The translations under genes were made by a program, and so were the position numbers. From positions 1 to 64,000 of the IMG/VR virus record IMGVR_UViG_3300025645_000054: DNA of 64,000 nt, one strand, 5' to 3'. Origin of the DNA: a virus. Position 1 is the stretch's first letter, and each line of letters starts with the position of its first letter. Shown here piece by piece: positions 1-64,000 of this stretch. The notes under the pieces were generated by a model. It saw nothing but the letters and a program-made list of their open reading frames with translations. It was not told the origin of the DNA and did not search any database.

Positions 1-2619
1 GTTGGCTGTGTCTGTTACGTCTGCGCCAGCTTCGATACCGTCAAGTTTGGATTCGTCTGCAACAAGGAAAGACGCCGTAGTGGCATTAAGAACAGCGCTA
101 TACCCTTGGACCGTGGAGCCAATTGCTGCGGGTTGAAGTGCGGTATCTGCCTTGGCTCCTTGAGCCGTAGTAGCCTTACCAGCAAGCGCTGTATCCAGAC
201 CTGTGACTTGGGCTGTTGTATGCGTGTGAGAAGATGCAGCTTTACCATTAAGCTGTGTCTGAATTGCGCTTGTCACACCATCCAAATAACCAGCTTCGAG
301 CATTGTAACTGCTACCGGCCAGTCACTGATTTCGCTGATTGGGTGGCTGTGTGCAGAAGGGGTAAACGTCGTGGGTTTACCTGTAACAGCAGTCCAAGAA
401 ACAGTGGTCAAATATCCTGCCAGAGAGTGATCACCCCACCCGAAGGCAGTATCCCAGTTTCCAGCGTTTGCTACTGAAGCTGTCGATGCCTTACCTGCCA
501 AAGAGTTGGTCATGGTTGTGGCAAAGTTAGGGTCATCACCCAAGGCCGCCGCAAGTTCATTCAGCGTATCAATGGTTCCGGGAGCGCCATCTACAAGCTC
601 CGCTACAACCGCCTTCACAAAGGACGTGGTGGCGATCTGTGTCGTGTTGGTGGTCGAGACCGCTGTGGGCGCTGTAGGCGTCCCTGTGAGCGCAGGAGAG
701 GCCAGAGGAGCCTTGAGAGCCAGAGCAGCATCAAGTCCTGTGACTTCGCTTGTAGGGTGACTGTGCGATACAGGAGTCCGTGCATCTGAAAGACGGGTAT
801 CGTCTCCTTTGACAACTTCTCCCACTGCTGCGTTTCCTGCTGCTGCCACATTTAGTGGAGCTGATGTACCAAGATCAGCAGGTTGTGTTGCGCTGTCAGC
901 CAATGCGCCTTGAGCTGTTGTTGCCTTACCGTCAAGTGCTGTCTGCAAACCATCCACATTTGAGATAACGTGATTATGGCTGTCATCCGCCACTGTCGCT
1001 GTGATGGTTACATTGCCGGAGCCATTGAACGAAGTGGAACCAGTGACATCGCCACCCAAAGCAATGGTACGAGCAGTTGCCAATGTCGCAGCCGTTGCAG
1101 CAGCCCCACCGTCAGCAGAGGTGATAAAGCCAGTGTCGTTGGTCAGAGTGGAGATTGCGTCTCCTGGCTGCGTGGCTGTGTCAGCTGTGGTACCCTGAGC
1201 CGCTGTTGCGTAATCCGCACTGGTGAATGCCTTGACCTGAGCAAGATTCGTGATCTCACTATCCATGAGTGCACCGGCAGCAGTGACGTTGACGGTATCA
1301 GTCACATCAGCTGAGGCTTCGATACCTGCCAGCTTCGACCTTTCAGTAGCTGTGAGGACTTTAGTGGTGGTTCCTTCCACCATGGCGTCCATCGAGAATG
1401 CGTCTCCAGCGACAGCGGTTGGGTCGTAAATACTCGCCAGCATGTCGCCAAATTGTGCCGCAGCGACCCCCGTCGAACCAGCGACGGAACCAAACTTATC
1501 AGATACAAAGAATTTGGCGTCGGCAGGATCAGACAGGTCTGTTGTGCCGCGTTTAACAATCAGAACACCTCGTCGCATCGCAGAGGTGAAACCGATGAGG
1601 TCAGGGAAGGTCGCAAGAGACAGACCCTCAATAGCTTCCTTCATTGTGTTGTAGGTGGCTGTTCCGAACTGCACGAACACCTTGTTTGCGTTTGCGAAGT
1701 ATAGGAACTGTTGAATGGCAAAATCGTTTACACCCACTGTAGCAAGATTGCCGGTTCCATCATCATAATTCAGAGGATTGATGGTGGTCACGGCAGCCTG
1801 AACGGAAGTTCCACCGCCCCCGTTACGGAATACGTAGCTAAATTGTGCGGGACTTAGTAATGCCGTAGTGATCCGATGAGGATCAGTCTTACTGGCAGCG
1901 GAATTACGGCCAAAGGAGAATACTGTACCACCACTCTTTGTCACAGACAGGTCTACGCCAGCCGCCGTAAAAGCATTACCGCTCAGATTGAGATCACCCA
2001 CTGCGCGGCTCAAGTCGCGTACACCAAGACCCGGCGCATACGAGGGGATCTGGATTGGGAATACGTTACGTATAGTCCCACCGACATGATCAACACCACC
2101 AAGTAGGATGTGGGTCCGCAGCTCATCAACTGTGAAGTTGCGCTGCTGAACAACTGCACCCGCTGCATTGATTGCAATGTCAGTCGAGGTTGCCGTTGCC
2201 AGATCGGTCAAGGTTACTGCCGAGAATGCTGTCCAAGTGACGGGAGTTACGGTTGGGGGTGAAACTGTGTCATCAATGACGTATCCAGAACCTGCCGAGA
2301 CATCGAGTTTAGTAGGATCTGCATTGATAGTGAGGACACCACCTTCGGTGATGCCTGTGTTACCGGTTACGCCTGCGAGCACCCCTTCGGCATCTGTTGC
2401 ATATGCAGACGCGGCCGTGGCCGCAGCTGTACCCAGTGTTGGCAATCCACTCAACTGACCGTAGTCGGAAACACCAAGAGTTTGGATCGCGCCCGCTTCG
2501 GTTTTGGAATAGATCCGGCCATCGGCCAAGTTGATGGCCAATTCCCCAGCGTCGAGATCACCCGGTAGCGGTGCCGCTGATGCGGTGCTGGATCTTTTGG
2601 GCTTGATCCTTGTGGCCAT
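1..2619 (-). CDS. Long tail fibre protein (runs off the window edge; absent from the ORF track)
   Basis: ATG at 2619 overlaps the upstream stop (TAATG) and the frame stays open to base 1. N-terminus MATRIKPKRSSTASAAPLPGDLDAGELAINLADGRIYSK resembles the T4 gp37 N-terminus. It carries HxH fibre repeats (HNHVISNVDGLQTAL, HSHPTSEVTGLDAAL, HTHTTAQVTGLDTAL), KAPLASPALTGTPTAPT and DTLNELAAALGDDPNFATT fibre motifs. Confidence 0.9.
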   Translation of the reverse strand, partial: MATRIKPKRSSTASAAPLPGDLDAGELAINLADGRIYSKTEAGAIQTLGVSDYGQLSGLPTLGTAAATAASAYATDAEGVLAGVTGNTGITEGGVLTINADPTKLDVSAGSGYVIDDTVSPPTVTPVTWTAFSAVTLTDLATATSTDIAINAAGAVVQQRNFTVDELRTHILLGGVDHVGGTIRNVFPIQIPSYAPGLGVRDLSRAVGDLNLSGNAFTAAGVDLSVTKSGGTVFSFGRNSAASKTDPHRITTALLSPAQFSYVFRNGGGGTSVQAAVTTINPLNYDDGTGNLATVGVNDFAIQQFLYFANANKVFVQFGTATYNTMKEAIEGLSLATFPDLIGFTSAMRRGVLIVKRGTTDLSDPADAKFFVSDKFGSVAGSTGVAAAQFGDMLASIYDPTAVAGDAFSMDAMVEGTTTKVLTATERSKLAGIEASADVTDTVNVTAAGALMDSEITNLAQVKAFTSADYATAAQGTTADTATQPGDAISTLTNDTGFITSADGGAAATAATLATARTIALGGDVTGSTSFNGSGNVTITATVADDSHNHVISNVDGLQTALDGKATTAQGALADSATQPADLGTSAPLNVAAAGNAAVGEVVKGDDTRLSDARTPVSHSHPTSEVTGLDAALALKAPLASPALTGTPTAPTAVSTTNTTQIATTSFVKAVVAELVDGAPGTIDTLNELAAALGDDPNFATTMTNSLAGKASTASVANAGNWDTAFGWGDHSLAGYLTTVSWTAVTGKPTTFTPSAHSHPISEISDWPVAVTMLEAGYLDGVTSAIQTQLNGKAASSHTHTTAQVTGLDTALAGKATTAQGAKADTALQPAAIGSTVQGYSAVLNATTASFLVADESKLDGIEAGADVTDTAN

Positions 2620-3488
2620 TAGAATGAACCACCGTCAATGATCATCCCCTGAACAGTTTCATCACCAAATGTCCACGCGTCTGCGCTCTCGTCCCACAGG
2701 ACAGAGACGTTGGCAGAAGTACCGCGCTCAATTGTGAAGCCCGCGTTCTGCGAGGGTACACCGACCTCATCGGCGTTCAACACAATGATACCGTCACCGA
2801 TGTTGACCTCATTCGAGGACACGGCGTTCAACGTGCCCGTGACCGTCAGGTCGCCCACTGTGGCTGAGTTGAAGGTTACATCACTGCCAGTTCCAACCTC
2901 CTGGCCAATGGAGAAGGTTGTGCCTACCAGTGCGACACCGGTGCCGTTTGAGTACGTCGTATTGGTGTCGGTGTCTGGAGGCGTCGCCCAAGAGAAGGTT
3001 CCATCCCCATCTGAACGCAGATACTGGGAAGTTGTGCCGTTCCCGGTGACTTTCAGATTGTCAGCGTCGACCACATTACTGGCGATCGTCAGCGCCCCGC
3101 TACCAGTGACTTCACCGGTATGAGTCGCGTTGCCGGTCTTTGCTGTGTTCGCCGCAACGGCCGCGTTGTTGGAAACCTCAGTATCAAAGTCCGAGATGTC
3201 AGAGGCGGAGTGCGTATGTCCTTCCTTGGCGTAGCTGTCAAAGCCGCTTCCGTTGTGCACCTTCAGCGTGTTGGTGGTCTGATCGTACCACGGATCGCCC
3301 TCCGCAGGGCTTGGTGGTTCTGTGCTGTCCACATAAACTGTACCCAGGAGAACAACGGCATTGCCGTTGTCCTTCGTGTAGATCTTTCGGTCGGCTAGGT
3401 TAAGCGCCAGCTCGCCTTGGTTCAGATCGCCAGCAAGTGGGGCTCCACCTGTTGTCGAGGATTTCTTGAGAATAATTACGGTTGCCAT
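2619..3488 (-). CDS. Tail fibre subunit with gp37-like N-terminal domain
   Basis: MATVIILKKSSTTGGAPLAGDLNQGELALNLADRKIYTK; HTH-S repeat; Gly/Thr-rich; ends IDGGSF. Confidence 0.8.
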   Translation of the reverse strand: MATVIILKKSSTTGGAPLAGDLNQGELALNLADRKIYTKDNGNAVVLLGTVYVDSTEPPSPAEGDPWYDQTTNTLKVHNGSGFDSYAKEGHTHSASDISDFDTEVSNNAAVAANTAKTGNATHTGEVTGSGALTIASNVVDADNLKVTGNGTTSQYLRSDGDGTFSWATPPDTDTNTTYSNGTGVALVGTTFSIGQEVGTGSDVTFNSATVGDLTVTGTLNAVSSNEVNIGDGIIVLNADEVGVPSQNAGFTIERGTSANVSVLWDESADAWTFGDETVQGMIIDGGSF

Positions 3489-3997
3489 TAGAAGGACCCT
3501 CCAGTGATTGTAAGATTTGAGTTCACCAAAGAAGTCTTTGGTTCGTACTTTTCAGAGACCGAAGAATATTGGAGCAAAGCTCCATCCGCTTTCCCCGTCG
3601 TGCTTATGTCCGAGATACTGGCTGTGCTCAGAAAATGACTGTCGTTGGCTACGGTCGCCGTGATTGTGACGTCACCAGAACCATCGAATAATGTTGAGCC
3701 TGTGACGTCTCCGATCAGAGCGATGCTGCGGGGCGTAGCGAGAACAGCCGCAGTGGCCGCATCACTCCCGTCCGCCATCTGATCCAGCCACTCGGCCTCA
3801 GTACCCACAAAACCGGCTGTCACCGCGACGTCATAGGCTGAGGCCCCGTTGATACCCCGAGGACCCGCGCCATTCTCGACGTTCAGAATAACGTCTGGGG
3901 CACTCTCTATCTGTATCAGTTGGGTTTGCTCTACGTCTGTGACTTGGAGATCAACGGAAGGACCTGGGTCCTGTATGGTGAGCAGGATCTGGGTCAT
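3488..3997 (-). CDS. Tail fibre connector/adaptor
   Basis: GPRGINGASAYDVAVTAGFVGTEAEWL motif typical of fibre shafts; ends TGGSF; translationally coupled to the next gene. Confidence 0.7.
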   Translation of the reverse strand: MTQILLTIQDPGPSVDLQVTDVEQTQLIQIESAPDVILNVENGAGPRGINGASAYDVAVTAGFVGTEAEWLDQMADGSDAATAAVLATPRSIALIGDVTGSTLFDGSGDVTITATVANDSHFLSTASISDISTTGKADGALLQYSSVSEKYEPKTSLVNSNLTITGGSF

Positions 3998-4339
3998 TTA
4001 AACCTCGACCTGCACGGGCAGATCCCCCCGGAGATAGGTGAGCTTGGCCCCATCTGGTCGGAAAAGTTTGAGGTTGTATTGGTACACATCCTGTACCGCG
4101 GGGGCGGTGAACTCCAGAATTGTGACGACATTGTCCACCAAGGTTATATCCCCGGTGCCACTTGTCAGAACCAAGGTCCCTTTCTTGTGCTTCCCTTCGA
4201 AGGACATCTCAGCAGTGTAGGCCCCGAGATCTGGTTCCGTCAGAGCTCCGAGGTCATCCCGGAAGGTAACCGTGACGGTTTTGCTCGAGATCTTGTCTCC
4301 TGCTACACATAGCTTGAAGTCAAAAACAGCCGGGGTCAT
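3998..4339 (-). CDS. Fibre-attachment/baseplate Ig-like protein
   Basis: DLGAYTAEM...YQYNLKL...LRGDLPVQVEV pattern seen in small virion adaptor proteins; GAGAGG RBS. Confidence 0.55.
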   Translation of the reverse strand: MTPAVFDFKLCVAGDKISSKTVTVTFRDDLGALTEPDLGAYTAEMSFEGKHKKGTLVLTSGTGDITLVDNVVTILEFTAPAVQDVYQYNLKLFRPDGAKLTYLRGDLPVQVEV

Positions 4340-4350
4340 AGTGGTACCTC

Positions 4351-4381
4351 TCGTATATTATGGGGCCACTATAATATACGA
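4351..4381. promoter_or_regulatory. AT-rich inverted repeat / probable internal promoter for the distal fibre cluster
   Basis: TCGTATATTAT-N9-ATAATATACGA. On the minus strand, GAGACA-N17-TATAGT overlaps it. Confidence 0.45.
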
Positions 4382-4433
4382 AGTCCTGTATGTCTCACTA
4401 TATTGAAGGTACTTTTTGTCTCCCGATGATTAC

Positions 4434-5072
4434 TTAGACCCACCACGTGTCTGAGTGATAATCATCGGGGATCGGATCCATTTCACGCAGAGCTTTGGCC
4501 TTGAACACAAGCTCCGTCTCAACAGCGGCCGCAGCTGCCCCAAATGCAAAGCACGTTTGAGCATCCATGGTCGTCGTGGCGTTGTCAGAAGCGATCCAAG
4601 AGAAGTCTGTATCTCCACCATGCCAGCGTAGATCCCCTACTTGAGCGCCGGCAACTATAGCTCCTAGAGCTAATGTGCCGGCACCGCTGATGCGGGCCAC
4701 GGATTTTGCGTCACGCTGGTACATCTGACCCTGAAACTCAAAGTCCAGTCCAAGACGGCGATCTCGTTCTCGCGCCACATTTTTCTCCTGGCTGGATCTA
4801 AGAGCTGAAAGCTCCGCTTCGGTGATCGGCACCACCGTCTTTGTCAGCTTCCACTCCCCTTCCACAAGAGAAGGCTGATCGCTGATGGCGACCTTTTCAA
4901 GGAGAGGGTCAATAGTTGGAGCGCCAGTGTACCCTACTGGAAACATCCCGTATTCAGCCATCATCTCGACAGGAATGTCTCGGGGAAAGCCGGTGGGGTG
5001 ATTATCGCGGCGCAGCTCTCCTACCGTATAGGGGTATTGAGCGACGGCACCGTTTGTGATTTTAACGAACAT
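4434..5072 (-). CDS. Tail fibre assembly-like protein (DUF4376-like C-terminus)
   Basis: YPYTVGELRRDN N-terminus; ERDRRL...YQRD...WIASDNATTTMDA C-terminus. Confidence 0.6.
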   Translation of the reverse strand: MFVKITNGAVAQYPYTVGELRRDNHPTGFPRDIPVEMMAEYGMFPVGYTGAPTIDPLLEKVAISDQPSLVEGEWKLTKTVVPITEAELSALRSSQEKNVARERDRRLGLDFEFQGQMYQRDAKSVARISGAGTLALGAIVAGAQVGDLRWHGGDTDFSWIASDNATTTMDAQTCFAFGAAAAAVETELVFKAKALREMDPIPDDYHSDTWWV

Positions 5073-5092
5073 TGTAAGTCCTTTCTGTTCAT

Positions 5093-6646
5093 TTATGGGC
5101 CTAGATCAAATCGATCCACGAAATACTCAGTAAGTGTTTTTCCTCTCACTACAAACAGCCTCAGACCATCGGGAGAGATGTAGATTCCTTTGTAGTCATC
5201 ATAAGGGAAGGTGAATTTCTGAAGGTAACTTAGAGTTGTTATATCCCAAGGAGTGCCGAAGTCTAATTCTTGCACTCTCCCTTGGCCCTGAATATACAGC
5301 TTTGTTCCGTCTGGCTTTATGACGAAACTAAGAATGACGGCCTCGATAGACCCTAGATAGATTTCCCGAGAGTAGGTGGCGGTGGCTGTATTGTAGGCCG
5401 TGCTGCAATTATATTCCTTAATTCCGTATGTAGGGGAACCTCCGAAACCCACATAACAGCGGGTTCCATCAGAGTTCCACTGTATCGTGTGAATGCTGTC
5501 TCCGCCAAAGGAAGTGATGCGCGTTAAAGTACCAGCTGTGAAAGCTGTACCCGATGTGTAGGTTCGCACATTGCCGTCGTGAGCGGCGACGTAATGCTGA
5601 AGACCATCTGGCTTAAAGGAAGTATTTTGATTGTCCACATTTGAATAAGCAGACCCGCCAGAATTGGTTGCCGTAAGTAGATCCCAAGGAGTTGACAGAG
5701 TATAAAACTCCAAATTTGGATTTGTTATGACCATTTTGGTTCCGTCGTTACTCAAGACCACGCCCTGCGCTGTGGGGCTGTCTGGATCAATATGAACGGC
5801 AGAAGTCATATTGTAGATTTCAATGTTATCGTAGATGAAACCTACTTGGAACAAACGTGCCCCGTCTTCTGTGAGGTACATCCCCATCGGTTGGAATTCT
5901 TGAGCTTCCACGTTAACACTTTGATCCACCACGGCTGAGCTTACATCCCAAGGTACGCTTAGGTTGTATCTCCAAATGCTATCATTGGAGATACCGCTCA
6001 CAAACATCACCGCCCCGTCAGAGCTGAAAGCCAAGCCCGTGGCCTGAGTTTCTTGGGCGTTGATGTTAAAGTTTTGGATGTATGAAGCTGTCGTGATATC
6101 CCAAGCGGTACTCAGGTGAAATTCCCATACTGCGTTGCTCTGAGTTCCAGTGAAATAAAACGCTGTCCCGTCAGGTCTGAATTGCAAACCCCAAAGATCA
6201 CCTTCGCTGGAGGCCGCTGTGCTAATGGTGCGAACAAAAGAAAGCGTAGCTACATCCCAAGCTGTACTTAGGCTGAATTCGTGTAGCTCTTGCCCTGAAT
6301 CGAGCAAAAACATCACCAAGCCGTCGGATTTGAAATAAAAAGAAGAAGGAGCATTGGTCAGTCCGGAAAGGCTATAGGTGCCGGAGGGAGGATCCAAATA
6401 ACTCGTGGCCAAGTCAGTGACATCATACGCATGAATGGCCGAAGGGGTCTGTCCTAGAACAAAAATCTTCTCTGTATTGGTCTCTTTTGCAAAGACATCT
6501 GTGGTGAAGGATTGAACGCCAGACACGCTAAGAGACGGCACAGTCTGCTCAAAGGCATCGAGTATATTGACCTTCTCATATCTAGCCGTGGTAATATCCC
6601 ACGGTTGCACGGGTTTATACCCTTTACTGATCATGCGGCGTCTCAT
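5093..6646 (-). CDS. Beta-propeller receptor-binding/tip protein
   Basis: Repeated F(K/R)PDG...Y-LSTxWD blades; aromatic-rich; AT-richer than the flanks. Confidence 0.7.
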
Positions 6647-7929
6647 GAATAAGCTACCCCACTGGTTATGAGGCTATAGGATACGGCCCCCCCGTTGTTG
6701 ACCACCTCGATGTGATATTTGCCAAGGGCCCCGTTGGCGGGAGCTTCTGGGGCCACTCCGTCTTCTGTAAGGATGGAGGGGAACGTCAAAGTATGTGCTC
6801 CCCCCGCAGTGACACTCAGGGTAACGGTCTGGGAATAGCCCGATGGTGGGAAGTTGCTGAACGCAAAGGTGGTGTGCCCCGAGGTGGTCAATTGAAAATG
6901 CCCACCGCTACTGAGATCGATCACAGGTGTCGTCCCCGTCAGAACCACCTGTTTGTCTCTCAGCGTATCAGCGGCAACAATACCCGCGACAGTTCCGCCA
7001 GCGTATGTGCCAGCTGGACCGATGTCGCCCTGGATACCTTGAATACCCTGAATACCCTGTGCACCGGTTGCGCCCGTGTCACCTTGAATACCTTGAATAC
7101 CTTGTGGGCCAGTTGCACCTGTAGCGCCGGTGTCGCCGGTGACGCCTTGAATGCCCTGTGTACCTTGAATACCCTGATCACCCTGTGGGCCTTCAAGAGG
7201 GCCAACATTATCCCACTCAGTGTTCAGCGCGTCCCAGACATAGATGTCTCTCGGAGATACGGTGCCCACGGCATAAGCATCACCAGCAGAGCCTGAACCT
7301 GGGAGACCGCCGACCGTTGCGATGGTCCCTAGAATTATCAAGCCCGCCCCTGTAGCTCCCGTGGCTCCTGTGTCGCCAGTGATGCCTTGAATACCCTGAA
7401 TACCTTGAGGACCGGTGGGGCCGGTGTCTCCTGTGACGCCTTGAATGCCTTGAGGACCGGTTGGTCCTGTTGGCCCTGTAGCCCCTGTTGGGCCAGTTGC
7501 TCCTGTTGACCCAGTGGCACCGGTAGCGCCAGTTAGGTCGTTGAAGAAATCCGTGACAGTTCCAGCTTCGTTTCCAGGCTGTGCTTGCCACAGATTGAAG
7601 GCGCTGAGACTGAAGTCGGCCAGAACGCCGGTCCATGAGTCGCGGGTGGTGTTGAAGCTGGTGATCAGCTCATTAATCTTGCCCGCGAGATCTAAGTTCA
7701 GAGACTGAGTTGGAATGATCCCGTATGAAAGCGTGGACCCTGTGGTTCCTTCGAACGCCGAGACTAGAGTGATCTCAGTGGAAGACACGACAGTGGCGAC
7801 CTCATAGAGGACTGCATCCTGTTCAGATACGAGGATCCATCCTGCCTGTTGCGTGATCCAGTTGGTGCCAACGCCTGTGACAGTCGTGCTGGCATTAGTC
7901 AGCGTGATTGTTCCGGTTCTATACCACAT
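6643..7929 (-). CDS. Collagen-like tail fibre
   Basis: [24 protein letters not shown] anchor; two Gly-X-Y tracts (GIQ, GAT, GPT repeats). Confidence 0.85.
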
Positions 7930-7931
7930 TT

Positions 7932-8564
7932 TTAGTTCTCCACCACTGACTTCAGATCGACCTTCGCCGCCTCTTTGATCGTTTCAATTTCGTTGGCTGT
8001 CAGCGCATCGCTAAGGGCGTAAATCGCTGTCATTCTGATCTCTTCAAGATCGGCCGCTTTCTGTGTCCAGAAGTCGTCCATATTGAGCCAGAGCTGAGCC
8101 AGCTCGTAGGCTGTTGGCGCTGTAAGACCGACCTCTTTTGCGAGAAAGCGATAGGGTGTCAGATCAGTTGGTTCAGGCGAGGCGGAAAGATAAGCAATCG
8201 CCTCTTCTTTCTTGCGCCCGTAAATGCTGTCCTGCCCTGTGATGCTGGTCACGTAATGAGTTCGGGCATGATCGCTGGCTTGGTTGATCTCAAGCGTGGC
8301 TTTTTTAGCAACGCGTGTCAGTGTCTTTAAATCAACGGGATCTACCCACGCCTCTGAAACCGTATCAAACACGCTCCATCGGTCAGGTTTCAGGGGCAGA
8401 GTTTGTATGCCGTCTTTCCAATAGATCTGATCAGGCTCATAGCGCTCGGTTGTTTCGAGAACAGTCTCATCTGGAGCCTTATAAATTGTGTCGAAAACTT
8501 CGTCCTGAACGGTTCCAGTTTGAGTGACAATTCCATTGGGGTCATATACGATGTAATGCTTCAT
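7932..8564 (-). CDS. Tail-associated protein
   Basis: Lies between the J-like gene and the fibre; [13 protein letters not shown]...FLAKE motif. Confidence 0.55.
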
Positions 8565-11500
8565 CGCTTACCTCCAGAAAGACTTAGAGTTCTGTTTGAG
8601 AGTTCAAGATCGATACCTTGTGCGCTCCAGTAGACGGCCACCGAAGTTGTGCCAGCGTTGACAGCTTGCCCGTATGAAAGCATCGGATAGTCTTCTACGT
8701 CTACGCCGCCTCTCGACTGTACCATAGAGCCGTTAACCCAGAGCTGAAAGTCATGTGCATAGGGTCCGCCAGCGTCGTAGCCGTGCGCACCACTCCACAG
8801 AACAATGATGTATCCTGACTGGTCGAAGTAGAGACTTCCGCTGTGAACCAGCTGATTTGCCCCGCCCACTAGGGCATTATTCAAAGTGGAAGAGCTAGCC
8901 ACCGTGACAGCATCGCCCGCAATTTGTAGGGTGTCGATATCCGCGACTTGAATTCGTCCCTTCGTGATGTAGGTCGTAGATCCGATCACCTGAAACGGGG
9001 AGGTGTAAGTCCCAGAGGAGGCCCCTTTGCCCACCCGGAAGGCATCCGCATCAATGATGAAGTCCGAGGTGACCTGACCATTGACCAGTGATGAAATCAG
9101 ACCGTACCCTGAGACCGCGCCGTTGTTGTTGATCTTGACGCCATGTACTGCTCTGATGCCGTCTATCGAATTTGTTGTGGTCGTAATATCGGCATATTGA
9201 CTACCAAGGGTGGTATTAAAGGTCGTAATTTGTGCGGCTATGGCCGTATCAGTGCTGGATGCTGTGTAATAATTGTTGGATAGGTTGGATGATACAACTC
9301 CGACATCTGTGTCGATTTTGGTGTTCAAGATCAGCGCAGAGTTTGCGATGGCCGTGTCTGTGCTGGTAATCGTGTAGTAGTTGTTGGTGAGGTCGGCCGT
9401 TACAGCTCCGACATCGGTGTCGATTTTAGTGTTCAAGATCAGTTCAGAAGCGACGAGGGCCGTATCTACGGTAGCAGCGGTGTAATAATTTTGGACCAAA
9501 TCTGCGACGACGCCGTCAACCCCTGCCGTCAGTTCAGTCTTCACTTCATCAACCACACCTTCAACACGGGCCGTCTCCAGTGCGTCTGTAACGCGGGCGT
9601 CGATGTCAAGCTCGGCCAGACGGTCGAAGCTCTCATCAAAGGCTCCGTTGAACCGTTCGAAGGCCTCTTGTGCGCTCAGGGCGATGTCATCCCAGATCGT
9701 ATTGACCGACCCAGGTCCGTCGACCAGAGAGAGCGGATCCGAAGGAGGCCCCTCGTTCCCGGAGGTGTCCACCGCGGTGATCCAGTATTGGTCAATTGTG
9801 TCATTGTCAGGGATGACCCGGACATAGCTGGTGGAGGGGGTCTCTTCCAAGAGGACCGCGTTCTCAAAGGTGTCCCCCAGAGCTCCACCATAAATCCGGA
9901 AGAATTTGAAGTCCGCTTCGAGGAACGGGGTACCATAGAGGTAGATCTCCGCGAGACCCCCTTCAATGGTCCAGCCCAGCACCTTGGCCGGCAGGGCTGT
10001 CTTGCCTACGACTGTGTGGGTGATCTCTTGGGACAGGAACCCGTCCTTCAGACGGATTTTGATGTTGTAATCCGCCCCATCCACGACGTTGGGGATATAG
10101 GCTGAGGCCCCGGCCCCGGTGATTACTTGATAGTCATCCACCCCCACCCGCCGGTAGAATACTTCCACCGTCGAGGGGATGTACTGGTTCCACGTGACAA
10201 AGATCCGGCTCTCAATAGACCCACTGGGGTGCTTGATAAGATGCTCCGTACCTGACTGTGCAACGATGGTATCTGGGGGACCTAAGCTGGCAAAGTCGGA
10301 GGAATAGCTGGTAGTGCCGGAGTACACCTGAACGTCCGCGTCACCGAATTTGTTGCCGTTGAACTCCAGCGCCGTAACCGTGAATACCTCAGCATCGGTA
10401 CCGTCTTCGGAGACCGAAAGAATCCTGAAGGGTTTCACCAGTCCAATCGTGGTTTCTTCCAACATGAACTGAGCGTGAGTAGGCATGTCCCCCGGCAACA
10501 CTCCCGAGGTGATGGTCAGAACCTGCGCGTTTGTGACCCCACTCTGGACGTAGAGCTCCGTGGCCCCTCCCGGGGACTGGACAATCATCTTCATCGACGT
10601 ATTAACAGGAACCACCAAAGGATCTCTAAGAGTGATCTGGTTACCGTCAGCACTCTTGATCCGGCCAGAGAGGCCCCACCGCATCGTCGGATCCGAAATC
10701 CCGATGAGATCATAAACCTCCAAGAGCATGCCCTGACGTGGAACCTTAAAGGTCGCTGTCAGAGTTTCAGTGTTCGCCCGCAGGAGCCGAAGGAACGCCC
10801 TACGCTGGGCCTCGGTTACGTCAACACACCCGACGGCGAAGTGATCCCGCGCAGTGCGGCCGTGCTTCGTGACGAAGGCGGGGATGTCAATCCGCCGAAC
10901 GTCTTTCTCCCAGCCCAAGTCAGGGTTGATGAAGGTCACGTTGTAGGTGTTTGGCCGGGTCTCCACGTCTGTGTAATTGTAGGAGAAGTCCCCATTCTCA
11001 ACAGACTCGGGGCCAAAAATGCTTTTGATTGTCCCCGGCTTGTCCACTTTTAGGACGATCATACCCGACGGGTCTTCTGTCAGCTGACCCCCGAAGATCG
11101 CTGCGATATAATGCAGCATGCTGTGGCCATCGCGCTGGTCGTCGATCACATCATTATAAGTGAAGCGAGGCTGAAAACCTCCAGCCTCCCGGGGTACCAG
11201 AACATCACACCACTGTGCGGCATCATAGAAACTGAAACGGTCCACCAGTAGATCCGGATAGTAGGCCTTTGCACCATAGGTCTCATTGGTCAGAAGGTCA
11301 TACAGACACCATGCGGGGTTGTCCGTGAAACCATCTTTGAATGTCCCATCCCATGTCCCGGTGCAGTATCGGGTCACTGGTTCATAGTTGGAAGGGATCT
11401 TGGTGATCTTGCCGTTCCAGTCGGCAGAAAGATTCGGGACCCCATTGAGCTGATCCGAGGCCTCAGACAGGACCCGGACCAATGCTAGGTTGTTGTAGGT

Positions 11501-12142
11501 TTGAGGATCCGCTGTGGTGACCTGAAGGCTCTCCCACGCGATGTTGATGTCATGGTTGTCGTTCTCATCCTGCGCCAGCTCAACCCAGACTTCCCAGTCC
11601 CCGTTGATGCGGGGAACCTGCTTGGTAAATTCTTTGACTGAGGTTGCGCTGATCTTGAGATCTTCGTTCCAGGCATCTGTGCCGAAGAACCAATTCCATG
11701 TCGTTGTCCCGACCTCACGGTACAGCATCTTCAGATTGATGTTCACCTTCTGAACATCACCGTTGTCCTGTTGCTCCAGAACCCGGTTGAACACAATTCG
11801 CACGTCCAAAGAATCTATGGTATTGCTGAGGTTGGAGGGTGTGAGCCTGACCACAGGTACGTTGTGCGCGAGTGTCGTGCTGACACTGACGTTGGAAGTC
11901 GTGCCGCCAAGCACGTTTCGAACGGGGGAAGCCACATCCCCCCCACGGTAGTCATGCAGCTCGAATTTGAAGAAGTTGAGGTTGCCACCTTGTGAGACCA
12001 AGGGGGTTTCGCCCAGATAGAAACTGCGACCGCCATCTACCAGACCAGCGATCGGTCCTTCACAAATACCCAATGTGAGCTCGACAACGTCGTCGCTCTT
12101 GAAGCTGTCCTCAGGAATACTTGGACCACCACCCTTACCCAT
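8561..12142 (-). CDS. Tail tip / host specificity protein (lambda gpJ-like)
   Basis: ICEGPIAGL, WDGTFK..TDNPAWCLYDLLTN, QPRFTYN, FN3-like YWITAVDTSGNEG and a DUF1983-like C-terminus. Confidence 0.92.
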   Translation of the reverse strand: MGKGGGPSIPEDSFKSDDVVELTLGICEGPIAGLVDGGRSFYLGETPLVSQGGNLNFFKFELHDYRGGDVASPVRNVLGGTTSNVSVSTTLAHNVPVVRLTPSNLSNTIDSLDVRIVFNRVLEQQDNGDVQKVNINLKMLYREVGTTTWNWFFGTDAWNEDLKISATSVKEFTKQVPRINGDWEVWVELAQDENDNHDINIAWESLQVTTADPQTYNNLALVRVLSEASDQLNGVPNLSADWNGKITKIPSNYEPVTRYCTGTWDGTFKDGFTDNPAWCLYDLLTNETYGAKAYYPDLLVDRFSFYDAAQWCDVLVPREAGGFQPRFTYNDVIDDQRDGHSMLHYIAAIFGGQLTEDPSGMIVLKVDKPGTIKSIFGPESVENGDFSYNYTDVETRPNTYNVTFINPDLGWEKDVRRIDIPAFVTKHGRTARDHFAVGCVDVTEAQRRAFLRLLRANTETLTATFKVPRQGMLLEVYDLIGISDPTMRWGLSGRIKSADGNQITLRDPLVVPVNTSMKMIVQSPGGATELYVQSGVTNAQVLTITSGVLPGDMPTHAQFMLEETTIGLVKPFRILSVSEDGTDAEVFTVTALEFNGNKFGDADVQVYSGTTSYSSDFASLGPPDTIVAQSGTEHLIKHPSGSIESRIFVTWNQYIPSTVEVFYRRVGVDDYQVITGAGASAYIPNVVDGADYNIKIRLKDGFLSQEITHTVVGKTALPAKVLGWTIEGGLAEIYLYGTPFLEADFKFFRIYGGALGDTFENAVLLEETPSTSYVRVIPDNDTIDQYWITAVDTSGNEGPPSDPLSLVDGPGSVNTIWDDIALSAQEAFERFNGAFDESFDRLAELDIDARVTDALETARVEGVVDEVKTELTAGVDGVVADLVQNYYTAATVDTALVASELILNTKIDTDVGAVTADLTNNYYTITSTDTAIANSALILNTKIDTDVGVVSSNLSNNYYTASSTDTAIAAQITTFNTTLGSQYADITTTTNSIDGIRAVHGVKINNNGAVSGYGLISSLVNGQVTSDFIIDADAFRVGKGASSGTYTSPFQVIGSTTYITKGRIQVADIDTLQIAGDAVTVASSSTLNNALVGGANQLVHSGSLYFDQSGYIIVLWSGAHGYDAGGPYAHDFQLWVNGSMVQSRGGVDVEDYPMLSYGQAVNAGTTSVAVYWSAQGIDLELSNRTLSLSGGKR

Positions 12143-12846
12143 TAACCAGCCACCGGTACATTAGAGAGACTGGATACGTTTGAGGTGTACACCGGTCTGA
12201 GGGGACGAAGAGCGTCAACAAGGTGGAGTGTGTCATAGGTCTTATGGATCCCATCCCCGGCTTCTACCGTGACCCCCTCGGAGGCATCGGAATTGACCAG
12301 ACGTTTTGTGTCGACGTCGAAGGATAGGATCTGACCACCAAAACGGCGGGTGCCATAAATCAAGGGGATCGGGGTATCCACGTCGACGGTGTTCTGCACC
12401 GTTCCAAAATACTGGGACTTCTCATCCTCGTTGTCCTCGGGACTAGGGACCAGCATTTGCAGGATCCCGCCAAGGGCCATCATAGCGCCGGCAGAAAAGA
12501 CACTGGCGGCAGTGATGAGGGACTTGCCCCCGATCACGAGAAAACTTGCGCCACCCATGGCGAATGACAGACCGATCAGCGCGACCCCGATAAGGACCTG
12601 CATGAGACCCCCCTTGCCGCCACCACCGAAGGTGATGGTACGCACGTGGATCTCATCAATGTCTTGGCGCTGGAACAAGTCCTCGTAGTTGTCCACTCCG
12701 TCAATCTTGACCGAGAGGGGTTCGTCTACGTCGACGTACTGCTCAAGAAAGCGCATCGCTTCGGCTACTGTAGCCGCCTCGACTTCAATAGGCTTGTCAT
12801 GATGCTCAGCCAGCTGGCCGTGGAGATATATCGTCTTCCGCGTCAA
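12142..12846 (-). CDS. Tail assembly protein (gpI-like)
   Basis: IYLHGQL...ATVAEAMR, GGGGKGG plus a hydrophobic stretch, PIPLIYG; probable TTG start at 12846. Confidence 0.85.
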   Translation of the reverse strand: MTRKTIYLHGQLAEHHDKPIEVEAATVAEAMRFLEQYVDVDEPLSVKIDGVDNYEDLFQRQDIDEIHVRTITFGGGGKGGLMQVLIGVALIGLSFAMGGASFLVIGGKSLITAASVFSAGAMMALGGILQMLVPSPEDNEDEKSQYFGTVQNTVDVDTPIPLIYGTRRFGGQILSFDVDTKRLVNSDASEGVTVEAGDGIHKTYDTLHLVDALRPLRPVYTSNVSSLSNVPVAG

Positions 12847-13171
12847 AATTGTACACCATTCCGTCAAGTACACAGTACGCTCTTACTTCGTCACTATAAA
12901 TAACGAAATGTTTAAGACTTGGCCATGATTTAAAAAACCAAAAGTCAGGGATGGAAAGATTGGCCGACCCTCGGGGGTGTGTGTGCCAAGATGCCAGAGC
13001 GCCGGCCAGAGCCTCCTCTGGAATCTGAAACATTTCTGTGGGGTCTTTTGCGAGGTTTTCTGTCTCCAGAATCTCCCCCTCGGGGGTGATGACCCCGCAG
13101 CGCTCAGCTGCGTCCGTCCAGAGCTCTTTTAGCTGCGGCTTGAAACTCTGGGTTTTTGAAAAGCTCAACAT
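12806..13171 (-). CDS. JAB/MPN-domain tail protein (gpK N-terminal half)
   Basis: ERCG...WHTHPRGSANLSIPD JAMM motif; start uncertain. Confidence 0.8.
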   Translation of the reverse strand: MLSFSKTQSFKPQLKELWTDAAERCGVITPEGEILETENLAKDPTEMFQIPEEALAGALASWHTHPRGSANLSIPDFWFFKSWPSLKHFVIYSDEVRAYCVLDGMVYNFDAEDDISPRPAG

Positions 13172-13598
13172 CGATGACCTCATGGATATGTACGGAATCG
13201 CCCTCGACCGGGCGGGCAATTTTAGGGTGTCTCAGAACCACGTTGGCCCTACGGCCCCACCTGGGGCGTAGGGGATCCAAGCAGCTCAGCTGCTGGGGAA
13301 GGGCATGCAGGATCTGGTTTCCCTCGACCACAATGGCCGCATGGGTGTTGGTCCTTGTGCCATAAGGCATCAGCAGGATATCCCCGACGCGGAGATGGTC
13401 ATCAAAGACGTTCTGGAAATCCGTCTGCTTGTAGAGCGAGTACAGATCGAGATGGGGATCCTCCCAAAAGTCACTAGGGCGGGCCACGTTGGGGGTCCAG
13501 ATGCCGTAGACCTCGATGAGGTAGTTTCGGATCAGGAAGAAGCAGTCGTTCTTCCCCTCTTCATAGGCGATACCCAGCCATTTATTTAAGTCGGACAT
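13104..13598 (-). CDS. NlpC/P60 tail protein (gpK C-terminal half)
   Basis: LGIAYEEGKNDCFFLIRNY...NTHAAI...ILH. Confidence 0.85.
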   Translation of the reverse strand: MSDLNKWLGIAYEEGKNDCFFLIRNYLIEVYGIWTPNVARPSDFWEDPHLDLYSLYKQTDFQNVFDDHLRVGDILLMPYGTRTNTHAAIVVEGNQILHALPQQLSCLDPLRPRWGRRANVVLRHPKIARPVEGDSVHIHEVIDVELFKNPEFQAAAKRALDGRS

Positions 13599-14064
13599 GA
13601 GGGAACTCCGGTGGGGCATATTGGCGATACGGCAGCTTGAAGCGGGCCCCATCCAAAGCGCCCCGGGACTCCAAAACTATAATCTCTTTGGTGACGCTGA
13701 GCACCCGGCTGACACGCATCTCGCGCTTCAGCGACCGGTCGTCCCCTGCCGTCAGATCACTCTTGAGGAGCTGGTACCGGATGAGGGTCGCCCCCTCTAA
13801 TGACCGCTGGTCTACAGCGGACGTGAAGATCCCCTCGGGGTTCACCACTGAGAAGCGGGGACGGTTCTTTTTATCATTGGACTGTTTTCCCGCATCGCTT
13901 AGAGCGCAGGGGATCTCCTCAAAGGTTTTCCCCATCCAGACGATCTCCCCGACCGGGGACATTCGAACGATAGCCCCGTCTGTGTCCGTCAGCTCAAAGA
14001 GCAGAACAAAGGGCTCGTTCTCAAGATTGTGGGCCTGAGCGATGATCGTGGCGGGTGTGGTCAT
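13582..14064 (-). CDS. Minor tail protein L-like
   Basis: VLLFEL...IVWMGKTFEEIP...KLPYRQ; synteny. Confidence 0.75.
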   Translation of the reverse strand: MTTPATIIAQAHNLENEPFVLLFELTDTDGAIVRMSPVGEIVWMGKTFEEIPCALSDAGKQSNDKKNRPRFSVVNPEGIFTSAVDQRSLEGATLIRYQLLKSDLTAGDDRSLKREMRVSRVLSVTKEIIVLESRGALDGARFKLPYRQYAPPEFPHVRLK

Positions 14065-14444
14065 GGGATCTCCAGGAGCTCGACACGGACTTCCTCAAGC
14101 ACCCCGGTACCCCCCATGACCCCCTCGGGGATCTCCAGAGGCCGGTTAAACTTGCAGACGAGTGTGCCATAAACGGGGTGATCGAAGTTGAAGCTGAAGG
14201 CCAGTTTGTGGTCATTATAGAAGTTTTCGAGGACCAGCATGTTGCGACCGGGTTCTGTGACAGCGGTCAGGTCTCCCCCCGCGTCACAGAAATACTGCAG
14301 CCCGGGGATGCTCAGCTGGAAGAGCCGTTGGTCCGGGGCCTGCGCGGCCGCGGTGTGGACATAGCTGCGCCCCAACTGCATGCGCAGACCACTCTCTGGG
14401 TAGCGAGTGGAGAACCGGAAGTAGGTGCAAGGAAAGTTCTCCAT
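14061..14444 (-). CDS. Minor tail protein M / distal tail-like
   Basis: Immediately after the tape measure; coupled by overlap. Confidence 0.6.
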   Translation of the reverse strand: MENFPCTYFRFSTRYPESGLRMQLGRSYVHTAAAQAPDQRLFQLSIPGLQYFCDAGGDLTAVTEPGRNMLVLENFYNDHKLAFSFNFDHPVYGTLVCKFNRPLEIPEGVMGGTGVLEEVRVELLEIP

Positions 14445-17400
14445 TACATGGATCCTCCACTGATGGCCCGGATTAGCTGGCCAGTTGATCCATTCTTGGC
14501 GATGTCATCAGAGATGATGGCGATCATGTCATTCGGGCCCGGAACTGGTGCGCGAGAGCGCTCGTCCACCAACCACAGGTTCTGGTTCTGGCCGGGGCCT
14601 TTTGGCTTGGCCGCGCCCACGATCCCACCAGCGGCCTTGCGTTTGGTGTTGCCCATGGAGTTCAACCGATCCAGTTCTTCCCGACCAATCATCCGGGCAG
14701 CGGAGGCGCGGAGGACATACTCACCGGGCATCAACAGGTGAGGCTGGCTGTCCCGGGCGAGGTTACCCTCCACAGGACCACCGCCGGCCTTTCGGACCAT
14801 GCCTCCTTCTCGGGACCCCTTGAGGCCGTCAAGCATGTCCGAGATAAATCCACCGGCCGCTGACCCCTTGCCGAAGATGCTCATCGTGGCTTCGAGGGCC
14901 TTGATGGCCAGCATACGGGCGAAGACCTGCATCAGGCTCTGGACGACAGATGCAGCGAAGTCGCGGAAAGCATCCTTGCCGCTCTTGGTTCCGCTCACCA
15001 GATCGGTGAACAGGGTGCCAAAGCCTGTGAGGAGATTGTTCAGGACATCCTTGGTGCCCTCTTCCACGGTCTTGACGACCGAGAGAGACTCTTTGGACCA
15101 GTCCTTGATGACCTTGCTCAGGTCGATCTGGGCCATACCCTGCTTCTCTTTGAGCCAGAGGATATTCTCCTCTTCCTGTTTGATGAAGCTGGTCAGCTTA
15201 CCGTGCTGATCAAGGAGGGCGGTCAGGCGCTCTTCCTCGGCCACGGTGCGCGTGGTCTTGGCCGAGATCTGGTCGATCAGCCCCCGACGTTTTTCAAGCT
15301 CCGCATTCGCATCCTGCAGGGCCGACAGAATGGTCTCGAGACCCTGTCGTTCGTCCCCACCATTGTCGATGTCGATGGTCGCGGACCCGATGTCGTTCTT
15401 GATGCTGGCTAGCATCTTTTCGAACTCAGGGTCTCTCTTCTTGTGCTTCCGCCCTCCACGCCCGGGCTTCGCAGCTTTCTCAGCGGCGGCGGCGTCTTTT
15501 TCAGCCCGAGCGGCAGCACGGGCTCCGTAAACGACAAAGCCATCTACGAAGGTATCAAACCATGTGGCTGGGGCTCCTCCTCGACTCTCCTCCTGTTCCA
15601 GTTGGGTCAGAGCACCGGCGGCACCCACCTCGTCGCCAGCGAACTCTTCTCGGATCTCGGCGCGGGCTTTCTGGCCCTGAAAGGTGCGCATGAGGCTACC
15701 GGCCCGGGCCAGTTTACCCGCCAGTCGGCTGGCTGCGCTGACGGCTCTTTCGATGGGCCCCGCCAAGTTAAGATCTGAAATTTTCTGACCTTCGCGGAAC
15801 GCCGCCAGCAGTTCCTCTTTCAAATCCGCAGAGGCCTCACTGCTGTCCACAATCAGTTTATAGGCATCATACTCGGCCTCATTTCGGGCTTTCACGACCT
15901 GGAGATTATCTTCACCCAGGATCTTCGTCAGAAAGGCGACTTTGTTCTGGGCCTTCATGACCGCCAGTTTCTCCTCGGCCTCTTTGGTGTCCTCTTTAGC
16001 CCGGTTCTTAAATTTCAGATCCAGTAATTTTTGCATCTGAGCCAGTTGGTCCTCGACCAGAGCTCCCAGCCCCGCCGCTTCCATCGCGACGCGGACATGC
16101 TCTTTCTCGATGTCCAGCTTAGCTTGGGCCAGCTCACGGCTGTCAGCCTCATACTTGAGCTTGACCTCCTCCAGCTCAATTTGCTTTTCGAGCTCAGCTG
16201 TTTCTGCCGCTACCGCGTCGATGACATCCGTCACCCGATCAGTGGTCTTGTCCTGAATATCCGCCCCTTGGGCATCATAATCAGCATTGACCCCCAGCGC
16301 TTGTGCTGCCTGCAGATCGGCATCCCCTCCTGCGGCAGCAATCGCCTTGAGTTCCAGATCCCGAACAACCTCCAGCTGGTCCAGCTGTGCGGTCAGGGCG
16401 TTGGCGATCGCGGTGAAACCTTTGGCCTCACTGAGTTCTTTCCCCAGTTCCTCGAGCTTTTTCTTCGCGGCCTTGACGTCCTCCCCCGCGATCTTCTCAT
16501 TGACCGTGTCGGCTTCCTCTTTGAAACCTCGGAAGATGTTGAGCGCGGTACTCTCAGCTTCGTTGATCATCTGGGTGATGAGATCAATGTTTTCTTGGGA
16601 GGTGATGATGCCAGCATCTATCAGCATCTGCAGCGTCTGACGCTGCTGGTCGCTGTCTCGGTCAAAATTCGCAAAGCGCTGGGACACCTCTTTAAACCGC
16701 GCGTTAGCGGTTGTGCCTGAGATGTTTCCCCCGATCCGGGCTGCAACATCCGTATCTAGTTCAGAAGCGTCATCTATCAAGGTGGCAACTGCAGGGTTGC
16801 TTCGTTCCACCGCGGCTTCCCGCACCCGGATTTGTTCCTGCTTCTGCTGGATGTATCTCTCCAGATCTTGCAGCTGAGTGAAGGTATCCGCCGAACCATC
16901 TAGGATTGACTTTATGTACTCTGCCAGTACCCCCTGTACCCGATGGTTTATCCCAGTCTTGTCCCGGGCATTGGTTTCAAAATCCAAAAGGAGAGCGTTC
17001 AACTGTGACGTGGAGCTTCCCACCTGATTGGCAGAGGCCCCGGGAATAGCCAATGGTACAGCCAGTTTTTGGATATTCTTCAGCTGCGTAGACTGATACT
17101 GGGACGCGGAATTGTCCCTGCGAAGATCATAGGGAACCTCCATAACCGTTTTCTTATTCGCCTTCAGCCCTTGAGATAGAGTGTCCTGAGTGCTCTTAAT
17201 CAGCGTGTCCAGATCCCGGATCGACGTGTCCATTTCCAAGACAAACTTCTGAGAAAGTTCCTTTCTCAGGTCACGCATGGTCTTGATCAAATCAACGACT
17301 GTCGTCCCGACACTGTCGGCATCCTTGCCCATCTCGACGAACTGCCGCTGGACGTCTAGGATGGCCGACTCCAGGATAGCCCCGCCGCCCGAGAGGAGAT

Positions 17401-19873
17401 CAAAACGATTGAGAAGATCCTGAAGGGTAGCGTCCACCCGGATGATAGATTTACCGGTGGCTTCAGCCGCGCCCGTGGATCGGTCAAAAGCCGTCTGGGC
17501 CTTCTCTAGAGCCTTCGCTGTCCCATAGGAAACACCAGACAGGAGTTGGAAGCCCCCCGCAAGAAGTGAAACAGCACCGATGGCGATACCAATGGGTGTC
17601 ATCCGCAGGCCTAGGTTCAGGGCCAGGACGCCCGCAGCCGCTCCGCGCGAGGCGACCCCAACCCCTGTCATTGCCGCGGCGGCAGCTGGAGCCACGAACA
17701 TCAGATTTTTCAGTGCCATGGCCATCCGGCCAAAGTATACAGCTGCGGCGACCACGGCCCCCGAGGCCAAAACGGTGACCACCGTTTGCAGGGCCCCCTC
17801 ATACTTTCGGATCACCGCAAAACCATCGGCCAGAGCTTTTGTTACAGCCGTGACCAGTTTCAGAAGAGGGTCCAAGCCTGCGGCCGCGACCGATCCCAAG
17901 ACCGAACCCAGGCGCTTTCCTTGGTTGCTCAGGGACCGCATCTGGGTCTCGTTGGCCCGAATGGCCGCAGAGGTCCGCTGGAACGCGTTCTGCAGAGACA
18001 GCATCTGCTCGAGGTTGCCCGACAGAGCGTTGTAGGCCGAGGCCGCGCGTACTTCAAAGGCCTTGATGGCATCAGCGGAGCTGAAGCCCGCGTCTTTCAG
18101 GTTCTTCAGGGCCCCATAGAGACCTTTGGTCTCGAGGTTCACATCGTCCATGGTCAGGCCGAGACGGTCGAGGGTTTCACTAAATTCCTTCGACGGTTTC
18201 TGCAGCGCGATCAGGATCTGGCGCATGCCTGTACCGAGGGTGGAGCCGGATCGGATACCAGCGTTGGCCATCGCGCCGAGGGCCGATGTCAGCTCTTTGA
18301 AGCTGACCCCGGACTGGGCCGCGATGTTACCAGAATACTGGAGACCCAGTGTGAGCTTCTCGATGTTCAGCTTGGAAGTGTTCACCGCCTCTGTGAGGAC
18401 GTTGGCCACCTCGGCCATCTGTGAGGACTCCATGTTGAACACACCGATGGTCGACGTGGCGATGTCGACGGCCCGGTCCAGCTCGGTCCCGGTGGCCGTG
18501 GCCAGCAGGGACACTGCTCGGATGGAGTCTTGGATCTCGGTGGTAGAGAAACCGGCCTGTCCAAGGGTGACGGCCGCGTTGGCTACTTCAACCGCGGTGA
18601 ACTTGGTCTCTTCCGAAATGCCAATCAGGCTGTCCTTGAGGACGCCCAAATCGGTGTCGGTGATCCGCACGATCGCCTGCAGGTTCCGCATCGCCGTATC
18701 GAGGTTCACGGTAAACCCGATCGCCGCTTGGACCCCAGTCTGCAGCTGGTTCATGAGGGCGTAGTTCGCCATCAGGCCCGCTTGGATGACAAAGAGGCTG
18801 GCCCCGCTGTCCCCGAGGAGACCCCGGCGCTTGTTGTCCCGGCCGACAGCGATCTGCTCGGCTGTCATCCCTTTGGGACGGGCCTTCTCTGCCGCAATCT
18901 CTTGCTTCCGCATGCGCAGCCGTTGTTCGATCAGGCTGTTCAGCTTCTGGGCCTGACGCACAGCCTCGATGTTGCCCCGGCCCTGCTCCAGCCCCAATCG
19001 GGTCAGTGCCCGTTCCTGTACGGCCCGGAGAGCTCCGATGTCCTTGATCTGTCCGACAGAGCGGAGGCTCTTCTGGAGGTTCAGAGATTCAGCTTGGGCC
19101 CCTTGGATCCGCTCACGGTTGGCGTTGCGCCGTGCAGACAGTGACTGGTTCTGCAGGCGGGCGCTCTCTTTGTCGAACCGGACCTGCTCCGCCTTGGCCT
19201 CTGTCGCCCTCTGGATAGAGGCCAGTTGGCGATCTGCAGCTTGCTCCAACTTCTCTGATTGACGAACGGTCTGACGGCCGGTCGCGATACTCTTGGTCAG
19301 GGCATTCCGTTCAGTGAGCAGTTGGTTTTTTTGGTCTGCGTCAAGACCCCCTCCCCGGAGGGCAACCCGACGCACGTCCCTGCGGGCCATATCTGTTTCG
19401 AGCTGATTGCGGGCCTGAGCATTCTTCAATCGGGCCAGCTCTTTTGTGCCCAACACATCCTGTGCCTGGGTCATCTTCTGAACATCTTTGAGCGCCCGGA
19501 CAGCATCCAGTTTGGACGCCTGCTGGATCTTAGCAATCCCTTCACGGGTGCGCTGCTCTTTGTTCAGTTCTTGAACCAGACGCTTCTGCTGGTCTGCCAC
19601 CTGTCCGGTGGCCGTGCCCAGTTTGGCAGTATCCGCCGCCCGCTGGCGCTCACGGTACCCCACCCCACTGTTGAAGCTCCCAAGACCCAAGGCATTTCCA
19701 GCCGCGGCTTTGGTGCTCTGGGCCATCTTTACCGTGGCGAGGTTCTGATAGCCCTTGACCAGCATGTTGATGCTGTTGGCTGCGGCTTCCAGATCCTTCT
19801 GGAGCTGTTTGATGTCCTTTTTGGTCCCAGCTGTGGTCCGGACGTCAACTAGATTTTTATTACCTGCCACCAA
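14444..19873 (-). CDS. Tape measure protein (TP901-family core), 1809 aa
   Basis: Ala-rich coiled coil; TKFTAVEVANA..LGQAGF, GIRSGSTLGTGMR; C-terminal LMPGEYVLRASA. Confidence 0.95.
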   Translation of the reverse strand: MVAGNKNLVDVRTTAGTKKDIKQLQKDLEAAANSINMLVKGYQNLATVKMAQSTKAAAGNALGLGSFNSGVGYRERQRAADTAKLGTATGQVADQQKRLVQELNKEQRTREGIAKIQQASKLDAVRALKDVQKMTQAQDVLGTKELARLKNAQARNQLETDMARRDVRRVALRGGGLDADQKNQLLTERNALTKSIATGRQTVRQSEKLEQAADRQLASIQRATEAKAEQVRFDKESARLQNQSLSARRNANRERIQGAQAESLNLQKSLRSVGQIKDIGALRAVQERALTRLGLEQGRGNIEAVRQAQKLNSLIEQRLRMRKQEIAAEKARPKGMTAEQIAVGRDNKRRGLLGDSGASLFVIQAGLMANYALMNQLQTGVQAAIGFTVNLDTAMRNLQAIVRITDTDLGVLKDSLIGISEETKFTAVEVANAAVTLGQAGFSTTEIQDSIRAVSLLATATGTELDRAVDIATSTIGVFNMESSQMAEVANVLTEAVNTSKLNIEKLTLGLQYSGNIAAQSGVSFKELTSALGAMANAGIRSGSTLGTGMRQILIALQKPSKEFSETLDRLGLTMDDVNLETKGLYGALKNLKDAGFSSADAIKAFEVRAASAYNALSGNLEQMLSLQNAFQRTSAAIRANETQMRSLSNQGKRLGSVLGSVAAAGLDPLLKLVTAVTKALADGFAVIRKYEGALQTVVTVLASGAVVAAAVYFGRMAMALKNLMFVAPAAAAAMTGVGVASRGAAAGVLALNLGLRMTPIGIAIGAVSLLAGGFQLLSGVSYGTAKALEKAQTAFDRSTGAAEATGKSIIRVDATLQDLLNRFDLLSGGGAILESAILDVQRQFVEMGKDADSVGTTVVDLIKTMRDLRKELSQKFVLEMDTSIRDLDTLIKSTQDTLSQGLKANKKTVMEVPYDLRRDNSASQYQSTQLKNIQKLAVPLAIPGASANQVGSSTSQLNALLLDFETNARDKTGINHRVQGVLAEYIKSILDGSADTFTQLQDLERYIQQKQEQIRVREAAVERSNPAVATLIDDASELDTDVAARIGGNISGTTANARFKEVSQRFANFDRDSDQQRQTLQMLIDAGIITSQENIDLITQMINEAESTALNIFRGFKEEADTVNEKIAGEDVKAAKKKLEELGKELSEAKGFTAIANALTAQLDQLEVVRDLELKAIAAAGGDADLQAAQALGVNADYDAQGADIQDKTTDRVTDVIDAVAAETAELEKQIELEEVKLKYEADSRELAQAKLDIEKEHVRVAMEAAGLGALVEDQLAQMQKLLDLKFKNRAKEDTKEAEEKLAVMKAQNKVAFLTKILGEDNLQVVKARNEAEYDAYKLIVDSSEASADLKEELLAAFREGQKISDLNLAGPIERAVSAASRLAGKLARAGSLMRTFQGQKARAEIREEFAGDEVGAAGALTQLEQEESRGGAPATWFDTFVDGFVVYGARAAARAEKDAAAAEKAAKPGRGGRKHKKRDPEFEKMLASIKNDIGSATIDIDNGGDERQGLETILSALQDANAELEKRRGLIDQISAKTTRTVAEEERLTALLDQHGKLTSFIKQEEENILWLKEKQGMAQIDLSKVIKDWSKESLSVVKTVEEGTKDVLNNLLTGFGTLFTDLVSGTKSGKDAFRDFAASVVQSLMQVFARMLAIKALEATMSIFGKGSAAGGFISDMLDGLKGSREGGMVRKAGGGPVEGNLARDSQPHLLMPGEYVLRASAARMIGREELDRLNSMGNTKRKAAGGIVGAAKPKGPGQNQNLWLVDERSRAPVPGPNDMIAIISDDIAKNGSTGQLIRAISGGSM

Positions 19874-20249
19874 AGATCTCCGTCATACCGGCCATGATCT
19901 CTTTCGTGGTGCTGGCTGTCTTCCGGTTCTCGGTTGATACAGACTGTGTACCGCCCGAGGATTTCTTTGATCCGAAGATATGGCCGGCAACCTCGAGAAG
20001 AGATTCGTAGTACTGAACAGCGCGTGACTGCTCCTGACCCAAGTAAAGTTTCAAGGACATCTTAATATCTGCCAGTGTATATAGCCAGAACACTTCAGAC
20101 AGATTTGAAGGGACCCGCTGGAACACCAGACAGGCCACTTCTTCAAAGGTGAGAGCTTGCCACCAATCTAGGTAGGCTGAAGGGCCGTCAGACGCGGTTC
20201 GACCCTCGACCCCGACGCTTTCGCTTTCTCCGCTGACTTGACGAAAAAA
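19860..20249 (-). CDS. Tail assembly chaperone GT extension (-1 frame)
   Basis: Open -1 frame entered at slippery T TTT TTC (20249-20243); reads FFRQVSGESES... Confidence 0.75.
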   Translation of the reverse strand, partial: FFRQVSGESESVGVEGRTASDGPSAYLDWWQALTFEEVACLVFQRVPSNLSEVFWLYTLADIKMSLKLYLGQEQSRAVQYYESLLEVAGHIFGSKKSSGGTQSVSTENRKTASTTKEIMAGMTEIFGGR

Positions 20250-20524
20250 TCCAGAGCGTGGTCCCCCGCCCAAGCCAGTAAGGCGTTGATGTCGTCCGGG
20301 GAGGCTTCGCTGGAGAAGGCGTTGAACTGGGTGGTGATTTTACCCGTTTGATCCCGCTCTGACAGCAGAGCGATGAGGGCCTCTTCACGCAGCGAGTGAT
20401 CTACACCCAGGAAGAAAACGCCTTCCATGTCGCCGCAGATTTTGCAGATCAGGTCCAGAAGGCCATAGAACATGGTCACCTTCTTGGGCTCTCCGTTTAC
20501 AGTCAATTCAAACGTATGTTCCAT
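20168..20524 (-). CDS. Tail assembly chaperone G
   Basis: Between tail tube and tape measure; ATG 20524 with GAGGA RBS. Confidence 0.8.
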   Translation of the reverse strand: MEHTFELTVNGEPKKVTMFYGLLDLICKICGDMEGVFFLGVDHSLREEALIALLSERDQTGKITTQFNAFSSEASPDDINALLAWAGDHALDFFVKSAEKAKASGSRVEPRLTALQPT

Positions 20525-20540
20525 GATTACTTGGTTCCTC

Positions 20541-20580
20541 AAAGTAAAAGTCCCCCCATCTCTACCGAGGTGGGGGGACT
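20541..20580 (-). terminator. Rho-independent terminator after the major tail gene
   Basis: AGTCCCCCCACCTC-GGTA-GAGATGGGGGGACT followed by TTTACTTT. Confidence 0.8.
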
Positions 20581-20606
20581 CCATTCAAGGTTTATTTTGA
20601 ACGATT

Positions 20607-21371
20607 TTAGACCATTGCCATGCCGGTCAGACCGTTGAAGGTGCTGTACAGCGGATCCGAAGTCACCAGATCATACATGGTCAGTTCGTAAGGCATGTTC
20701 TGGAAGTCATCCGTTGAGAATTGGATGTTGAAACCAGCCGTGATGCGGACCTTCGGGAAGATCAGGGTCATCGGATCTTCATCCGCCGTCAGACCAACGA
20801 TCTTACAGCCGAGGAACGGCATGACTGACTTGTCACCCAGACCAACCACTGATGCAGCCTTGACCGTCTCACCAGCAGCGATGACATCGGGCAGAGCGCT
20901 GTCAACGGTGATGACGTCCGTCGCGATGGAGACAATCTTGCGGACGTAGTTTTTGTCCTTGGCACCGCTTTGGATGATGACGTAATCGCCGGCAGTGAAG
21001 TTTGCGCCGTCGCCTGTTTCCACGTCAATTGTGGTATCCAATGCGACCACTGGTGTCGCCAGTGTCGAGGTCCCCGTTGGGATCACGTGCGCGGAACCAT
21101 CCAAGCCCTGAGCGTACAGCATGTTCGCAGCTGTATATTCATAGACTTCCATCGCCGCGCGGACCGAGTTGCCTGTCATAACGGAATAGACGTTGGTGTT
21201 CTTCACACCCTGGGTCAGGTCAGTGAAACTTGGCTCCGTGGTCACGGAGACGTTCTTTGTCAGACCGACGCCATGCTCTGCGGGGGTCAGGTCGAATACA
21301 TCAGCTGTAGGACCAAACATCACGGTCGCGGTCCCTAGCATAAAGTCTGTGGTCTTTGCTTCACCAGCCAT
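20607..21371 (-). CDS. Major tail (tube) protein
   Basis: Synteny; strong RBS AGGAGA; downstream terminator; FMLGTATVMFG...MPYELT. Confidence 0.8.
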   Translation of the reverse strand: MAGEAKTTDFMLGTATVMFGPTADVFDLTPAEHGVGLTKNVSVTTEPSFTDLTQGVKNTNVYSVMTGNSVRAAMEVYEYTAANMLYAQGLDGSAHVIPTGTSTLATPVVALDTTIDVETGDGANFTAGDYVIIQSGAKDKNYVRKIVSIATDVITVDSALPDVIAAGETVKAASVVGLGDKSVMPFLGCKIVGLTADEDPMTLIFPKVRITAGFNIQFSTDDFQNMPYELTMYDLVTSDPLYSTFNGLTGMAMV

Positions 21372-21510
21372 TGGTGTTTCTCCTAAGTTTTGGTTCAATA
21401 TTCTGTGTTTGAACTATACTGGACGCACCACAATGGATCTAAGGTTTTATTTGGTTAAATTAAGTCAAGGGGGTATGACTACTTCAGGACCACTATTTTA
21501 GGAGGCTATC

Positions 21511-21711
21511 ATGGCCAAGCAGACAAACTTCAAGGCGCTCTCCCTGCGCATGCGCCCGGACCTGTACCAGCAGATCCAAGCCCGGGCCGAGGTGAACTCC
21601 CGTTCATGGAACGCTGAGGCCACCGTCCTGATCGAACGGGGCATCGACGCCTCGGTTCAAAGCGACTTGGTTCTTAGCTCCGCAAAAGCGCCAAGTCTGA
21701 AATCAGGTTGA
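21511..21711 (+). CDS. Arc-family ribbon-helix-helix DNA-binding protein
   Basis: LSLRMRPDLYQQIQARAEVNSRSWNAE matches the Arc/Mnt signature; AGGAGG RBS. Confidence 0.88.
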   Translation: MAKQTNFKALSLRMRPDLYQQIQARAEVNSRSWNAEATVLIERGIDASVQSDLVLSSAKAPSLKSG

Positions 21712-22108
21712 CGAACACCGGTTTTGCGGGCTGGGTTTCAGTGTTCAAGACACTCCCGGCCCGGATCCCCATGTGGGTGATCAGGAACCCTTTCGGGGTT
21801 CCAAGGACGGCGTCCCGCACCAGTATGCGGCTCCCCAATTCCAGCTCATTGATCAGATTGTTGACGATCTCATCCATGCGGTGAAGGTTGGTGTCCGATC
21901 GTGTGGAGACCACGAAAGCCAGTGTCACTTTGATCTCCCCCTCCCGGAAATCTATCATCACGTCGCTGGGGCCAATGAAGTCCCCCTCTGGCCATGACTC
22001 TGGGTCCGCGTGGGCGTCGAGGTTCAACGCGGTGAGGCCATGTTGTGAAGCGAAGTCACTGGCAAAGCGGAGGATCGCTGCGGAGATGTCGCGGTATGGA
22101 TTTTTCAT
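21674..22108 (-). CDS. Putative tail terminator/completion protein
   Basis: Position and size only. Confidence 0.5.
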   Translation of the reverse strand: MKNPYRDISAAILRFASDFASQHGLTALNLDAHADPESWPEGDFIGPSDVMIDFREGEIKVTLAFVVSTRSDTNLHRMDEIVNNLINELELGSRILVRDAVLGTPKGFLITHMGIRAGSVLNTETQPAKPVFVNLISDLALLRS

Positions 22109-22791
22109 GTGGCTGCTTTCTTGAACTCATTGAGCATGACGACCTCAGAATAGTACTGGGCGAAGGGGACGAGGAACGGCCGGCGGGTCTTCGGCCCAGA
22201 CCCAAACCCCTCGTTGTGGCTCAGGATATGCCTGACCCGACCATCGAACGGATCCAGGAGGTCATGCTGGTTCTTGACCTTGCTGAAGAGATCCAGCCCG
22301 AGGGTGGCGTTGAACACCTGATCGATCGACGCGAACTTGCCGTCCAGTTGGAGGATGTTTCCGGTGAGATTAATTCGAGCAAGACCTTTCTTCGATCCGG
22401 CAATATCCCCCCGCACAGATCCGATCTTGATCTTCGGACGTCCATACGCGGTGACGGGATCTGTGCCCGCGATCTCGTCCCGGAAGGAATCCCCCGAGGA
22501 GGTGATGCCCTGATAGAAGTTGTTGTTGGTATTGTTGCGGGTCTTGGACTTCTGATAACGCCACTTTTCGGTGTTGGGAGCCCACCGAACCCCTTGTGCC
22601 ACCAGCACTCCCGGGGTGGATTGGCCCCCGGTGAGCATGGCCATGGCTTCAAAGAACAGCGCAAAACGGTCTTCCAGCTTCTCCTCGATCGATTTCTTTT
22701 CACGCAGAACCGTCTTGAAGAATTTGGAAGAGAACTCATCGTAGAGAACCCGGCCGATTTCTAGCGTGATCTCATCCGCCTGTTTGGTCAT
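22105..22791 (-). CDS. Putative neck/tail completion protein
   Basis: WAPNTEKWRYQK and RRPFLVP motifs of virion morphogenesis proteins; synteny. Confidence 0.5.
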   Translation of the reverse strand: MTKQADEITLEIGRVLYDEFSSKFFKTVLREKKSIEEKLEDRFALFFEAMAMLTGGQSTPGVLVAQGVRWAPNTEKWRYQKSKTRNNTNNNFYQGITSSGDSFRDEIAGTDPVTAYGRPKIKIGSVRGDIAGSKKGLARINLTGNILQLDGKFASIDQVFNATLGLDLFSKVKNQHDLLDPFDGRVRHILSHNEGFGSGPKTRRPFLVPFAQYYSEVVMLNEFKKAAT

Positions 22792-23291
22792 CAGTTGGCC
22801 TCCAGAATGGATGCATCCCCGATCGGTTTACTGGTTCGGATGGTGTATTCCCCAAGGCGGTCGCCCGGGCGGATGACGGTGGGGGCCCGAATGATGAAAC
22901 GGATCCGCTCCATCTTCTGATCGGCCACATCCCCGCGGGGTTCCACCGAACAGGGGAGGGCCGGATCCAGCAGCTTGGCGGTGAAGTCTCGGTCCATCCC
23001 GGTCACCACGTCGACCACCTTCTCGTCGCGCATCAGCGGGAGACGGTGGGTGATCATGAATGCAAGGAAGCGGCGTTCATCTGTGCGGGCGGAATGTTCA
23101 AAGAGCAGATATTCCCCACCATCCCCCCGGACGATGGCACCGGTCTCGATCTTGACCTGGGGATCCACACGGAGCATCCGGCGGGCCCGCATTTCATCAC
23201 CTTCAAAACGGTCCTCAGGATCCGACAGGATCCCATGAAACTTGATCCCGGTGGAACTCCGGAACAGCGAGGAGAGGCGCGGGGACATCAT
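22791..23291 (-). CDS. Putative head closure protein
   Basis: Synteny; IRPGDRL motif. Confidence 0.5.
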   Translation of the reverse strand: MMSPRLSSLFRSSTGIKFHGILSDPEDRFEGDEMRARRMLRVDPQVKIETGAIVRGDGGEYLLFEHSARTDERRFLAFMITHRLPLMRDEKVVDVVTGMDRDFTAKLLDPALPCSVEPRGDVADQKMERIRFIIRAPTVIRPGDRLGEYTIRTSKPIGDASILEAN

Positions 23292-23983
23292 CCTGTGAAC
23301 GGGTCATCTGGGGAGGACAGGGCGAACAGCGTCGGGATCACGACCGCCGTCTGTGTGACGGTGTCGAGGGCTGTGGCCAGTCTCTGGCTGATGCGGTTGG
23401 CCAGTTGGTTGAAGTCAATCTTGGTGCTGCGCTGGACCTGACTGTCTTCGGCGCGGACCACGATGAGCGCCCGCATGGAGATCGAGTCACAGATGGTGAG
23501 CGCGGCCTTGAGCATCACGGCCTCATTGGTCGCGGCCCCCTGCTGGCCTCCGGACAGGAGTGCTGTCTTGAACACGTCCCCGTTCTGCCAGCGGAGAGCG
23601 AAATACGACCGGATCAGATCCACATCCTGATCGGGCAGCTCCTGAACGTCCAATCCCAGCGCTGACCGGACGTCGGCCGGGGTCGCCGTGAGGGGCAGGA
23701 ACTCCACGAGGTGATAGGGGATCAGTTTTCGGTGAGGCTTTGAGTTGTGGTAGAAGTCCAGTTCGAAGAACCGGTCTTCGTATTCGGCGTCCCCGGTCAG
23801 ACTGTTGTAGACCGCCGGGATCGTGATCAGCTCAGTGCTGGCCAGAGAGGGCATCGATCCGCTGACCACCACTGTGCCGGCCGAGGTCAGGACCCGGTAT
23901 GTGGCAGTGGTGGGGACGATGAATTCACCGTCCACCATATAATCGATCAGAAGGGACGTGTCTTGATCAGCTAGATGCCACAT
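23288..23983 (-). CDS. Putative head-tail adaptor
   Basis: ATPADVRSALGL motif; synteny. Confidence 0.55.
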   Translation of the reverse strand: MWHLADQDTSLLIDYMVDGEFIVPTTATYRVLTSAGTVVVSGSMPSLASTELITIPAVYNSLTGDAEYEDRFFELDFYHNSKPHRKLIPYHLVEFLPLTATPADVRSALGLDVQELPDQDVDLIRSYFALRWQNGDVFKTALLSGGQQGAATNEAVMLKAALTICDSISMRALIVVRAEDSQVQRSTKIDFNQLANRISQRLATALDTVTQTAVVIPTLFALSSPDDPFTG

Positions 23984-23993
23984 GTGCTATCCC

Positions 23994-24350
23994 TTAGTTC
24001 TTGGATTGACCCTTGGTCTTCTTGGGCGTGGAGGCTGGCGCGGGCGCGGGCTCAGGCTTGGAGGCTGGCGCGGGCTTGGGCTTGGGCTCAGGTTCGGACA
24101 GGGTCGAGAGGAAGGCATCGACGGCGCTCTCCTTGTTCTCTTTCCAGAACTCAGCAAAGTCCGCGTCGGTCGCTGTCAGAGGGAGATTGCCCTCAAGAAC
24201 TTTCAGCTGGCCGGCCGCAATCCGCTGTTCAATGAACGGGGAGTTGCTCACCACACTGGGCCGGAAGGGATTGACCTGATCTCCGGTGTACCGATCGCTG
24301 AGCATAAAAGCCCCGGTGGTTTTAACGATGGTCTTCATATTGTTCTCCAA
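23994..24350 (-). CDS. Hypothetical protein after MCP (Pro/Ala/Lys tail)
   Basis: ORF; short PAPA repeat. Confidence 0.6.
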   Translation of the reverse strand: MENNMKTIVKTTGAFMLSDRYTGDQVNPFRPSVVSNSPFIEQRIAAGQLKVLEGNLPLTATDADFAEFWKENKESAVDAFLSTLSEPEPKPKPAPASKPEPAPAPASTPKKTKGQSKN

Positions 24351-24352
24351 TG

Positions 24353-24386
24353 AAAAAGGGCCCGCCCACCCTAGGGGAGCGGGCCC
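24353..24386 (-). terminator. Terminator after the major capsid gene
   Basis: GGGCCCGCTCCCC-TAG-GGTGGGCGGGCCC then TTTTT. Confidence 0.8.
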
Positions 24387-24404
24387 GATGTAAACGACCG
24401 CAGC

Positions 24405-25586
24405 TTACGCTGTGGTGTCCAGGATCCGACGAGTGTCACCGAATGCCAGACGGTAACCAGAGGTCTCCGTGCGGACATAGGTGATCGACTGGTTACGGAT
24501 CGCGTTCTCGGACTCAGAGATGATCGAACCGGCTTCCACCAGCTCTTCCAATGTCTCGCCACGGTTGAACGCCATCAGCTGGCCAGCTGGCATGCCGCTG
24601 GACAGAACAAAGCTCACCGCGTTGTTCATGATCGGCAGGGACAGGTTGACACCTGGGGCACCGGCCATCGCCATTTCACGCGCTTCAACTTTGTCCGATG
24701 CCAGAGTTGGCATGAACATGAACAGCAGGTCCACAAACATATCGTAGTTGCCTACGATCACGTCAGCAGGAACACCGTCCTTGGCCATCTTCATCAAGAA
24801 CTTCGCCAGTGCTTTGTAGTTGACCGACAGATCGTTGATCGTACCACCATGTGTGGTGATCGCTTCAACGGTCGCCGCCGCATTGACGCCATCGCCATTG
24901 ATGAGAACGCTTGTCGCGGCCCCAACTTTGCCGATTTCCAGTTCGCGGGCCACACGGGCAGCGTAAGGTGTCAGGATGTCAAGGGAAGCGCGACGGTTGA
25001 ACTCGTAGGATGTACGATACGCCGAACCATGCTTGAACATCTGGACAGACTGTTGGCTGGTACGAATGGTGCGGACAGGAATGTTCGCCAGTTCAGGAAC
25101 GGTTTGCGTCCCACGCTCGGAACTGTCATCATCGACAACCGTCGACAAAAGCTCAGTGCCTGAGATGGTGCGTGTTTGGGACAGCAAGGGAGCCACTGTT
25201 TCCAGCGTATCCTGACGGTCCTTCCAGCGCAGCATGTCGTCGATGACTTCAGGGAACATCGCACGTGTGCCCGGGAACTTCTGGAAGCTCTCGGAGGACG
25301 CCTGCAGCAGAACACCTTCGTTGAAGTCATTGCGTGAGGGCAGACCCAGCGCGGCGACGGAGAGTTCATAACCACTCAGGCCCGCTTTTTGTGCCTGCTC
25401 GGCAAACTCGCCAGAGCGGGTATCAACCGCAAGGCTCAGATAGTCACGCAGGCTCAGACCGTAGTCTTTCGCTTGAGCAACCAAGTTGCTGCCGGCTTCG
25501 GTTGAGGCACCCTTGCTCTCATCTTTGAGGCCTGCGATCACTTGTTCGACCGGGCGGCGCTTCAGATCGGTAAGATCTTTCATCAT
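24405..25586 (-). CDS. Major capsid protein (HK97 fold)
   Basis: VPELANIP E-loop, FKHG...SYEFNRR, LINGDG; synteny. Confidence 0.9.
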   Translation of the reverse strand: MMKDLTDLKRRPVEQVIAGLKDESKGASTEAGSNLVAQAKDYGLSLRDYLSLAVDTRSGEFAEQAQKAGLSGYELSVAALGLPSRNDFNEGVLLQASSESFQKFPGTRAMFPEVIDDMLRWKDRQDTLETVAPLLSQTRTISGTELLSTVVDDDSSERGTQTVPELANIPVRTIRTSQQSVQMFKHGSAYRTSYEFNRRASLDILTPYAARVARELEIGKVGAATSVLINGDGVNAAATVEAITTHGGTINDLSVNYKALAKFLMKMAKDGVPADVIVGNYDMFVDLLFMFMPTLASDKVEAREMAMAGAPGVNLSLPIMNNAVSFVLSSGMPAGQLMAFNRGETLEELVEAGSIISESENAIRNQSITYVRTETSGYRLAFGDTRRILDTTA

Positions 25587-25594
25587 TGTTCTCC

Positions 25595-26020
25595 TTACAG
25601 AATCAGAACTTCGATGTCTGAGCCGGATACCGCTGTCACGATATTGGCCGAGAGATCGGGTTCATTTGCGGTGTCGCCCACGTTGCGACGAGGGCCGACT
25701 TCACCTGCGGTGGCGGAGCCAACCACTGTGTCGCCAACGACGATTGCGTCGGTACCTGCAGCCTTTTGGAAGCGGAAGCCGCCTTTGAGGGCTACGGTGC
25801 CTACTTTTGTGCCTTCAACAACACGGTCTTCGTAGCTCACAAGAGAACCGATGACCCGGTCGCCATCACCGGCAAGTTTGACTGCGCGGGTGTTGGCGGA
25901 GTCAAGCGTGACCGCTTTGCCAATGTCTGCGGAGGTAACTGTACCTGTAACGTAGAAGGGGAAATGGAAGTCTTCAGAGACGAGACCGCGGTGGGAAATG
26001 CCTTCACCAATAACTGACAT
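25595..26020 (-). CDS. Head decoration/cement protein
   Basis: DIGKAVTL..VKLAGDGD.VIG; directly upstream of MCP. Confidence 0.75.
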   Translation of the reverse strand: MSVIGEGISHRGLVSEDFHFPFYVTGTVTSADIGKAVTLDSANTRAVKLAGDGDRVIGSLVSYEDRVVEGTKVGTVALKGGFRFQKAAGTDAIVVGDTVVGSATAGEVGPRRNVGDTANEPDLSANIVTAVSGSDIEVLIL

Positions 26021-26035
26021 GATGTTGATCCTTTC

Positions 26036-27154
26036 TTATTTGCGGGATTTGAATGAGGCGAAGTTTGAGCTTTTTGGGCTCTTGTCCGCATCTGTGACTG
26101 CCGAGGCAGAGAGCCCACCGGCGGGCGTTTCGGCCTGCAGATCAGCGGTGGATGCGGTTGGCTTCGGAGCGGTCTTCAGCTCTTCAATCGAGGCCTTCAG
26201 CGTTTCGACCGTAGCGGCCAGCTCTGTGAGAGCTTCAGCAGTTGAGTCTGCCTCCACGGTCTCAGCTGGCACTTCGGTGGGTGTCAGGGCTGTGACCAGT
26301 TCTTGGATACTGGCGTTCAGACCTTCGAAAGCGACCTGGGCATCAAACTCTGCCGTGGAGGCCGCAGGGGTCTCAAGTGTGACCTCCGGTTTTTTCGTCA
26401 TCTTGACTTCCTCTTTCATTGTGGTGGGGGATGCAAAGAGCGTCACGGCATCAGGCGAGAAGCCATTTGCTGCCAGACGATCTTGTTGCTCTTGGGGCAT
26501 GACCTTACGGGCCCGACCATGGATCTTCGCGTTGGTGGCTGCGCCCCGGGATACGAGCGACAGCTCCATCCACTTGTCCAGTCCGGACAGGACGGCATGG
26601 GTGCCATCGACGCCAATGGTGTGATCGTTTTCGCAAGTACGATCCCACATGTGCATAAAATCTGTGTCTTCTGCGAAATAGTCGAAGCCGCACTTGGAGC
26701 AGAGCAGCTGCTCTGACTTCAGGCCGACGGACACCTCGTCGAGGATTCCTAGATTGATGCGCTCAATCAGAGCCGCCTCAGATCGGGGCAGGAAGAACTG
26801 GGCACGGAGTTCAGAGTTGCCGTCCACCATGTCATCGACATAGGCGTGGAACACTTTACCCACCGGCAATTCATCCCCCTGCAGGTGCAGGGTATGGATC
26901 GGCACGGCCTCGTTCTTGTCATTCACGCTGGTGGCCATGGCCGACAGGGTGCTGCGCGTGGCCCGGGCGTTCTCAAAGATCGACCCGGCCTTGCTCAGAG
27001 GCAAGGTGTTCAGGGCGGTGGCCTCAAACACGACGATGTCATCAGCGGAGACGTCTGTGTCCGTGACGAAATTGATCTGCTCCAGCATCGCATCCGTAAC
27101 GTCCAGTTGCTTGCGCTTCTGGCGATGCTCGGAAAGTTGTGCTACCTCAGGCAT
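26036..27154 (-). CDS. Prohead protease with scaffold-like C-terminus
   Basis: H...PVGKVF, ILDEVSVG, CxxC...H...C, ELSLVSRGA; acidic Ala-rich tail. Confidence 0.85.
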   Translation of the reverse strand: MPEVAQLSEHRQKRKQLDVTDAMLEQINFVTDTDVSADDIVVFEATALNTLPLSKAGSIFENARATRSTLSAMATSVNDKNEAVPIHTLHLQGDELPVGKVFHAYVDDMVDGNSELRAQFFLPRSEAALIERINLGILDEVSVGLKSEQLLCSKCGFDYFAEDTDFMHMWDRTCENDHTIGVDGTHAVLSGLDKWMELSLVSRGAATNAKIHGRARKVMPQEQQDRLAANGFSPDAVTLFASPTTMKEEVKMTKKPEVTLETPAASTAEFDAQVAFEGLNASIQELVTALTPTEVPAETVEADSTAEALTELAATVETLKASIEELKTAPKPTASTADLQAETPAGGLSASAVTDADKSPKSSNFASFKSRK

Positions 27155-27237
27155 TGTCGTGGTTCATCCATTTACTTTGGTTGACTTGAAAAATACAGGT
27201 TCTGACGTGTGCAAGTCAAAGCATTACTTGAACGAAT

Positions 27238-27444
27238 TTAGGCATCCTTGCCCTCGATACAGTTGACGTCCTGATATTTGATCGTGACCTCAAAGTTGGA
27301 TGCGAAGATCTCCAGGTCTTTGAGGGTCTGTTTTCCCATCTCTCCGCATTCCTTACGGGTCTCGACAGGGACCGTGATCAGACGGTGGCACTCGGCCGGT
27401 TGGCCCAGCAAAGAGAAACACACGGTCAGCTCAAGAATCCACAT
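27238..27444 (-). CDS. Small Cys-containing, possibly exported protein
   Basis: MWILELTVCFSL hydrophobic start; four Cys. Confidence 0.5.
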   Translation of the reverse strand: MWILELTVCFSLLGQPAECHRLITVPVETRKECGEMGKQTLKDLEIFASNFEVTIKYQDVNCIEGKDA

Positions 27445-27445
27445 C

Positions 27446-28906
27446 CTACTTCTCCACTTGGTTTCCATTACCGGCGGGTTTGCCCCCCTCAGGGGTGGCG
27501 GACTTCTCGAGGGCTGAAGGCTGGGTGCCTTCGGCATCGGGGGCTTGGACAGGGTCTAGGAAATTGGTCCCCGACAGCTCCGGGGCGTTGTCAGGCCGGA
27601 TCCGGCCATACATCTCGAGGTGATACTCGTCGTCCGAGATGATGCCCCGGGACAGATCCGCCAGCAGGCGGGCCTGTCGCATGGCGTATTGGGCCTCGAG
27701 CTCCGTGGTCGGGCGCATCTCTGCCGGCCGGAAGGTGCAGCTGACGGTGATCTCTTCGTGGCCCAGCATGCGGATGCCCATGGTGAGCATCTGGGAGAAG
27801 AGCTCTCCCACCGGTTCGTTGATCTCTTCCGCGTTCATGGTGAAGAGGCGGGCCTCGACACTTGCGGTGTTCACCCCACTCTCGCCCCGGCCCAAGATGG
27901 TGGACATGGTGCGCAGGGCCGCTTGGTTCTGAGCGTTCAGGGCCCCGATGATGCTGGTGACGTCGATCCCGGAAGAAGGGTTCTTCTCGTTGAGGATTTT
28001 GGCCTCCAGTGCATCGGTGTGCACAAAGGCCTGTTCCGGGCGCAGGTCTGACAGCTGGGTGGTGAGGTTCTGGATCTGGGTCGCGACCCAGGATGATTTC
28101 TGGCTGGGGTCGGCCGCGACCGCTGCCGGGATGTTCTTCATCAGCACTTCTTCGAGGACCGTCACCTCGATCCGAGGGTACCCGGTGAAGCGCATGATCC
28201 GGTACAGGTCGTTGACCACCTGTTGGCGGGCCGCGACCGTGTTGATGGAGCTGACGAAGGGGGAGTTCGAATAGATCGATGTCGGATCCCGCCGGAAGAA
28301 CGAGATGAAGAACGTGGCCACATCCAGATCAACCTTCTCGGACGAGTTGGTCGGATTCTGCTGGGGCTTGAAGACGGAGTTCTCTTTTTCGAACCATTCC
28401 AGCGTGGCGGTGTCTACGATCCGGATCTGATAGGGCAGCTTCTGCTTGTTCAGGACCAGCTCTGCGGCACAGGCCCCGCGCAGCAGGATCATGTAGCGCA
28501 TGTTTTCGCTGATCGCGCGGAGCGACGGCTTCAGCTCAAACCCGGTCTTATAGTCAAACCGGGTGGTCAGGGCCGAGATCAGGACGTTCAGAGATTTCTG
28601 GGCATCCCGATCGATCAGCCCGTCCATGTCTTTGCACACGAACACCGGCTCGGTGTTGGCGACGGTCAGGAAGGCGTTGACGGCGGCGGAGACATCCGGG
28701 TCTTGGACGAAGAGCCGACGCATGAGTTCGCGGCTGTCCGACGCCTGTCGGGTTTCGAAGATGTCTTGAAGGTGGTCCCGGTAATCCGGCAGCGACAGGA
28801 TGTTCTCTGAGCTCGACGGGTTAAAGGTCGAGGAGACCGCTGTGCCCCTCGGATTGGTCCGGTTGGGTAGAATAACCTTCAACAGGGATTCAAGATTCAG
28901 GGCCAT
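27446..28906 (-). CDS. Portal protein
   Basis: Directly follows TerL; about 486 aa; DPDVSAAV motif. Confidence 0.85.
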   Translation of the reverse strand: MALNLESLLKVILPNRTNPRGTAVSSTFNPSSSENILSLPDYRDHLQDIFETRQASDSRELMRRLFVQDPDVSAAVNAFLTVANTEPVFVCKDMDGLIDRDAQKSLNVLISALTTRFDYKTGFELKPSLRAISENMRYMILLRGACAAELVLNKQKLPYQIRIVDTATLEWFEKENSVFKPQQNPTNSSEKVDLDVATFFISFFRRDPTSIYSNSPFVSSINTVAARQQVVNDLYRIMRFTGYPRIEVTVLEEVLMKNIPAAVAADPSQKSSWVATQIQNLTTQLSDLRPEQAFVHTDALEAKILNEKNPSSGIDVTSIIGALNAQNQAALRTMSTILGRGESGVNTASVEARLFTMNAEEINEPVGELFSQMLTMGIRMLGHEEITVSCTFRPAEMRPTTELEAQYAMRQARLLADLSRGIISDDEYHLEMYGRIRPDNAPELSGTNFLDPVQAPDAEGTQPSALEKSATPEGGKPAGNGNQVEK

Positions 28907-28979
28907 GGTACTTCCGGAAAAAGAATGATCCCGCAATACATACCAGAATAGGACTTGCAATGACTAGAGATTTACGAAG

Positions 28980-30737
28980 TCATTTCAAACCGAGACTTAC
29001 ACGCTGACTGTTCTTGCCAGTGGAGATCTTGTAGGGCGAGGTGGCGTTGGTGTCCATCTCCACCCCTGTCAGGATGATTGTGGAGCGATTTTCCGAGAAC
29101 AGACCCTTAACCAGTTCCTGAACCTTGATCCCGGCGTAGAGAAAGGCCCCGGCGTGGAAAAAGTGGTCATTGCCAGTCATCTTGATCCATGTTGCAGGCT
29201 TCCCCGGTTGCTCATCTCGCACCATGTCTTGGAAGTGGTCCACGAGCTCCTGCTTGTGGTTATCATAGCCTGAAAACCGGATGTGCTGATGACGGACCAT
29301 CTTCACAATTCCGTCGATGACCCCGGTCCGACTGACCTGCGCATGGGTTACTTCCTTGGTCAGCTGGTCCCGGACGGCGTTGAAATCTTTCGTGCCGCGG
29401 TACTCGACGGGCAGGATCCGGCCATCGGATACATCCCGCAGGGCCTCGGCGGTGGGGGTGTAGGGGTGTCGGTCGCAGGCCCCGCCGATCACGTTGTAGG
29501 AGTCCAGGATCATCTTTACCTCTGTGACCAGAAGGTCGGCCGGCACGGTCTTGATCAGCACGGCCTGCTGGTCCTCGGTGGAATAGCCTTGGCTGACGAT
29601 GATGTGACAGGTCTGGCCCACGTCGATCCCGATCCATGTGGGCTTGGTCTTGTCGCGCGGGGTAGGCTCCTCGACTTGAGAGGTGATGCAGGCTTTGATC
29701 TCCGCTTCCGAGAGACGCGCGGCCCCGGCCTTGTCGGCCAGTCCCAGCACGGTGTTCTCAAAGCCCCGCATGTAATCCCGCTGCCGATACCGGAACATCT
29801 GCTGGATGATATAGGGCACCCCGATCCGGTCGGTGGAGAACGGGGAGACCCGGTAGCCTCGGTGGTGGGTCCGGGAGGCGTACCGCGCCACCCACTCCCG
29901 GTTCTCGGTCCGGGACAGGTCCAGTGGGGACCGGCACTTCTCACAGACCACCTGACCGTCGTTGATGTTGATCATGCCGTTGTCGATCATGCTCTCGTCG
30001 ATCTCGCGCAGGGTCAGGTCCGAGGGCAGGCCCGGGACGTCCACGAACTTCTCGTTGAAGAGCGGGATGTTCCAGTGGTTGCAGGCGTCACATTTGCACA
30101 GGTACTCGTGCTGGTCGGAGCGTTCAAAGCCGCCGTCCACGCCGAAGCCCTTGAAGGTCGGGGTGGAGAAGCGCTGGTTGATCTTCCAGTCGGAGTTCTG
30201 CAGGCGCGAGTTGAACAGGGCCAGCATCTGCTGGTCAGAGAGGTCGATTTCGTCGTTGAACACCACGTCGGCCGAGATCGACGTCGCGTCCCCCTCTTTC
30301 ATGCCCGTGACATAGAGGAAGCTGGTGCCGATCTGGATCAGGCCCTTGGACCGGGTGGGCTTCTCGCCCGAGGCCGTGTCCAGGTTGAACGCCTTCTCCT
30401 CCTTGGCCAAGGGTAGGATCCGGGTGGAGGACATCCGTTCGAACATGTCGTCGTTGGGCATCGTGAAGATCAGGCTGGTGCCCCGGTTCCGCGCGAGGAA
30501 CGCAAGGGACTTGCGGACCTGAATCTCGGACAGGCCCACCTGTGAGGGCTTCACCACATCCATGTTGGGATGCATGTCGTCCGTGATCGCCTTCTGGAAG
30601 GGGTACCGGTCAAAAGAAAAGGGTCGGCCGCGCAGTTTGGTGTTCGCGCAGATCCAATCCCCGATGCTCATGTCTTTCGTGTCAATGCTGAAACGCGCAT
30701 CGATCCGATCGACCAGTTCTTGGAAATAGTGGCTCAT
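28980..30737 (-). CDS. terL: Terminase large subunit (GpA-like)
   Basis: YPFQ adenine-binding motif, KPSQVGLSE Walker A, VFNDEID Walker B, STPT, two CxxC, GIDVG nuclease, NDHFFHA. Confidence 0.93.
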   Translation of the reverse strand: MSHYFQELVDRIDARFSIDTKDMSIGDWICANTKLRGRPFSFDRYPFQKAITDDMHPNMDVVKPSQVGLSEIQVRKSLAFLARNRGTSLIFTMPNDDMFERMSSTRILPLAKEEKAFNLDTASGEKPTRSKGLIQIGTSFLYVTGMKEGDATSISADVVFNDEIDLSDQQMLALFNSRLQNSDWKINQRFSTPTFKGFGVDGGFERSDQHEYLCKCDACNHWNIPLFNEKFVDVPGLPSDLTLREIDESMIDNGMININDGQVVCEKCRSPLDLSRTENREWVARYASRTHHRGYRVSPFSTDRIGVPYIIQQMFRYRQRDYMRGFENTVLGLADKAGAARLSEAEIKACITSQVEEPTPRDKTKPTWIGIDVGQTCHIIVSQGYSTEDQQAVLIKTVPADLLVTEVKMILDSYNVIGGACDRHPYTPTAEALRDVSDGRILPVEYRGTKDFNAVRDQLTKEVTHAQVSRTGVIDGIVKMVRHQHIRFSGYDNHKQELVDHFQDMVRDEQPGKPATWIKMTGNDHFFHAGAFLYAGIKVQELVKGLFSENRSTIILTGVEMDTNATSPYKISTGKNSQRVSLGLK

Positions 30738-30782
30738 AACTGAGAGGTATCACAGTAATGCTCAAGTGATAAACAGTAATGG

Positions 30783-30799
30783 ATTGCATGGAAATGTAT
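30783..30799. promoter_or_regulatory. Motif B copy (ATTGCATGGAAATGTAT) in the divergent TerL/primase intergenic region
   Basis: Exact reverse complement of 53226-53242. Confidence 0.7.
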
Positions 30800-30866
30800 T
30801 TATTTAAGTTGCCCATGGGGAGGACTGTATCTATACCGGTTTTTACTTCACAAAAGGACAACAGAG

Positions 30867-31106
30867 ATGAACACTGGAATGAAAGACGGGAAGCTGGTCA
30901 TTGATATGGCCGAAGCGGATGCCCTTTGGGACGCGATGTCGATGGAGCAGCAATACCACGCCATGTGCGGGATGTTTGAGCCCCTGCTGGAGGTCGCGAA
31001 ATCACAACACCGGGTGTTGAAGGACATCATGGAAGCCGCGGAGCGCCGTGATGTGGATGCCTGCCACGAACTCGCCCGCTTGGCCCTTCAAGACAAGGAA
31101 GCCTAG
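30867..31106 (+). CDS. Hypothetical protein
   Basis: ORF with AAGGA RBS; TTGCCC-N17-TATACC upstream. Confidence 0.6.
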   Translation: MNTGMKDGKLVIDMAEADALWDAMSMEQQYHAMCGMFEPLLEVAKSQHRVLKDIMEAAERRDVDACHELARLALQDKEA

Positions 31107-31107
31107 G

Positions 31108-31383
31108 ATGCGCGGGACAAAGCTGAAGCCCTTCAACGATGACGCGGGCTACGTTTGCATGACCAACACGCCCTTTGGGTACGCCGTTGTTTATGACCGG
31201 GAGAACGGGGCCGACTGGATGGATGCTGACGATCGCTGGGTCACAGTGGCCTATGACACGGAGCATTCCCAGATCAGCATGATCTCCAGCCGCACCGTAA
31301 AACTGGCACGTGATGCGATGAAGGGGGCCCGTGAGCTTGGTTTTGCCTGCGACTGGGTCTCCGAATTTCTGAACTCAAAATAG
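31108..31383 (+). CDS. Hypothetical protein
   Basis: ORF with AAGGA RBS. Confidence 0.55.
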   Translation: MRGTKLKPFNDDAGYVCMTNTPFGYAVVYDRENGADWMDADDRWVTVAYDTEHSQISMISSRTVKLARDAMKGARELGFACDWVSEFLNSK

Positions 31384-31393
31384 GGACCATTTC

Positions 31394-31858
31394 ATGGAAA
31401 AGACATTTTATCCCCCGCTTGAGGACAATGTGTTCTGGGCGATGAGCGTGATCCGGGAACACGTCTTGGTGGATCCCGATTACCTGGACAGCGACGAATG
31501 CACCTACCCGGAGGAGTTCAAGGACATCTTCCGGAAGGCCGGGGCGGGGGGAGGTGAAGAGGATGTGGTGCACAGCGATGACCTGTCCGACATCGATCTG
31601 GTGGCTGAGACCACGAGCCTGTTCAAGAACCTGAAGGAGGCCTCAGAGAACTTCTCGGCCACCGACCACTCGGAGCGGATGAGCTATTTCCGGACCTCAA
31701 CCTCTCTGCTCGAAAAGCTGATCGCCATGCAGGAGCGGGCGCACAATGTGCGTCAGGTCTCCCGGTTCTACGCCACCGTTCTGTCGGTGATGGAAGAGAC
31801 CCTTGAGCCTGATCAGATCACCCAAGTCCGCGCCCGCATTATGGAGCACACAGCATGA
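31394..31858 (+). CDS. Helical protein, candidate terminase small subunit
   Basis: Size and helical-hairpin C-terminal half; no other TerS candidate near TerL. The ORF is solid, the function is inferred. Confidence 0.4.
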   Translation: MEKTFYPPLEDNVFWAMSVIREHVLVDPDYLDSDECTYPEEFKDIFRKAGAGGGEEDVVHSDDLSDIDLVAETTSLFKNLKEASENFSATDHSERMSYFRTSTSLLEKLIAMQERAHNVRQVSRFYATVLSVMEETLEPDQITQVRARIMEHTA

Positions 31859-34278
31859 ACGAGACAATTTTCGCCAACACCAGCGGTCCCTATTATGCCA
31901 AAGGCATGCCGGTCATCCCGCTGCATGTCCGCGAGAAGCGTCCGATCCCGCTGGACTGGTCCCGCTACCACAACCACGCGGTGGAGCCGGAACAGCAGGC
32001 CGAGTGGCAGCAGTCCTATGCGACCGGGAACATCGGTTTGGTTCTGGGCCAGCAGTCCGGGGTGGTGATGATCGACATCGACACCGAGGATCTGAACCTG
32101 ATCAAGATGCTGGAACAGATCCTGCCGCATTCCCCATGGAAGCGGATCGGGGCCAAGGGGATGGTGCTGGCCTACCGCTGGTGCGGGGTCCGGACCTTCC
32201 GGATCAAGGACTCGAAAGGGGACACGATCTGTGAGCACCTGTCGGACCGGACGCAGGTGGTGATCCCGCCCTCGATCCACCCGACGACGCAGAAGCCCTA
32301 TGTCGCCAACTGTGAGCTGGTGGATGTGCTCGACAGACTGCCGATCCTGCCCGAGGACATTGAGCAGATCCTGCGCGAGAGCCTGCGACAGGCCGGGGTG
32401 GAGCTGAGTGTCTCTGGCCGCAGCAAATCGACGGACTTCGTGTCCAAGGGGAGCCGGGATGTCACGCTGACGGAGATGGCCGGCCTGTTTGCCTATGCGG
32501 TCCTGCGCGGGGAGCGGTGCCTGATCGAGTCGGTCGGCATGCTGCGGTCCTTTGAGAGCGAGTTCGTGGAGAAGGTCGCCGGCGACGACATGGAAGCGCC
32601 AAAGCACGTCGACAACCTGTTGCGCTTCCTGCGCCGGGATGTGCTGGAGAAGGGCCGGATCCTGCCAGAAGGCTGGGATGAAGGCATGACGCAGCAGATG
32701 AAGGTCGAGTGGGGCGTCGACTTCGACAAGGATCAGGAGGAGTGGTCGTTCGAAGAGATGATCGACTTCCTCAAGAGCAAGTTTGAGGCCCACGCGGTGG
32801 AGTCCAAGGGCCGCGCCGATGCCGTGGAAAAGATCCTGGAGCGGATCGCGCGTCACGCCACGCTGTCCAAGTTGGATGAAGAGCGGCTGATGCAGTATAT
32901 CGTCGATGTCTCGGGCCTGCGCCTGAAGATGACGGCGTTGCGGGCGCGGATGCGTGAGCTGCGGTCGGGGGACATCGCCGGTCAGGACCACAGTGAGATT
33001 GCCAAGGCCGTTTTGGAGGATCTGGAGCAGATCCACGAGGTGCGCCGGTACGGGGGCTCGATCTGGAAGTATATCGGCTCTCATTGGGAGCAGATGGAGG
33101 ATGCGGACCTGATGGCGCGGGTGGCCCGGGACTATGGGCACCTCGACGCCGCGCGGCGGCACTCGGATCACCGTGGGATCTACGCGACCATGCTGAACCT
33201 CGCCGAAGAGGGTATTTGCCGGGATCCACAGCAGGGGGTGAACTTCGCCAACGGGTTCTTGAACGAAGAGCTCGAGTTGGTGCCCCATAACAGCGACTTT
33301 GGCATGGTTTACACCCTTCCCTTCCGGTATTTGCCCGAATTGAGCGGCAAATCGCACCAATTCTTCGAGTTTTTGGACGGTTGTTGGGGCAAAGATGTCG
33401 ACAAAATGGATAAAATAGCGGCCCTTCAGGAGGGTTTATGCGTCACTTTGTTTGGCATGGGGCCAGATTACCAGAAGGTGATGTTGCTCAAGGGCGTGGC
33501 CAAGAGTGGCAAAAGTCAGCTGCTGACCATCGCTCAGAGCCTTGTGCCCGATGATGCCAAGTGTTTTGTGCCCCCGCATGACTGGGCCGACCGCTTTTTG
33601 CCCACCCAGATGCATGGCAAGCTGATCAACATCTGCGGGGAGCTCTCGGAGAAGAAGAAGATCGATGGCATGCGGTTCAAAGACATCGTGGACGGGGCCG
33701 AGATGTCCGGTCAGCTGAAGGGGCGGGACATTTTCAAGTTCCGGCCGCGCTGCACCCACTGGTTCGCGTCCAATCACACGCCCAAGACTGAGGATTCCAG
33801 TGCGGGGTTCAATCGCCGCTGGCTGATCTTCGAGTTCAATCATCCGGTGAAGGCGTCGACCCGCAAGATCAACATCGGGGAGACGATCGTGGCCGAGGAG
33901 CGGGAGGCCATTGTTGCGTGGGCGGTGCAGGCCATGGCCCGTCTGAAGGACACCAATGAATACACCCTGCCGGCCAGCCACACCCAGTTGATAGAGGAGA
34001 TCGCTCAGGCGAACAATTCAGTACGTTTTTTTATCGAGACCTCGCCCAAACTGCATTTGGTCGGGGAGAGCTTGGGCCGCACATCCGAAAACAAGCTGTA
34101 CAAAGAGTACTGGAGCTTCTGTCTGGGACCGGGGGGTGCCAGGCCTGTGGGTTCGAGGCACTTCAGGGGGATGATGCGGGAACTGCAGAGCGAGAAGAAC
34201 TTCTCTTTGGTCCTCGAACGGACGCAGGTGGGAGCACAGGAAGCATTCTACGACGGGCTCACAGTTGCAAACGGCTGA
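31855..34278 (+). CDS. Bifunctional primase-polymerase / SF3 (D5/P4-type) helicase
   Basis: PVIPL..KRP, NIGLVLG, IDID (Prim-Pol); VNFANG (D5_N); GVAKSGKSQ Walker A; FASNHTP; RRW; C-terminal winged-helix-like segment. Confidence 0.93.
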   Translation: MNETIFANTSGPYYAKGMPVIPLHVREKRPIPLDWSRYHNHAVEPEQQAEWQQSYATGNIGLVLGQQSGVVMIDIDTEDLNLIKMLEQILPHSPWKRIGAKGMVLAYRWCGVRTFRIKDSKGDTICEHLSDRTQVVIPPSIHPTTQKPYVANCELVDVLDRLPILPEDIEQILRESLRQAGVELSVSGRSKSTDFVSKGSRDVTLTEMAGLFAYAVLRGERCLIESVGMLRSFESEFVEKVAGDDMEAPKHVDNLLRFLRRDVLEKGRILPEGWDEGMTQQMKVEWGVDFDKDQEEWSFEEMIDFLKSKFEAHAVESKGRADAVEKILERIARHATLSKLDEERLMQYIVDVSGLRLKMTALRARMRELRSGDIAGQDHSEIAKAVLEDLEQIHEVRRYGGSIWKYIGSHWEQMEDADLMARVARDYGHLDAARRHSDHRGIYATMLNLAEEGICRDPQQGVNFANGFLNEELELVPHNSDFGMVYTLPFRYLPELSGKSHQFFEFLDGCWGKDVDKMDKIAALQEGLCVTLFGMGPDYQKVMLLKGVAKSGKSQLLTIAQSLVPDDAKCFVPPHDWADRFLPTQMHGKLINICGELSEKKKIDGMRFKDIVDGAEMSGQLKGRDIFKFRPRCTHWFASNHTPKTEDSSAGFNRRWLIFEFNHPVKASTRKINIGETIVAEEREAIVAWAVQAMARLKDTNEYTLPASHTQLIEEIAQANNSVRFFIETSPKLHLVGESLGRTSENKLYKEYWSFCLGPGGARPVGSRHFRGMMRELQSEKNFSLVLERTQVGAQEAFYDGLTVANG

Positions 34279-34388
34279 ATGGAAGAGTGGTCGCGATCGA
34301 TCGCGGCGAGTGGCGGGAATACCTCAAGTGGTTGTTGATAGAGAAGGGGCGGTATGATGATGAGCTGAGGGACGTGGATTGAGGAAAG

Positions 34389-34411
34389 AGGGGCCCTGCG
34401 GGGCCCCTTTT
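34389..34411 (+). terminator. Terminator after the primase operon
   Basis: AGGGGCCC-TGCG-GGGCCCCT-TTT. Confidence 0.8.
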
Positions 34412-34595
34412 GGTTTATTGTGGTTCATGGCAAAACTCAAAAATTATTGAGATATGTCAGTGGCATAGCAGGCTAAAGCCGTTGCCGATTGGTCAAAATA
34501 GGGGGTATGGTTGGACTAGGCCGGGTGGCTAGGGCGCAGTGTGTCCTTTTTGCAACACCTCCCGCGCCTGCCCATTGGCCCTAGGGCCGCACCCA

Positions 34596-34616
34596 AACTG
34601 CGCAAGTTGCGCAATT
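34596..34616. promoter_or_regulatory. Operator motif A, copy 1
   Basis: AACTGCGCAAGTTGCGCAATT. Confidence 0.7.
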
Positions 34617-34635
34617 ATCCAAGTAGGAACACAAG

Positions 34636-35487
34636 ATGACCAACAAGCAAACAACCACCGCATTGACCGCCTATACCGCTTCACATATCGAATCCGCGTC
34701 CAAAGCCAGCGTTCAAGCGGTCTGCGCTATGATCCTTTGGGGCGCGCATAACCCCGGCGAGTGGATTGAAACCGTATCTGGCAAAACGCCTAAGGCGTTC
34801 AAGGCGTTCAAAGTATCCATTGAAGCCACGGCCGGCGCGGACCGGACGCGTCAGGTAGTGACCGTTGCCAAGAAAGCCTTTGCCTTGCTGGCAGGCGTGG
34901 CAGGCAATGAAAAGGCATTGCGGGACGACGCCGCTATGCGCAAGGACGTGGCTGACCTTTGTAACCGCCTTGTTACATCGTTTGCGGGGCTGACCGTAGG
35001 TCAGGCGATTGAGTCCGACACTGGCCTTTTCACAATGGTGACTGGTGCAAGCGCTGATAGCATGGCTGGCATCAAGGCGGCATATAGCGCGGCCCTTGAC
35101 GCTGATACGCCTGCAGAAGCGCCTGCACCTGCACCTGAATCGGTTGACGTGACCGACGCGGACGCGGACGTTGACGAAAGCCAAGCAACCATTGCCATGG
35201 ATACCAAGTCAGGCGCGAAAAGCGCGATAGATGACGCCATTGCCTTGCTTGCTAGTGTTGTCGCGCATGGCCACGCCGATCAAGCCAGCGCCAAGGCAAT
35301 CAAGGCAATGGCTGACTTTATTGTTCAGGCGGGCAAGCCAAGCGCCTTGCTCTATGCCTTTGACCAATTGGTCGCGGATGCGGCCGATGACATCCCGCGC
35401 TTGGAAGGCATGGTAGCCAGCACGTCCGAGGCGCTGGCAGAGAGCAAGGTGCAAACATGCGGCCCGATTCCCGCAATGGTTGGATGA
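34636..35487 (+). CDS. Ala-rich hypothetical protein (isolated early gene)
   Basis: 283-aa ORF, AGGA RBS, upstream operator, downstream hairpin. Confidence 0.8.
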   Translation: MTNKQTTTALTAYTASHIESASKASVQAVCAMILWGAHNPGEWIETVSGKTPKAFKAFKVSIEATAGADRTRQVVTVAKKAFALLAGVAGNEKALRDDAAMRKDVADLCNRLVTSFAGLTVGQAIESDTGLFTMVTGASADSMAGIKAAYSAALDADTPAEAPAPAPESVDVTDADADVDESQATIAMDTKSGAKSAIDDAIALLASVVAHGHADQASAKAIKAMADFIVQAGKPSALLYAFDQLVADAADDIPRLEGMVASTSEALAESKVQTCGPIPAMVG

Positions 35488-35502
35488 ATCACAAGCCCAT
35501 GG

Positions 35503-35524
35503 GGCGTGGCAGAAATGCCACGCC
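35503..35524 (+). terminator. GNRA hairpin, probable terminator
   Basis: GGCGTGGCA-GAAA-TGCCACGCC; the U-tract is displaced by about 10 nt. Confidence 0.5.
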
Positions 35525-35528
35525 TAGG

Positions 35529-35570
35529 GTGATATTTTTATCACACCGATCGGTGTGATCAAAATGTCAC
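35529..35570. repeat. 42-bp near-perfect palindrome
   Basis: GTGATATTTTTATCACACCGA|TCGGTGTGATCAAAATGTCAC; central 20 bp perfect. Confidence 0.9.
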
Positions 35571-35582
35571 TATTTCTTCGCG

Positions 35583-35648
<66 letters not shown>

Positions 35649-35733
35649 TAGGCCCGGGCCTATATACGCGCGTCTACGTGTAGGCCCGCGAGGTTTCTTC
35701 TTAAGAACGCGACCCTCAGTAATTTGAAAATGT

Positions 35734-35754
35734 TTTTGCGTAAGTTACGCAATT
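35734..35754. promoter_or_regulatory. Operator motif A, copy 2
   Basis: TTTTGCGTAAGTTACGCAATT. Confidence 0.75.
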
Positions 35755-35772
35755 TTTCCGGGAGCCAAAACC

Positions 35773-35922
35773 ATGTGGCAGCTACTTTCCATCCGCAAAA
35801 ATTTCTACGAGACCGAAGAAGTCCTCGTGTGGATCAAGTCCAAGGAGGCAATCCTGCCCCTGATGGACCTCTTAGGGGTCGATGCCGCCACCCTGAGACC
35901 CCTACCTACGAGCGAGGGCTGA
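35773..35922 (+). CDS. 49-aa hypothetical protein (not in the ORF track)
   Basis: MWQLLSIRKNFYETEEVLVWIKSKEAILPLMDLLGVDAATLRPLPTSEG; GGGAG RBS directly after the operator. Confidence 0.6.
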   Translation: MWQLLSIRKNFYETEEVLVWIKSKEAILPLMDLLGVDAATLRPLPTSEG

Positions 35923-35999
35923 GGGGCGTTTGCAGCTTTAAGAAGAAGGCTGTTTCCTAAGAAGTTGTGTGGGCCTCGGCAAATGCAACCTGTAGCGGG

Positions 36000-36360
36000 T
36001 ACGGAGTTAACATAATAAAGGACTTTTCGGCCTTATTTTTGGGGTGGGAGAGTGATTTGGAGTTTGTGCAAGCGAGAGTTGCATTGTTTCTTTTCAATGG
36101 CTTAGGGCCTTGGGCGTCGGTTTTGCCTGTCAAGTAGATTTTGGCCCTTGGCCAGTAGGGTCCGCATTCAGCGGGGTATAACCCATTGATTTCAAATCGA
36201 ACTTTGGACGTTTCTATGCAATCTCTTCTTATTTTTCTTTCTTAAAAGTGGGATAGAAAGAAAGAAGTAAAGAGAGGAAGGGAATTTGGAGATTGCTGGG
36301 AAAAGTAAATATTTTAGTTAGAGAAATTTCACTTCTCTTCTATCCCGCTTTTGAAATTGT
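36000..36360. other. AT-rich non-coding region, candidate replication origin or packaging site
   Basis: IHF-like sites at 36092-36104 and 36179-36191; inverted repeat 36244-36268/36331-36352; purine/pyrimidine tracts. Confidence 0.45.
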
Positions 36361-36483
36361 CATCCGTGACAGGCCAGTCTGGTCCGGTGTGGGTTTTGTT
36401 CCACCCTTGGGCCACCGGAGTACTCTGGCCTGTCTCGCGTGACAATAGGTTCCCTTGGCCCCCGTCCAAGATCCTATCTCGAC

Positions 36484-36670
36484 CAAGACCCTAGACCACG
36501 ACCCCGATCCGAGAGGATTTCACGACCACGACCACGACCCCGATCCAAGATTGCGTAAGTTACGCAATTCCATTCCGAGAGGAACTCAAGACCCTAGACC
36601 ACGACCCCGATCCGAGAGGATTTCACGACCACAACCCAAGATTGCGTAACATTCCGAGAGGAACTCAAGA
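36484..36670 (+). repeat. Tandem duplication (103-bp and 79-bp units) containing operator A and RBS hairpins
   Basis: CAAGACCCTAGACCACGACCCCGATCCGAGAGGATTTCACGACCAC at 36484 and 36587; operator at 36549-36569; half-site at 36640-36650. Confidence 0.9.
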
Positions 36671-37023
36671 TGCTTTTACTATGCCTAGCCCTCAATATCT
36701 ACCACGAGGCCCGAGGGGAGCCGATCACAGGCCAGGAGCTGGTCGCCTCTGTTACGCTGAACCGCGTAGCAAGCCCCCTATACCCCGACAACGTCTGCGA
36801 TGTGGTCTACCAGCCCCGCCAGTTCGCATGGACCGCAGACCCACCCCCAGTGACCGACACGCAGGCCTTCTACACGGCCCTGATGATCGCATGGGATGCC
36901 CAACCCATCAACGAGGCCACCCACTTCTACAGTGGCCCTGCGCCCTATTGGACGCGACACCCAGATTTTCAACTTGTCGGCCGCGTTTCTGGCCACACCT
37001 TTTACAAGGAGACACGCCCGTGA
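36670..37023 (+). CDS. Cell wall hydrolase, SleB/Hydrolase_2 family
   Basis: CLALNIYHEARGE...VTLNRV...CDVVYQPRQFAW...ATHFY...HTFY. Confidence 0.9.
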   Translation: MLLLCLALNIYHEARGEPITGQELVASVTLNRVASPLYPDNVCDVVYQPRQFAWTADPPPVTDTQAFYTALMIAWDAQPINEATHFYSGPAPYWTRHPDFQLVGRVSGHTFYKETRP

Positions 37024-37478
37024 CTTTCATCGTGCACTTCGATCAAGACTCCATGAACCCCCGACAGGAGTTCGACCACCTCGGGACACTCGCTATCCTA
37101 GGGTATGGGGGCGATGAGGCCCCAGACCCTCACAACCCCCCACACGACGCCATCATGCTCCCTGTGTACCGCTACCAGCACTCGGGCGTGGCCTACAGCA
37201 CCACGCCCTTCCACTGCCCATGGGACAGCGGCCAGACGGGATACATCTACGTGTACCGGTCCACCGTCCGCAAAGAATTCAACGTCAAACGGATAAGCCC
37301 CAAGCTCCACGATCGGGTCCTCGAGATCCTCCGTTCGGAAGTCGAGGAGTTCTCCTCGTGGAGTAATGGTGAGGTCTACGGATTCACCAACAATGAAACA
37401 GATGACTCATGCTGGGGCTTCTATGGCCTCGAGTCCTTGATCGCAGAGATTGGAGATAATTATGAATTTGCCCAATAA
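37020..37478 (+). CDS. Conserved hypothetical mobile-element protein
   Basis: GTG start overlapping the upstream stop; YQHSG, CPWDSGQTG and DSCWGFYG motifs. Confidence 0.7.
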   Translation: MTFIVHFDQDSMNPRQEFDHLGTLAILGYGGDEAPDPHNPPHDAIMLPVYRYQHSGVAYSTTPFHCPWDSGQTGYIYVYRSTVRKEFNVKRISPKLHDRVLEILRSEVEEFSSWSNGEVYGFTNNETDDSCWGFYGLESLIAEIGDNYEFAQ

Positions 37479-37824
37479 AGTATTGGCCCTGCAGACCAAA
37501 CTGGTCAGCACACTCGGCAAGCAGCCCTATATCGACGCCCACCTCCTCGTCACTCCTGCCACCGAATCCCCGTACCAGATCTACTGGTACGGCGACAACA
37601 TCAACGAGGCCACCCGCCTCAACCACACCTCCCTCGACCAGCTCTTCCTTGATGCACACCATCTCCTAGACACCATGCCCACGGAAGAGGAGCGCGAACG
37701 TCAGATTTTTGAAACCAATCTGCGGAAGCTGATCGACGAGGCCCCGGCCGGGGTCGACGTCACCCTGCTGCAAACTTTCCAATCCGGGTTTGCCAGCAAC
37801 CAGATCGAAGGACCCCGCTCATGA
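37462..37824 (+). CDS. Hypothetical protein (distant paralogue of 41192-41605)
   Basis: ORF with GGAG RBS; shared P-EE..F...ID..N..P pattern. Confidence 0.7.
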   Translation: MNLPNKVLALQTKLVSTLGKQPYIDAHLLVTPATESPYQIYWYGDNINEATRLNHTSLDQLFLDAHHLLDTMPTEEERERQIFETNLRKLIDEAPAGVDVTLLQTFQSGFASNQIEGPRS

Positions 37825-38456
37825 AGGTCCTCATTGGCTGCGAGTGCAGCGGTGTCGTGCGTGATGCGTTCTTGGCCCAAGGCCACGACGCATGGTCCTG
37901 CGACATCAAACCCGCCGACACCCCCTCGAACCGTCACATCCAAGGCGACATCCTTGACGTCATGGAAGACAGCTCTTGGGATTTCCTTGCCGTGATGCAC
38001 CCTCCGTGTACCCGGCTGTGCAACTCCGGGGTCCGTTGGCTCTCCTCCCCGCCCCCGGGCCGGACCCTTGAAGAAATGTGGGCCGAACTGGACCAAGGCG
38101 CGGAGCTGTTTTCCAAAGTGTGGAACACCACCATCCCCCGTGTCGCGGTGGAGAACCCGGTCATGCACAAACATGCCAAGGCCCGGATCGAGAACTTCCA
38201 GCCTCACTCTCAATCCGTGCAGCCTTGGCAATTTGGCACGGACCCAGAGGGGCCAGACAACGAGAAGAAGCGGACCTGCCTCTGGCTCCGCAATCTGCCC
38301 CTGCTCCAACCCACCGGCACCTTGGACGGAACCCAAGCCCGGTCCTCCGTCCACCATGCGTCACCCGGACCCGATCGCGCAGCCCTGCGCTCCAAGTTCT
38401 TCCCGGGCCTAGCCCAAGCCATGGCCGAACAGTGGGGCCAAGCCAATGCCTGCTGA
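37821..38456 (+). CDS. Short C5-cytosine DNA methyltransferase-like protein
   Basis: [18 protein letters not shown] (catalytic PC), VENP. Confidence 0.75.
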
Positions 38457-38802
38457 AAATGAAGTCGATCTATCGGTGTTGAGCCGTGACCGTCAACTAC
38501 TGCCTCATCCAAAGTTCACGAACTATTTGATCAGTGATCGGGGGGATGTCGTTACCCTATTCTTCAAGAAGCCTCGACTCCGCAAAGGCTCCAAATCCAA
38601 AGACGGGTATCTGGTGGTTTCCATATCGGTCGAGCACCAGCGGGTTGTATCCCGCCGGATCCACAGGCTCGTGGCCGAAACCTTCATCCCTAATCCAGAG
38701 AACAAACCCTGTGTCCGTCATCTGGATGGGGACAAAACCAACAATCGCGTCCCCAACCTTGCTTGGGGGACCCACGCCGAAATGGAAGAAGGAATTGCGT
38801 AA
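38446..38802 (+). CDS. HNH homing endonuclease (NUMOD4/HNH_3 type), probably C-terminally truncated
   Basis: [38 protein letters not shown]. Confidence 0.8.
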
Positions 38803-38813
38803 CTTACGCAATT
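38793..38813. promoter_or_regulatory. Operator motif A (perfect arms)
   Basis: AATTGCGTAA-C-TTACGCAATT. Confidence 0.8.
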
Positions 38814-38847
38814 CTCCTTCCCCTCTCCTCAGAAAGGAACCTATCCA

Positions 38848-39201
38848 ATGAACATCTCCGAACTCTTCGACACCGCCATTGCCGGCCTCGAGGCCCAGAC
38901 CGAGAAGTCCAGCACACCCGGTACGGACCTGTGCCAGTATCATGGCCCCCACGGCACCAAGTGCCTCTTCGGCCACATGATGGACGCTGTACCCGACACT
39001 ATGAACACAGAGACCATCGGGTCCAATGTTATCTTGAAGCTCATCAGAGAATCCAGCGGTGTGGACCTGCTGGACACATTGAAAGCGGCAGACCTCGTGG
39101 CCCTCCAAGACATTCACGACGTCGACTGGAAAGTGGGCTACCCATTCCGCCCCCTGATCCCGGGACACCTGCAACTCAAAATTTGGGGAGATGTCCAATG
39201 A
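38848..39201 (+). CDS. Hypothetical protein, tandem paralogue 1
   Basis: CQYHGPHGTKCLFGH...LQDIHD. Confidence 0.8.
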   Translation: MNISELFDTAIAGLEAQTEKSSTPGTDLCQYHGPHGTKCLFGHMMDAVPDTMNTETIGSNVILKLIRESSGVDLLDTLKAADLVALQDIHDVDWKVGYPFRPLIPGHLQLKIWGDVQ

Positions 39202-39569
39202 CATCCATCGACCAACTCTTCGACACCGCAATCGCCGCTCTCGAGTCCCAGACCGAGAAGTCCATCAACCCCAACACAGACATGTGCCAGTACCGGGGCC
39301 CCCACGGCACCAAATGTCTCTTCGGCCACATGATCGCCGATGAGCATTACGAAAAAGTCACGGACAAATTCAGCACTCCAGTGTCGGATCCCAAGGTCCT
39401 GGAATCCATTTTCGCCTCCACGGGGGTGGATCTGAGATATACCTCTCTCGTCAATGAGATCAACAACCTCCAAGCAATTCACGATCACAAATGGAAACCG
39501 GGCCAACCATTCCGGCCCCTGATCCCAGAGCACCTGCAACTCAAAATTTGGGGGGAGGTCATTACATGA
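39198..39569 (+). CDS. Hypothetical protein, tandem paralogue 2
   Basis: CQYRGPHGTKCLFGH...LQAIHD; ATGA coupling. Confidence 0.8.
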   Translation: MTSIDQLFDTAIAALESQTEKSINPNTDMCQYRGPHGTKCLFGHMIADEHYEKVTDKFSTPVSDPKVLESIFASTGVDLRYTSLVNEINNLQAIHDHKWKPGQPFRPLIPEHLQLKIWGEVIT

Positions 39570-39823
39570 GCTGCTATCTCCCCATCGACGAGGACACGCT
39601 GGCCCAGACCGCCGAGGCCCTCGAGATCCTCAACCCCCTCGGTCGCACCTCCGCCCACCACATCCGGGACATGATCCGGGCCAACATGAATGAACGGCCC
39701 GGGACCTACCTCGCCACCGCTGGCTGGATCGCTTTCACATGGTGCCCTGAGAACGACCCCGACAACCTCCAAATCCGGGTCGCGATCGAGCCCTACACCG
39801 CCCTCAAATATCTGAAAGGATAA
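39566..39823 (+). CDS. Hypothetical protein
   Basis: GGAGG RBS; ATGA coupling. Confidence 0.65.
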   Translation: MSCYLPIDEDTLAQTAEALEILNPLGRTSAHHIRDMIRANMNERPGTYLATAGWIAFTWCPENDPDNLQIRVAIEPYTALKYLKG

Positions 39824-39885
39824 ACCATGAACGTCCGCGACCTCATCTGCCAACTCGAGAACCTCGATCCAGAGGTTCTGATCCT

Positions 39886-40161
39886 ATGACCCAGCGCACC
39901 AACAAGATCGGCCAGAACCGTGGCAAGCCGCGGCTCTGGATCGAGGGCAAGTTCCTTCAAGAGGCCGGGTTCATACCCCCGCTCCGATACAATTTTGAAA
40001 ACAACGTCTTTACCCTCCACCCCGAGGGTAAGCGCAAGATCTCTGGCAAGCCCCAGAGACCCATCATCGACATCACCGGCCGGGACGTTCCCGTTGCCAC
40101 AGCTGTCACCCTGACAATCACCAACCCCGGGGAGATTACCCTTCATGTCCACGAAACTTGA
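39886..40161 (+). CDS. SymE/AbrB-like swapped-hairpin protein
   Basis: PRLWIEGKFLQEAGF resembles the SymE core motif. Confidence 0.5.
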   Translation: MTQRTNKIGQNRGKPRLWIEGKFLQEAGFIPPLRYNFENNVFTLHPEGKRKISGKPQRPIIDITGRDVPVATAVTLTITNPGEITLHVHET

Positions 40162-40363
40162 CACGCTGGCCACAGATTGGGGCTACGCCGACGCCCAGCA
40201 CATGGTCGAAGACTATATATTTGACGGGGTCATGCCCGCCATCTGCCAGAACCCTGGTTGTGACTATTCCACGGAAATGGAACCCGATCAGGATCATGGG
40301 TGGTGCGAAAACTGCTCCACCAACACCCTTCAATCCGCCTCAGTCATGATGGGAATAATCTGA
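40145..40363 (+). CDS. Zinc-ribbon hypothetical protein
   Basis: CQNPGC...MEPDQ..GWCENC. Confidence 0.7.
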   Translation: MSTKLDTLATDWGYADAQHMVEDYIFDGVMPAICQNPGCDYSTEMEPDQDHGWCENCSTNTLQSASVMMGII

Positions 40364-40590
40364 TGAAAACTGTCCCCGGCCCCTCCCGGGTCCTTCTGGC
40401 CATCTGGTATGATTATGAGCTCGAGGTCCTGTCCTGCAAGACCGAGAAGGAAGCCATGGCCAGGATTTCCGAAGAGATCGAAGTGATCAGCGAGACCGGG
40501 CCACTCCTCTTCACCGAGGACGAGGCCTGGGAATATATCAACGATCATGGGATCCCCCTGAATTTCAAAATGAGAAAGGAGTACGACTGA
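40363..40590 (+). CDS. Hypothetical protein
   Basis: TGATG coupling at both ends. Confidence 0.6.
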   Translation: MKTVPGPSRVLLAIWYDYELEVLSCKTEKEAMARISEEIEVISETGPLLFTEDEAWEYINDHGIPLNFKMRKEYD

Positions 40591-41195
40591 TGCCTATGAT
40601 CCAGCTGCCCTTCCAAGGGTTCTATCACACCACCCACTCCTGGCAGATCGACAACGAGTTTGATCGTGTGTCCACAGATTGGGAGGACATCATGGGCTGT
40701 GACATGCCCCAGTCCCTCGCCGATCTCTTCTTCATCGCCGCGGACTTCGCCGCTGCCTATGCGGAGTATGCTCAGGACTATGTCCAAGCCTTCTGCGAGG
40801 AGTTCTTTGACAGCGACGGCACCTTCGACGGGATGGAGTCCCCGAGGGAATACAATTTTGAAACCGATCGGGTCTTCGCCCAGATCTCCGACGAGACCCT
40901 GAAAAAGATCTGGGACGAGACCAGCGCTGAGCGCCTGAGAAAGGTCGCGGCCCGGAGGCACACTTCCTACGACGGGTTCTCCTCGTTCTACTCCTCCGAC
41001 ACCTCCACCTGGGGCCCCTACCAAGAGTGGGACCACAACCAACTGATGACCCTGCTACTGGCATGGTTACCAGAAGACTTTGATGAGATGTGCCTCGTCG
41101 AAGATTTTGAATGCCAAACCCTCTGGAACAAGCCCGAGGCCAACCGGCCTTGGAAGATCTGGAATTACCTGACCTATGAAAGGAAGAACCGATGA
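40590..41195 (+). CDS. Acidic conserved phage protein
   Basis: PFQGFY, SPREYNFETDR and TSYDGFSSFY motifs; AAGGAG RBS. Confidence 0.8.
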   Translation: MPMIQLPFQGFYHTTHSWQIDNEFDRVSTDWEDIMGCDMPQSLADLFFIAADFAAAYAEYAQDYVQAFCEEFFDSDGTFDGMESPREYNFETDRVFAQISDETLKKIWDETSAERLRKVAARRHTSYDGFSSFYSSDTSTWGPYQEWDHNQLMTLLLAWLPEDFDEMCLVEDFECQTLWNKPEANRPWKIWNYLTYERKNR

Positions 41196-41605
41196 ACATC
41201 GAAGAAATTCAAACCACACTTGCCCAACTGGTCGTGCAGATGACCGAAAAGGGGGTCCTCACGCCCAGCACAGAACTGGACATAAAAGACAGCGGCCGGT
41301 TTTCAGTCTACCTGACGGCAAAATACAACTCGGAGGCCTTTGGCCAAGATGGCAACAGCAAATTTCTACATGGGGATACCGCTCCCGAGGCGTTTGCGAA
41401 TGCCTACGCCTACATCCAGGCACTACCCTCCCCCGAAGAAGCACAGACCCGGGAGTTCCTCAAGAGGGTCGCCAACGCGATCGACTTTGCCACGGACCAC
41501 AGCATTGCAGATGAATACGTCACCCCTCTGCGCAGCGTCACCTGTGCCATGACCGAAAACCTCCTGCCGGCACCGGAGATTGCTATGCAATCGAAGAATA
41601 TATGA
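41192..41605 (+). CDS. Hypothetical protein
   Basis: ATGA coupling. Confidence 0.75.
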   Translation: MNIEEIQTTLAQLVVQMTEKGVLTPSTELDIKDSGRFSVYLTAKYNSEAFGQDGNSKFLHGDTAPEAFANAYAYIQALPSPEEAQTREFLKRVANAIDFATDHSIADEYVTPLRSVTCAMTENLLPAPEIAMQSKNI

Positions 41606-41612
41606 CTTTCAG

Positions 41613-41633
41613 AATTGCGTAACTTGCGCAATT
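41613..41633. promoter_or_regulatory. Operator motif A
   Basis: AATTGCGTAACTTGCGCAATT. Confidence 0.8.
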
Positions 41634-41678
41634 TTAAGCCAACCCCCTAACCCCCCAACCCCCATCCGTGAGGATATC

Positions 41679-42407
41679 ATGAAAATCATCGTCAAGTATT
41701 ACGGCCCGGTCACCGTCACCGACCCGGACTATCCCAAGGATCTCCCCAACAAACACTTCAATGTCTGGGGAGACAACCGGCCCACCTTCGAACAGCAGGG
41801 CACTCATGAATATGAGGTGGACTCCAAGCATCTCTTTGATGATCAGGTGAACACCACCTGCGGCAAACGGATCCACGACTGGGCCGATTACATGTCCCCG
41901 AACCGTCATATGCGCTGGGGCCACTACGTGGTCAACATCGATGAGCTGAACAAGTTCCGCCACCAGTATTTCAAGTGCGGATACTGCGGCAACATGGACC
42001 AGACCGGCGGGTGGTGCCAAAAGTGCCGAGGGTCTGAATTCCTGACCCCCGACGTCCACCACCTGCTCCACATGGTGCGCCTTGGGGACAAGCGTGAGAA
42101 ACTTCCCATCCCCGACGACGTCCTCGGGACCATCCACCACGATCAGAAGGCGACGGATGCCCGGAAGCTGAAGCGTAAGCGCCTCCAAATCTTGGCCGAG
42201 ATTGAGAAGAAGGAGACGGATCTCCTCTTCCACGACATTGTCATCAAACGGGGCCTGACCTTTGCCCAGATCAGCAACTGCATCCACTATAGCCACAAGG
42301 ACAAGTTCTGTTTCGGATGGAAAACCCCGGTCTCCGTCGAGGAAGCCGACATCATCGCCAAGGCCATGGAGGGGACTCCGTTTGAGCTGGAGTTCGTCAC
42401 CGTATGA
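41679..42407 (+). CDS. Zn-finger-containing hypothetical protein
   Basis: CGYCG...CQKC; GAGGA RBS. Confidence 0.75.
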   Translation: MKIIVKYYGPVTVTDPDYPKDLPNKHFNVWGDNRPTFEQQGTHEYEVDSKHLFDDQVNTTCGKRIHDWADYMSPNRHMRWGHYVVNIDELNKFRHQYFKCGYCGNMDQTGGWCQKCRGSEFLTPDVHHLLHMVRLGDKREKLPIPDDVLGTIHHDQKATDARKLKRKRLQILAEIEKKETDLLFHDIVIKRGLTFAQISNCIHYSHKDKFCFGWKTPVSVEEADIIAKAMEGTPFELEFVTV

Positions 42408-42504
42408 GTATGACCTGCGACGACCCCTGCGACGACGTATCAAAGGATGTCCAGAAATGGACATCCCCTCCCCCCCCCCCCCAACCCCAATCCGAAAGGA
42501 ACAC

Positions 42505-43098
42505 ATGATGGGATGGACCACCCTTTACGATCGCCCTGATGACCCTAAGGCTTATTTGGCCCGAAATCTAACATGGGAAACAGAAAATTTCTATGCCGCC
42601 CCACTGGCAATTCGAAATGTTGGCAGCACCTACTATGCCGCCACCAAAATGCAACCCAAGCCGGATAAAAAGCTCTCCAATTCTATGAAGAGCAATTACG
42701 TACTGGCCTCAGATGGGTCCGTCGTCTTTGCCGTAGTATACCTCACCTCCGTCAAAAACGGTGAGTTCAGCTACAAAGACATGACCGAGGACATGGGTCC
42801 TAACGAGAGCAAGGCCCCGCCCCTGATCCTTAACCTTCTGTCACCCCTCACGGACCCCCTATGTTATGCCGCCGAGTGGCGGGCTAGGTGCCGGGTATAC
42901 TCCAAGCGTTTCCGTCCAAAAACTGGGGACAACATCCGGATCAAAGAGGCTTGGGAGCCCTACGGTCGAGATTTTGAAAAGGTAAAGTACTACCGATCTC
43001 GGGGCGTGTACCGATCACACAAGAACCAACAACTGGTTCGTTTGAGCTCCCACCAACTGGCCGAGGCCACTCTAATCAAGGATATGAACCCCCGATGA
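42505..43098 (+). CDS. DUF6927-like protein
   Basis: MGWT, GSTYYAA, FSYKDMTEDMGP, EWRARC (family recalled from memory). Confidence 0.65.
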   Translation: MMGWTTLYDRPDDPKAYLARNLTWETENFYAAPLAIRNVGSTYYAATKMQPKPDKKLSNSMKSNYVLASDGSVVFAVVYLTSVKNGEFSYKDMTEDMGPNESKAPPLILNLLSPLTDPLCYAAEWRARCRVYSKRFRPKTGDNIRIKEAWEPYGRDFEKVKYYRSRGVYRSHKNQQLVRLSSHQLAEATLIKDMNPR

Positions 43099-43355
43099 CC
43101 CAGACATATGCCATTAGAACCTCACTGTACTGCAGCCCTTCCTCCCGGGACTTTGAACTGCCTGAGGGCAAAAACTGGGAGGACATCCAGGAGTGGTTCA
43201 TCAAGTGGGACCAGCTGAACTTCACCTACGACGGCACCAACTGGCACAGATTGGATCTCCAGAGCGAGACCAACGACGCCACCGATTGGAAGAGGCCCAT
43301 CAGCGCCACGGTCTATTCAGAAGCCGAAGGCATCATTGAAGAGAAGGATCTTTGA
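43095..43355 (+). CDS. Hypothetical protein
   Basis: ATGA coupling. Confidence 0.65.
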   Translation: MTQTYAIRTSLYCSPSSRDFELPEGKNWEDIQEWFIKWDQLNFTYDGTNWHRLDLQSETNDATDWKRPISATVYSEAEGIIEEKDL

Positions 43356-43356
43356 T

Positions 43357-43608
43357 ATGAAAGCCATCATCCATGTGAACCGCCAAAACATCGCGATGAA
43401 TGCCAAGGACCAAGGTGATCGTCCGGTGTATACCGTCAAGCGTAACGGAACCACTCGTTACGCCCGACAAATTGAGATCCACGGACCAAGCACCTTGGTC
43501 TACGACGGCCGGCAGCTGAGCTGCGGGGCCCGGGCGTGGATAGAAACCCGATCTCCCCTCACCCTGATCGACGAAATGTCGTTCCAAGAATCGCGGAAGA
43601 CAGCATGA
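43357..43608 (+). CDS. Conserved phage hypothetical protein
   Basis: IHVNRQNI...GPS.LVY...LSCGARAWIET. Confidence 0.7.
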   Translation: MKAIIHVNRQNIAMNAKDQGDRPVYTVKRNGTTRYARQIEIHGPSTLVYDGRQLSCGARAWIETRSPLTLIDEMSFQESRKTA

Positions 43609-44066
43609 ACAGTATGCCATCCATCTCTGAAACCCGAGCCCTCGTATTTTTGAAGTTCGACGGGATCAACGACAGCCAAGGGGCCCCCATGGCGCAGCAC
43701 ATGCAACGTGTGGCCATGTCCGTTCCCCCAGATGAGATCACCGTGACCATTGCATGGCTCCATGATCTCGTCGAGGACACCGACGTGACCCTGCAGGATC
43801 TGACCGACACCGGGTATCCCCCAGAGGTCACCGACGCGGTTGCTCTCCTGACCCACGACAAGAAGACCCACAGCTATCCTGAGTACATCGATCGGCTGAT
43901 CGCCTCAGGGAACCAACGGGCCATCCAGGTCAAGATTGCTGACCAGCAGGACAACACCAACCCGTCCCGCTGGCTGGGCATGAACCCACACATGGCCCGG
44001 TCCCTGACCAAGAAGTGGCACGGCGTCCTGCCCCGTTTGCTGCAGGCGGTGACCTATGATGCTTGA
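43605..44066 (+). CDS. HD-domain protein, (p)ppGpp hydrolase/Mesh1-like
   Basis: QHMQRVA, AWLHDLVEDT, VALLT, VKIADQQDN. Confidence 0.8.
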   Translation: MNSMPSISETRALVFLKFDGINDSQGAPMAQHMQRVAMSVPPDEITVTIAWLHDLVEDTDVTLQDLTDTGYPPEVTDAVALLTHDKKTHSYPEYIDRLIASGNQRAIQVKIADQQDNTNPSRWLGMNPHMARSLTKKWHGVLPRLLQAVTYDA

Positions 44067-44322
44067 GAACTGGGAGGGCAATCTTCCGATCCTCCTCCTC
44101 GTCGCAGAGGAGGGCGAGACCCCTGAGGCGCGCCGTCAGGCCTTCGACGCCCTCAAGAACATGGCCAAGATCGCGGACCAGTTTGGGAAAAAGCTCTCGA
44201 TTGATGTCTATCCCAAGAAGGTCGTGCTGGCCCCACTTTTTGAGTTCACCGAGGATCTTGAGGAAAACCTCAAGCTGCTGAAGTGGCAATATCCCAGCCT
44301 ACCAGTGAGGTACAGAAAATGA
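44056..44322 (+). CDS. Hypothetical protein
   Basis: Overlaps both neighbours in an operon chain. Confidence 0.6.
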   Translation: MMLENWEGNLPILLLVAEEGETPEARRQAFDALKNMAKIADQFGKKLSIDVYPKKVVLAPLFEFTEDLEENLKLLKWQYPSLPVRYRK

Positions 44323-44861
44323 AACTTGAAACCTTGGCCAAGCGGGTCGCGCAGAAGGCGGGGGCTCCCGAACTGGAAGAGTGCCTTGTGCACCAGAGGG
44401 CCCCCGAGAGTATGGACTGCATGATCTGGACGGGCAAGAAAACCCGCGAGGGTCTGTTTCCCAAGATGGTCCGGGACAGTGACGGCCGGCCGGGGATGGA
44501 ACCAGTCATGGTCCATTCTCGCCCCATGATCCGATACAACAGACGGGAGAACTATGCCGATCGTCTGGTGTTCTCTCTGACCACCGGAAGAGAAATCTTG
44601 AACCGCCGGTTGGAAAAGATCTGCGGGGAACCCCTCTGCGTCAATCCCAACCACTCGATCCTACATGAGCTCCCGGAGGATAGCCCTCCGCCCCCTCCCC
44701 CGCCACCAGAGGAAGAAGACGACTGGTCTGTGGAGGAGGCCGTGGAACTTTTGGAAATCTATCTGACCACCAACCGGCCCCCGATCGACCCAGAGCACCC
44801 GCTGTTACTGGATATTCCCGAAGACATCATGGCCCAAGCCAAAGAACAAATGGGCCAATAA
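44319..44861 (+). CDS. Degenerate HNH-like protein
   Basis: CMIWTG...KICGEPLCVNPNH; poly-Pro linker. Confidence 0.55.
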   Translation: MKLETLAKRVAQKAGAPELEECLVHQRAPESMDCMIWTGKKTREGLFPKMVRDSDGRPGMEPVMVHSRPMIRYNRRENYADRLVFSLTTGREILNRRLEKICGEPLCVNPNHSILHELPEDSPPPPPPPPEEEDDWSVEEAVELLEIYLTTNRPPIDPEHPLLLDIPEDIMAQAKEQMGQ

Positions 44862-44886
44862 CCACACCGTATCCGAGGAGGATCAC

Positions 44887-45267
44887 ATGCAAGAACAAGA
44901 AGCCGCCACCATCCTTGCCGCCCTGCGCTATTATCAGGAGAACGGTCAGGGGGATCCCGCGAACCGAACCCAGTGGACCCACGACATCGCCACCAACATG
45001 GACCTCGTGGTCTCACTGGACGACGACGGGATCGATGAGCTGTGCGAAAAGCTCAATCAGGAGCCTGAGGTCTCGGTCTTCACCGTCTCACGACTGACCG
45101 ATGCCTATGTCGTCCACACCCAGGAAGTCATCACGGACACAGCCGAGGAAGCGCTCAGGATCTCTCGGCTCTTTCCGGAGCGCTGGGTCTCTTCCCACGT
45201 CTCTGAATTCGATCATCATGACTACACTGTCCACGACGCAGATGGCGACGAGGTGATCGGGATATGA
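44887..45267 (+). CDS. Hypothetical protein
   Basis: ATILAALRYYQ...IDELCEKLN; GGAGG RBS. Confidence 0.75.
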   Translation: MQEQEAATILAALRYYQENGQGDPANRTQWTHDIATNMDLVVSLDDDGIDELCEKLNQEPEVSVFTVSRLTDAYVVHTQEVITDTAEEALRISRLFPERWVSSHVSEFDHHDYTVHDADGDEVIGI

Positions 45268-45563
45268 GCATTCAACTCACCATCGACGAGATGCTGGACG
45301 TCCTCAATCAGGCCGAACACCCCCTGTATTTCCGTCTGAAGCGCGAGACGGAAAACTTGGCCACCCTACTGGCTGAGCGGGTGGCCGAGTCTGTTCCCGA
45401 AATTGAACTATTGGGCTCCGCCACCTTTGAGGGCTGTGCGTTTGGAGGCACCTGTGCCCCGTTCCAACCCAAGGCCATAGGCCCCTACCCTCAAGCCCTG
45501 CTGGGTTTTGAAGAACTGTATTGGAAGGAAATGCAAGATGAAGACCTATCACACACGGATTGA
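45264..45563 (+). CDS. Hypothetical protein
   Basis: GAGGT RBS; ATGA coupling. Confidence 0.65.
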   Translation: MSIQLTIDEMLDVLNQAEHPLYFRLKRETENLATLLAERVAESVPEIELLGSATFEGCAFGGTCAPFQPKAIGPYPQALLGFEELYWKEMQDEDLSHTD

Positions 45564-45792
45564 TCTGAGCACCGACTATGGGGAGCTGGAGGGTATTCCC
45601 GCCACCTTCCTCATCGACGGCGAACTGGCCAGTCTCGACCACATCCAGTTCAACGGACTGGAACTGAACCCCCACGACGCCATCAAGGCCTTCGGGCACC
45701 GGGTCATCAGCCAAGCGGAACTCGAGATCGAGTGCCGTTTCGCAGAAAGAGACTTTGACCGGGACGGCGTACATTTTGAGGACGTAGCATGA
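45538..45792 (+). CDS. Acidic hypothetical protein
   Basis: AAGGA RBS. Confidence 0.6.
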   Translation: MKTYHTRIDLSTDYGELEGIPATFLIDGELASLDHIQFNGLELNPHDAIKAFGHRVISQAELEIECRFAERDFDRDGVHFEDVA

Positions 45793-46370
45793 AACTCTGG
45801 ACAGTAATCGTCAACGACCAATATGGCCCTTCCGTTGAAATCTACAGAACTCAAGTGGAGGCCAACGAGGCCGCTTGGGATTTTGCCGACACCTTTTGGC
45901 AAGAGGAAAAAGGAGGAGACACGCCCGAAGACTGGGAGGACGCCATGGAAATTCTGTGGGAGCAACCTCTGTTCATCGACAGTGTCCATATGGATTGTCA
46001 CGAGGTCATTCCCCCCGAGCCAGAGCGGAACCTGATCGAAGATATCCTTGCCGCCTCCGTCCCCGACCTACGGGATGGGGATCTCGAGGTGGATGAGAAC
46101 ATGGCAGTGGTGTCCCTTGGGGAAGATCCCGGGGCCTATGTCCAGTGCTGGAAATGGGTCGATTTCGAAGACGTCGATCAGGACATGGCCCTGATCCCGC
46201 CAGATGGTCCGGTTTGGTATTTTGATCTCTTCTCGGAGTTCATGATGGCCTACGCCGAGGCCCCTGAAGGTACCATCATGAAGCGGGGCACACCCGAGCT
46301 CCTCGAACAGAGTGGGGGGATGATCCATGACGCCGAGGAGTTCATCCACTGGATGGAGGCGAAGGCATGA
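45789..46370 (+). CDS. Very acidic hypothetical protein
   Basis: GAGGA RBS; D/E-rich. Confidence 0.75.
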   Translation: MKLWTVIVNDQYGPSVEIYRTQVEANEAAWDFADTFWQEEKGGDTPEDWEDAMEILWEQPLFIDSVHMDCHEVIPPEPERNLIEDILAASVPDLRDGDLEVDENMAVVSLGEDPGAYVQCWKWVDFEDVDQDMALIPPDGPVWYFDLFSEFMMAYAEAPEGTIMKRGTPELLEQSGGMIHDAEEFIHWMEAKA

Positions 46371-46666
46371 GCGCTTATCACCAGCTGACCGCAATCATGG
46401 AGGCTCACCCGGACCTTGTTTTCTGCAACGACGGGTACCAGAACCTCCCCGCCGAAATCGTGGAAGCCAACAAGGAGACCATTCAGGAGATTGAAAAAAT
46501 CCTGAAGGAGAAAGTCTGGGGGTTCGTGTCTTTCCAGAATTTCAAACCCCGCAAAGATGGCTCCATGGCTGTGCGATATCAGGCCCGCTACGACGAGAAC
46601 ACAGGCTTCGTGGGGGTGGTGTACACCCCTCTGGCAGAATTTCAGGAGAAAACCAATGACTATTGA
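46367..46666 (+). CDS. Hypothetical protein
   Basis: GGAGG RBS; ATGA coupling. Confidence 0.7.
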   Translation: MSAYHQLTAIMEAHPDLVFCNDGYQNLPAEIVEANKETIQEIEKILKEKVWGFVSFQNFKPRKDGSMAVRYQARYDENTGFVGVVYTPLAEFQEKTNDY

Positions 46667-46988
46667 ACCAAACAATTTCTTTGCCACACCAACAGATATG
46701 GCTGATCTCATGCGACGGCTGAAACTTTACAGCGGCCCAGAGTGCGTGGCCGCATCAATGGGTGCCGGGATGGCCTGGAACCTTGCGGCCAAGGTCTCCA
46801 ACACCCGGCCCCCGGAACTCTGGGCCAACTACCAAGACGATTTCAATTCCATGAGCGACGACGATATCCGCCAAGAAACCCAGGGGGCTCAGCAGCTCAT
46901 TGATGAAAGTGAGCGCTGGGTCGAGGCGGTGGCCATGTGGACCGCAGCCGGTCGTCCTCGCACCTCAGACAAGGAGGAGAGGGCATGA
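46656..46988 (+). CDS. Hypothetical protein
   Basis: AGGAG RBS. Confidence 0.65.
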   Translation: MTIEPNNFFATPTDMADLMRRLKLYSGPECVAASMGAGMAWNLAAKVSNTRPPELWANYQDDFNSMSDDDIRQETQGAQQLIDESERWVEAVAMWTAAGRPRTSDKEERA

Positions 46989-47320
46989 AGAACGACACAG
47001 AAGAACTGTTCCAGAAGTGTCAAGAGGCCCGGTCAAAGTTACGGGAAGCAAGGCAGTTTCTGACCCAAGAGAATGACAAATACCGTGAGGCACTGATCCG
47101 AGACAGGATCGCTGAACTGGAAGCCGCCGGCATGCCCCTAGGGTCAAAGGTCAGGGCGTATCACGGGGAATTCTTTCAGGGTGAATACTTAATCCAAAGC
47201 GTTTCGGTCCCTTTGGGTAAGGCCCGCATCCATCTCTGCAAATTCAAGAAAGACGGAACGCCTTATCTCAAGACACCACGCGTCTCGTTCGACCGCCTTG
47301 AGCCAGTACAGGAGACGTAA
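46985..47320 (+). CDS. Hypothetical protein
   Basis: AGGAGG RBS; ATGA coupling. Confidence 0.65.
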   Translation: MKNDTEELFQKCQEARSKLREARQFLTQENDKYREALIRDRIAELEAAGMPLGSKVRAYHGEFFQGEYLIQSVSVPLGKARIHLCKFKKDGTPYLKTPRVSFDRLEPVQET

Positions 47321-47358
47321 CCTAACTTCCCCCCCCCACCCCCATCCGAGAGGATCAC

Positions 47359-48117
47359 ATGAAAACCTATATTATTTACGAGGGGCCCAGCCTCCTCGAT
47401 GGCCAGCCTATTGTGGCACTGGCCCAGATCGGTAGCAACAATACCAAGACTGGCAACCAGCTTCAGACATACATCTTCAGGGCGGACATAGATCCGCTGG
47501 AGGCCAGCAGGAGCGGCGAAGATTTCAGCATCTGTGGCAACTGCACCCTCCGGGGCGTGGCCCACGGCGGCAACGAAGGACAGGCCCGGGACCGGGCCTG
47601 CTACGTGGTCCTGTTTCAAGCCCCCTTGGGCAAGTACCGGGCCTACAAGAGGGGAAGCTATTCCCGGGCCACCGACATCGCTGCGATCGGCCGGGGCAAG
47701 ACCGTCCGCATCGGAAGTTACGGAGACGGTCTGGCGGTCCCCGAGAGAATTTGGGATGAGTTGTGCAGCGAGGCCAATGGCCACACAGCCTATACCCACC
47801 AAAAGAATACCCAACCACACCGGTTTATGACCTCGGTGGAGAGCTTGGGAGAGGCAGAACAAGCATGGGACCGCGGAGAACGCACTTTCCGCGTTGTCAA
47901 ATCAGTCGAGCAGATGGTCAAAGGAGAAGTGCTGTGCCCCGCTTCGAAAGAGGCAGGCCAGCGTACCACCTGTGTCAGCTGCCAGCTATGTGCTGGCAAC
48001 TCCAAAAAAGGAAAGTCCATTGCCATCGTGGCACATGGAAATGGAGGTAAGAAGCTGCGCCAACGACTGGAGACGACCAATGATCTCACACAAAGTGATG
48101 CTCATAACAGGGTCTAA
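47359..48117 (+). CDS. Cys-rich phage protein, radical-SAM-like/Fe-S candidate
   Basis: YEGPSLLDG, NTKTG, ICGNC...CYV, RIGSYGD, YTH, CPAS..CxxCxLC, HG. Confidence 0.6.
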   Translation: MKTYIIYEGPSLLDGQPIVALAQIGSNNTKTGNQLQTYIFRADIDPLEASRSGEDFSICGNCTLRGVAHGGNEGQARDRACYVVLFQAPLGKYRAYKRGSYSRATDIAAIGRGKTVRIGSYGDGLAVPERIWDELCSEANGHTAYTHQKNTQPHRFMTSVESLGEAEQAWDRGERTFRVVKSVEQMVKGEVLCPASKEAGQRTTCVSCQLCAGNSKKGKSIAIVAHGNGGKKLRQRLETTNDLTQSDAHNRV

Positions 48118-48307
48118 GGCCCAAGATGCATTCAATGAGGGAGAGAGAAACCCCAATAAATTATTGGACCTAGGCTACTGCCAAGTGTTCTCATTCCGAA
48201 CGAGGGATGAGAAAGTCGCGTTCATAGAAGGCCTTAGGATAGGATCCAAAACAGTCAACCCTTGGCTATTTGATCTTTCCGAGTCCGTTCTCTTTCGCGA
48301 TACCTGA
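48080..48307 (+). CDS. Hypothetical protein
   Basis: GGAG RBS; FRTRDEKVAFIEG. Confidence 0.55.
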   Translation: MISHKVMLITGSKAQDAFNEGERNPNKLLDLGYCQVFSFRTRDEKVAFIEGLRIGSKTVNPWLFDLSESVLFRDT

Positions 48308-48622
48308 CCGACGAGTGGAATAATTTGAGGGCACAAACGGATAATCTTCCGGGAGCCCCCAGCGTTCTATGTACTGCTCGTCGGTCATACCGTGGTGAGT
48401 TTTGAGATACCGGCGCAGGAGTTTCACTTCTGCCCCGTCCTCAAGGCACACCAGATAGTCATCGTGGACCGACTCCTCGATCGGCACCGCCGGTACCAGA
48501 ACCGGATCCCTCAGATTTTCGAGAGCCTCTTTGATAGCCACAAGGGTGTCAGGGAGTTTTTCGAGGGGAACTTTGTTGTTGGCCAGATAGGCTGCAGCCA
48601 GAGTAATGATGTCGCGGTTCAT
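48266..48622 (-). CDS. mucR: Ros/MucR-family transcriptional regulator
   Basis: AYLANN, PAVPIEESVHDDYLVCLEDG, GMT..QY..RWGLP.DYP, RRS.IAK..GLG; GGAGG RBS. Confidence 0.92.
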   Translation of the reverse strand: MNRDIITLAAAYLANNKVPLEKLPDTLVAIKEALENLRDPVLVPAVPIEESVHDDYLVCLEDGAEVKLLRRYLKTHHGMTDEQYIERWGLPEDYPFVPSNYSTRRSGIAKENGLGKIK

Positions 48623-48637
48623 AATACCTCCCAAGAG

Positions 48638-48665
48638 ATTTCCATGCAATGTCTTGCATGGAAAT
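48638..48665. promoter_or_regulatory. Inverted pair of motif B between divergent mucR and KTSC-xis-int
   Basis: ATTTCCATGCAA-TGTC-TTGCATGGAAAT. Confidence 0.8.
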
Positions 48666-48705
48666 GTCGACAACTGTCAACCACCAAAGTAAAAGGAAGA
48701 TAACC

Positions 48706-49074
48706 ATGAAGGACGAAAAAATGACCAAAGATGAAATTCATATCCGTAAAGCTCCCTCCTGGGCCTGGAGGGTAATCGACGAACTCATTTCAGACCACCT
48801 GGGGAGCTCCCTCATCAAATCGGCCGCGGATCAGATGTTTGAAGATGTGGAGGTGGTCATGCAACCCGTGGTGAGCAGCAACATCGCAGCGGTAGGGTTC
48901 AGGGAATTTTGCGGACTCATGGTAGTCCAGTTCAAGAACGGGTCAATCTATCAATATGATAATGTTACCCCAGAGTTGTATCACGAAATCGTGAACGCTG
49001 ACTCCGTGGGCTCGACCTTTAACCGGGTGGTCAAGTCCAACCCGACCGCGTACCCCTTCACCAAGCTCATCTAG
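48706..49074 (+). CDS. KTSC-domain protein
   Basis: PVVSSNIAAVGF...VQFKNGSIYQYDNV...ADSVGSTFNR. Confidence 0.85.
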   Translation: MKDEKMTKDEIHIRKAPSWAWRVIDELISDHLGSSLIKSAADQMFEDVEVVMQPVVSSNIAAVGFREFCGLMVVQFKNGSIYQYDNVTPELYHEIVNADSVGSTFNRVVKSNPTAYPFTKLI

Positions 49075-49096
49075 AGCGGTAATCCGAGAGGATCTC

Positions 49097-49414
49097 ATGC
49101 TTACAACTTCCGATGTCGCGGGCCGGCTGAACGTCAGCTCCCGTACCGTACAGCGCCTCATCCAAAGTGAGGGGTTGCCAGCGTTCCGCATCGGAGGGCA
49201 TTATCGCTACGTCGAGCAGGAGCTCGATCGTTGGCTAGTCCGTAAACGTATGAGGACCACATGGAACAAGGACAAGGTCGCGTCTACACGCGCCCCGAGA
49301 GCAGGTCATACTGGATCGAATATAGAAGTTCTGACGGACGGAAAATTCGAAGATCTGCTAAAACCCAAGACAAGAAAGAAGCTGAAGCCGAGCTGGGAAG
49401 GCTCCTTCGGTTGA
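49097..49414 (+). CDS. xis: Excisionase-like HTH protein
   Basis: MLTTSDVAGRLNVSSRTVQRLI..GLPAFRIGGHYRY; overlaps int. Confidence 0.85.
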   Translation: MLTTSDVAGRLNVSSRTVQRLIQSEGLPAFRIGGHYRYVEQELDRWLVRKRMRTTWNKDKVASTRAPRAGHTGSNIEVLTDGKFEDLLKPKTRKKLKPSWEGSFG

Positions 49415-50304
49415 GGACCTCGATTTCCTTCAAAGAGGCGGTCGTGGACTTCTTCGAGGTGAATGGCCACGGGCGTCTCAAGCCCAAAACCATTCAGAAC
49501 TACGAAACCTCTCTCAGAGCGGTGGCTCCACTTTTTTCAGAATTGTCTTTGGACGAGATCCGAACGGATCAGCTCAAACAATTGGTACGTGAACGGCGCA
49601 AGACTGTGTCGGACACATCTGTGAAGAGGGATCTCGCTTTTGTCTCAAGCGTGTTCAGTCATGCAATTGGGACCATGCCGCAGGCACCGGAAACTAACCC
49701 TGTTCTTAGCTTCAGTAAACGTCACCTAAAGGAACAGGCAAGAACCCGGTGGCTGCGGCCGCACGAGTATGATCGGCTCATTGAGAGCTGCCAAAACCCC
49801 ACACAAGCACTGGTCATCAAGACCGCAACCCTGACCGGGATGCGGCACACTGAGCTGTCCAGTCTCCGGAAGGGGATGATCAATTTTCAGAAAAAGGAGG
49901 TCATACTAGATGTTGATCTGACGAAGAACGGAAAGGAGCGGGTCGTACCCCTCTGTGCGTCACTGTGTTTCGACCTGGAACAGCTGTGTCTACGAACACC
50001 GGGGGATTTAGTGTTCTGCTATATGCATGGCGCTACCCGGGAGTGGAGATCTTATCAGAATTTCTCCAACTTCTGGGATGGTGTTCGAACCCGAGCCAAC
50101 TTGAAAGATGTGAGGTTTCACGACCTTAGGCATACTTTCGCCTCGTGGTGGGTACAGGCAAATGGGGATCTGCTGCGACTGAGGGACATCCTCGGACACA
50201 GCTCTCTCCAGATGGTCCAGCGGTATGCCCACCTGAACACAGGCGGGCATCACGCGGAGATAAACGAGGTGTTCGAAACACACTTTGCACACAGCCTCGA
50301 ATAA
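49261..50304 (+). CDS. int: Tyrosine integrase
   Basis: TGMRHTE, TKNG, FHDLRHTFAS, LGHSSLQMVQRY (R-K-H-R-H-Y catalytic set). Confidence 0.96.
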   Translation: MEQGQGRVYTRPESRSYWIEYRSSDGRKIRRSAKTQDKKEAEAELGRLLRLRTSISFKEAVVDFFEVNGHGRLKPKTIQNYETSLRAVAPLFSELSLDEIRTDQLKQLVRERRKTVSDTSVKRDLAFVSSVFSHAIGTMPQAPETNPVLSFSKRHLKEQARTRWLRPHEYDRLIESCQNPTQALVIKTATLTGMRHTELSSLRKGMINFQKKEVILDVDLTKNGKERVVPLCASLCFDLEQLCLRTPGDLVFCYMHGATREWRSYQNFSNFWDGVRTRANLKDVRFHDLRHTFASWWVQANGDLLRLRDILGHSSLQMVQRYAHLNTGGHHAEINEVFETHFAHSLE

Positions 50305-50339
50305 TACCGGACACAGACCCCGGGTAAGTCTTTGATAAG

Positions 50340-50389
50340 TGGTGAGCCGTGCAGGATTCGAACCTGCGACCCACTGATTAAAAGTCAGT
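50340..50389 (-). mobile_element. attP core = 3' 50 nt of tRNA-Lys(UUU)
   Basis: Reverse complement ACTGACTTTTAATCAGTGGGTCGCAGGTTCGAATCCTGCACGGCTCACCA: anticodon arm, T arm and CCA, but no D arm. It lies 35 nt after int, with an IHF consensus at 50325-50337. Confidence 0.92.
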
Positions 50390-50520
50390 ACTAGCCAGCG
50401 TCAAAATTAATCTAAGGTACTGGTTTCACTCACTTATCACTGACGACACCCGGGGTCATGTGCGCCAGGAAACCCTGTTCGCGACACACTTTTGCGGACA
50501 CAGCACATTTGGTAGGCATC

Positions 50521-50916
50521 ATGAAGAATACGCAACGAAACAACGGCATCGCCCAGGAGTATATCCGGGGCTCAACTCTGGAGCAGATCTCTTCAGAGTA
50601 TGGGATTTCCCCCCGGATGATCAGGTACATCCTGACCCAGAAGGGCCTCAGAGCTGAGGACCGTAAAAAACAACCCTCTTTTGATCTGGCTCCAAGCCCC
50701 CGCAGCCAACTTCATCTAAAGATTGGACAGCGGCTCTATGAGGCTTACTTTGTTAAGAGGGGTCTAAGCCGCGCCGAAGCGGCGGTCAAAATGGGGATCA
50801 GTGCCAAGGGTTTGAGGAACCTTGAGAGCGGAAGATCGAATATTGACCTGCTGACTTTGCAGAACATTGCAGGTTTCATGGAAATAAGTGTGGGAGAACT
50901 CATTGATGGCAGTTGA
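50521..50916 (+). CDS. Double-HTH regulator (N-terminal HTH + XRE domain), candidate repressor
   Basis: TLEQISSEYGISPRMIRYIL and GLSRAEAAVKMGISAKGLRNLESG. Confidence 0.8.
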   Translation: MKNTQRNNGIAQEYIRGSTLEQISSEYGISPRMIRYILTQKGLRAEDRKKQPSFDLAPSPRSQLHLKIGQRLYEAYFVKRGLSRAEAAVKMGISAKGLRNLESGRSNIDLLTLQNIAGFMEISVGELIDGS

Positions 50917-51085
50917 TAATCGGCTATATAAATATTTCCGGAATGTGTGGTTGTTCCGAACAACAGGACAGGAAGTGTACAAGAACATGCTAATTCAGCA
51001 AGCACAGGCACCCCATACCCCCGAGGGTCGCGCGGCCCTCCGTGTGGTTCAGAAAGAACAATGGGGGGTATATGCAACAGGTTGA
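50906..51085 (+). CDS. Hypothetical protein
   Basis: GGGAG RBS; overlaps its neighbours. Confidence 0.5.
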   Translation: MAVDNRLYKYFRNVWLFRTTGQEVYKNMLIQQAQAPHTPEGRAALRVVQKEQWGVYATG

Positions 51086-51773
51086 CACATTCGGTATCCA
51101 TTGGGACGGGCCGATCGCGTGGTTACAACAGGGAAGAGGGGGCTCCAATTTTTTGGGGCTCCATAAAAAGTCGCCATTCAAAAATCCATCAGGAGCCTGT
51201 AACCATCTGGTCCCTGTGGCCGCGCCGATCCCTGATCGGGTTCACTGGGAGGCCCTACTCAAGATCAATGATGACCCACTGGTACAAGCGATGCTGCCGG
51301 TGCCAAAAGAGGTGGGCTCTCGGCTCTACTACATTGTGGATCCCCACGATGATTTGAACCTCTACATCTCCTGCCTCTCTCGTTTCAGTTCCCCCATCCG
51401 ACCGGTCATGAAACCGGAATGGATGATGACGAAAAAAGCTCTGGAGCGGGAACTCCTCTCGACGAACATCCAACCTCTGGTGATCACGCAGGTGAAGAGG
51501 ACAGACATGAAACTGGTGGCAGCCCTCGCGGCCTCCACCAACTACCTACCGCGGACGTTGATTCTGAGCGGGGCCGGGGATATCCCTCTGCCGCCTCAGT
51601 ATCAACTGATCGAGACAAAAATCCGAGACACGGATATTTCAGACCTCGTGACCCTGCCCCTTGAAACCATCGGGGCAACTCTGATCCGCCGTTACATGCG
51701 CAACGAAGATCTTTTTGGCCCCATCGAGTCCCGGCAAGCCCGCCGGGAACGGTTGAACCAAGAGAAACCCTAA
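51072..51773 (+). CDS. Hypothetical protein
   Basis: Long ORF filling the operon gap. Confidence 0.7.
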   Translation: MQQVDTFGIHWDGPIAWLQQGRGGSNFLGLHKKSPFKNPSGACNHLVPVAAPIPDRVHWEALLKINDDPLVQAMLPVPKEVGSRLYYIVDPHDDLNLYISCLSRFSSPIRPVMKPEWMMTKKALERELLSTNIQPLVITQVKRTDMKLVAALAASTNYLPRTLILSGAGDIPLPPQYQLIETKIRDTDISDLVTLPLETIGATLIRRYMRNEDLFGPIESRQARRERLNQEKP

Positions 51774-51798
51774 CCCCAAACCAATCCGTGAGGAATTT

Positions 51799-53226
51799 AT
51801 GCCCGAACTTCGACCCGCCCAGGTGGCCCATTTGGCGTTCTTTATGGCCACCCCCCGGTGTCTGGATCTCAGCGATCCGGGCACAGGAAAAACTCCCCCC
51901 GCCTGCACTTATATGGGCTTCCTATGGAGCCACCGGAAGGTGCGCTCCGTCTGGACCATGCCCAAGAGTTTGCTCAAGAAGAACCGCGACGAGCTGCTGT
52001 TCTTCTCCGACCTGACCGAAGAAGACGTAGTCATCGTCGACGGTCCCCCCACCAAACGCACCAAGCTGATGAAAAGTGACGGCAAGGTGTTCCTGATGGG
52101 CTTCGACTGTTTTTCAAACAACTGGCAGGAGCTACTCGGGTACCACCCCGACATCGATGCCCATGTCTCGGACGAGATCCACATGGGGTATGGGGGCCCC
52201 AGCTCCCAACGCACCCAGAGCATGTTCGCGGCCATGAAGCACATCAAATACTTCTTGGCCATGACCGGCACGATCATCAACGGGAGGCTCTCATCGGTCT
52301 ACCCCTGTATCGAGCTGTGTGCCCCCCATCTCTACCCCCACGGTTACGATCAATTTGAGAGCCGACACTCTCTCAAAGACACCTTCGGGAACACGGTCGC
52401 GTGGATCGATCCCAAACCCATCTCACAGTTCTTGGGCAAGTTCGGGGTCCGACAGACTTTTGAAGCGGCCTACGGCAAAGAGAAGAAGGTCATCGTGGTC
52501 GAAGAGTGCGACATGACCCCAAAACAGTACGAGGCCTACGAGGAGTTTGAAGAGACAGCCCTGCTGGAATTGGAAGAAGTCTGGCTGGATGGATCTCTCC
52601 CCGGGGTGAACTTCATCCGCTGCCGGCAGCTGATGGAACACCCCCAGACCTTTGGGGAGCCCTTGGACAAGATCAAACACACCGGGAAGGAAGAGCAGCT
52701 GCGGATCCACATGCAGCATGCCCTTGATACGGGGGAAGCCCTGATCATCTTCGCGGCCCTTGTCCCCAGCCAAGAGCGGATCGCCCAGCTGGCAGAAAAG
52801 ATGGGCCTGCGCGTCGGGCTGATCAACGGCAACGTCAGCACCAAACGGCGGAACGTCCAGAGCGAAGCATTCATTGCGCGTGAACTGGATGTGATGGTGG
52901 CCTCGCCGGCCACGGCATCAGTCGGCTACAACTGGGGATTTGTAGACCATGTGGTCTTCAGCTCCATGGACGCCATGGACAGCTCCTTTGTCCAAGGCTA
53001 CCGGCGGGCGATGCGCGGGGTCCGGAAGCGGGCGCTGCTGATCACCCTCCTGAAATACCGGAACTCAAAAATTGAGAACCGGATCTTCGAGATCATCGAC
53101 CAGAAGTCCAAACTTGCGGCCGACGTCGATGACCGAAACGAGCGCCTGGATCTCCAAGAGACCGGGAAGAAACGGAAACACATGACGAAGAGTGGAAAGC
53201 TCTCGATGGAGGCCTTCATGAAGTAA
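51799..53226 (+). CDS. SF2 (SNF2-like) DNA helicase
   Basis: LRPAQ, DPGTGKT, DEIH, MTGT, SVGYN, QGYRRAMR. Confidence 0.9.
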   Translation: MPELRPAQVAHLAFFMATPRCLDLSDPGTGKTPPACTYMGFLWSHRKVRSVWTMPKSLLKKNRDELLFFSDLTEEDVVIVDGPPTKRTKLMKSDGKVFLMGFDCFSNNWQELLGYHPDIDAHVSDEIHMGYGGPSSQRTQSMFAAMKHIKYFLAMTGTIINGRLSSVYPCIELCAPHLYPHGYDQFESRHSLKDTFGNTVAWIDPKPISQFLGKFGVRQTFEAAYGKEKKVIVVEECDMTPKQYEAYEEFEETALLELEEVWLDGSLPGVNFIRCRQLMEHPQTFGEPLDKIKHTGKEEQLRIHMQHALDTGEALIIFAALVPSQERIAQLAEKMGLRVGLINGNVSTKRRNVQSEAFIARELDVMVASPATASVGYNWGFVDHVVFSSMDAMDSSFVQGYRRAMRGVRKRALLITLLKYRNSKIENRIFEIIDQKSKLAADVDDRNERLDLQETGKKRKHMTKSGKLSMEAFMK

Positions 53227-53284
53227 TACATTTCCATGCAATCGCGAAAACGAATGATTGATTATGACACTACTTTCAATCATT
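53226..53284. promoter_or_regulatory. Motif B copy plus a 9-bp inverted repeat upstream of ssb-like/polA
   Basis: ATACATTTCCATGCAAT at 53226-53242; AATGATTGA/TCAATCATT at 53253-53284. Confidence 0.65.
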
Positions 53285-53397
53285 AAGTACTTGTCCCTGT
53301 GTTGGTCGGGGGGTCGGAGTTCCAGCTCTAACCCCCCATCTTCCAGCCCTCGGATTTTATGCAATCACAGTCTCAAAAGACAGAAAGAACATCTATT

Positions 53398-54063
53398 ATG
53401 GCCGATATGTCAGCAGCAATCAAGAAAGCACAGGAAGCAGCCGGAGAAGTCATCGACGCAGAAGCGCAGTATGACGTCCCAGCTACCACGGCCCCACAGG
53501 CCGGTGCTGTCGTCCCTTTCCAAAAACCATCTATGGCCGCGTTGGGCAACGCCACAGGCATCAACAACCAAGTTGATATGTGGCTCAAGGTCAACGAGCA
53601 CGGCATCCAGATCGGTTCGGAAAAACCCCTGATCACCGACGGGCTCAAAGTCAAAGTCGCCATGGTGGAAGACGAAGGTTTCTTCGTCAAACAGTCCATC
53701 AAATGGGGCAAGCCCATCAACTACGCATCCACCTACGACGGCATCATGTCCGACAAAGGTGGCAGCTGGAACGATCAAGTCGCCATGGTGCAGGCCATCG
53801 ATCCCACAGCAAAGATGTTCCCATCAGCGGACATCCTTCTGGTCCTCGCCGAGGATTTGAAGCTGAAGGATAAGACCCTGCCCGCCGGCACAAAACTGGG
53901 TCACACTCTGTCCATGTCGAACTTCGGCAACTGGTCCGAGCTCTATCGTGAAGCGGCTGCGGCCAATCAGGTCGGTCAGGAGATCGATCTGCAGTTGGAT
54001 TACGAAGAGATCAACGGCAAAAACGGGTTCACTTGGGGCGTCCTGACGTTCGCCCTTTCCTAA
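53398..54063 (+). CDS. Putative single-stranded DNA-binding protein
   Basis: Between helicase and polymerase; beta-rich; function inferred from synteny only. Confidence 0.5.
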   Translation: MADMSAAIKKAQEAAGEVIDAEAQYDVPATTAPQAGAVVPFQKPSMAALGNATGINNQVDMWLKVNEHGIQIGSEKPLITDGLKVKVAMVEDEGFFVKQSIKWGKPINYASTYDGIMSDKGGSWNDQVAMVQAIDPTAKMFPSADILLVLAEDLKLKDKTLPAGTKLGHTLSMSNFGNWSELYREAAAANQVGQEIDLQLDYEEINGKNGFTWGVLTFALS

Positions 54064-54072
54064 CCCACCCTT

Positions 54073-54144
54073 TCTCTGGGGTTTTCCCTGTTGCTCCAGA
54101 GACTCCGGCCTTCCCCTAGCGTCCTCCCACGTGGGGGGAAGGCC
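54073..54144 (+). ncRNA. Two-hairpin structured RNA with a CCUCCC loop (cuckoo-like)
   Basis: Stems TCTCTGG/CCAGAGA and GGCCTTCCCC/GGGGAAGGCC; loops TTTTCCCTGTTG and CCTCCC. Confidence 0.45.
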
Positions 54145-54178
54145 ACCCCCACACCCCCCCCATAAATTCGAGGTTATT

Positions 54179-56665
54179 ATGACCGTCAAATCAGAACTGA
54201 TTGACGCCCGGAACTGGGCTGTCCTCAAGGATCTGTTGATCCAAGACGTGAGCGAGGCCGGTATCGTCGGCTTCGACATCGAGACCTGTGATCCGGATCG
54301 TCACGCAGGTCTCACAGATTTCATGAAGGCCGGGGGCGGCAAGCGCCTTGTCTTCGACGTCAACCGCACCATCGTGACCGGGTTCTCTTGGTATTGTGAT
54401 GACGCCGACACCGCCTACTATCTGAACCTGAACCATGCTGACGTTGAGAACCGGATCCCATGGTCCGAGGCCCGTCAGATTTTGGATGCCCGCCCCACGG
54501 GTGGTTGCCATACCTTGTGCCACAACGCGCCCTTTGAGCTGACCATGATGCAGTCCTCTCTGGGCTTCGATCTGGGCCCCGACGTGATCTGCACCATGCA
54601 GATGGCTGTCTCGACCTTCAACGAAGACCAGTATGCTGTTGATGACATGATGTCTGCCGGGTTCGGTGGGATCCAGTCCCTGCTGGTGCCTCTGGGCAAG
54701 GCCTTCGCGACCTGTGACCCCCAGAACCTGACCGAGGTGCAGGGGGATCTGATGTCCCGCGTCCTGGCAAAGACCTCGGTCGCGGCCCACAGCTACAACG
54801 GCATGGTCCGAGAGATGTCCTACGGCTACGGCCTGAAGAAGCTGACCAAGAAGTTCTTTGGCTACGAGCAGACAGAATTCAAAACCGTTCTGAACGGCAA
54901 GGCCCACATGGGTGAGCTGACCGGTGACGAAGTCTGTGCCTACGGCGCGGACGACGCCTACTGGTGTGTCCGTCTCTTCCACAAGTTCCTGCCCATGATG
55001 ATGGCCCAGAACGATCAACTCTGGGACACATTCCTGACGCAGGAAAACCCGATGATCTACGTGTTCGCGGACATCTGGTCCAACGGTCTGGTGATCGACC
55101 TAGACGCTGTGACTGCCAAACGGGACGAAGAGCGCCAGAACTACGCTGCGGCCGTGCGTCAGATGCATGCTCACATCCGGGGGATGCTGCCCTATCCCGA
55201 GGCCCTGAACGAGGGGCTGAAGCACGACAAGTGGTACGCCAAGAACCCCACCAGCTACCGGAAGAAGATCACGGCGTGGGCGATGAAGGACCTGCCAGAT
55301 GACAACTTCGCGGCGGTCTATTCCACGGCCGGCCCCGTGTCCGCAGCGTGGGCTGCCGATCGGGGTCTGCCCAAAAGCACTGGGCCGAACCTGAGCTACT
55401 ACATGAGCGTCCGGTCCATCATGTACGACCTGACCGGTCTCAAGCCCCGGATGGCGGACGGCAAGGTGGCCTCCGACAAGAAGGCCCGGGAGAAGATGAA
55501 GGGCAAGGGTATCGATGATCTCTTGGAGATCATGACCCAGCTGGCCGGTATCGAGCAGCGCATGAAGCTGTATCTGACACCCTATACCCAGTTGATCGAC
55601 CCAGAGACCGGTCGTGTCTACCCAGTGGTATCCTCCCGCCTGAACTCACGTCGGATGGCGATGTCCAACCCCAACGGCATGCAACTGGCCAAGCGGGGGG
55701 AGTCCACCTACATCCGGGGCTTCTACAAAGCCGATGCGGAGGATCACGTGATCGTCTCCATCGACTGGAGCCAAGTGGAGTTGGTCGAGATCGGGGACTT
55801 TTCTGGAGACCCCGAGTTTGCCAACGCCTTCGGACAGATCCCCTACAACGACCTGCACAAGAAGGCGGTCTCGGATCTGATGGACATCGCGATCGAGGAC
55901 GTGACCAAGAAGCTCCGCGGCGACGTGGGCAAGGTGGCCAACTTCAACTATTGGTACTCCGGAGCCCTCTCAACTGTGGGGGACATCATGGGCTGGTCCT
56001 CTGACAAGATGTGGGAGATGACCGACCGGTACCGCACCACGTTTGCCATCGCAGAAAAATGGCGCACGGATCTGATCATTGAGGCACGTGAGAAGGGGTA
56101 TGTCACCCTTCCAGATGGCCACCGCCGGCACCGCTTTGAGGCCAGCTACATCTGGCAGCGCCTGTGGACAGAACGCTGGGCCGCAACCCGGCATCAGGGT
56201 CTGGTCAATTTCGGAGACCTGTTCGTCAAGAGGATCACCAGCCGCGCCGGCAACCAGATCGTGAACTCCATGATCCAAGGGTCCTGCGCCACACTGGCAA
56301 AGCGATCCATCCTGGGGATCAACGCAGAGCTGAAGTCCCGCTTCCGCTTCCGCTTCCTGATGCCCATCCACGACGAATTGGTGTTCAGCGTTCACAAGGA
56401 CGACGCCGTGGGCTTCATCAAAGAGGCCAAGCGTATCATGTGTGACCACCCCACCATCATCACCCGATTGGTCCTGGATGCGACAGCTTCATGCGGCCGC
56501 AACTTTGAGCCCTTCGACATCGACCGGGCCCCTCTGGGCCAGATCGAGTTGGACGAAGCCCCAGAGATTTTGGGGTTCACCAAGGATCAGAAGCTGGATG
56601 ACGACGGTATCCAGACGGTGATCGACTATCTTTTCAACCCCAACCCAGTGAGGAACGCAGCATGA
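54179..56665 (+). CDS. polA: Family A DNA polymerase with 3'-5' exonuclease
   Basis: FDIET, HNAPFE, YGADDA (exonuclease); NPNGMQL, DWSQVEL (A), R...KVANFNYWY (B), NSMIQG, IHDELV (C). Confidence 0.95.
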   Translation: MTVKSELIDARNWAVLKDLLIQDVSEAGIVGFDIETCDPDRHAGLTDFMKAGGGKRLVFDVNRTIVTGFSWYCDDADTAYYLNLNHADVENRIPWSEARQILDARPTGGCHTLCHNAPFELTMMQSSLGFDLGPDVICTMQMAVSTFNEDQYAVDDMMSAGFGGIQSLLVPLGKAFATCDPQNLTEVQGDLMSRVLAKTSVAAHSYNGMVREMSYGYGLKKLTKKFFGYEQTEFKTVLNGKAHMGELTGDEVCAYGADDAYWCVRLFHKFLPMMMAQNDQLWDTFLTQENPMIYVFADIWSNGLVIDLDAVTAKRDEERQNYAAAVRQMHAHIRGMLPYPEALNEGLKHDKWYAKNPTSYRKKITAWAMKDLPDDNFAAVYSTAGPVSAAWAADRGLPKSTGPNLSYYMSVRSIMYDLTGLKPRMADGKVASDKKAREKMKGKGIDDLLEIMTQLAGIEQRMKLYLTPYTQLIDPETGRVYPVVSSRLNSRRMAMSNPNGMQLAKRGESTYIRGFYKADAEDHVIVSIDWSQVELVEIGDFSGDPEFANAFGQIPYNDLHKKAVSDLMDIAIEDVTKKLRGDVGKVANFNYWYSGALSTVGDIMGWSSDKMWEMTDRYRTTFAIAEKWRTDLIIEAREKGYVTLPDGHRRHRFEASYIWQRLWTERWAATRHQGLVNFGDLFVKRITSRAGNQIVNSMIQGSCATLAKRSILGINAELKSRFRFRFLMPIHDELVFSVHKDDAVGFIKEAKRIMCDHPTIITRLVLDATASCGRNFEPFDIDRAPLGQIELDEAPEILGFTKDQKLDDDGIQTVIDYLFNPNPVRNAA

Positions 56666-56829
56666 GAATTCCACTCCACGGCACCAAAGACCGCGAAGAA
56701 ATCATCGACCTGCACATGCGGGCCGCGCAGCTGAACCCAAAGGGGTTCCGGACACCTTCGAACAAGAGACAGAAGAAGGTCCCTAAGACCCGCATCGAGC
56801 GAATGGCGACGGAGGTCTACGGCAAATGA
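56662..56829 (+). CDS. 55-aa basic hypothetical protein (not in the ORF track)
   Basis: MRIPLHGTKDREEIIDLH...; ATGA coupling at both ends; GAGGA RBS. Confidence 0.65.
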   Translation: MRIPLHGTKDREEIIDLHMRAAQLNPKGFRTPSNKRQKKVPKTRIERMATEVYGK

Positions 56830-57296
56830 ACCACGACATTTATAAATCTGGACAGGTGGCGCGGTATCACTGCAACCCGACCATGTCTCTGTTCAGACAG
56901 ACCAATGCAGACCACCAATGGGGCTGCGTTATTCTGATCCTCATGCTCCACCCCAACCCCAGTGTCAGTCTGATCCGGGCAGCGGCCACGCACGATGTCG
57001 GAGAGATCGGGTCGGGCGATCTCTCCCATCAGGTGAAACAGGCTAATCCTGAACATGCTGCGAACCATGATGCACTGGAACAGTATGTGTCGGAGGAGAT
57101 GGGGTGCCCCCGGCCGTACCTCTCTGAGGGGGAGAAGGACTGGTTGAAATTCGCGGACCGTCTGGAAGCCTATCTGTACATGCGGATGTATGGCCAGTCA
57201 GCCCAATGGGGCGAGGAGCATCTTTCGGATCTCCGTCTCCGGGCCCAGAACCTGAAAGTCTCCAACAGATTTGAGGAGCTGATCAATGGCCAATGA
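56826..57296 (+). CDS. HD-domain deoxynucleotide phosphohydrolase (YfbR/DatZ-like fold)
   Basis: VARYH...QTNADH...HDVGEIGSGDL...LKFADRLEA. Confidence 0.8.
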   Translation: MNHDIYKSGQVARYHCNPTMSLFRQTNADHQWGCVILILMLHPNPSVSLIRAAATHDVGEIGSGDLSHQVKQANPEHAANHDALEQYVSEEMGCPRPYLSEGEKDWLKFADRLEAYLYMRMYGQSAQWGEEHLSDLRLRAQNLKVSNRFEELINGQ

Positions 57297-57366
57297 CTGG
57301 CAATCGACAACAACATTACCTTCACCCCCTTCTGCTTCACAGCGCAGAGAAACACGGAGTACTTCG

Positions 57367-57633
57367 ATGACTGATACCAACACACCCGAGACTGATGCTA
57401 CCTACCTCGTCGCCGAGAATGAACTGCGCCAGTTCGTAGAGCGCATTGAGCGTCTGGACCAAGAGAAGAAAGACCTCGCCGAACAGCAGAAGGAAACTCT
57501 GGCCGAGGCCAAGGCCCGAGGCTATGATACCCGGATCCTGCGGATGATCATCGCCCAACGCAAGCGTGACAAGGATGACCTAGCCCATGAAGAGGCGATC
57601 CTCGAGATGTACAAAGAAGCACTGGGAATGTGA
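57367..57633 (+). CDS. gapR: GapR/DUF2312 nucleoid-associated protein
   Basis: ELRQFVERIERLDQEKK...EAKARGYD..ILRMIIAQRKRD...EEAILEMYKEALGM. Confidence 0.93.
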   Translation: MTDTNTPETDATYLVAENELRQFVERIERLDQEKKDLAEQQKETLAEAKARGYDTRILRMIIAQRKRDKDDLAHEEAILEMYKEALGM

Positions 57634-58037
57634 TGCAAGCAAAGCTCAGAAAACAGATCCGGCAACTCCGGACACTGGGCTTTGATCGAGATCAAATGGT
57701 TCTGGTCCTGTCCCCGCCAGCGTATAAGAAACTGGCGAAGGACGGGATCTTTCTGATCTCTGAGGGGCACTGGGAAGGGGTAAGGCTGGAGATAGCCAAG
57801 TATCCACTCGTCCTTGCCTATGTCTGGGCCCCTTACCACAGCTATGATCTCCGTCAGTACCCCGATGGGATGGTGAAGATCCTCGTCAACAATGCTGACC
57901 ACAGGATCTTGGATATGCCCCGATTGGTGGCCCCTTCGGGGGACATCCTTCACTTCAGTCCGGAGCAGACCAAAGGTGTCGGCCCCGGGCGGATCAATAT
58001 CACTGGGACACTGGTGGCTATTGCTCCGATTGCATAG
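57630..58037 (+). CDS. Hypothetical protein
   Basis: Coupled ORF. Confidence 0.6.
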   Translation: MMQAKLRKQIRQLRTLGFDRDQMVLVLSPPAYKKLAKDGIFLISEGHWEGVRLEIAKYPLVLAYVWAPYHSYDLRQYPDGMVKILVNNADHRILDMPRLVAPSGDILHFSPEQTKGVGPGRINITGTLVAIAPIA

Positions 58038-58061
58038 TAATGTCCGACATTTCCCTGCAAT
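58029..58061. promoter_or_regulatory. Degenerate inverted pair of motif B
   Basis: ATTGCATAGTAATGTC-C-GACATTTCCCTGCAAT. Confidence 0.65.
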
Positions 58062-58074
58062 CTAACTAGGTCTC

Positions 58075-58539
58075 ATGAAGTTCTTGACATACAAGGACTT
58101 AATGAGCAAAAGTGTACCCCCTTGGAAGCAAGCCGAGCGAGATTTTGAAGGTTTCTTCAATGACATGGGCAAGAAGGCCTATGTCCATCGCCTCACAGAC
58201 ACCGCCGCGGCCAAGGCCACGGGGGGCAAGGGGGCCTTCGTCGTCGCCCAGCCCTCAGATTACATCGGGGTGATGCCGGGGATCACCTTTTTTGGGGAGG
58301 TGAAATCCTCACAAGACCTTGTGTCTTTCCCCCACAGCAACATCAAGCGCAACCAACTGGCTCAGTCCCGACGGATCATCGCCGCCGGCGGCTCCTACCT
58401 CTTCTTCATCAAGAGTGAACATTTCAAAGAATGGTTCCTCGTTCCCGCTCAATTCTTCATCGCCAACATCAAGGGGAAGAAGTCCACAAAATGGACCGAT
58501 CTCGCCGAATACAAGTGGAACCCCAATGAACTTTCCTGA
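58075..58539 (+). CDS. RecU-like Holliday junction resolvase (PD-(D/E)XK)
   Basis: PSDYIG...FGEVKS...NQ...GGSYLFFI; start may be at 58102. Confidence 0.75.
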   Translation: MKFLTYKDLMSKSVPPWKQAERDFEGFFNDMGKKAYVHRLTDTAAAKATGGKGAFVVAQPSDYIGVMPGITFFGEVKSSQDLVSFPHSNIKRNQLAQSRRIIAAGGSYLFFIKSEHFKEWFLVPAQFFIANIKGKKSTKWTDLAEYKWNPNELS

Positions 58540-59074
58540 CATCATGGTCGACATCGAGACCACCGGCACTCAGCCAGAGCGCACCAATATGATCCAGCTG
58601 GCAGCTGTCCGGTTCAACCTCAAGACAGGGGACGTGGACACGAATTTCTTCGACCGCTGCCTCCTGCCTCTCCCCACCCGTTTCTGGGATGAGGATACCC
58701 GCACTTGGTGGTCCAAGATGCCAAAGATCCTGGACGGGATCTGGGGCCGCATGGAACCCCCCGCGAAGGTCATGCAGGATTTCGGCCGATGGGCTGGTCA
58801 TGAGAACGAAGCGGAGACCCTGCATTTTTGGGGGAAGCCTATCAGTTTCGATTACGCGTTCGTGGCCAGCTACTTCCGGGACATGGGTCAGATCAATCCG
58901 TTCCACTTCCGTATGGCGCAGGACCAGAACACCTTCATCCGCGCACGGTACTTCCCTGAAGACCCTCCCCCGATCGAGAAGGAAATCGAGTTCATGGGGG
59001 ACGCACACAACGCTCTCCACGATGCCCTTCATCAGGTCCGCGTGGTCCTCGAGGCATATGAAAGAACACGATAA
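58526..59074 (+). CDS. DEDDh 3'-5' exonuclease
   Basis: IMVDIET, TRTWWSK, SFD, HNALHDA. Confidence 0.85.
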   Translation: MNFPDIMVDIETTGTQPERTNMIQLAAVRFNLKTGDVDTNFFDRCLLPLPTRFWDEDTRTWWSKMPKILDGIWGRMEPPAKVMQDFGRWAGHENEAETLHFWGKPISFDYAFVASYFRDMGQINPFHFRMAQDQNTFIRARYFPEDPPPIEKEIEFMGDAHNALHDALHQVRVVLEAYERTR

Positions 59075-59075
59075 T

Positions 59076-59609
59076 ATGGGAAAACACAGCAACTTTCTTC
59101 GTCGGAAACATGATCAGTATTTCACTCCGGAGAAACCGGTGTTCTCTCTGGTCCCGTACCTCCCACAGGATACTTTCACGTTCATAGAACCCTGTGCTGG
59201 AGACGGCCGGTTGGTATGTCACTTGGAGCGAAACACGTCGGGAGTTTGTGTCGGAGCTTATGACATCGACCCTAAACCTGGAGATTTCCACGTCAGATCA
59301 GGGGATGCTTTTGACCCTGTGGATGTATCAGTAGATTTCTTCATTACCAACCCCCCGTGGACCCGTCAGATCCTGCACCCGATGATCATTCACCTGTCGG
59401 ACATGAAACCCACTTGGCTCCTGTTCGACGGTGATTGGCTATTCACCAAGCAGGCCAAGCCATACCTGCCCCGCCTGAAGAAGGTCGTGGCTGTGGGGCG
59501 GGTCAGCTGGATGGAGAACGGGACCAGTGGAAAAGACAACGCAGCTTGGTACCTCTTCGACCGGGGGAACAACCAACAGACAGAATTTTATGGAAAGGAC
59601 GCAGCATGA
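59076..59609 (+). CDS. Amino (N6A/N4C) DNA methyltransferase
   Basis: DQYFTP, IEPCAGDG, ITNPPW. Confidence 0.85.
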   Translation: MGKHSNFLRRKHDQYFTPEKPVFSLVPYLPQDTFTFIEPCAGDGRLVCHLERNTSGVCVGAYDIDPKPGDFHVRSGDAFDPVDVSVDFFITNPPWTRQILHPMIIHLSDMKPTWLLFDGDWLFTKQAKPYLPRLKKVVAVGRVSWMENGTSGKDNAAWYLFDRGNNQQTEFYGKDAA

Positions 59610-60514
59610 AATATGTGACAGTCGGCGATCCCCACCTGGGGCGCAAGTTTCGTACCGGCGTCCCGCTGCACCGTATCGGTGACCGCGAGGCGATGGTGTG
59701 GGCCCAGTTCGAGAAAGAACTGAAATCCCATGATGGGGACATCCACATCAACATGGGAGATCTCTTCGACAAATTTGTCGTCAGCCCTGAAGTCGTCCTC
59801 CGTGCTGCGGACCTGTATCTCAACGCGGCGAAGAACCTCCCCAGCTGCCGCTTCTACGTGCTCCGTGGCAACCACGATGCCTCAAAAGACACGACCAAGC
59901 GGTCTTCCTTTGATATCTTCACCCAACTGGTCGCGGGAGCGCCTAACATCTCTGTGGTCTCCTCAACTCAGGTTGTCGATGGCACGATCGGACTCGTTGG
60001 CTATGATCCGTTTGTCCCTGTCGTAGACCAGATTGAGGAGCTGCCGGATGAACTAGACGTGGTCTATATGCACCACGACTTCGTGGATTTTGGCGGTGAC
60101 CATGTCATCCCGACAGAGCTTCTGGCCCGCAGGGGTATCTTCAAAGTGGTCAATGGCCACGATCACCTGAAGCGTACCGAGAAGCGCCATGGTGTGACCG
60201 TGGAGCTCACCGGTTCCATGCAGCCCTACACCCACGCCGAGGATGACACGGGAGACTGGTACCAGACGCACACGCTGGAAACCATTCCCGGGGACTGCAC
60301 CAACCTGAACATTCGGGTGCTGCTGACAGAGGGTGAGATCCTGCCTGAGGACCTCGACTGTCTGTCCCTGATCGGCAAGCGCGTGGTCGAGGGAGAGCAA
60401 GACCTCGAGGTCGACACCACGGAATTTGACACCTTCGACATCCACACCGCGCTGTCCGAGGCTGTGCACCCGGAGGTCCGGGCCCTCATCATGGAGAAAT
60501 TCGATGCTGCGTAA
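59606..60514 (+). CDS. SbcD/Mre11-like metallophosphoesterase nuclease
   Basis: GDPHLG, GDLFD, GNHD, GHDH, GS. Confidence 0.88.
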   Translation: MKYVTVGDPHLGRKFRTGVPLHRIGDREAMVWAQFEKELKSHDGDIHINMGDLFDKFVVSPEVVLRAADLYLNAAKNLPSCRFYVLRGNHDASKDTTKRSSFDIFTQLVAGAPNISVVSSTQVVDGTIGLVGYDPFVPVVDQIEELPDELDVVYMHHDFVDFGGDHVIPTELLARRGIFKVVNGHDHLKRTEKRHGVTVELTGSMQPYTHAEDDTGDWYQTHTLETIPGDCTNLNIRVLLTEGEILPEDLDCLSLIGKRVVEGEQDLEVDTTEFDTFDIHTALSEAVHPEVRALIMEKFDAA

Positions 60515-62270
60515 GCTCTACATCAACCACATGTTTCGACATAACGATGTGACTTTTGAGTTCCAAAAGGGACTGACAGGGATCATCGGCCCCAACGAGA
60601 GTGGCAAGAGCCTGATCACAGAAGCGGTTCGCTATGCTCTGTTTGGTTCGCAGGCCCTGCGCGGGACCTCTGAGGATTACAAAAAGCTGCATGTCGAACT
60701 GGACTTCACAGTTTCTGACGTTGACTACCACGTCACCCGGAAGGGCAGTCGCGCCGAACTGACTGGTGGGGTACAGGCCACGGCCACCAAGCCGGTGAAT
60801 GAAGCCCTCATTCGGATCCTTGGCTACAACCTGACTGTGTTCGACGTGGCCAACGCCTGCAACCAAGGTCAGGTCGAGGCGCTGTCAGACATGCGGCCGG
60901 CCGAGCGCAAGGCCATGGTTGATCAAACAGTGGGTCTCGATGTCCTCGACGGGATCATCAAGTTCTGCGGCGACGAGGGCAACGCGCTGAAGCGCGAGGC
61001 TCAGGGACTGGAGCGGACCCTGATCGCACCTGTGGCCCCGGAAGTGCCCGAGGATATAATGGACGTCGCGGACGCAGAGGCCGAGCTGGCCGAGGCCGAG
61101 TTCCTGTCCAACGAGTATCTGCAGCTGAAGGGGGCCCTGTCTTCGGCCCCTGTGAAGCCCAAGAAGCCCAAGGCCTGTAAGGTCAAGGACCCCATCGAGG
61201 TACTGGAGGCGATCTTGGAACGCCGTAAGACTTTGATCTCCTCGATCGCCAACACCCAGCGTCTGCAGAAAGAACTGGACCTGCCTTTCACTTCGATCGC
61301 AGAGATCAATGGCTACGAGGAACAACACGCGGCCTATGACCTCTGGGTCTCTAAGAAGAAGTTGCTGGATCAGGGCAACCTCGAGTGCCCCGATTGCGGA
61401 CACTCCTGGCCCGTGGCCGAGGGACTGGACCAATACGCCGATGTGGTGGAGGTCTCACCCCCTTCTATGACCCGGGCCGCGATCGCCACCCAGCGCGGTC
61501 TGCATGAGAACTATGCCAAGCTGGAGAGCTTCCGGACCCGGGCCGCGGCCTATGAAGAAGAGCTGGCCGAGACGACGGACCGCTCAGAGGATCTGAAGGT
61601 TCGTCGGGATTGGGAGCAGGAGCAGCTGACCTATGAGAGCCAGCTGGTTGCGTACAAGACCTACTCAGAGGGTCTGGAAGAGAAGCAAGCCCAGTTCGAA
61701 CTGCTGGAGGGGTGGCCTGAGGTCAAGCAAAGCCTGACCCAGGTACTGGCGATCTCCCGGGGCTACGCCAAGGACAAGGCCGTCTTTGACAAGCAACAGC
61801 GGGTCTATGAAGAGAACCGCCAAGTGCATGAAGATCTGGTGTATCGGGCCGAGTGTTTCCTCCAGAGCCGAAAGGCTGTCGGGGATCTGAAACTGCGGAT
61901 CAAGACACACCTGTTGCCCTCGCTGAACAGCGTGGCGTCCCTGTTGCTGAACCGCATGACCGGTGGGGAGCGCTCACTGGTCCAGATCGACACGGATTTT
62001 GAGATCCTGATCGACGACCAGCGTCTCCACACTCTTTCAGGATCCGGTAAGGCGGTGGCCAATCTGGCTGTCCGCTTGGCCCTTGGCCAGATCCTGACCA
62101 ACCGGGTCTTCTCTGTATTCATGGCTGACGAGATCGATGCCTCCATGGATGAAGAGCGGGCTGCGTACACCGCCGAGGCCCTGCGACGTCTCACCAATCA
62201 AGTGGCCCAAGTGATCCAAGTGACCCACAAACGGCCAGAAACCGATCACACAATCGAGCTGAATAAATGA
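60504..62270 (+). CDS. SbcC/Rad50-like ATPase
   Basis: GPNESGKS, coiled coil with CPDC hook, LSGSG signature, DEID. Confidence 0.9.
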   Translation: MLRKLYINHMFRHNDVTFEFQKGLTGIIGPNESGKSLITEAVRYALFGSQALRGTSEDYKKLHVELDFTVSDVDYHVTRKGSRAELTGGVQATATKPVNEALIRILGYNLTVFDVANACNQGQVEALSDMRPAERKAMVDQTVGLDVLDGIIKFCGDEGNALKREAQGLERTLIAPVAPEVPEDIMDVADAEAELAEAEFLSNEYLQLKGALSSAPVKPKKPKACKVKDPIEVLEAILERRKTLISSIANTQRLQKELDLPFTSIAEINGYEEQHAAYDLWVSKKKLLDQGNLECPDCGHSWPVAEGLDQYADVVEVSPPSMTRAAIATQRGLHENYAKLESFRTRAAAYEEELAETTDRSEDLKVRRDWEQEQLTYESQLVAYKTYSEGLEEKQAQFELLEGWPEVKQSLTQVLAISRGYAKDKAVFDKQQRVYEENRQVHEDLVYRAECFLQSRKAVGDLKLRIKTHLLPSLNSVASLLLNRMTGGERSLVQIDTDFEILIDDQRLHTLSGSGKAVANLAVRLALGQILTNRVFSVFMADEIDASMDEERAAYTAEALRRLTNQVAQVIQVTHKRPETDHTIELNK

Positions 62271-62605
62271 ATGACCTGCTGAAAACAAATCGGTGTCCTC
62301 ACGACATCGCCGAGAAGCTGGACATCCCACTGGCCAAGGCGCGCAAGATGGTGATGGACTGCAATTTTGAACTTGAGGGCTGGGGCCGGCCGGGGCTGCA
62401 GAAGCACATCATCTCCCGCAAGCGGTCCACGGCCAGCTGGCCCCAGCACCACCGGGAGCGGATCCATCAGTTTCAAAAGCTCCACGATCAGGGGCGCATC
62501 AACATTTGTCAGGGTAAGGACGGGGACTTCTGCATTCTCTATGCCCTCCCCAACCGTGTTCAGATCTCGCGGGATCCATACTTTTTCGTGGAAAGGGGCT
62601 ACTGA
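62267..62605 (+). CDS. Hypothetical protein
   Basis: Coupled ORF; possible N-terminal HTH. Confidence 0.65.
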   Translation: MNDLLKTNRCPHDIAEKLDIPLAKARKMVMDCNFELEGWGRPGLQKHIISRKRSTASWPQHHRERIHQFQKLHDQGRINICQGKDGDFCILYALPNRVQISRDPYFFVERGY

Positions 62606-63159
62606 TGCTGATCGGAATTGTAGGCAAGAAGGGGGCCGGTAAGGACACCGCGGCCGAGGGTCTTCTGGAGATGGGGTTCGTCAACCTGAAGATGGCGGAT
62701 ACCCTGAAGGATATGCTGCGGGCGTTGTACGCCTGTGCGCAGATCCCGATCGAGATGGTTGAGCGGAAAGTTGAGGGGGACTTGAAAGAGGTCCCCTGTG
62801 ACATTCTTCAAGGTCAGACGCCCCGCCACGCGATGCAAACATTGGGGACAGAGTGGCGCAACATGATCGGGCGCGACCTCTGGACCGACATTTGGCGATC
62901 TCGTCTCGAGGCATGTGCCCGCGAGGGACGGCCCGTTGTCTGCACTGACATCCGGTTTCAGCATGAGCTCGACCTGCTGACGGAACTGGGTGGGTTTGCC
63001 ATTCGTATCGAACGCCCCGATCTGTTCTCCACAGATGGGCACATTTCTGAGACGGAAATGCTGGATCTGCAGGTGGACGTCGTTCTCACCAACGATGGCG
63101 AAAAAGAAGATCTCCAGATCGCCATGACCTACCTCTTAACTTCAGGACTTCTCAAATGA
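62605..63159 (+). CDS. Deoxynucleoside monophosphate kinase
   Basis: GKKGAGKDT, ADTLK, TPRHAMQTLGTEWR, TDIRF, HISE. Confidence 0.92.
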   Translation: MLIGIVGKKGAGKDTAAEGLLEMGFVNLKMADTLKDMLRALYACAQIPIEMVERKVEGDLKEVPCDILQGQTPRHAMQTLGTEWRNMIGRDLWTDIWRSRLEACAREGRPVVCTDIRFQHELDLLTELGGFAIRIERPDLFSTDGHISETEMLDLQVDVVLTNDGEKEDLQIAMTYLLTSGLLK

Positions 63160-63998
63160 CCACAACTGTTGAAATGATCGCAGACTCGATATCCCCCGAG
63201 GGTATTCGTCTGCCAACCATGGTGCTCCGGAACCCCCGGATGATCCACTCCGAGTTCATGACCCACCGTGTGGTTTCACGAAACGCCTCATCCTCCCGGG
63301 CCATCCCCCTGAAGCGGGCCCGGGCCGACATCCGGAACGACCCCGCCTATCCAGCTTCATGGGGGTCGAACCAGCGTGGTATGCAGGCCGGCTCAGATCT
63401 CTCTGGCTGGCGTCTGGGGCTGACCAAAGCCGCATGGAACCACCATCGGCGCATGTCCTTGTTCTGCTCCTGGCTCACCGAGAAGGCCGGGGCCCACAAA
63501 CAAATCGGCAACCGCCTGACCGAGACCCACAGCCACATCTCACTGGTGGTGACGGCCACGTCATGGGCCAATTTCGAGGCCCTGCGGGACCACCCCGATG
63601 CGGATCCCACGATCCAGCTGACCGCCCGGGCCATTAAGGAGTGTATGGCCGCTTCGACCCCCACGCTGTTGCACCCGGGTGAGTGGCATCTTCCCTTCGT
63701 CAAGGAATACGAACAGGAGAGCTTCACTCTGGCGGAGTGCAAGGTCATGTCCGTGGCCCGCACCGCGCGTATCTCCTACAACACCCATGACGGCAAGCAC
63801 TCCTCACTGGAGAATGACCAGCTTCTCTATGACCAGCTGATGGGGTTCCCGGTCCATGCCTCACCTTTTGAGCATCAAGCGACCCCGGACAAGAAGTGGT
63901 CCCGCAACCGCTGGGGCAAGCCCGATCTTCATGGGAACATCTATGGTTGGATACAGCACCGCAAGATGATCGAGGGGGAGGCCATCCATGAGTACTGA
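63156..63998 (+). CDS. thyX: Flavin-dependent thymidylate synthase (phage ThyX-like)
   Basis: HSEFMTHRVVSRNASSSRAIP, HKQIGNRL, ARISY, HASPFEHQA. Confidence 0.85.
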   Translation: MTTTVEMIADSISPEGIRLPTMVLRNPRMIHSEFMTHRVVSRNASSSRAIPLKRARADIRNDPAYPASWGSNQRGMQAGSDLSGWRLGLTKAAWNHHRRMSLFCSWLTEKAGAHKQIGNRLTETHSHISLVVTATSWANFEALRDHPDADPTIQLTARAIKECMAASTPTLLHPGEWHLPFVKEYEQESFTLAECKVMSVARTARISYNTHDGKHSSLENDQLLYDQLMGFPVHASPFEHQATPDKKWSRNRWGKPDLHGNIYGWIQHRKMIEGEAIHEY

Positions 63999-64000
63999 TG

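Follow-up and report, generated by a model that had tools for sequence, protein, structure and literature searches.

The PeSLs of T4-type phages are units of ~50 nt, each of which combines an early promoter with a stem-loop. Closer to the element analyzed here are the start-associated sequences (SAS) of mycobacteriophages, described in 2011 (PMC3203893; see also PMC11373665 and PMC12699233), the function of which was still called unknown in 2024-2025 (Adephagia, PMC11373665; K4 survey, PMC12699233). The element that we analyzed, here called the tag, was found in a window of 64,000 nucleotides (positions 1 to 64,000 of IMG/VR record IMGVR_UViG_3300025645_000054) from a temperate siphophage with a 76.8-kb genome. 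Distant kin of this source phage (G000) are Achromobacter phage JWF and Caulobacter phage Seuss, and its host is probably a proteobacterium. Three full-length relatives and one fragment, all from metagenomes, also carry the tag, and its bearers are a small set of related uncultured temperate phages; the relatives compared with the source phage were G001, G003, G004, and G411.

The tag consists of (A)TCC, a purine-rich loop of 4 to 6 nt, and GGA(T), usually followed after 3 to 4 nt (up to 9 nt) by ATG. The 3' part of the loop and the 3' arm together supply its Shine-Dalgarno sequence, GAGG, AAGGA, or GGAGGA. The copies in the window and the elements that flank them are listed in Table 1. A preliminary description of this DNA had listed five ATCC-GNRA-GGA sites with a 4-nt gap to ATG, and their positions and loops were correct on re-check, as was a pentaloop variant at 44871. 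The statement that the gap is exactly 4 nt and that loops vary only within GNRA holds for these five sites in the window, but in the relatives the spacing is 3 to 9 nt, loops are 4, 5, or 6 nt long, and one of them is ATGA. An additional pentaloop copy at 34618, missing from that list, directly adjoins the 3' side of a palindromic box. Four copies at 36507 to 36662 had also been reported, and all four are present, but a tandem duplication of 103 bp (98% identity across 50 nt) has produced them as two pairs, and ATG follows the last one alone. Where the source phage has its orphan copies, at the beginning of the early arm, G001 has tag copies with a start-stop or a mini-ORF.

Table 1. Tag copies and flanking elements in the window
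Positions	Strand	Feature	Gap to start	Start codon and gene; remarks
34598-34614		Sister palindromic box
34617..34638	+	Pentaloop copy, A-TCC-AAGTA-GGA	7 nt	ATG, 283-aa gene; CM 14.9 bits
35736-35752		Sister palindromic box
36507..36518	+	Orphan copy, ATCC-GAGA-GGAT		No start codon; first unit of 103-bp tandem duplication
36551-36567		Sister palindromic box
36573..36584	+	Orphan copy, TTCC-GAGA-GGAA		Duplicate of functional 36652 copy, ACC in place of ATG
36610..36621	+	Orphan copy		Recent duplicate of 36507-36518
36652..36672	+	TTCC-GAGA-GGAA	7 nt	ATG, Hydrolase_2 (cell-wall hydrolase) gene
38795-38811		Sister palindromic box
41615..41631	+	Palindromic box, TTGCGTAA-n-TTRCGCAA type		Upstream of tag
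41641..41663	+	G-free, C-rich leader		Between palindromic box and tag; tract confirmed at 41651
41664..41681	+	ATCC-GTGA-GGAT	4 nt	ATG, 242-aa gene (phrog_26133)
42461..42489	+	G-free, C-rich tract		Run of 13 C; small hairpin 5' of tract
42490..42510	+	ATCC-GAAA-GGAA	4 nt	ATGATG, DUF6927 gene
44871..44889	+	Pentaloop copy, ATCC-GAGGA-GGAT	4 nt	ATG, 126-aa gene
47325..47343	+	G-free, C-rich tract
47344..47361	+	ATCC-GAGA-GGAT	4 nt	ATG, phrog_2554/DUF7227 gene
49082..49099	+	ATCC-GAGA-GGAT	4 nt	ATG, HTH_17 excisionase-like gene
51768..51783	+	Helicase leader, G-free, A/C-rich
51784..51801	+	ATCC-GTGA-GGAA	4 nt	ATG, helicase gene
54143..54163	+	polA-leader C-rich tract		Predicted 3' arm of G/C stem-loop

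The string TCCGNRAGGA occurs nine times in the window, always on the + strand, compared with 2.05 ± 1.43 times in shuffled sequences, none of which (0 of 100) reached nine. The exact 4-nt gap to ATG is found in five tag copies and the pentaloop variant. Although the 76.8-kb genome contains 50 TCC-N4-GGA sites, GAGA, GTGA, or GAAA loops are limited to the nine tag copies. In four related genomes, start-linked copies on the early-gene strand number 10, 19, 6, and 9, with 0 to 1 on the opposite strand; Markov simulations gave ~1, with a maximum of 4 to 6. Full genomes hold 6 to 19 copies compared with ~1 expected. In the full genomes of the tag-bearing phages, all copies are on the early-gene strand and no structural gene is preceded by a tag. 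For 189 RBS-like GGA sites from three phages, TCC is the trinucleotide most often present 4 nt upstream (n = 16; runner-up, n = 8), it is present 5 nt upstream in 10 cases, and every TCC-preceded site is in the non-structural arm. Possible hosts rarely contain the tag: its density is ~0.3 per Mb in 401 sampled Alphaproteobacteria genomes, each with ≤6 copies, compared with 65 per Mb in the phage. (One match each from the unpublished genomes G050 and G250 is counted here, and the rarity is independent of both.) We conclude that the tag is real and under selection, and these data support an mRNA-sense, translation-linked element that is neither a chance string nor a plain host-type ribosome-binding site.

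Orthologous genes keep the tag at 50 to 70% protein identity, whereas the immediately preceding sequence cannot be aligned. This conservation amid scrambled intergenic bases indicates purifying selection on bases that the ribosome does not need, namely, ATCC and the first G of the loop. In 23 of 24 copies the loop opens with G, even when the base at position 2 would disrupt Shine-Dalgarno pairing. The arms are retained across loops of 4, 5, and 6 nt, as in the orthologous pair of phrog_26133 genes, in which the GTGA of the source phage corresponds to ATCC-GTAGGA-GGAT in G411. The DUF6927 ortholog in G001 has the same TCC-GAAA-GGAACAC-ATGATG core, preceded by G rather than A. The core at the phrog_2554/DUF7227 gene is identical in G000, G001, G003, and G004; 76 other phages with a phrog_2554 gene have ordinary Shine-Dalgarno sequences there. 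The excisionase-like gene keeps its tag in G001 with an 8-nt spacer, and the helicase ortholog has ATCC-GAGA-GGAT in G411 and no tag in G003. One tag copy of G003 has TCA in place of TCC. BLAST blocks shared by G000 and G001 start exactly at the tag (42491 and 47344), and at the rare GAGGA variant the upstream genes are orthologous in these two phages and the downstream genes are unrelated. The tag indeed marks gene-swap seams, or mosaic junctions.

Our preferred reading, to which we assign a probability of roughly 0.55, is that the tag is a portable, start-associated ribosome-binding cassette peculiar to this lineage, working in cis on the mRNAs of early non-structural genes. The UCC(A) 5' arm would pair with GGA(U) to form a GNRA-capped mini-hairpin of 3 to 4 bp and about -3 to -5 kcal/mol. 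This fast local hairpin would shield the Shine-Dalgarno sequence from long-range pairing with upstream sequence and would be weak enough to be opened by the 30S subunit, which may use the unstructured stretch before the tag as a kind of standby site while it waits. Each tagged gene would thereby obtain a similar, context-independent translation start. Context independence would suit accessory genes exchanged between phages, and the presence of the tag at mosaic junctions fits such a start for swapped genes. The sequence of the tag, its position, orientation, enrichment, and conservation, the retention of its arms, and the seams are direct observations, whereas we infer hairpin formation in vivo, an effect on translation, and a standby role for the upstream stretch. 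The hairpins are predicted by ViennaRNA to be weak, with energies of -2.7 to -5.3 kcal/mol in isolation and helix probabilities of 0.11 to 0.99 in a 70-nt context. The Shine-Dalgarno GGA is predicted to be paired with a median probability of 0.89 at tagged sites versus 0.64 at untagged sites (p = 7e-6), but the 70-nt tag contexts do not fold better than shuffles (z of -1.5 to +0.9).

A distinctly less probable explanation, but one with some weight, is that the tag is a plain Shine-Dalgarno sequence with shared ancestry and no selected structure. A ribosome-binding site of ~20 nt would be copied along with gene cassettes, recombination at mosaic junctions would homogenize the string, and the TCC arm and the spacer would hitchhike. 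Consistent with this, the conserved stretch extends beyond the arms, from -2 to +17 with the spacer included, there are two clear subfamilies, small GGA duplications could yield the 5- to 6-nt loops, the tag is at the starts or ends of homology blocks, and cellular genomes occasionally use the same 17- to 18-mer as an ordinary ribosome-binding site. Spacer C residues at +11 and +13 are conserved as strongly as the arms, which counts against the insulated cassette since the hairpin leaves the spacer unexplained. The preliminary description had argued that because the loop varies only within GNRA, structure appears selected. Retention of the arms and co-variation of the fourth pair speak for this view, but the GNRA argument itself is confounded, because the Shine-Dalgarno core is formed by GGA together with loop positions 3 and 4, and the core pairs show no variation; most of the GNRA pattern is a requirement of Shine-Dalgarno pairing with ..CCUCCUU... 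In the alignment of tags across phages, the three invariant core pairs give no covariation signal and are silent on structure, which also fits the plain Shine-Dalgarno explanation. The fourth pair is formed in 24 of 33 sites compared with 15.7 in shuffles (p = 0.0002) and, with one site per downstream gene family, in 19 of 27 compared with 12.3 (p = 0.001), as A:T, T:A, and one G:C, although two cassette subfamilies (ATCC..GGATCAC and ..GGAACAC) could produce this signal, and the 3' flank of the operator box, which supplies the T in 4 of 6 T:A cases, is another possible source. The overall covariation score is not significant (reached by 116 of 500 shuffles; the observed percentage paired was reached by 29 of 500). 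What argues against a plain Shine-Dalgarno sequence is that the fourth-pair association persists with one site per family, that ATCC and loop G1, which are not part of the Shine-Dalgarno sequence, are kept at diverged orthologs next to scrambled bases, and that the highly expressed structural genes lack the tag and use AAAGGA with a spacing of 7 to 8 nt.

Rather unlikely, in our estimate, is a class-wide translational operator, in which a phage- or host-encoded RNA-binding protein would read the hairpin and switch the early class on or off; this was the main idea of the preliminary description, taken here minus nut/rut and with the C-rich flank as optional. The limitation of the tag to one temporal and functional class and conservation in excess of ribosome needs are consistent with an operator, the gene-less copies in G000 and the start-stop and mini-ORF copies in G001 could titrate a factor, and in the analogous SAS system a trans factor is suspected, though unproven. 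However, the orphan copies are a very recent duplication, and we found no candidate binding protein, the early small proteins being without Pfam or PHROG function. The KTSC protein that had been put forward is shared by JWF, Lumi, and Seuss, all of which are without the tag. On a trans-acting RNA-binding protein as such the evidence is neutral, neither for nor against.

We regard as improbable a DNA-level site, modeled on the orientation-specific "stoperators" of Cluster A mycobacteriophages, in which the ATCC/GGAT inverted repeat would be bound by a phage MucR-like or HTH protein. The genes of the source phage, a temperate one, include those for ROS_MUCR and HTH proteins, the sites are confined to the early arm, and the palindromic arms with their A:T, T:A, and G:C fourth-position changes fit a DNA palindrome too. 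Yet half-sites of 3 to 4 bp with a spacing that varies from 4 to 6 bp do not suit a dimeric DNA binder well, the loop is strongly strand specific and purine rich, the site is tied to the start codon, and the 17-bp palindromic box upstream is a much better operator candidate.

Four G-free, C-rich tracts had been reported before tags, and a similar one before polA. Three of the four are real (41651, 42461, and 47325), but the stretch at 51768 is A/C-rich. The tracts are 16 to 30 nt long, and a G-poor, C/A-rich stretch is found upstream of many copies. The 20 nt upstream of tags are enriched in C (39% versus 31.5%, p = 0.008) and not significantly depleted of G (p = 0.16). Orthologous tagged sites do not share the tracts; there, the closest relative has unrelated sequence or even an intrinsic terminator: G001 lacks the tract of the DUF6927 gene, and in place of that at 47325 it has an intrinsic-terminator-like hairpin and T-run 10 nt upstream of the tag. 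The C-tract is kept in the polA leaders of G000, G001, and G003, and polA in G000 has no TCC/GGA tag; since the polA tract is the predicted 3' arm of a G/C-rich stem-loop, pairing with an upstream G-run, we treat it as a different kind of element, separate from the tag. The translation-linked, mRNA-sense part of the original proposal is supported, but a nut/rut-like antitermination or Rho-loading switch, with the hairpin as boxB and the C-rich tract as Rho entry site, is very improbable despite the three upstream tracts, the terminator-like hairpin in G001, and the conserved polA tracts, because no boxA is near any tag (the sole GCTCTTWA match, at 17192, is in the structural region and at chance level), the stem is 3 to 4 bp rather than 5, the 6 to 19 copies per genome are at many ribosome-binding sites rather than once per operon, the polA tract is predicted to pair with an upstream G-run, and the tag-associated tracts are both unconserved and well below the typical rut length known from lambda tR1.

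Compared with known systems, the tag, like the lambda nut boxB, involves a GNRA-type loop on a small hairpin, in mRNA sense and in the phage early region, but boxB has a 5-bp stem, a pentaloop, a boxA partner, one copy per early operon, and a location outside the ribosome-binding site, none of which characterizes the tag. In hairpins that sequester the Shine-Dalgarno sequence next to standby sites (de Smit and van Duin; Espah Borujeni et al. 2014, PMC3936740), as in the tag, the Shine-Dalgarno sequence is in a local hairpin with a single-stranded flank that can accommodate a waiting 30S subunit; the published model is a general one of the physics, whereas the tag is a repeated genomic motif with a predicted hairpin at the weak end of the range. 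Like PeSLs, tags are repeated stem-loop regulatory units that border small accessory genes at points of gene exchange between relatives, but the tag, at ~20 nt, is a ribosome-binding hairpin, with any promoter or operator located in a separate upstream box. The system that the tag resembles most in its organization is the SAS/ESAS of mycobacteriophages. The SAS consensus, GGGATAGGAGCCC, is unrelated in sequence, and its host is an actinobacterium rather than, probably, a proteobacterium. The 3' arm of the tag overlaps the Shine-Dalgarno sequence, with a loop of 4 to 6 nt, whereas in SAS the Shine-Dalgarno core is between the outer GGG and CCC; some tag copies have C-rich leaders, unlike SAS; and the tag shows fourth-pair covariation, whereas Pope et al. 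(PMC3203893) found no support for RNA pairing of the ESAS repeats. Nevertheless, both are short asymmetric motifs with a Shine-Dalgarno core and symmetric outer bases (GGG..CCC in SAS and (A)TCC..GGA(T) in the tag), located 3 to 9 nt before the ATG of 11 to 19 genes from different families, in a single orientation and, within the genomes of temperate siphophages, confined to the non-structural arm. Both are conserved beyond the needs of rRNA pairing and rare in cellular genomes, and some members of each have an inverted-repeat box ahead of them, ESAS for SAS and the 17-bp palindromic box for the tag; the arrangement of palindromic box and tag resembles ESAS.

Within the window, TCCGNRAGGA occurs nine times, compared with 2.05 +/- 1.43 times in shuffled sequence, and all nine matches are on the + strand. 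In five of these copies exactly 4 nt separate the motif from the ATG of a long open reading frame (ORF), and the same is true of a pentaloop variant at 44871, which bears out the copy number, the spacing, and the variant reported in the preliminary description. A further pentaloop copy lies ahead of the gene at 34636. There are 50 TCC-N4-GGA sites in the whole genome, and loops of GAGA, GTGA or GAAA are present only in the nine copies. The four copies also described at 36.5 kb are indeed there, but they are two pairs that arose by a 103-bp tandem duplication, and only the last precedes a gene (with a 7-nt spacer), while the others have ACC or ACG in place of ATG. We refer to the element as the tag: (A)TCC, a purine-rich loop of 4 to 6 nt, GGA(T), a short spacer, and ATG, with the Shine-Dalgarno sequence inside the predicted mini-hairpin.

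The record behind the window is 76,798 bp long, of which the window covers the first 64 kb. Structural genes occupy the - strand from 1 to 31 kb, and a + strand arm from 31.8 to 67 kb encodes a primase-helicase, an integrase, an excisionase-like HTH protein, a helicase, PolA, and many small unknown genes. The terminase and PolA are 40 to 47% identical to those of JWF (Achromobacter), Lumi (Xylophilus), Seuss (Caulobacter) and related ~80-kb siphophages of Proteobacteria. The ROS/MucR regulator, a Hydrolase_2 lysin encoded in the window, and the KTSC protein point to an alphaproteobacterial host. The tRNA-like stretch beside the integrase gene is likely a tRNA-derived attP core, a candidate that could help to find this host. 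Positions of these and other features are collected in the table.

Features of the window, with positions in nucleotides
Feature	Position	Strand	Remark
17-bp palindromic boxes, TTGCGTAA-n-TTACGCAA type	34598-34614, 35736-35752, 36551-36567, 38795-38811, 41615-41631		Head five early gene blocks
Tags with a palindromic box ahead	34618, 36574, 36653, 41665		Half box at 36653
Tandem CGCGCC hexamers (~11)	35575-35650		Large intergenic region, beside other palindromes
HNH_3/NUMOD4 homing-endonuclease-like gene	38446-38802		In early arm
G-free, C-rich tracts	41651, 42461, 47325
A/C-rich tract	51768
Run of 13 C	42474-42486		Intergenic leader; slippage-prone
GGATCAC	47351-47358		3' arm and spacer of commonest tag; also in other type-1 tags
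ROS/MucR regulator	48266-48622	-	E=1e-31
KTSC-domain gene	48706-49074	+	Adjoins ROS/MucR gene, divergent
Excisionase-like ORF	49097-49414		Overlaps integrase ORF by ~150 nt in a different frame; likewise in G001
Integrase ORF	49261-50304		Ribosome-binding site in a GTCC...12 nt...GGAC arrangement, kept in this genome and G001
tRNA-like match	50343-50412	-	Rfam RF00005, 25.2 bits vs gathering score 29 (sub-threshold); just 3' of integrase gene

The tag is also carried by three full-length metagenomic relatives, namely G001 (a 73-kb provirus with ~65 to 75% nucleotide identity and the same gene order), G003 (73.7 kb) and G411 (75.3 kb, 50 to 70% protein identity, same gene order), and by a relative known as a fragment, G004. 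Start-linked copies with purine-rich loops of 4 to 6 nt on the early-gene strand number 10 in our genome, 19 in G001, 6 in G003 and 9 in G411, while the opposite strand of each has 0 to 1; first-order Markov simulations give an expectation of ~1 and a maximum of 4 to 6. At the head of the early arm of G001 (L019, - strand, ~15600-15700; reverse complement, 57453-57552), one tag is followed by an ATG-TAA start-stop, and the second leads into a mini-ORF of 18 codons, which spans the palindromic box and terminates in an ATGA that overlaps the start of the following gene. The ATG has been lost from the corresponding copies in our genome.

The tag was not found in the cultured distant relatives JWF, Lumi, Seuss and KB12-38, and 76 other phages with a homolog of the phrog_2554 gene, which is tagged in the window, have no tag and ordinary GGAG-type sites instead; the tag is accordingly restricted to a small clade. 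A 12-kb megablast query gave no match among cultured phages, and helicase-based scans of genome and metagenome contigs found no relatives. An even sample of 401 Alphaproteobacteria genomes yields 335 matches to TCCGNRAGGA-N4-ATG (~0.3 per Mb), with no more than 6 in any one genome, compared with 65 per Mb in the phage. G050 and G250, which are unpublished, are in this sample with one match each, and the conclusion is independent of both. An 18-mer version of the tag has 96 scattered matches in 185k species genomes, which is about chance, and no single genome has several. These sparse matches indicate that the motif is not a common cellular ribosome-binding site in the genomes searched.

When the 24 tetraloop copies are aligned, positions -2 to +17 are conserved and read AA-TCC-G-a-G-A-GGA-W-C-W-C-ATG (consensus AA-TCC-GNRA-GGA-WCAC-ATG). 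The first loop position is G in 23 of 24 and the fourth is A in all 24; the second is A in 17, T in 5, C in 1 and G in 1, and the third is G in 19 and A in 5. There are two subfamilies, ATCC-GNGA-GGAT-CAC-ATG and TCC-GAAA-GGAA-CAC-ATG(ATG). Other loops occur in TCC-[TC]GAAA-GGA and TCC-GAGGA-GGA (G001), in ATCC-GTAGGA-GGAT and TTCC-TTCGGA-GGAA (G003), and in six ATCC-GWWGGA-GGAT copies (G411), and at one orthologous gene the loop is GTGA in our genome and GTAGGA in G411, with identical arms. These variants, together with the orthologous pair, indicate that the arms are kept while loop length changes. Among 189 ribosome-binding-site-like GGA sites from three phages, TCC is the most frequent trinucleotide 4 nt 5' of GGA (16 sites; the next has 8) and stands at 5 nt in 10 sites, and none of the TCC-bearing sites is ahead of a structural gene. 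Structural genes have AAAGGA or GGAG with spacers of 7 to 8 nt. Conservation extends beyond the positions that pair with rRNA to the TCC, the first loop G and the C residues of the spacer. We conclude that the tag is a genuine ribosome-binding cassette, specific to this lineage and under selection.

In BLAST comparisons of our genome with G001, aligned blocks begin exactly at the tag at 42491 and at 47344, and the sequence upstream is unalignable. At 44871 the arrangement is reversed: the upstream genes are orthologous, a rare GAGGA tag is common to both phages, and the genes that follow are unrelated. Our genome has one tagged gene from 40.3 to 42.5 kb, while the corresponding interval of G001 has five different tagged genes. 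Together, these observations indicate that the tag marks points at which single genes are exchanged. The most likely reading, to which we give a probability of roughly 55%, is that the tag is a portable translation start, insulated from its context, whose position coincides with cassette seams. If it is only a portable ribosome-binding site, it is a modest, useful annotation rule for this phage group, by which start codons can be fixed and cassette seams recognised.

The leading alternative is that the copies resemble each other by pure ancestry, with no role for structure. A GNRA tetraloop hairpin is a G-N-R-A loop closed by a Watson-Crick helix, and 23 of 24 tetraloop copies fit GNRA, with R, A and the 3' arm also under Shine-Dalgarno constraint; loops of 5 to 6 nt and one ATGA loop exist. 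R-A-G-G-A stands for GAGGA or AAGGA, either of which can pair with ..CCUCCUU.. at the 3' end of 16S rRNA (the string GGAUCACCUCCUU was checked and is present in five alphaproteobacterial genomes), and the GNRA signature is mostly what Shine-Dalgarno pairing demands. In GAAA copies the real start typically lies 7 nt further downstream (ATGATG or ACACACG-ATG), as a shift in the paired register would predict. Pairing with rRNA leaves only the first loop G and the TCC arm unexplained. The three core pairs are invariant across copies and hence uninformative on structure, the covariation score of the tetraloop alignment is not significant (reached by 116 of 500 shuffles; percentage paired, by 29 of 500), and 70-nt contexts have no excess folding stability over shuffles.

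The evidence on the other side is a fourth, flanking pair, which is formed in 24 of 33 sites compared with 15.7 after shuffling (p=0.0002), and in 19 of 27 compared with 12.3 (p=0.001) when one site is taken per downstream gene family. These pairs are A:T, T:A and one G:C, with the caveats that the GGAT copies all belong to one subfamily and that in 4 of 6 T:A cases the T comes from the 3' flank of an upstream palindromic box; most sites have no fifth or sixth pair. Isolated hairpins are predicted at -2.7 to -5.3 kcal/mol (ViennaRNA), with in-context helix probabilities of 0.11 to 0.99, and the Shine-Dalgarno GGA has a median predicted pairing of 0.89 at tagged sites compared with 0.64 at untagged sites (p=7e-6), a difference that is partly true by construction. 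The earlier proposal that structure is selected, with covariation across related phages as its check, is favoured by the fourth pair but not by the core pairs, the GNRA loop or the alignment score. Selection on hairpin structure appears moderately supported, and we consider pure ancestry unlikely, and less likely than a portable translation start.

GGATCAC exactly matches the seven 16S rRNA bases directly 5' of the anti-Shine-Dalgarno sequence (GGATCACCTCCTT was checked and is present in five alphaproteobacterial genomes), which may be a coincidence. Pairing of the 5' arm AUCC with 16S GGAU was rejected because the segments follow each other on the mRNA in the wrong order for a duplex continuous with the Shine-Dalgarno helix.

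We find it harder to credit a class-wide translational operator, in which an RNA-binding factor, encoded by the phage or hijacked from the host, would recognise the GNRA-type hairpin that encloses the Shine-Dalgarno sequence and switch the early and accessory genes as a set. The copies stacked at the early-arm head, with no gene or only a start-stop, would then be a decoy or titration array. The suggestion that the KTSC protein reads the tag gains nothing, since KTSC is present in G001, G003 and G411 and also in JWF, Lumi and Seuss, which have no tag. CsrA/RsmA sites present GGA in a hairpin loop; this type was rejected because GGA is the 3' arm of the stem in tetraloop copies, although the 6-nt loops of G411 do hold a loop GGA. 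RNA-thermometer and RegB-type readings were dropped because a U-rich partner for pairing is missing and most copies lack GGAG. Rfam covariance models found no family at any tag between 34000 and 55000, even at E<=1.

A DNA-level site is a very improbable reading beside a portable translation start. Distinct from the tag itself are the palindromic boxes, which stand ahead of several tags in our genome and of at least four sites in G001. A scan of the boxes for the sigma-70 consensus gave no promoter, and scans for sigma-70 promoters and intrinsic terminators gave no enrichment and none at tags. A related box, CTGCGCAnnnTGCGCAAT, is found in G001, and a different repeated box, GCACTGCAAA, in G411.

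The preliminary description also proposed a nut/rut-like switch, with G-free, C-rich tracts at four tags and ahead of polA. Such tracts, 16 to 30 nt long, are confirmed at three tags, but the fourth is A/C-rich, and the tract ahead of polA has a G-run upstream as its predicted pairing partner; the polA leader is the only place where a C-tract is kept in three phages. Across the class, the 20 nt upstream of tags are 39% C compared with 31.5% (p=0.008), and G-depletion there is not significant (p=0.16). At orthologous tagged sites, G001 has unrelated sequence where our genome has C-tracts, and one such site has a canonical terminator-like hairpin and T-run 10 nt 5' of the tag. The run of 13 C may differ in length from one virion to another, or the assembly may not give its length reliably. 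A rut site is long (roughly 60 to 80 nt), C-rich, G-poor, unstructured RNA, and was rejected on tract length, flank composition and the lack of conservation at orthologous sites. A lambda-type nut has a boxA (CGCTCTTA-like) a few nucleotides 5' of the hairpin, and its boxB has a 5-bp stem and a GNRA-like pentaloop, with one or two sites per early operon and no overlap with a ribosome-binding site. The tag has a stem of 3 to 4 bp and 6 to 19 sites per genome, each overlapping the Shine-Dalgarno sequence, and the only boxA candidate is a single chance-level GCTCTTWA match at 17192, far from every tag. With no boxA, no Rfam match, and C-tracts replaced in G001, nut/rut is unsupported, and it is scarcely credible next to a portable translation start.

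Among known systems, the tag comes closest to the start-associated sequences (SAS) of Cluster K mycobacteriophages, which have been known since 2011 and whose function was still stated to be unknown in 2024-2025 (PMC3203893, PMC11373665, PMC12699233). The SAS is an asymmetric motif with symmetric ends and a Shine-Dalgarno core (13-bp consensus GGGATAGGAGCCC, <=2 mismatches allowed), located 3 to 9 nt 5' of the ATG of 11 to 19 non-structural genes of different families, in one orientation; it is rare in the host, and a subset has an inverted-repeat box ahead that holds a promoter (the extended form, ESAS) (PMC3203893, PMC12699233). Like the SAS, the tag has a single orientation, occurs in the non-structural arm only and lies 3 to 9 nt ahead of start codons, most of them ATG, and it holds a Shine-Dalgarno core with conservation past the rRNA-pairing positions. 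In contrast, its sequence does not match the SAS consensus and is unrelated to it, and its probable host group differs, so the tag does not belong to the SAS family. Its hairpin form is also more explicit, and because this form is clear and the arms are kept across variable loops, the RNA-structure hypothesis is easier to test than in the SAS. The 17-bp palindromic boxes ahead of several tags resemble the ESAS, and the different boxes of our genome, G001 and G411 suggest an operator with a specificity that varies from phage to phage, as in the ESAS. If the operator reading of the tag were true, the tag would be a tractable proteobacterial counterpart to the SAS. A second, unrelated phage lineage has reached the SAS layout, which is embedded in the ribosome-binding site, has symmetric ends, is restricted to early genes and is partly coupled to a box. 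This suggests a general solution that gives swappable genes a reliable start, either context-independent or co-regulated.
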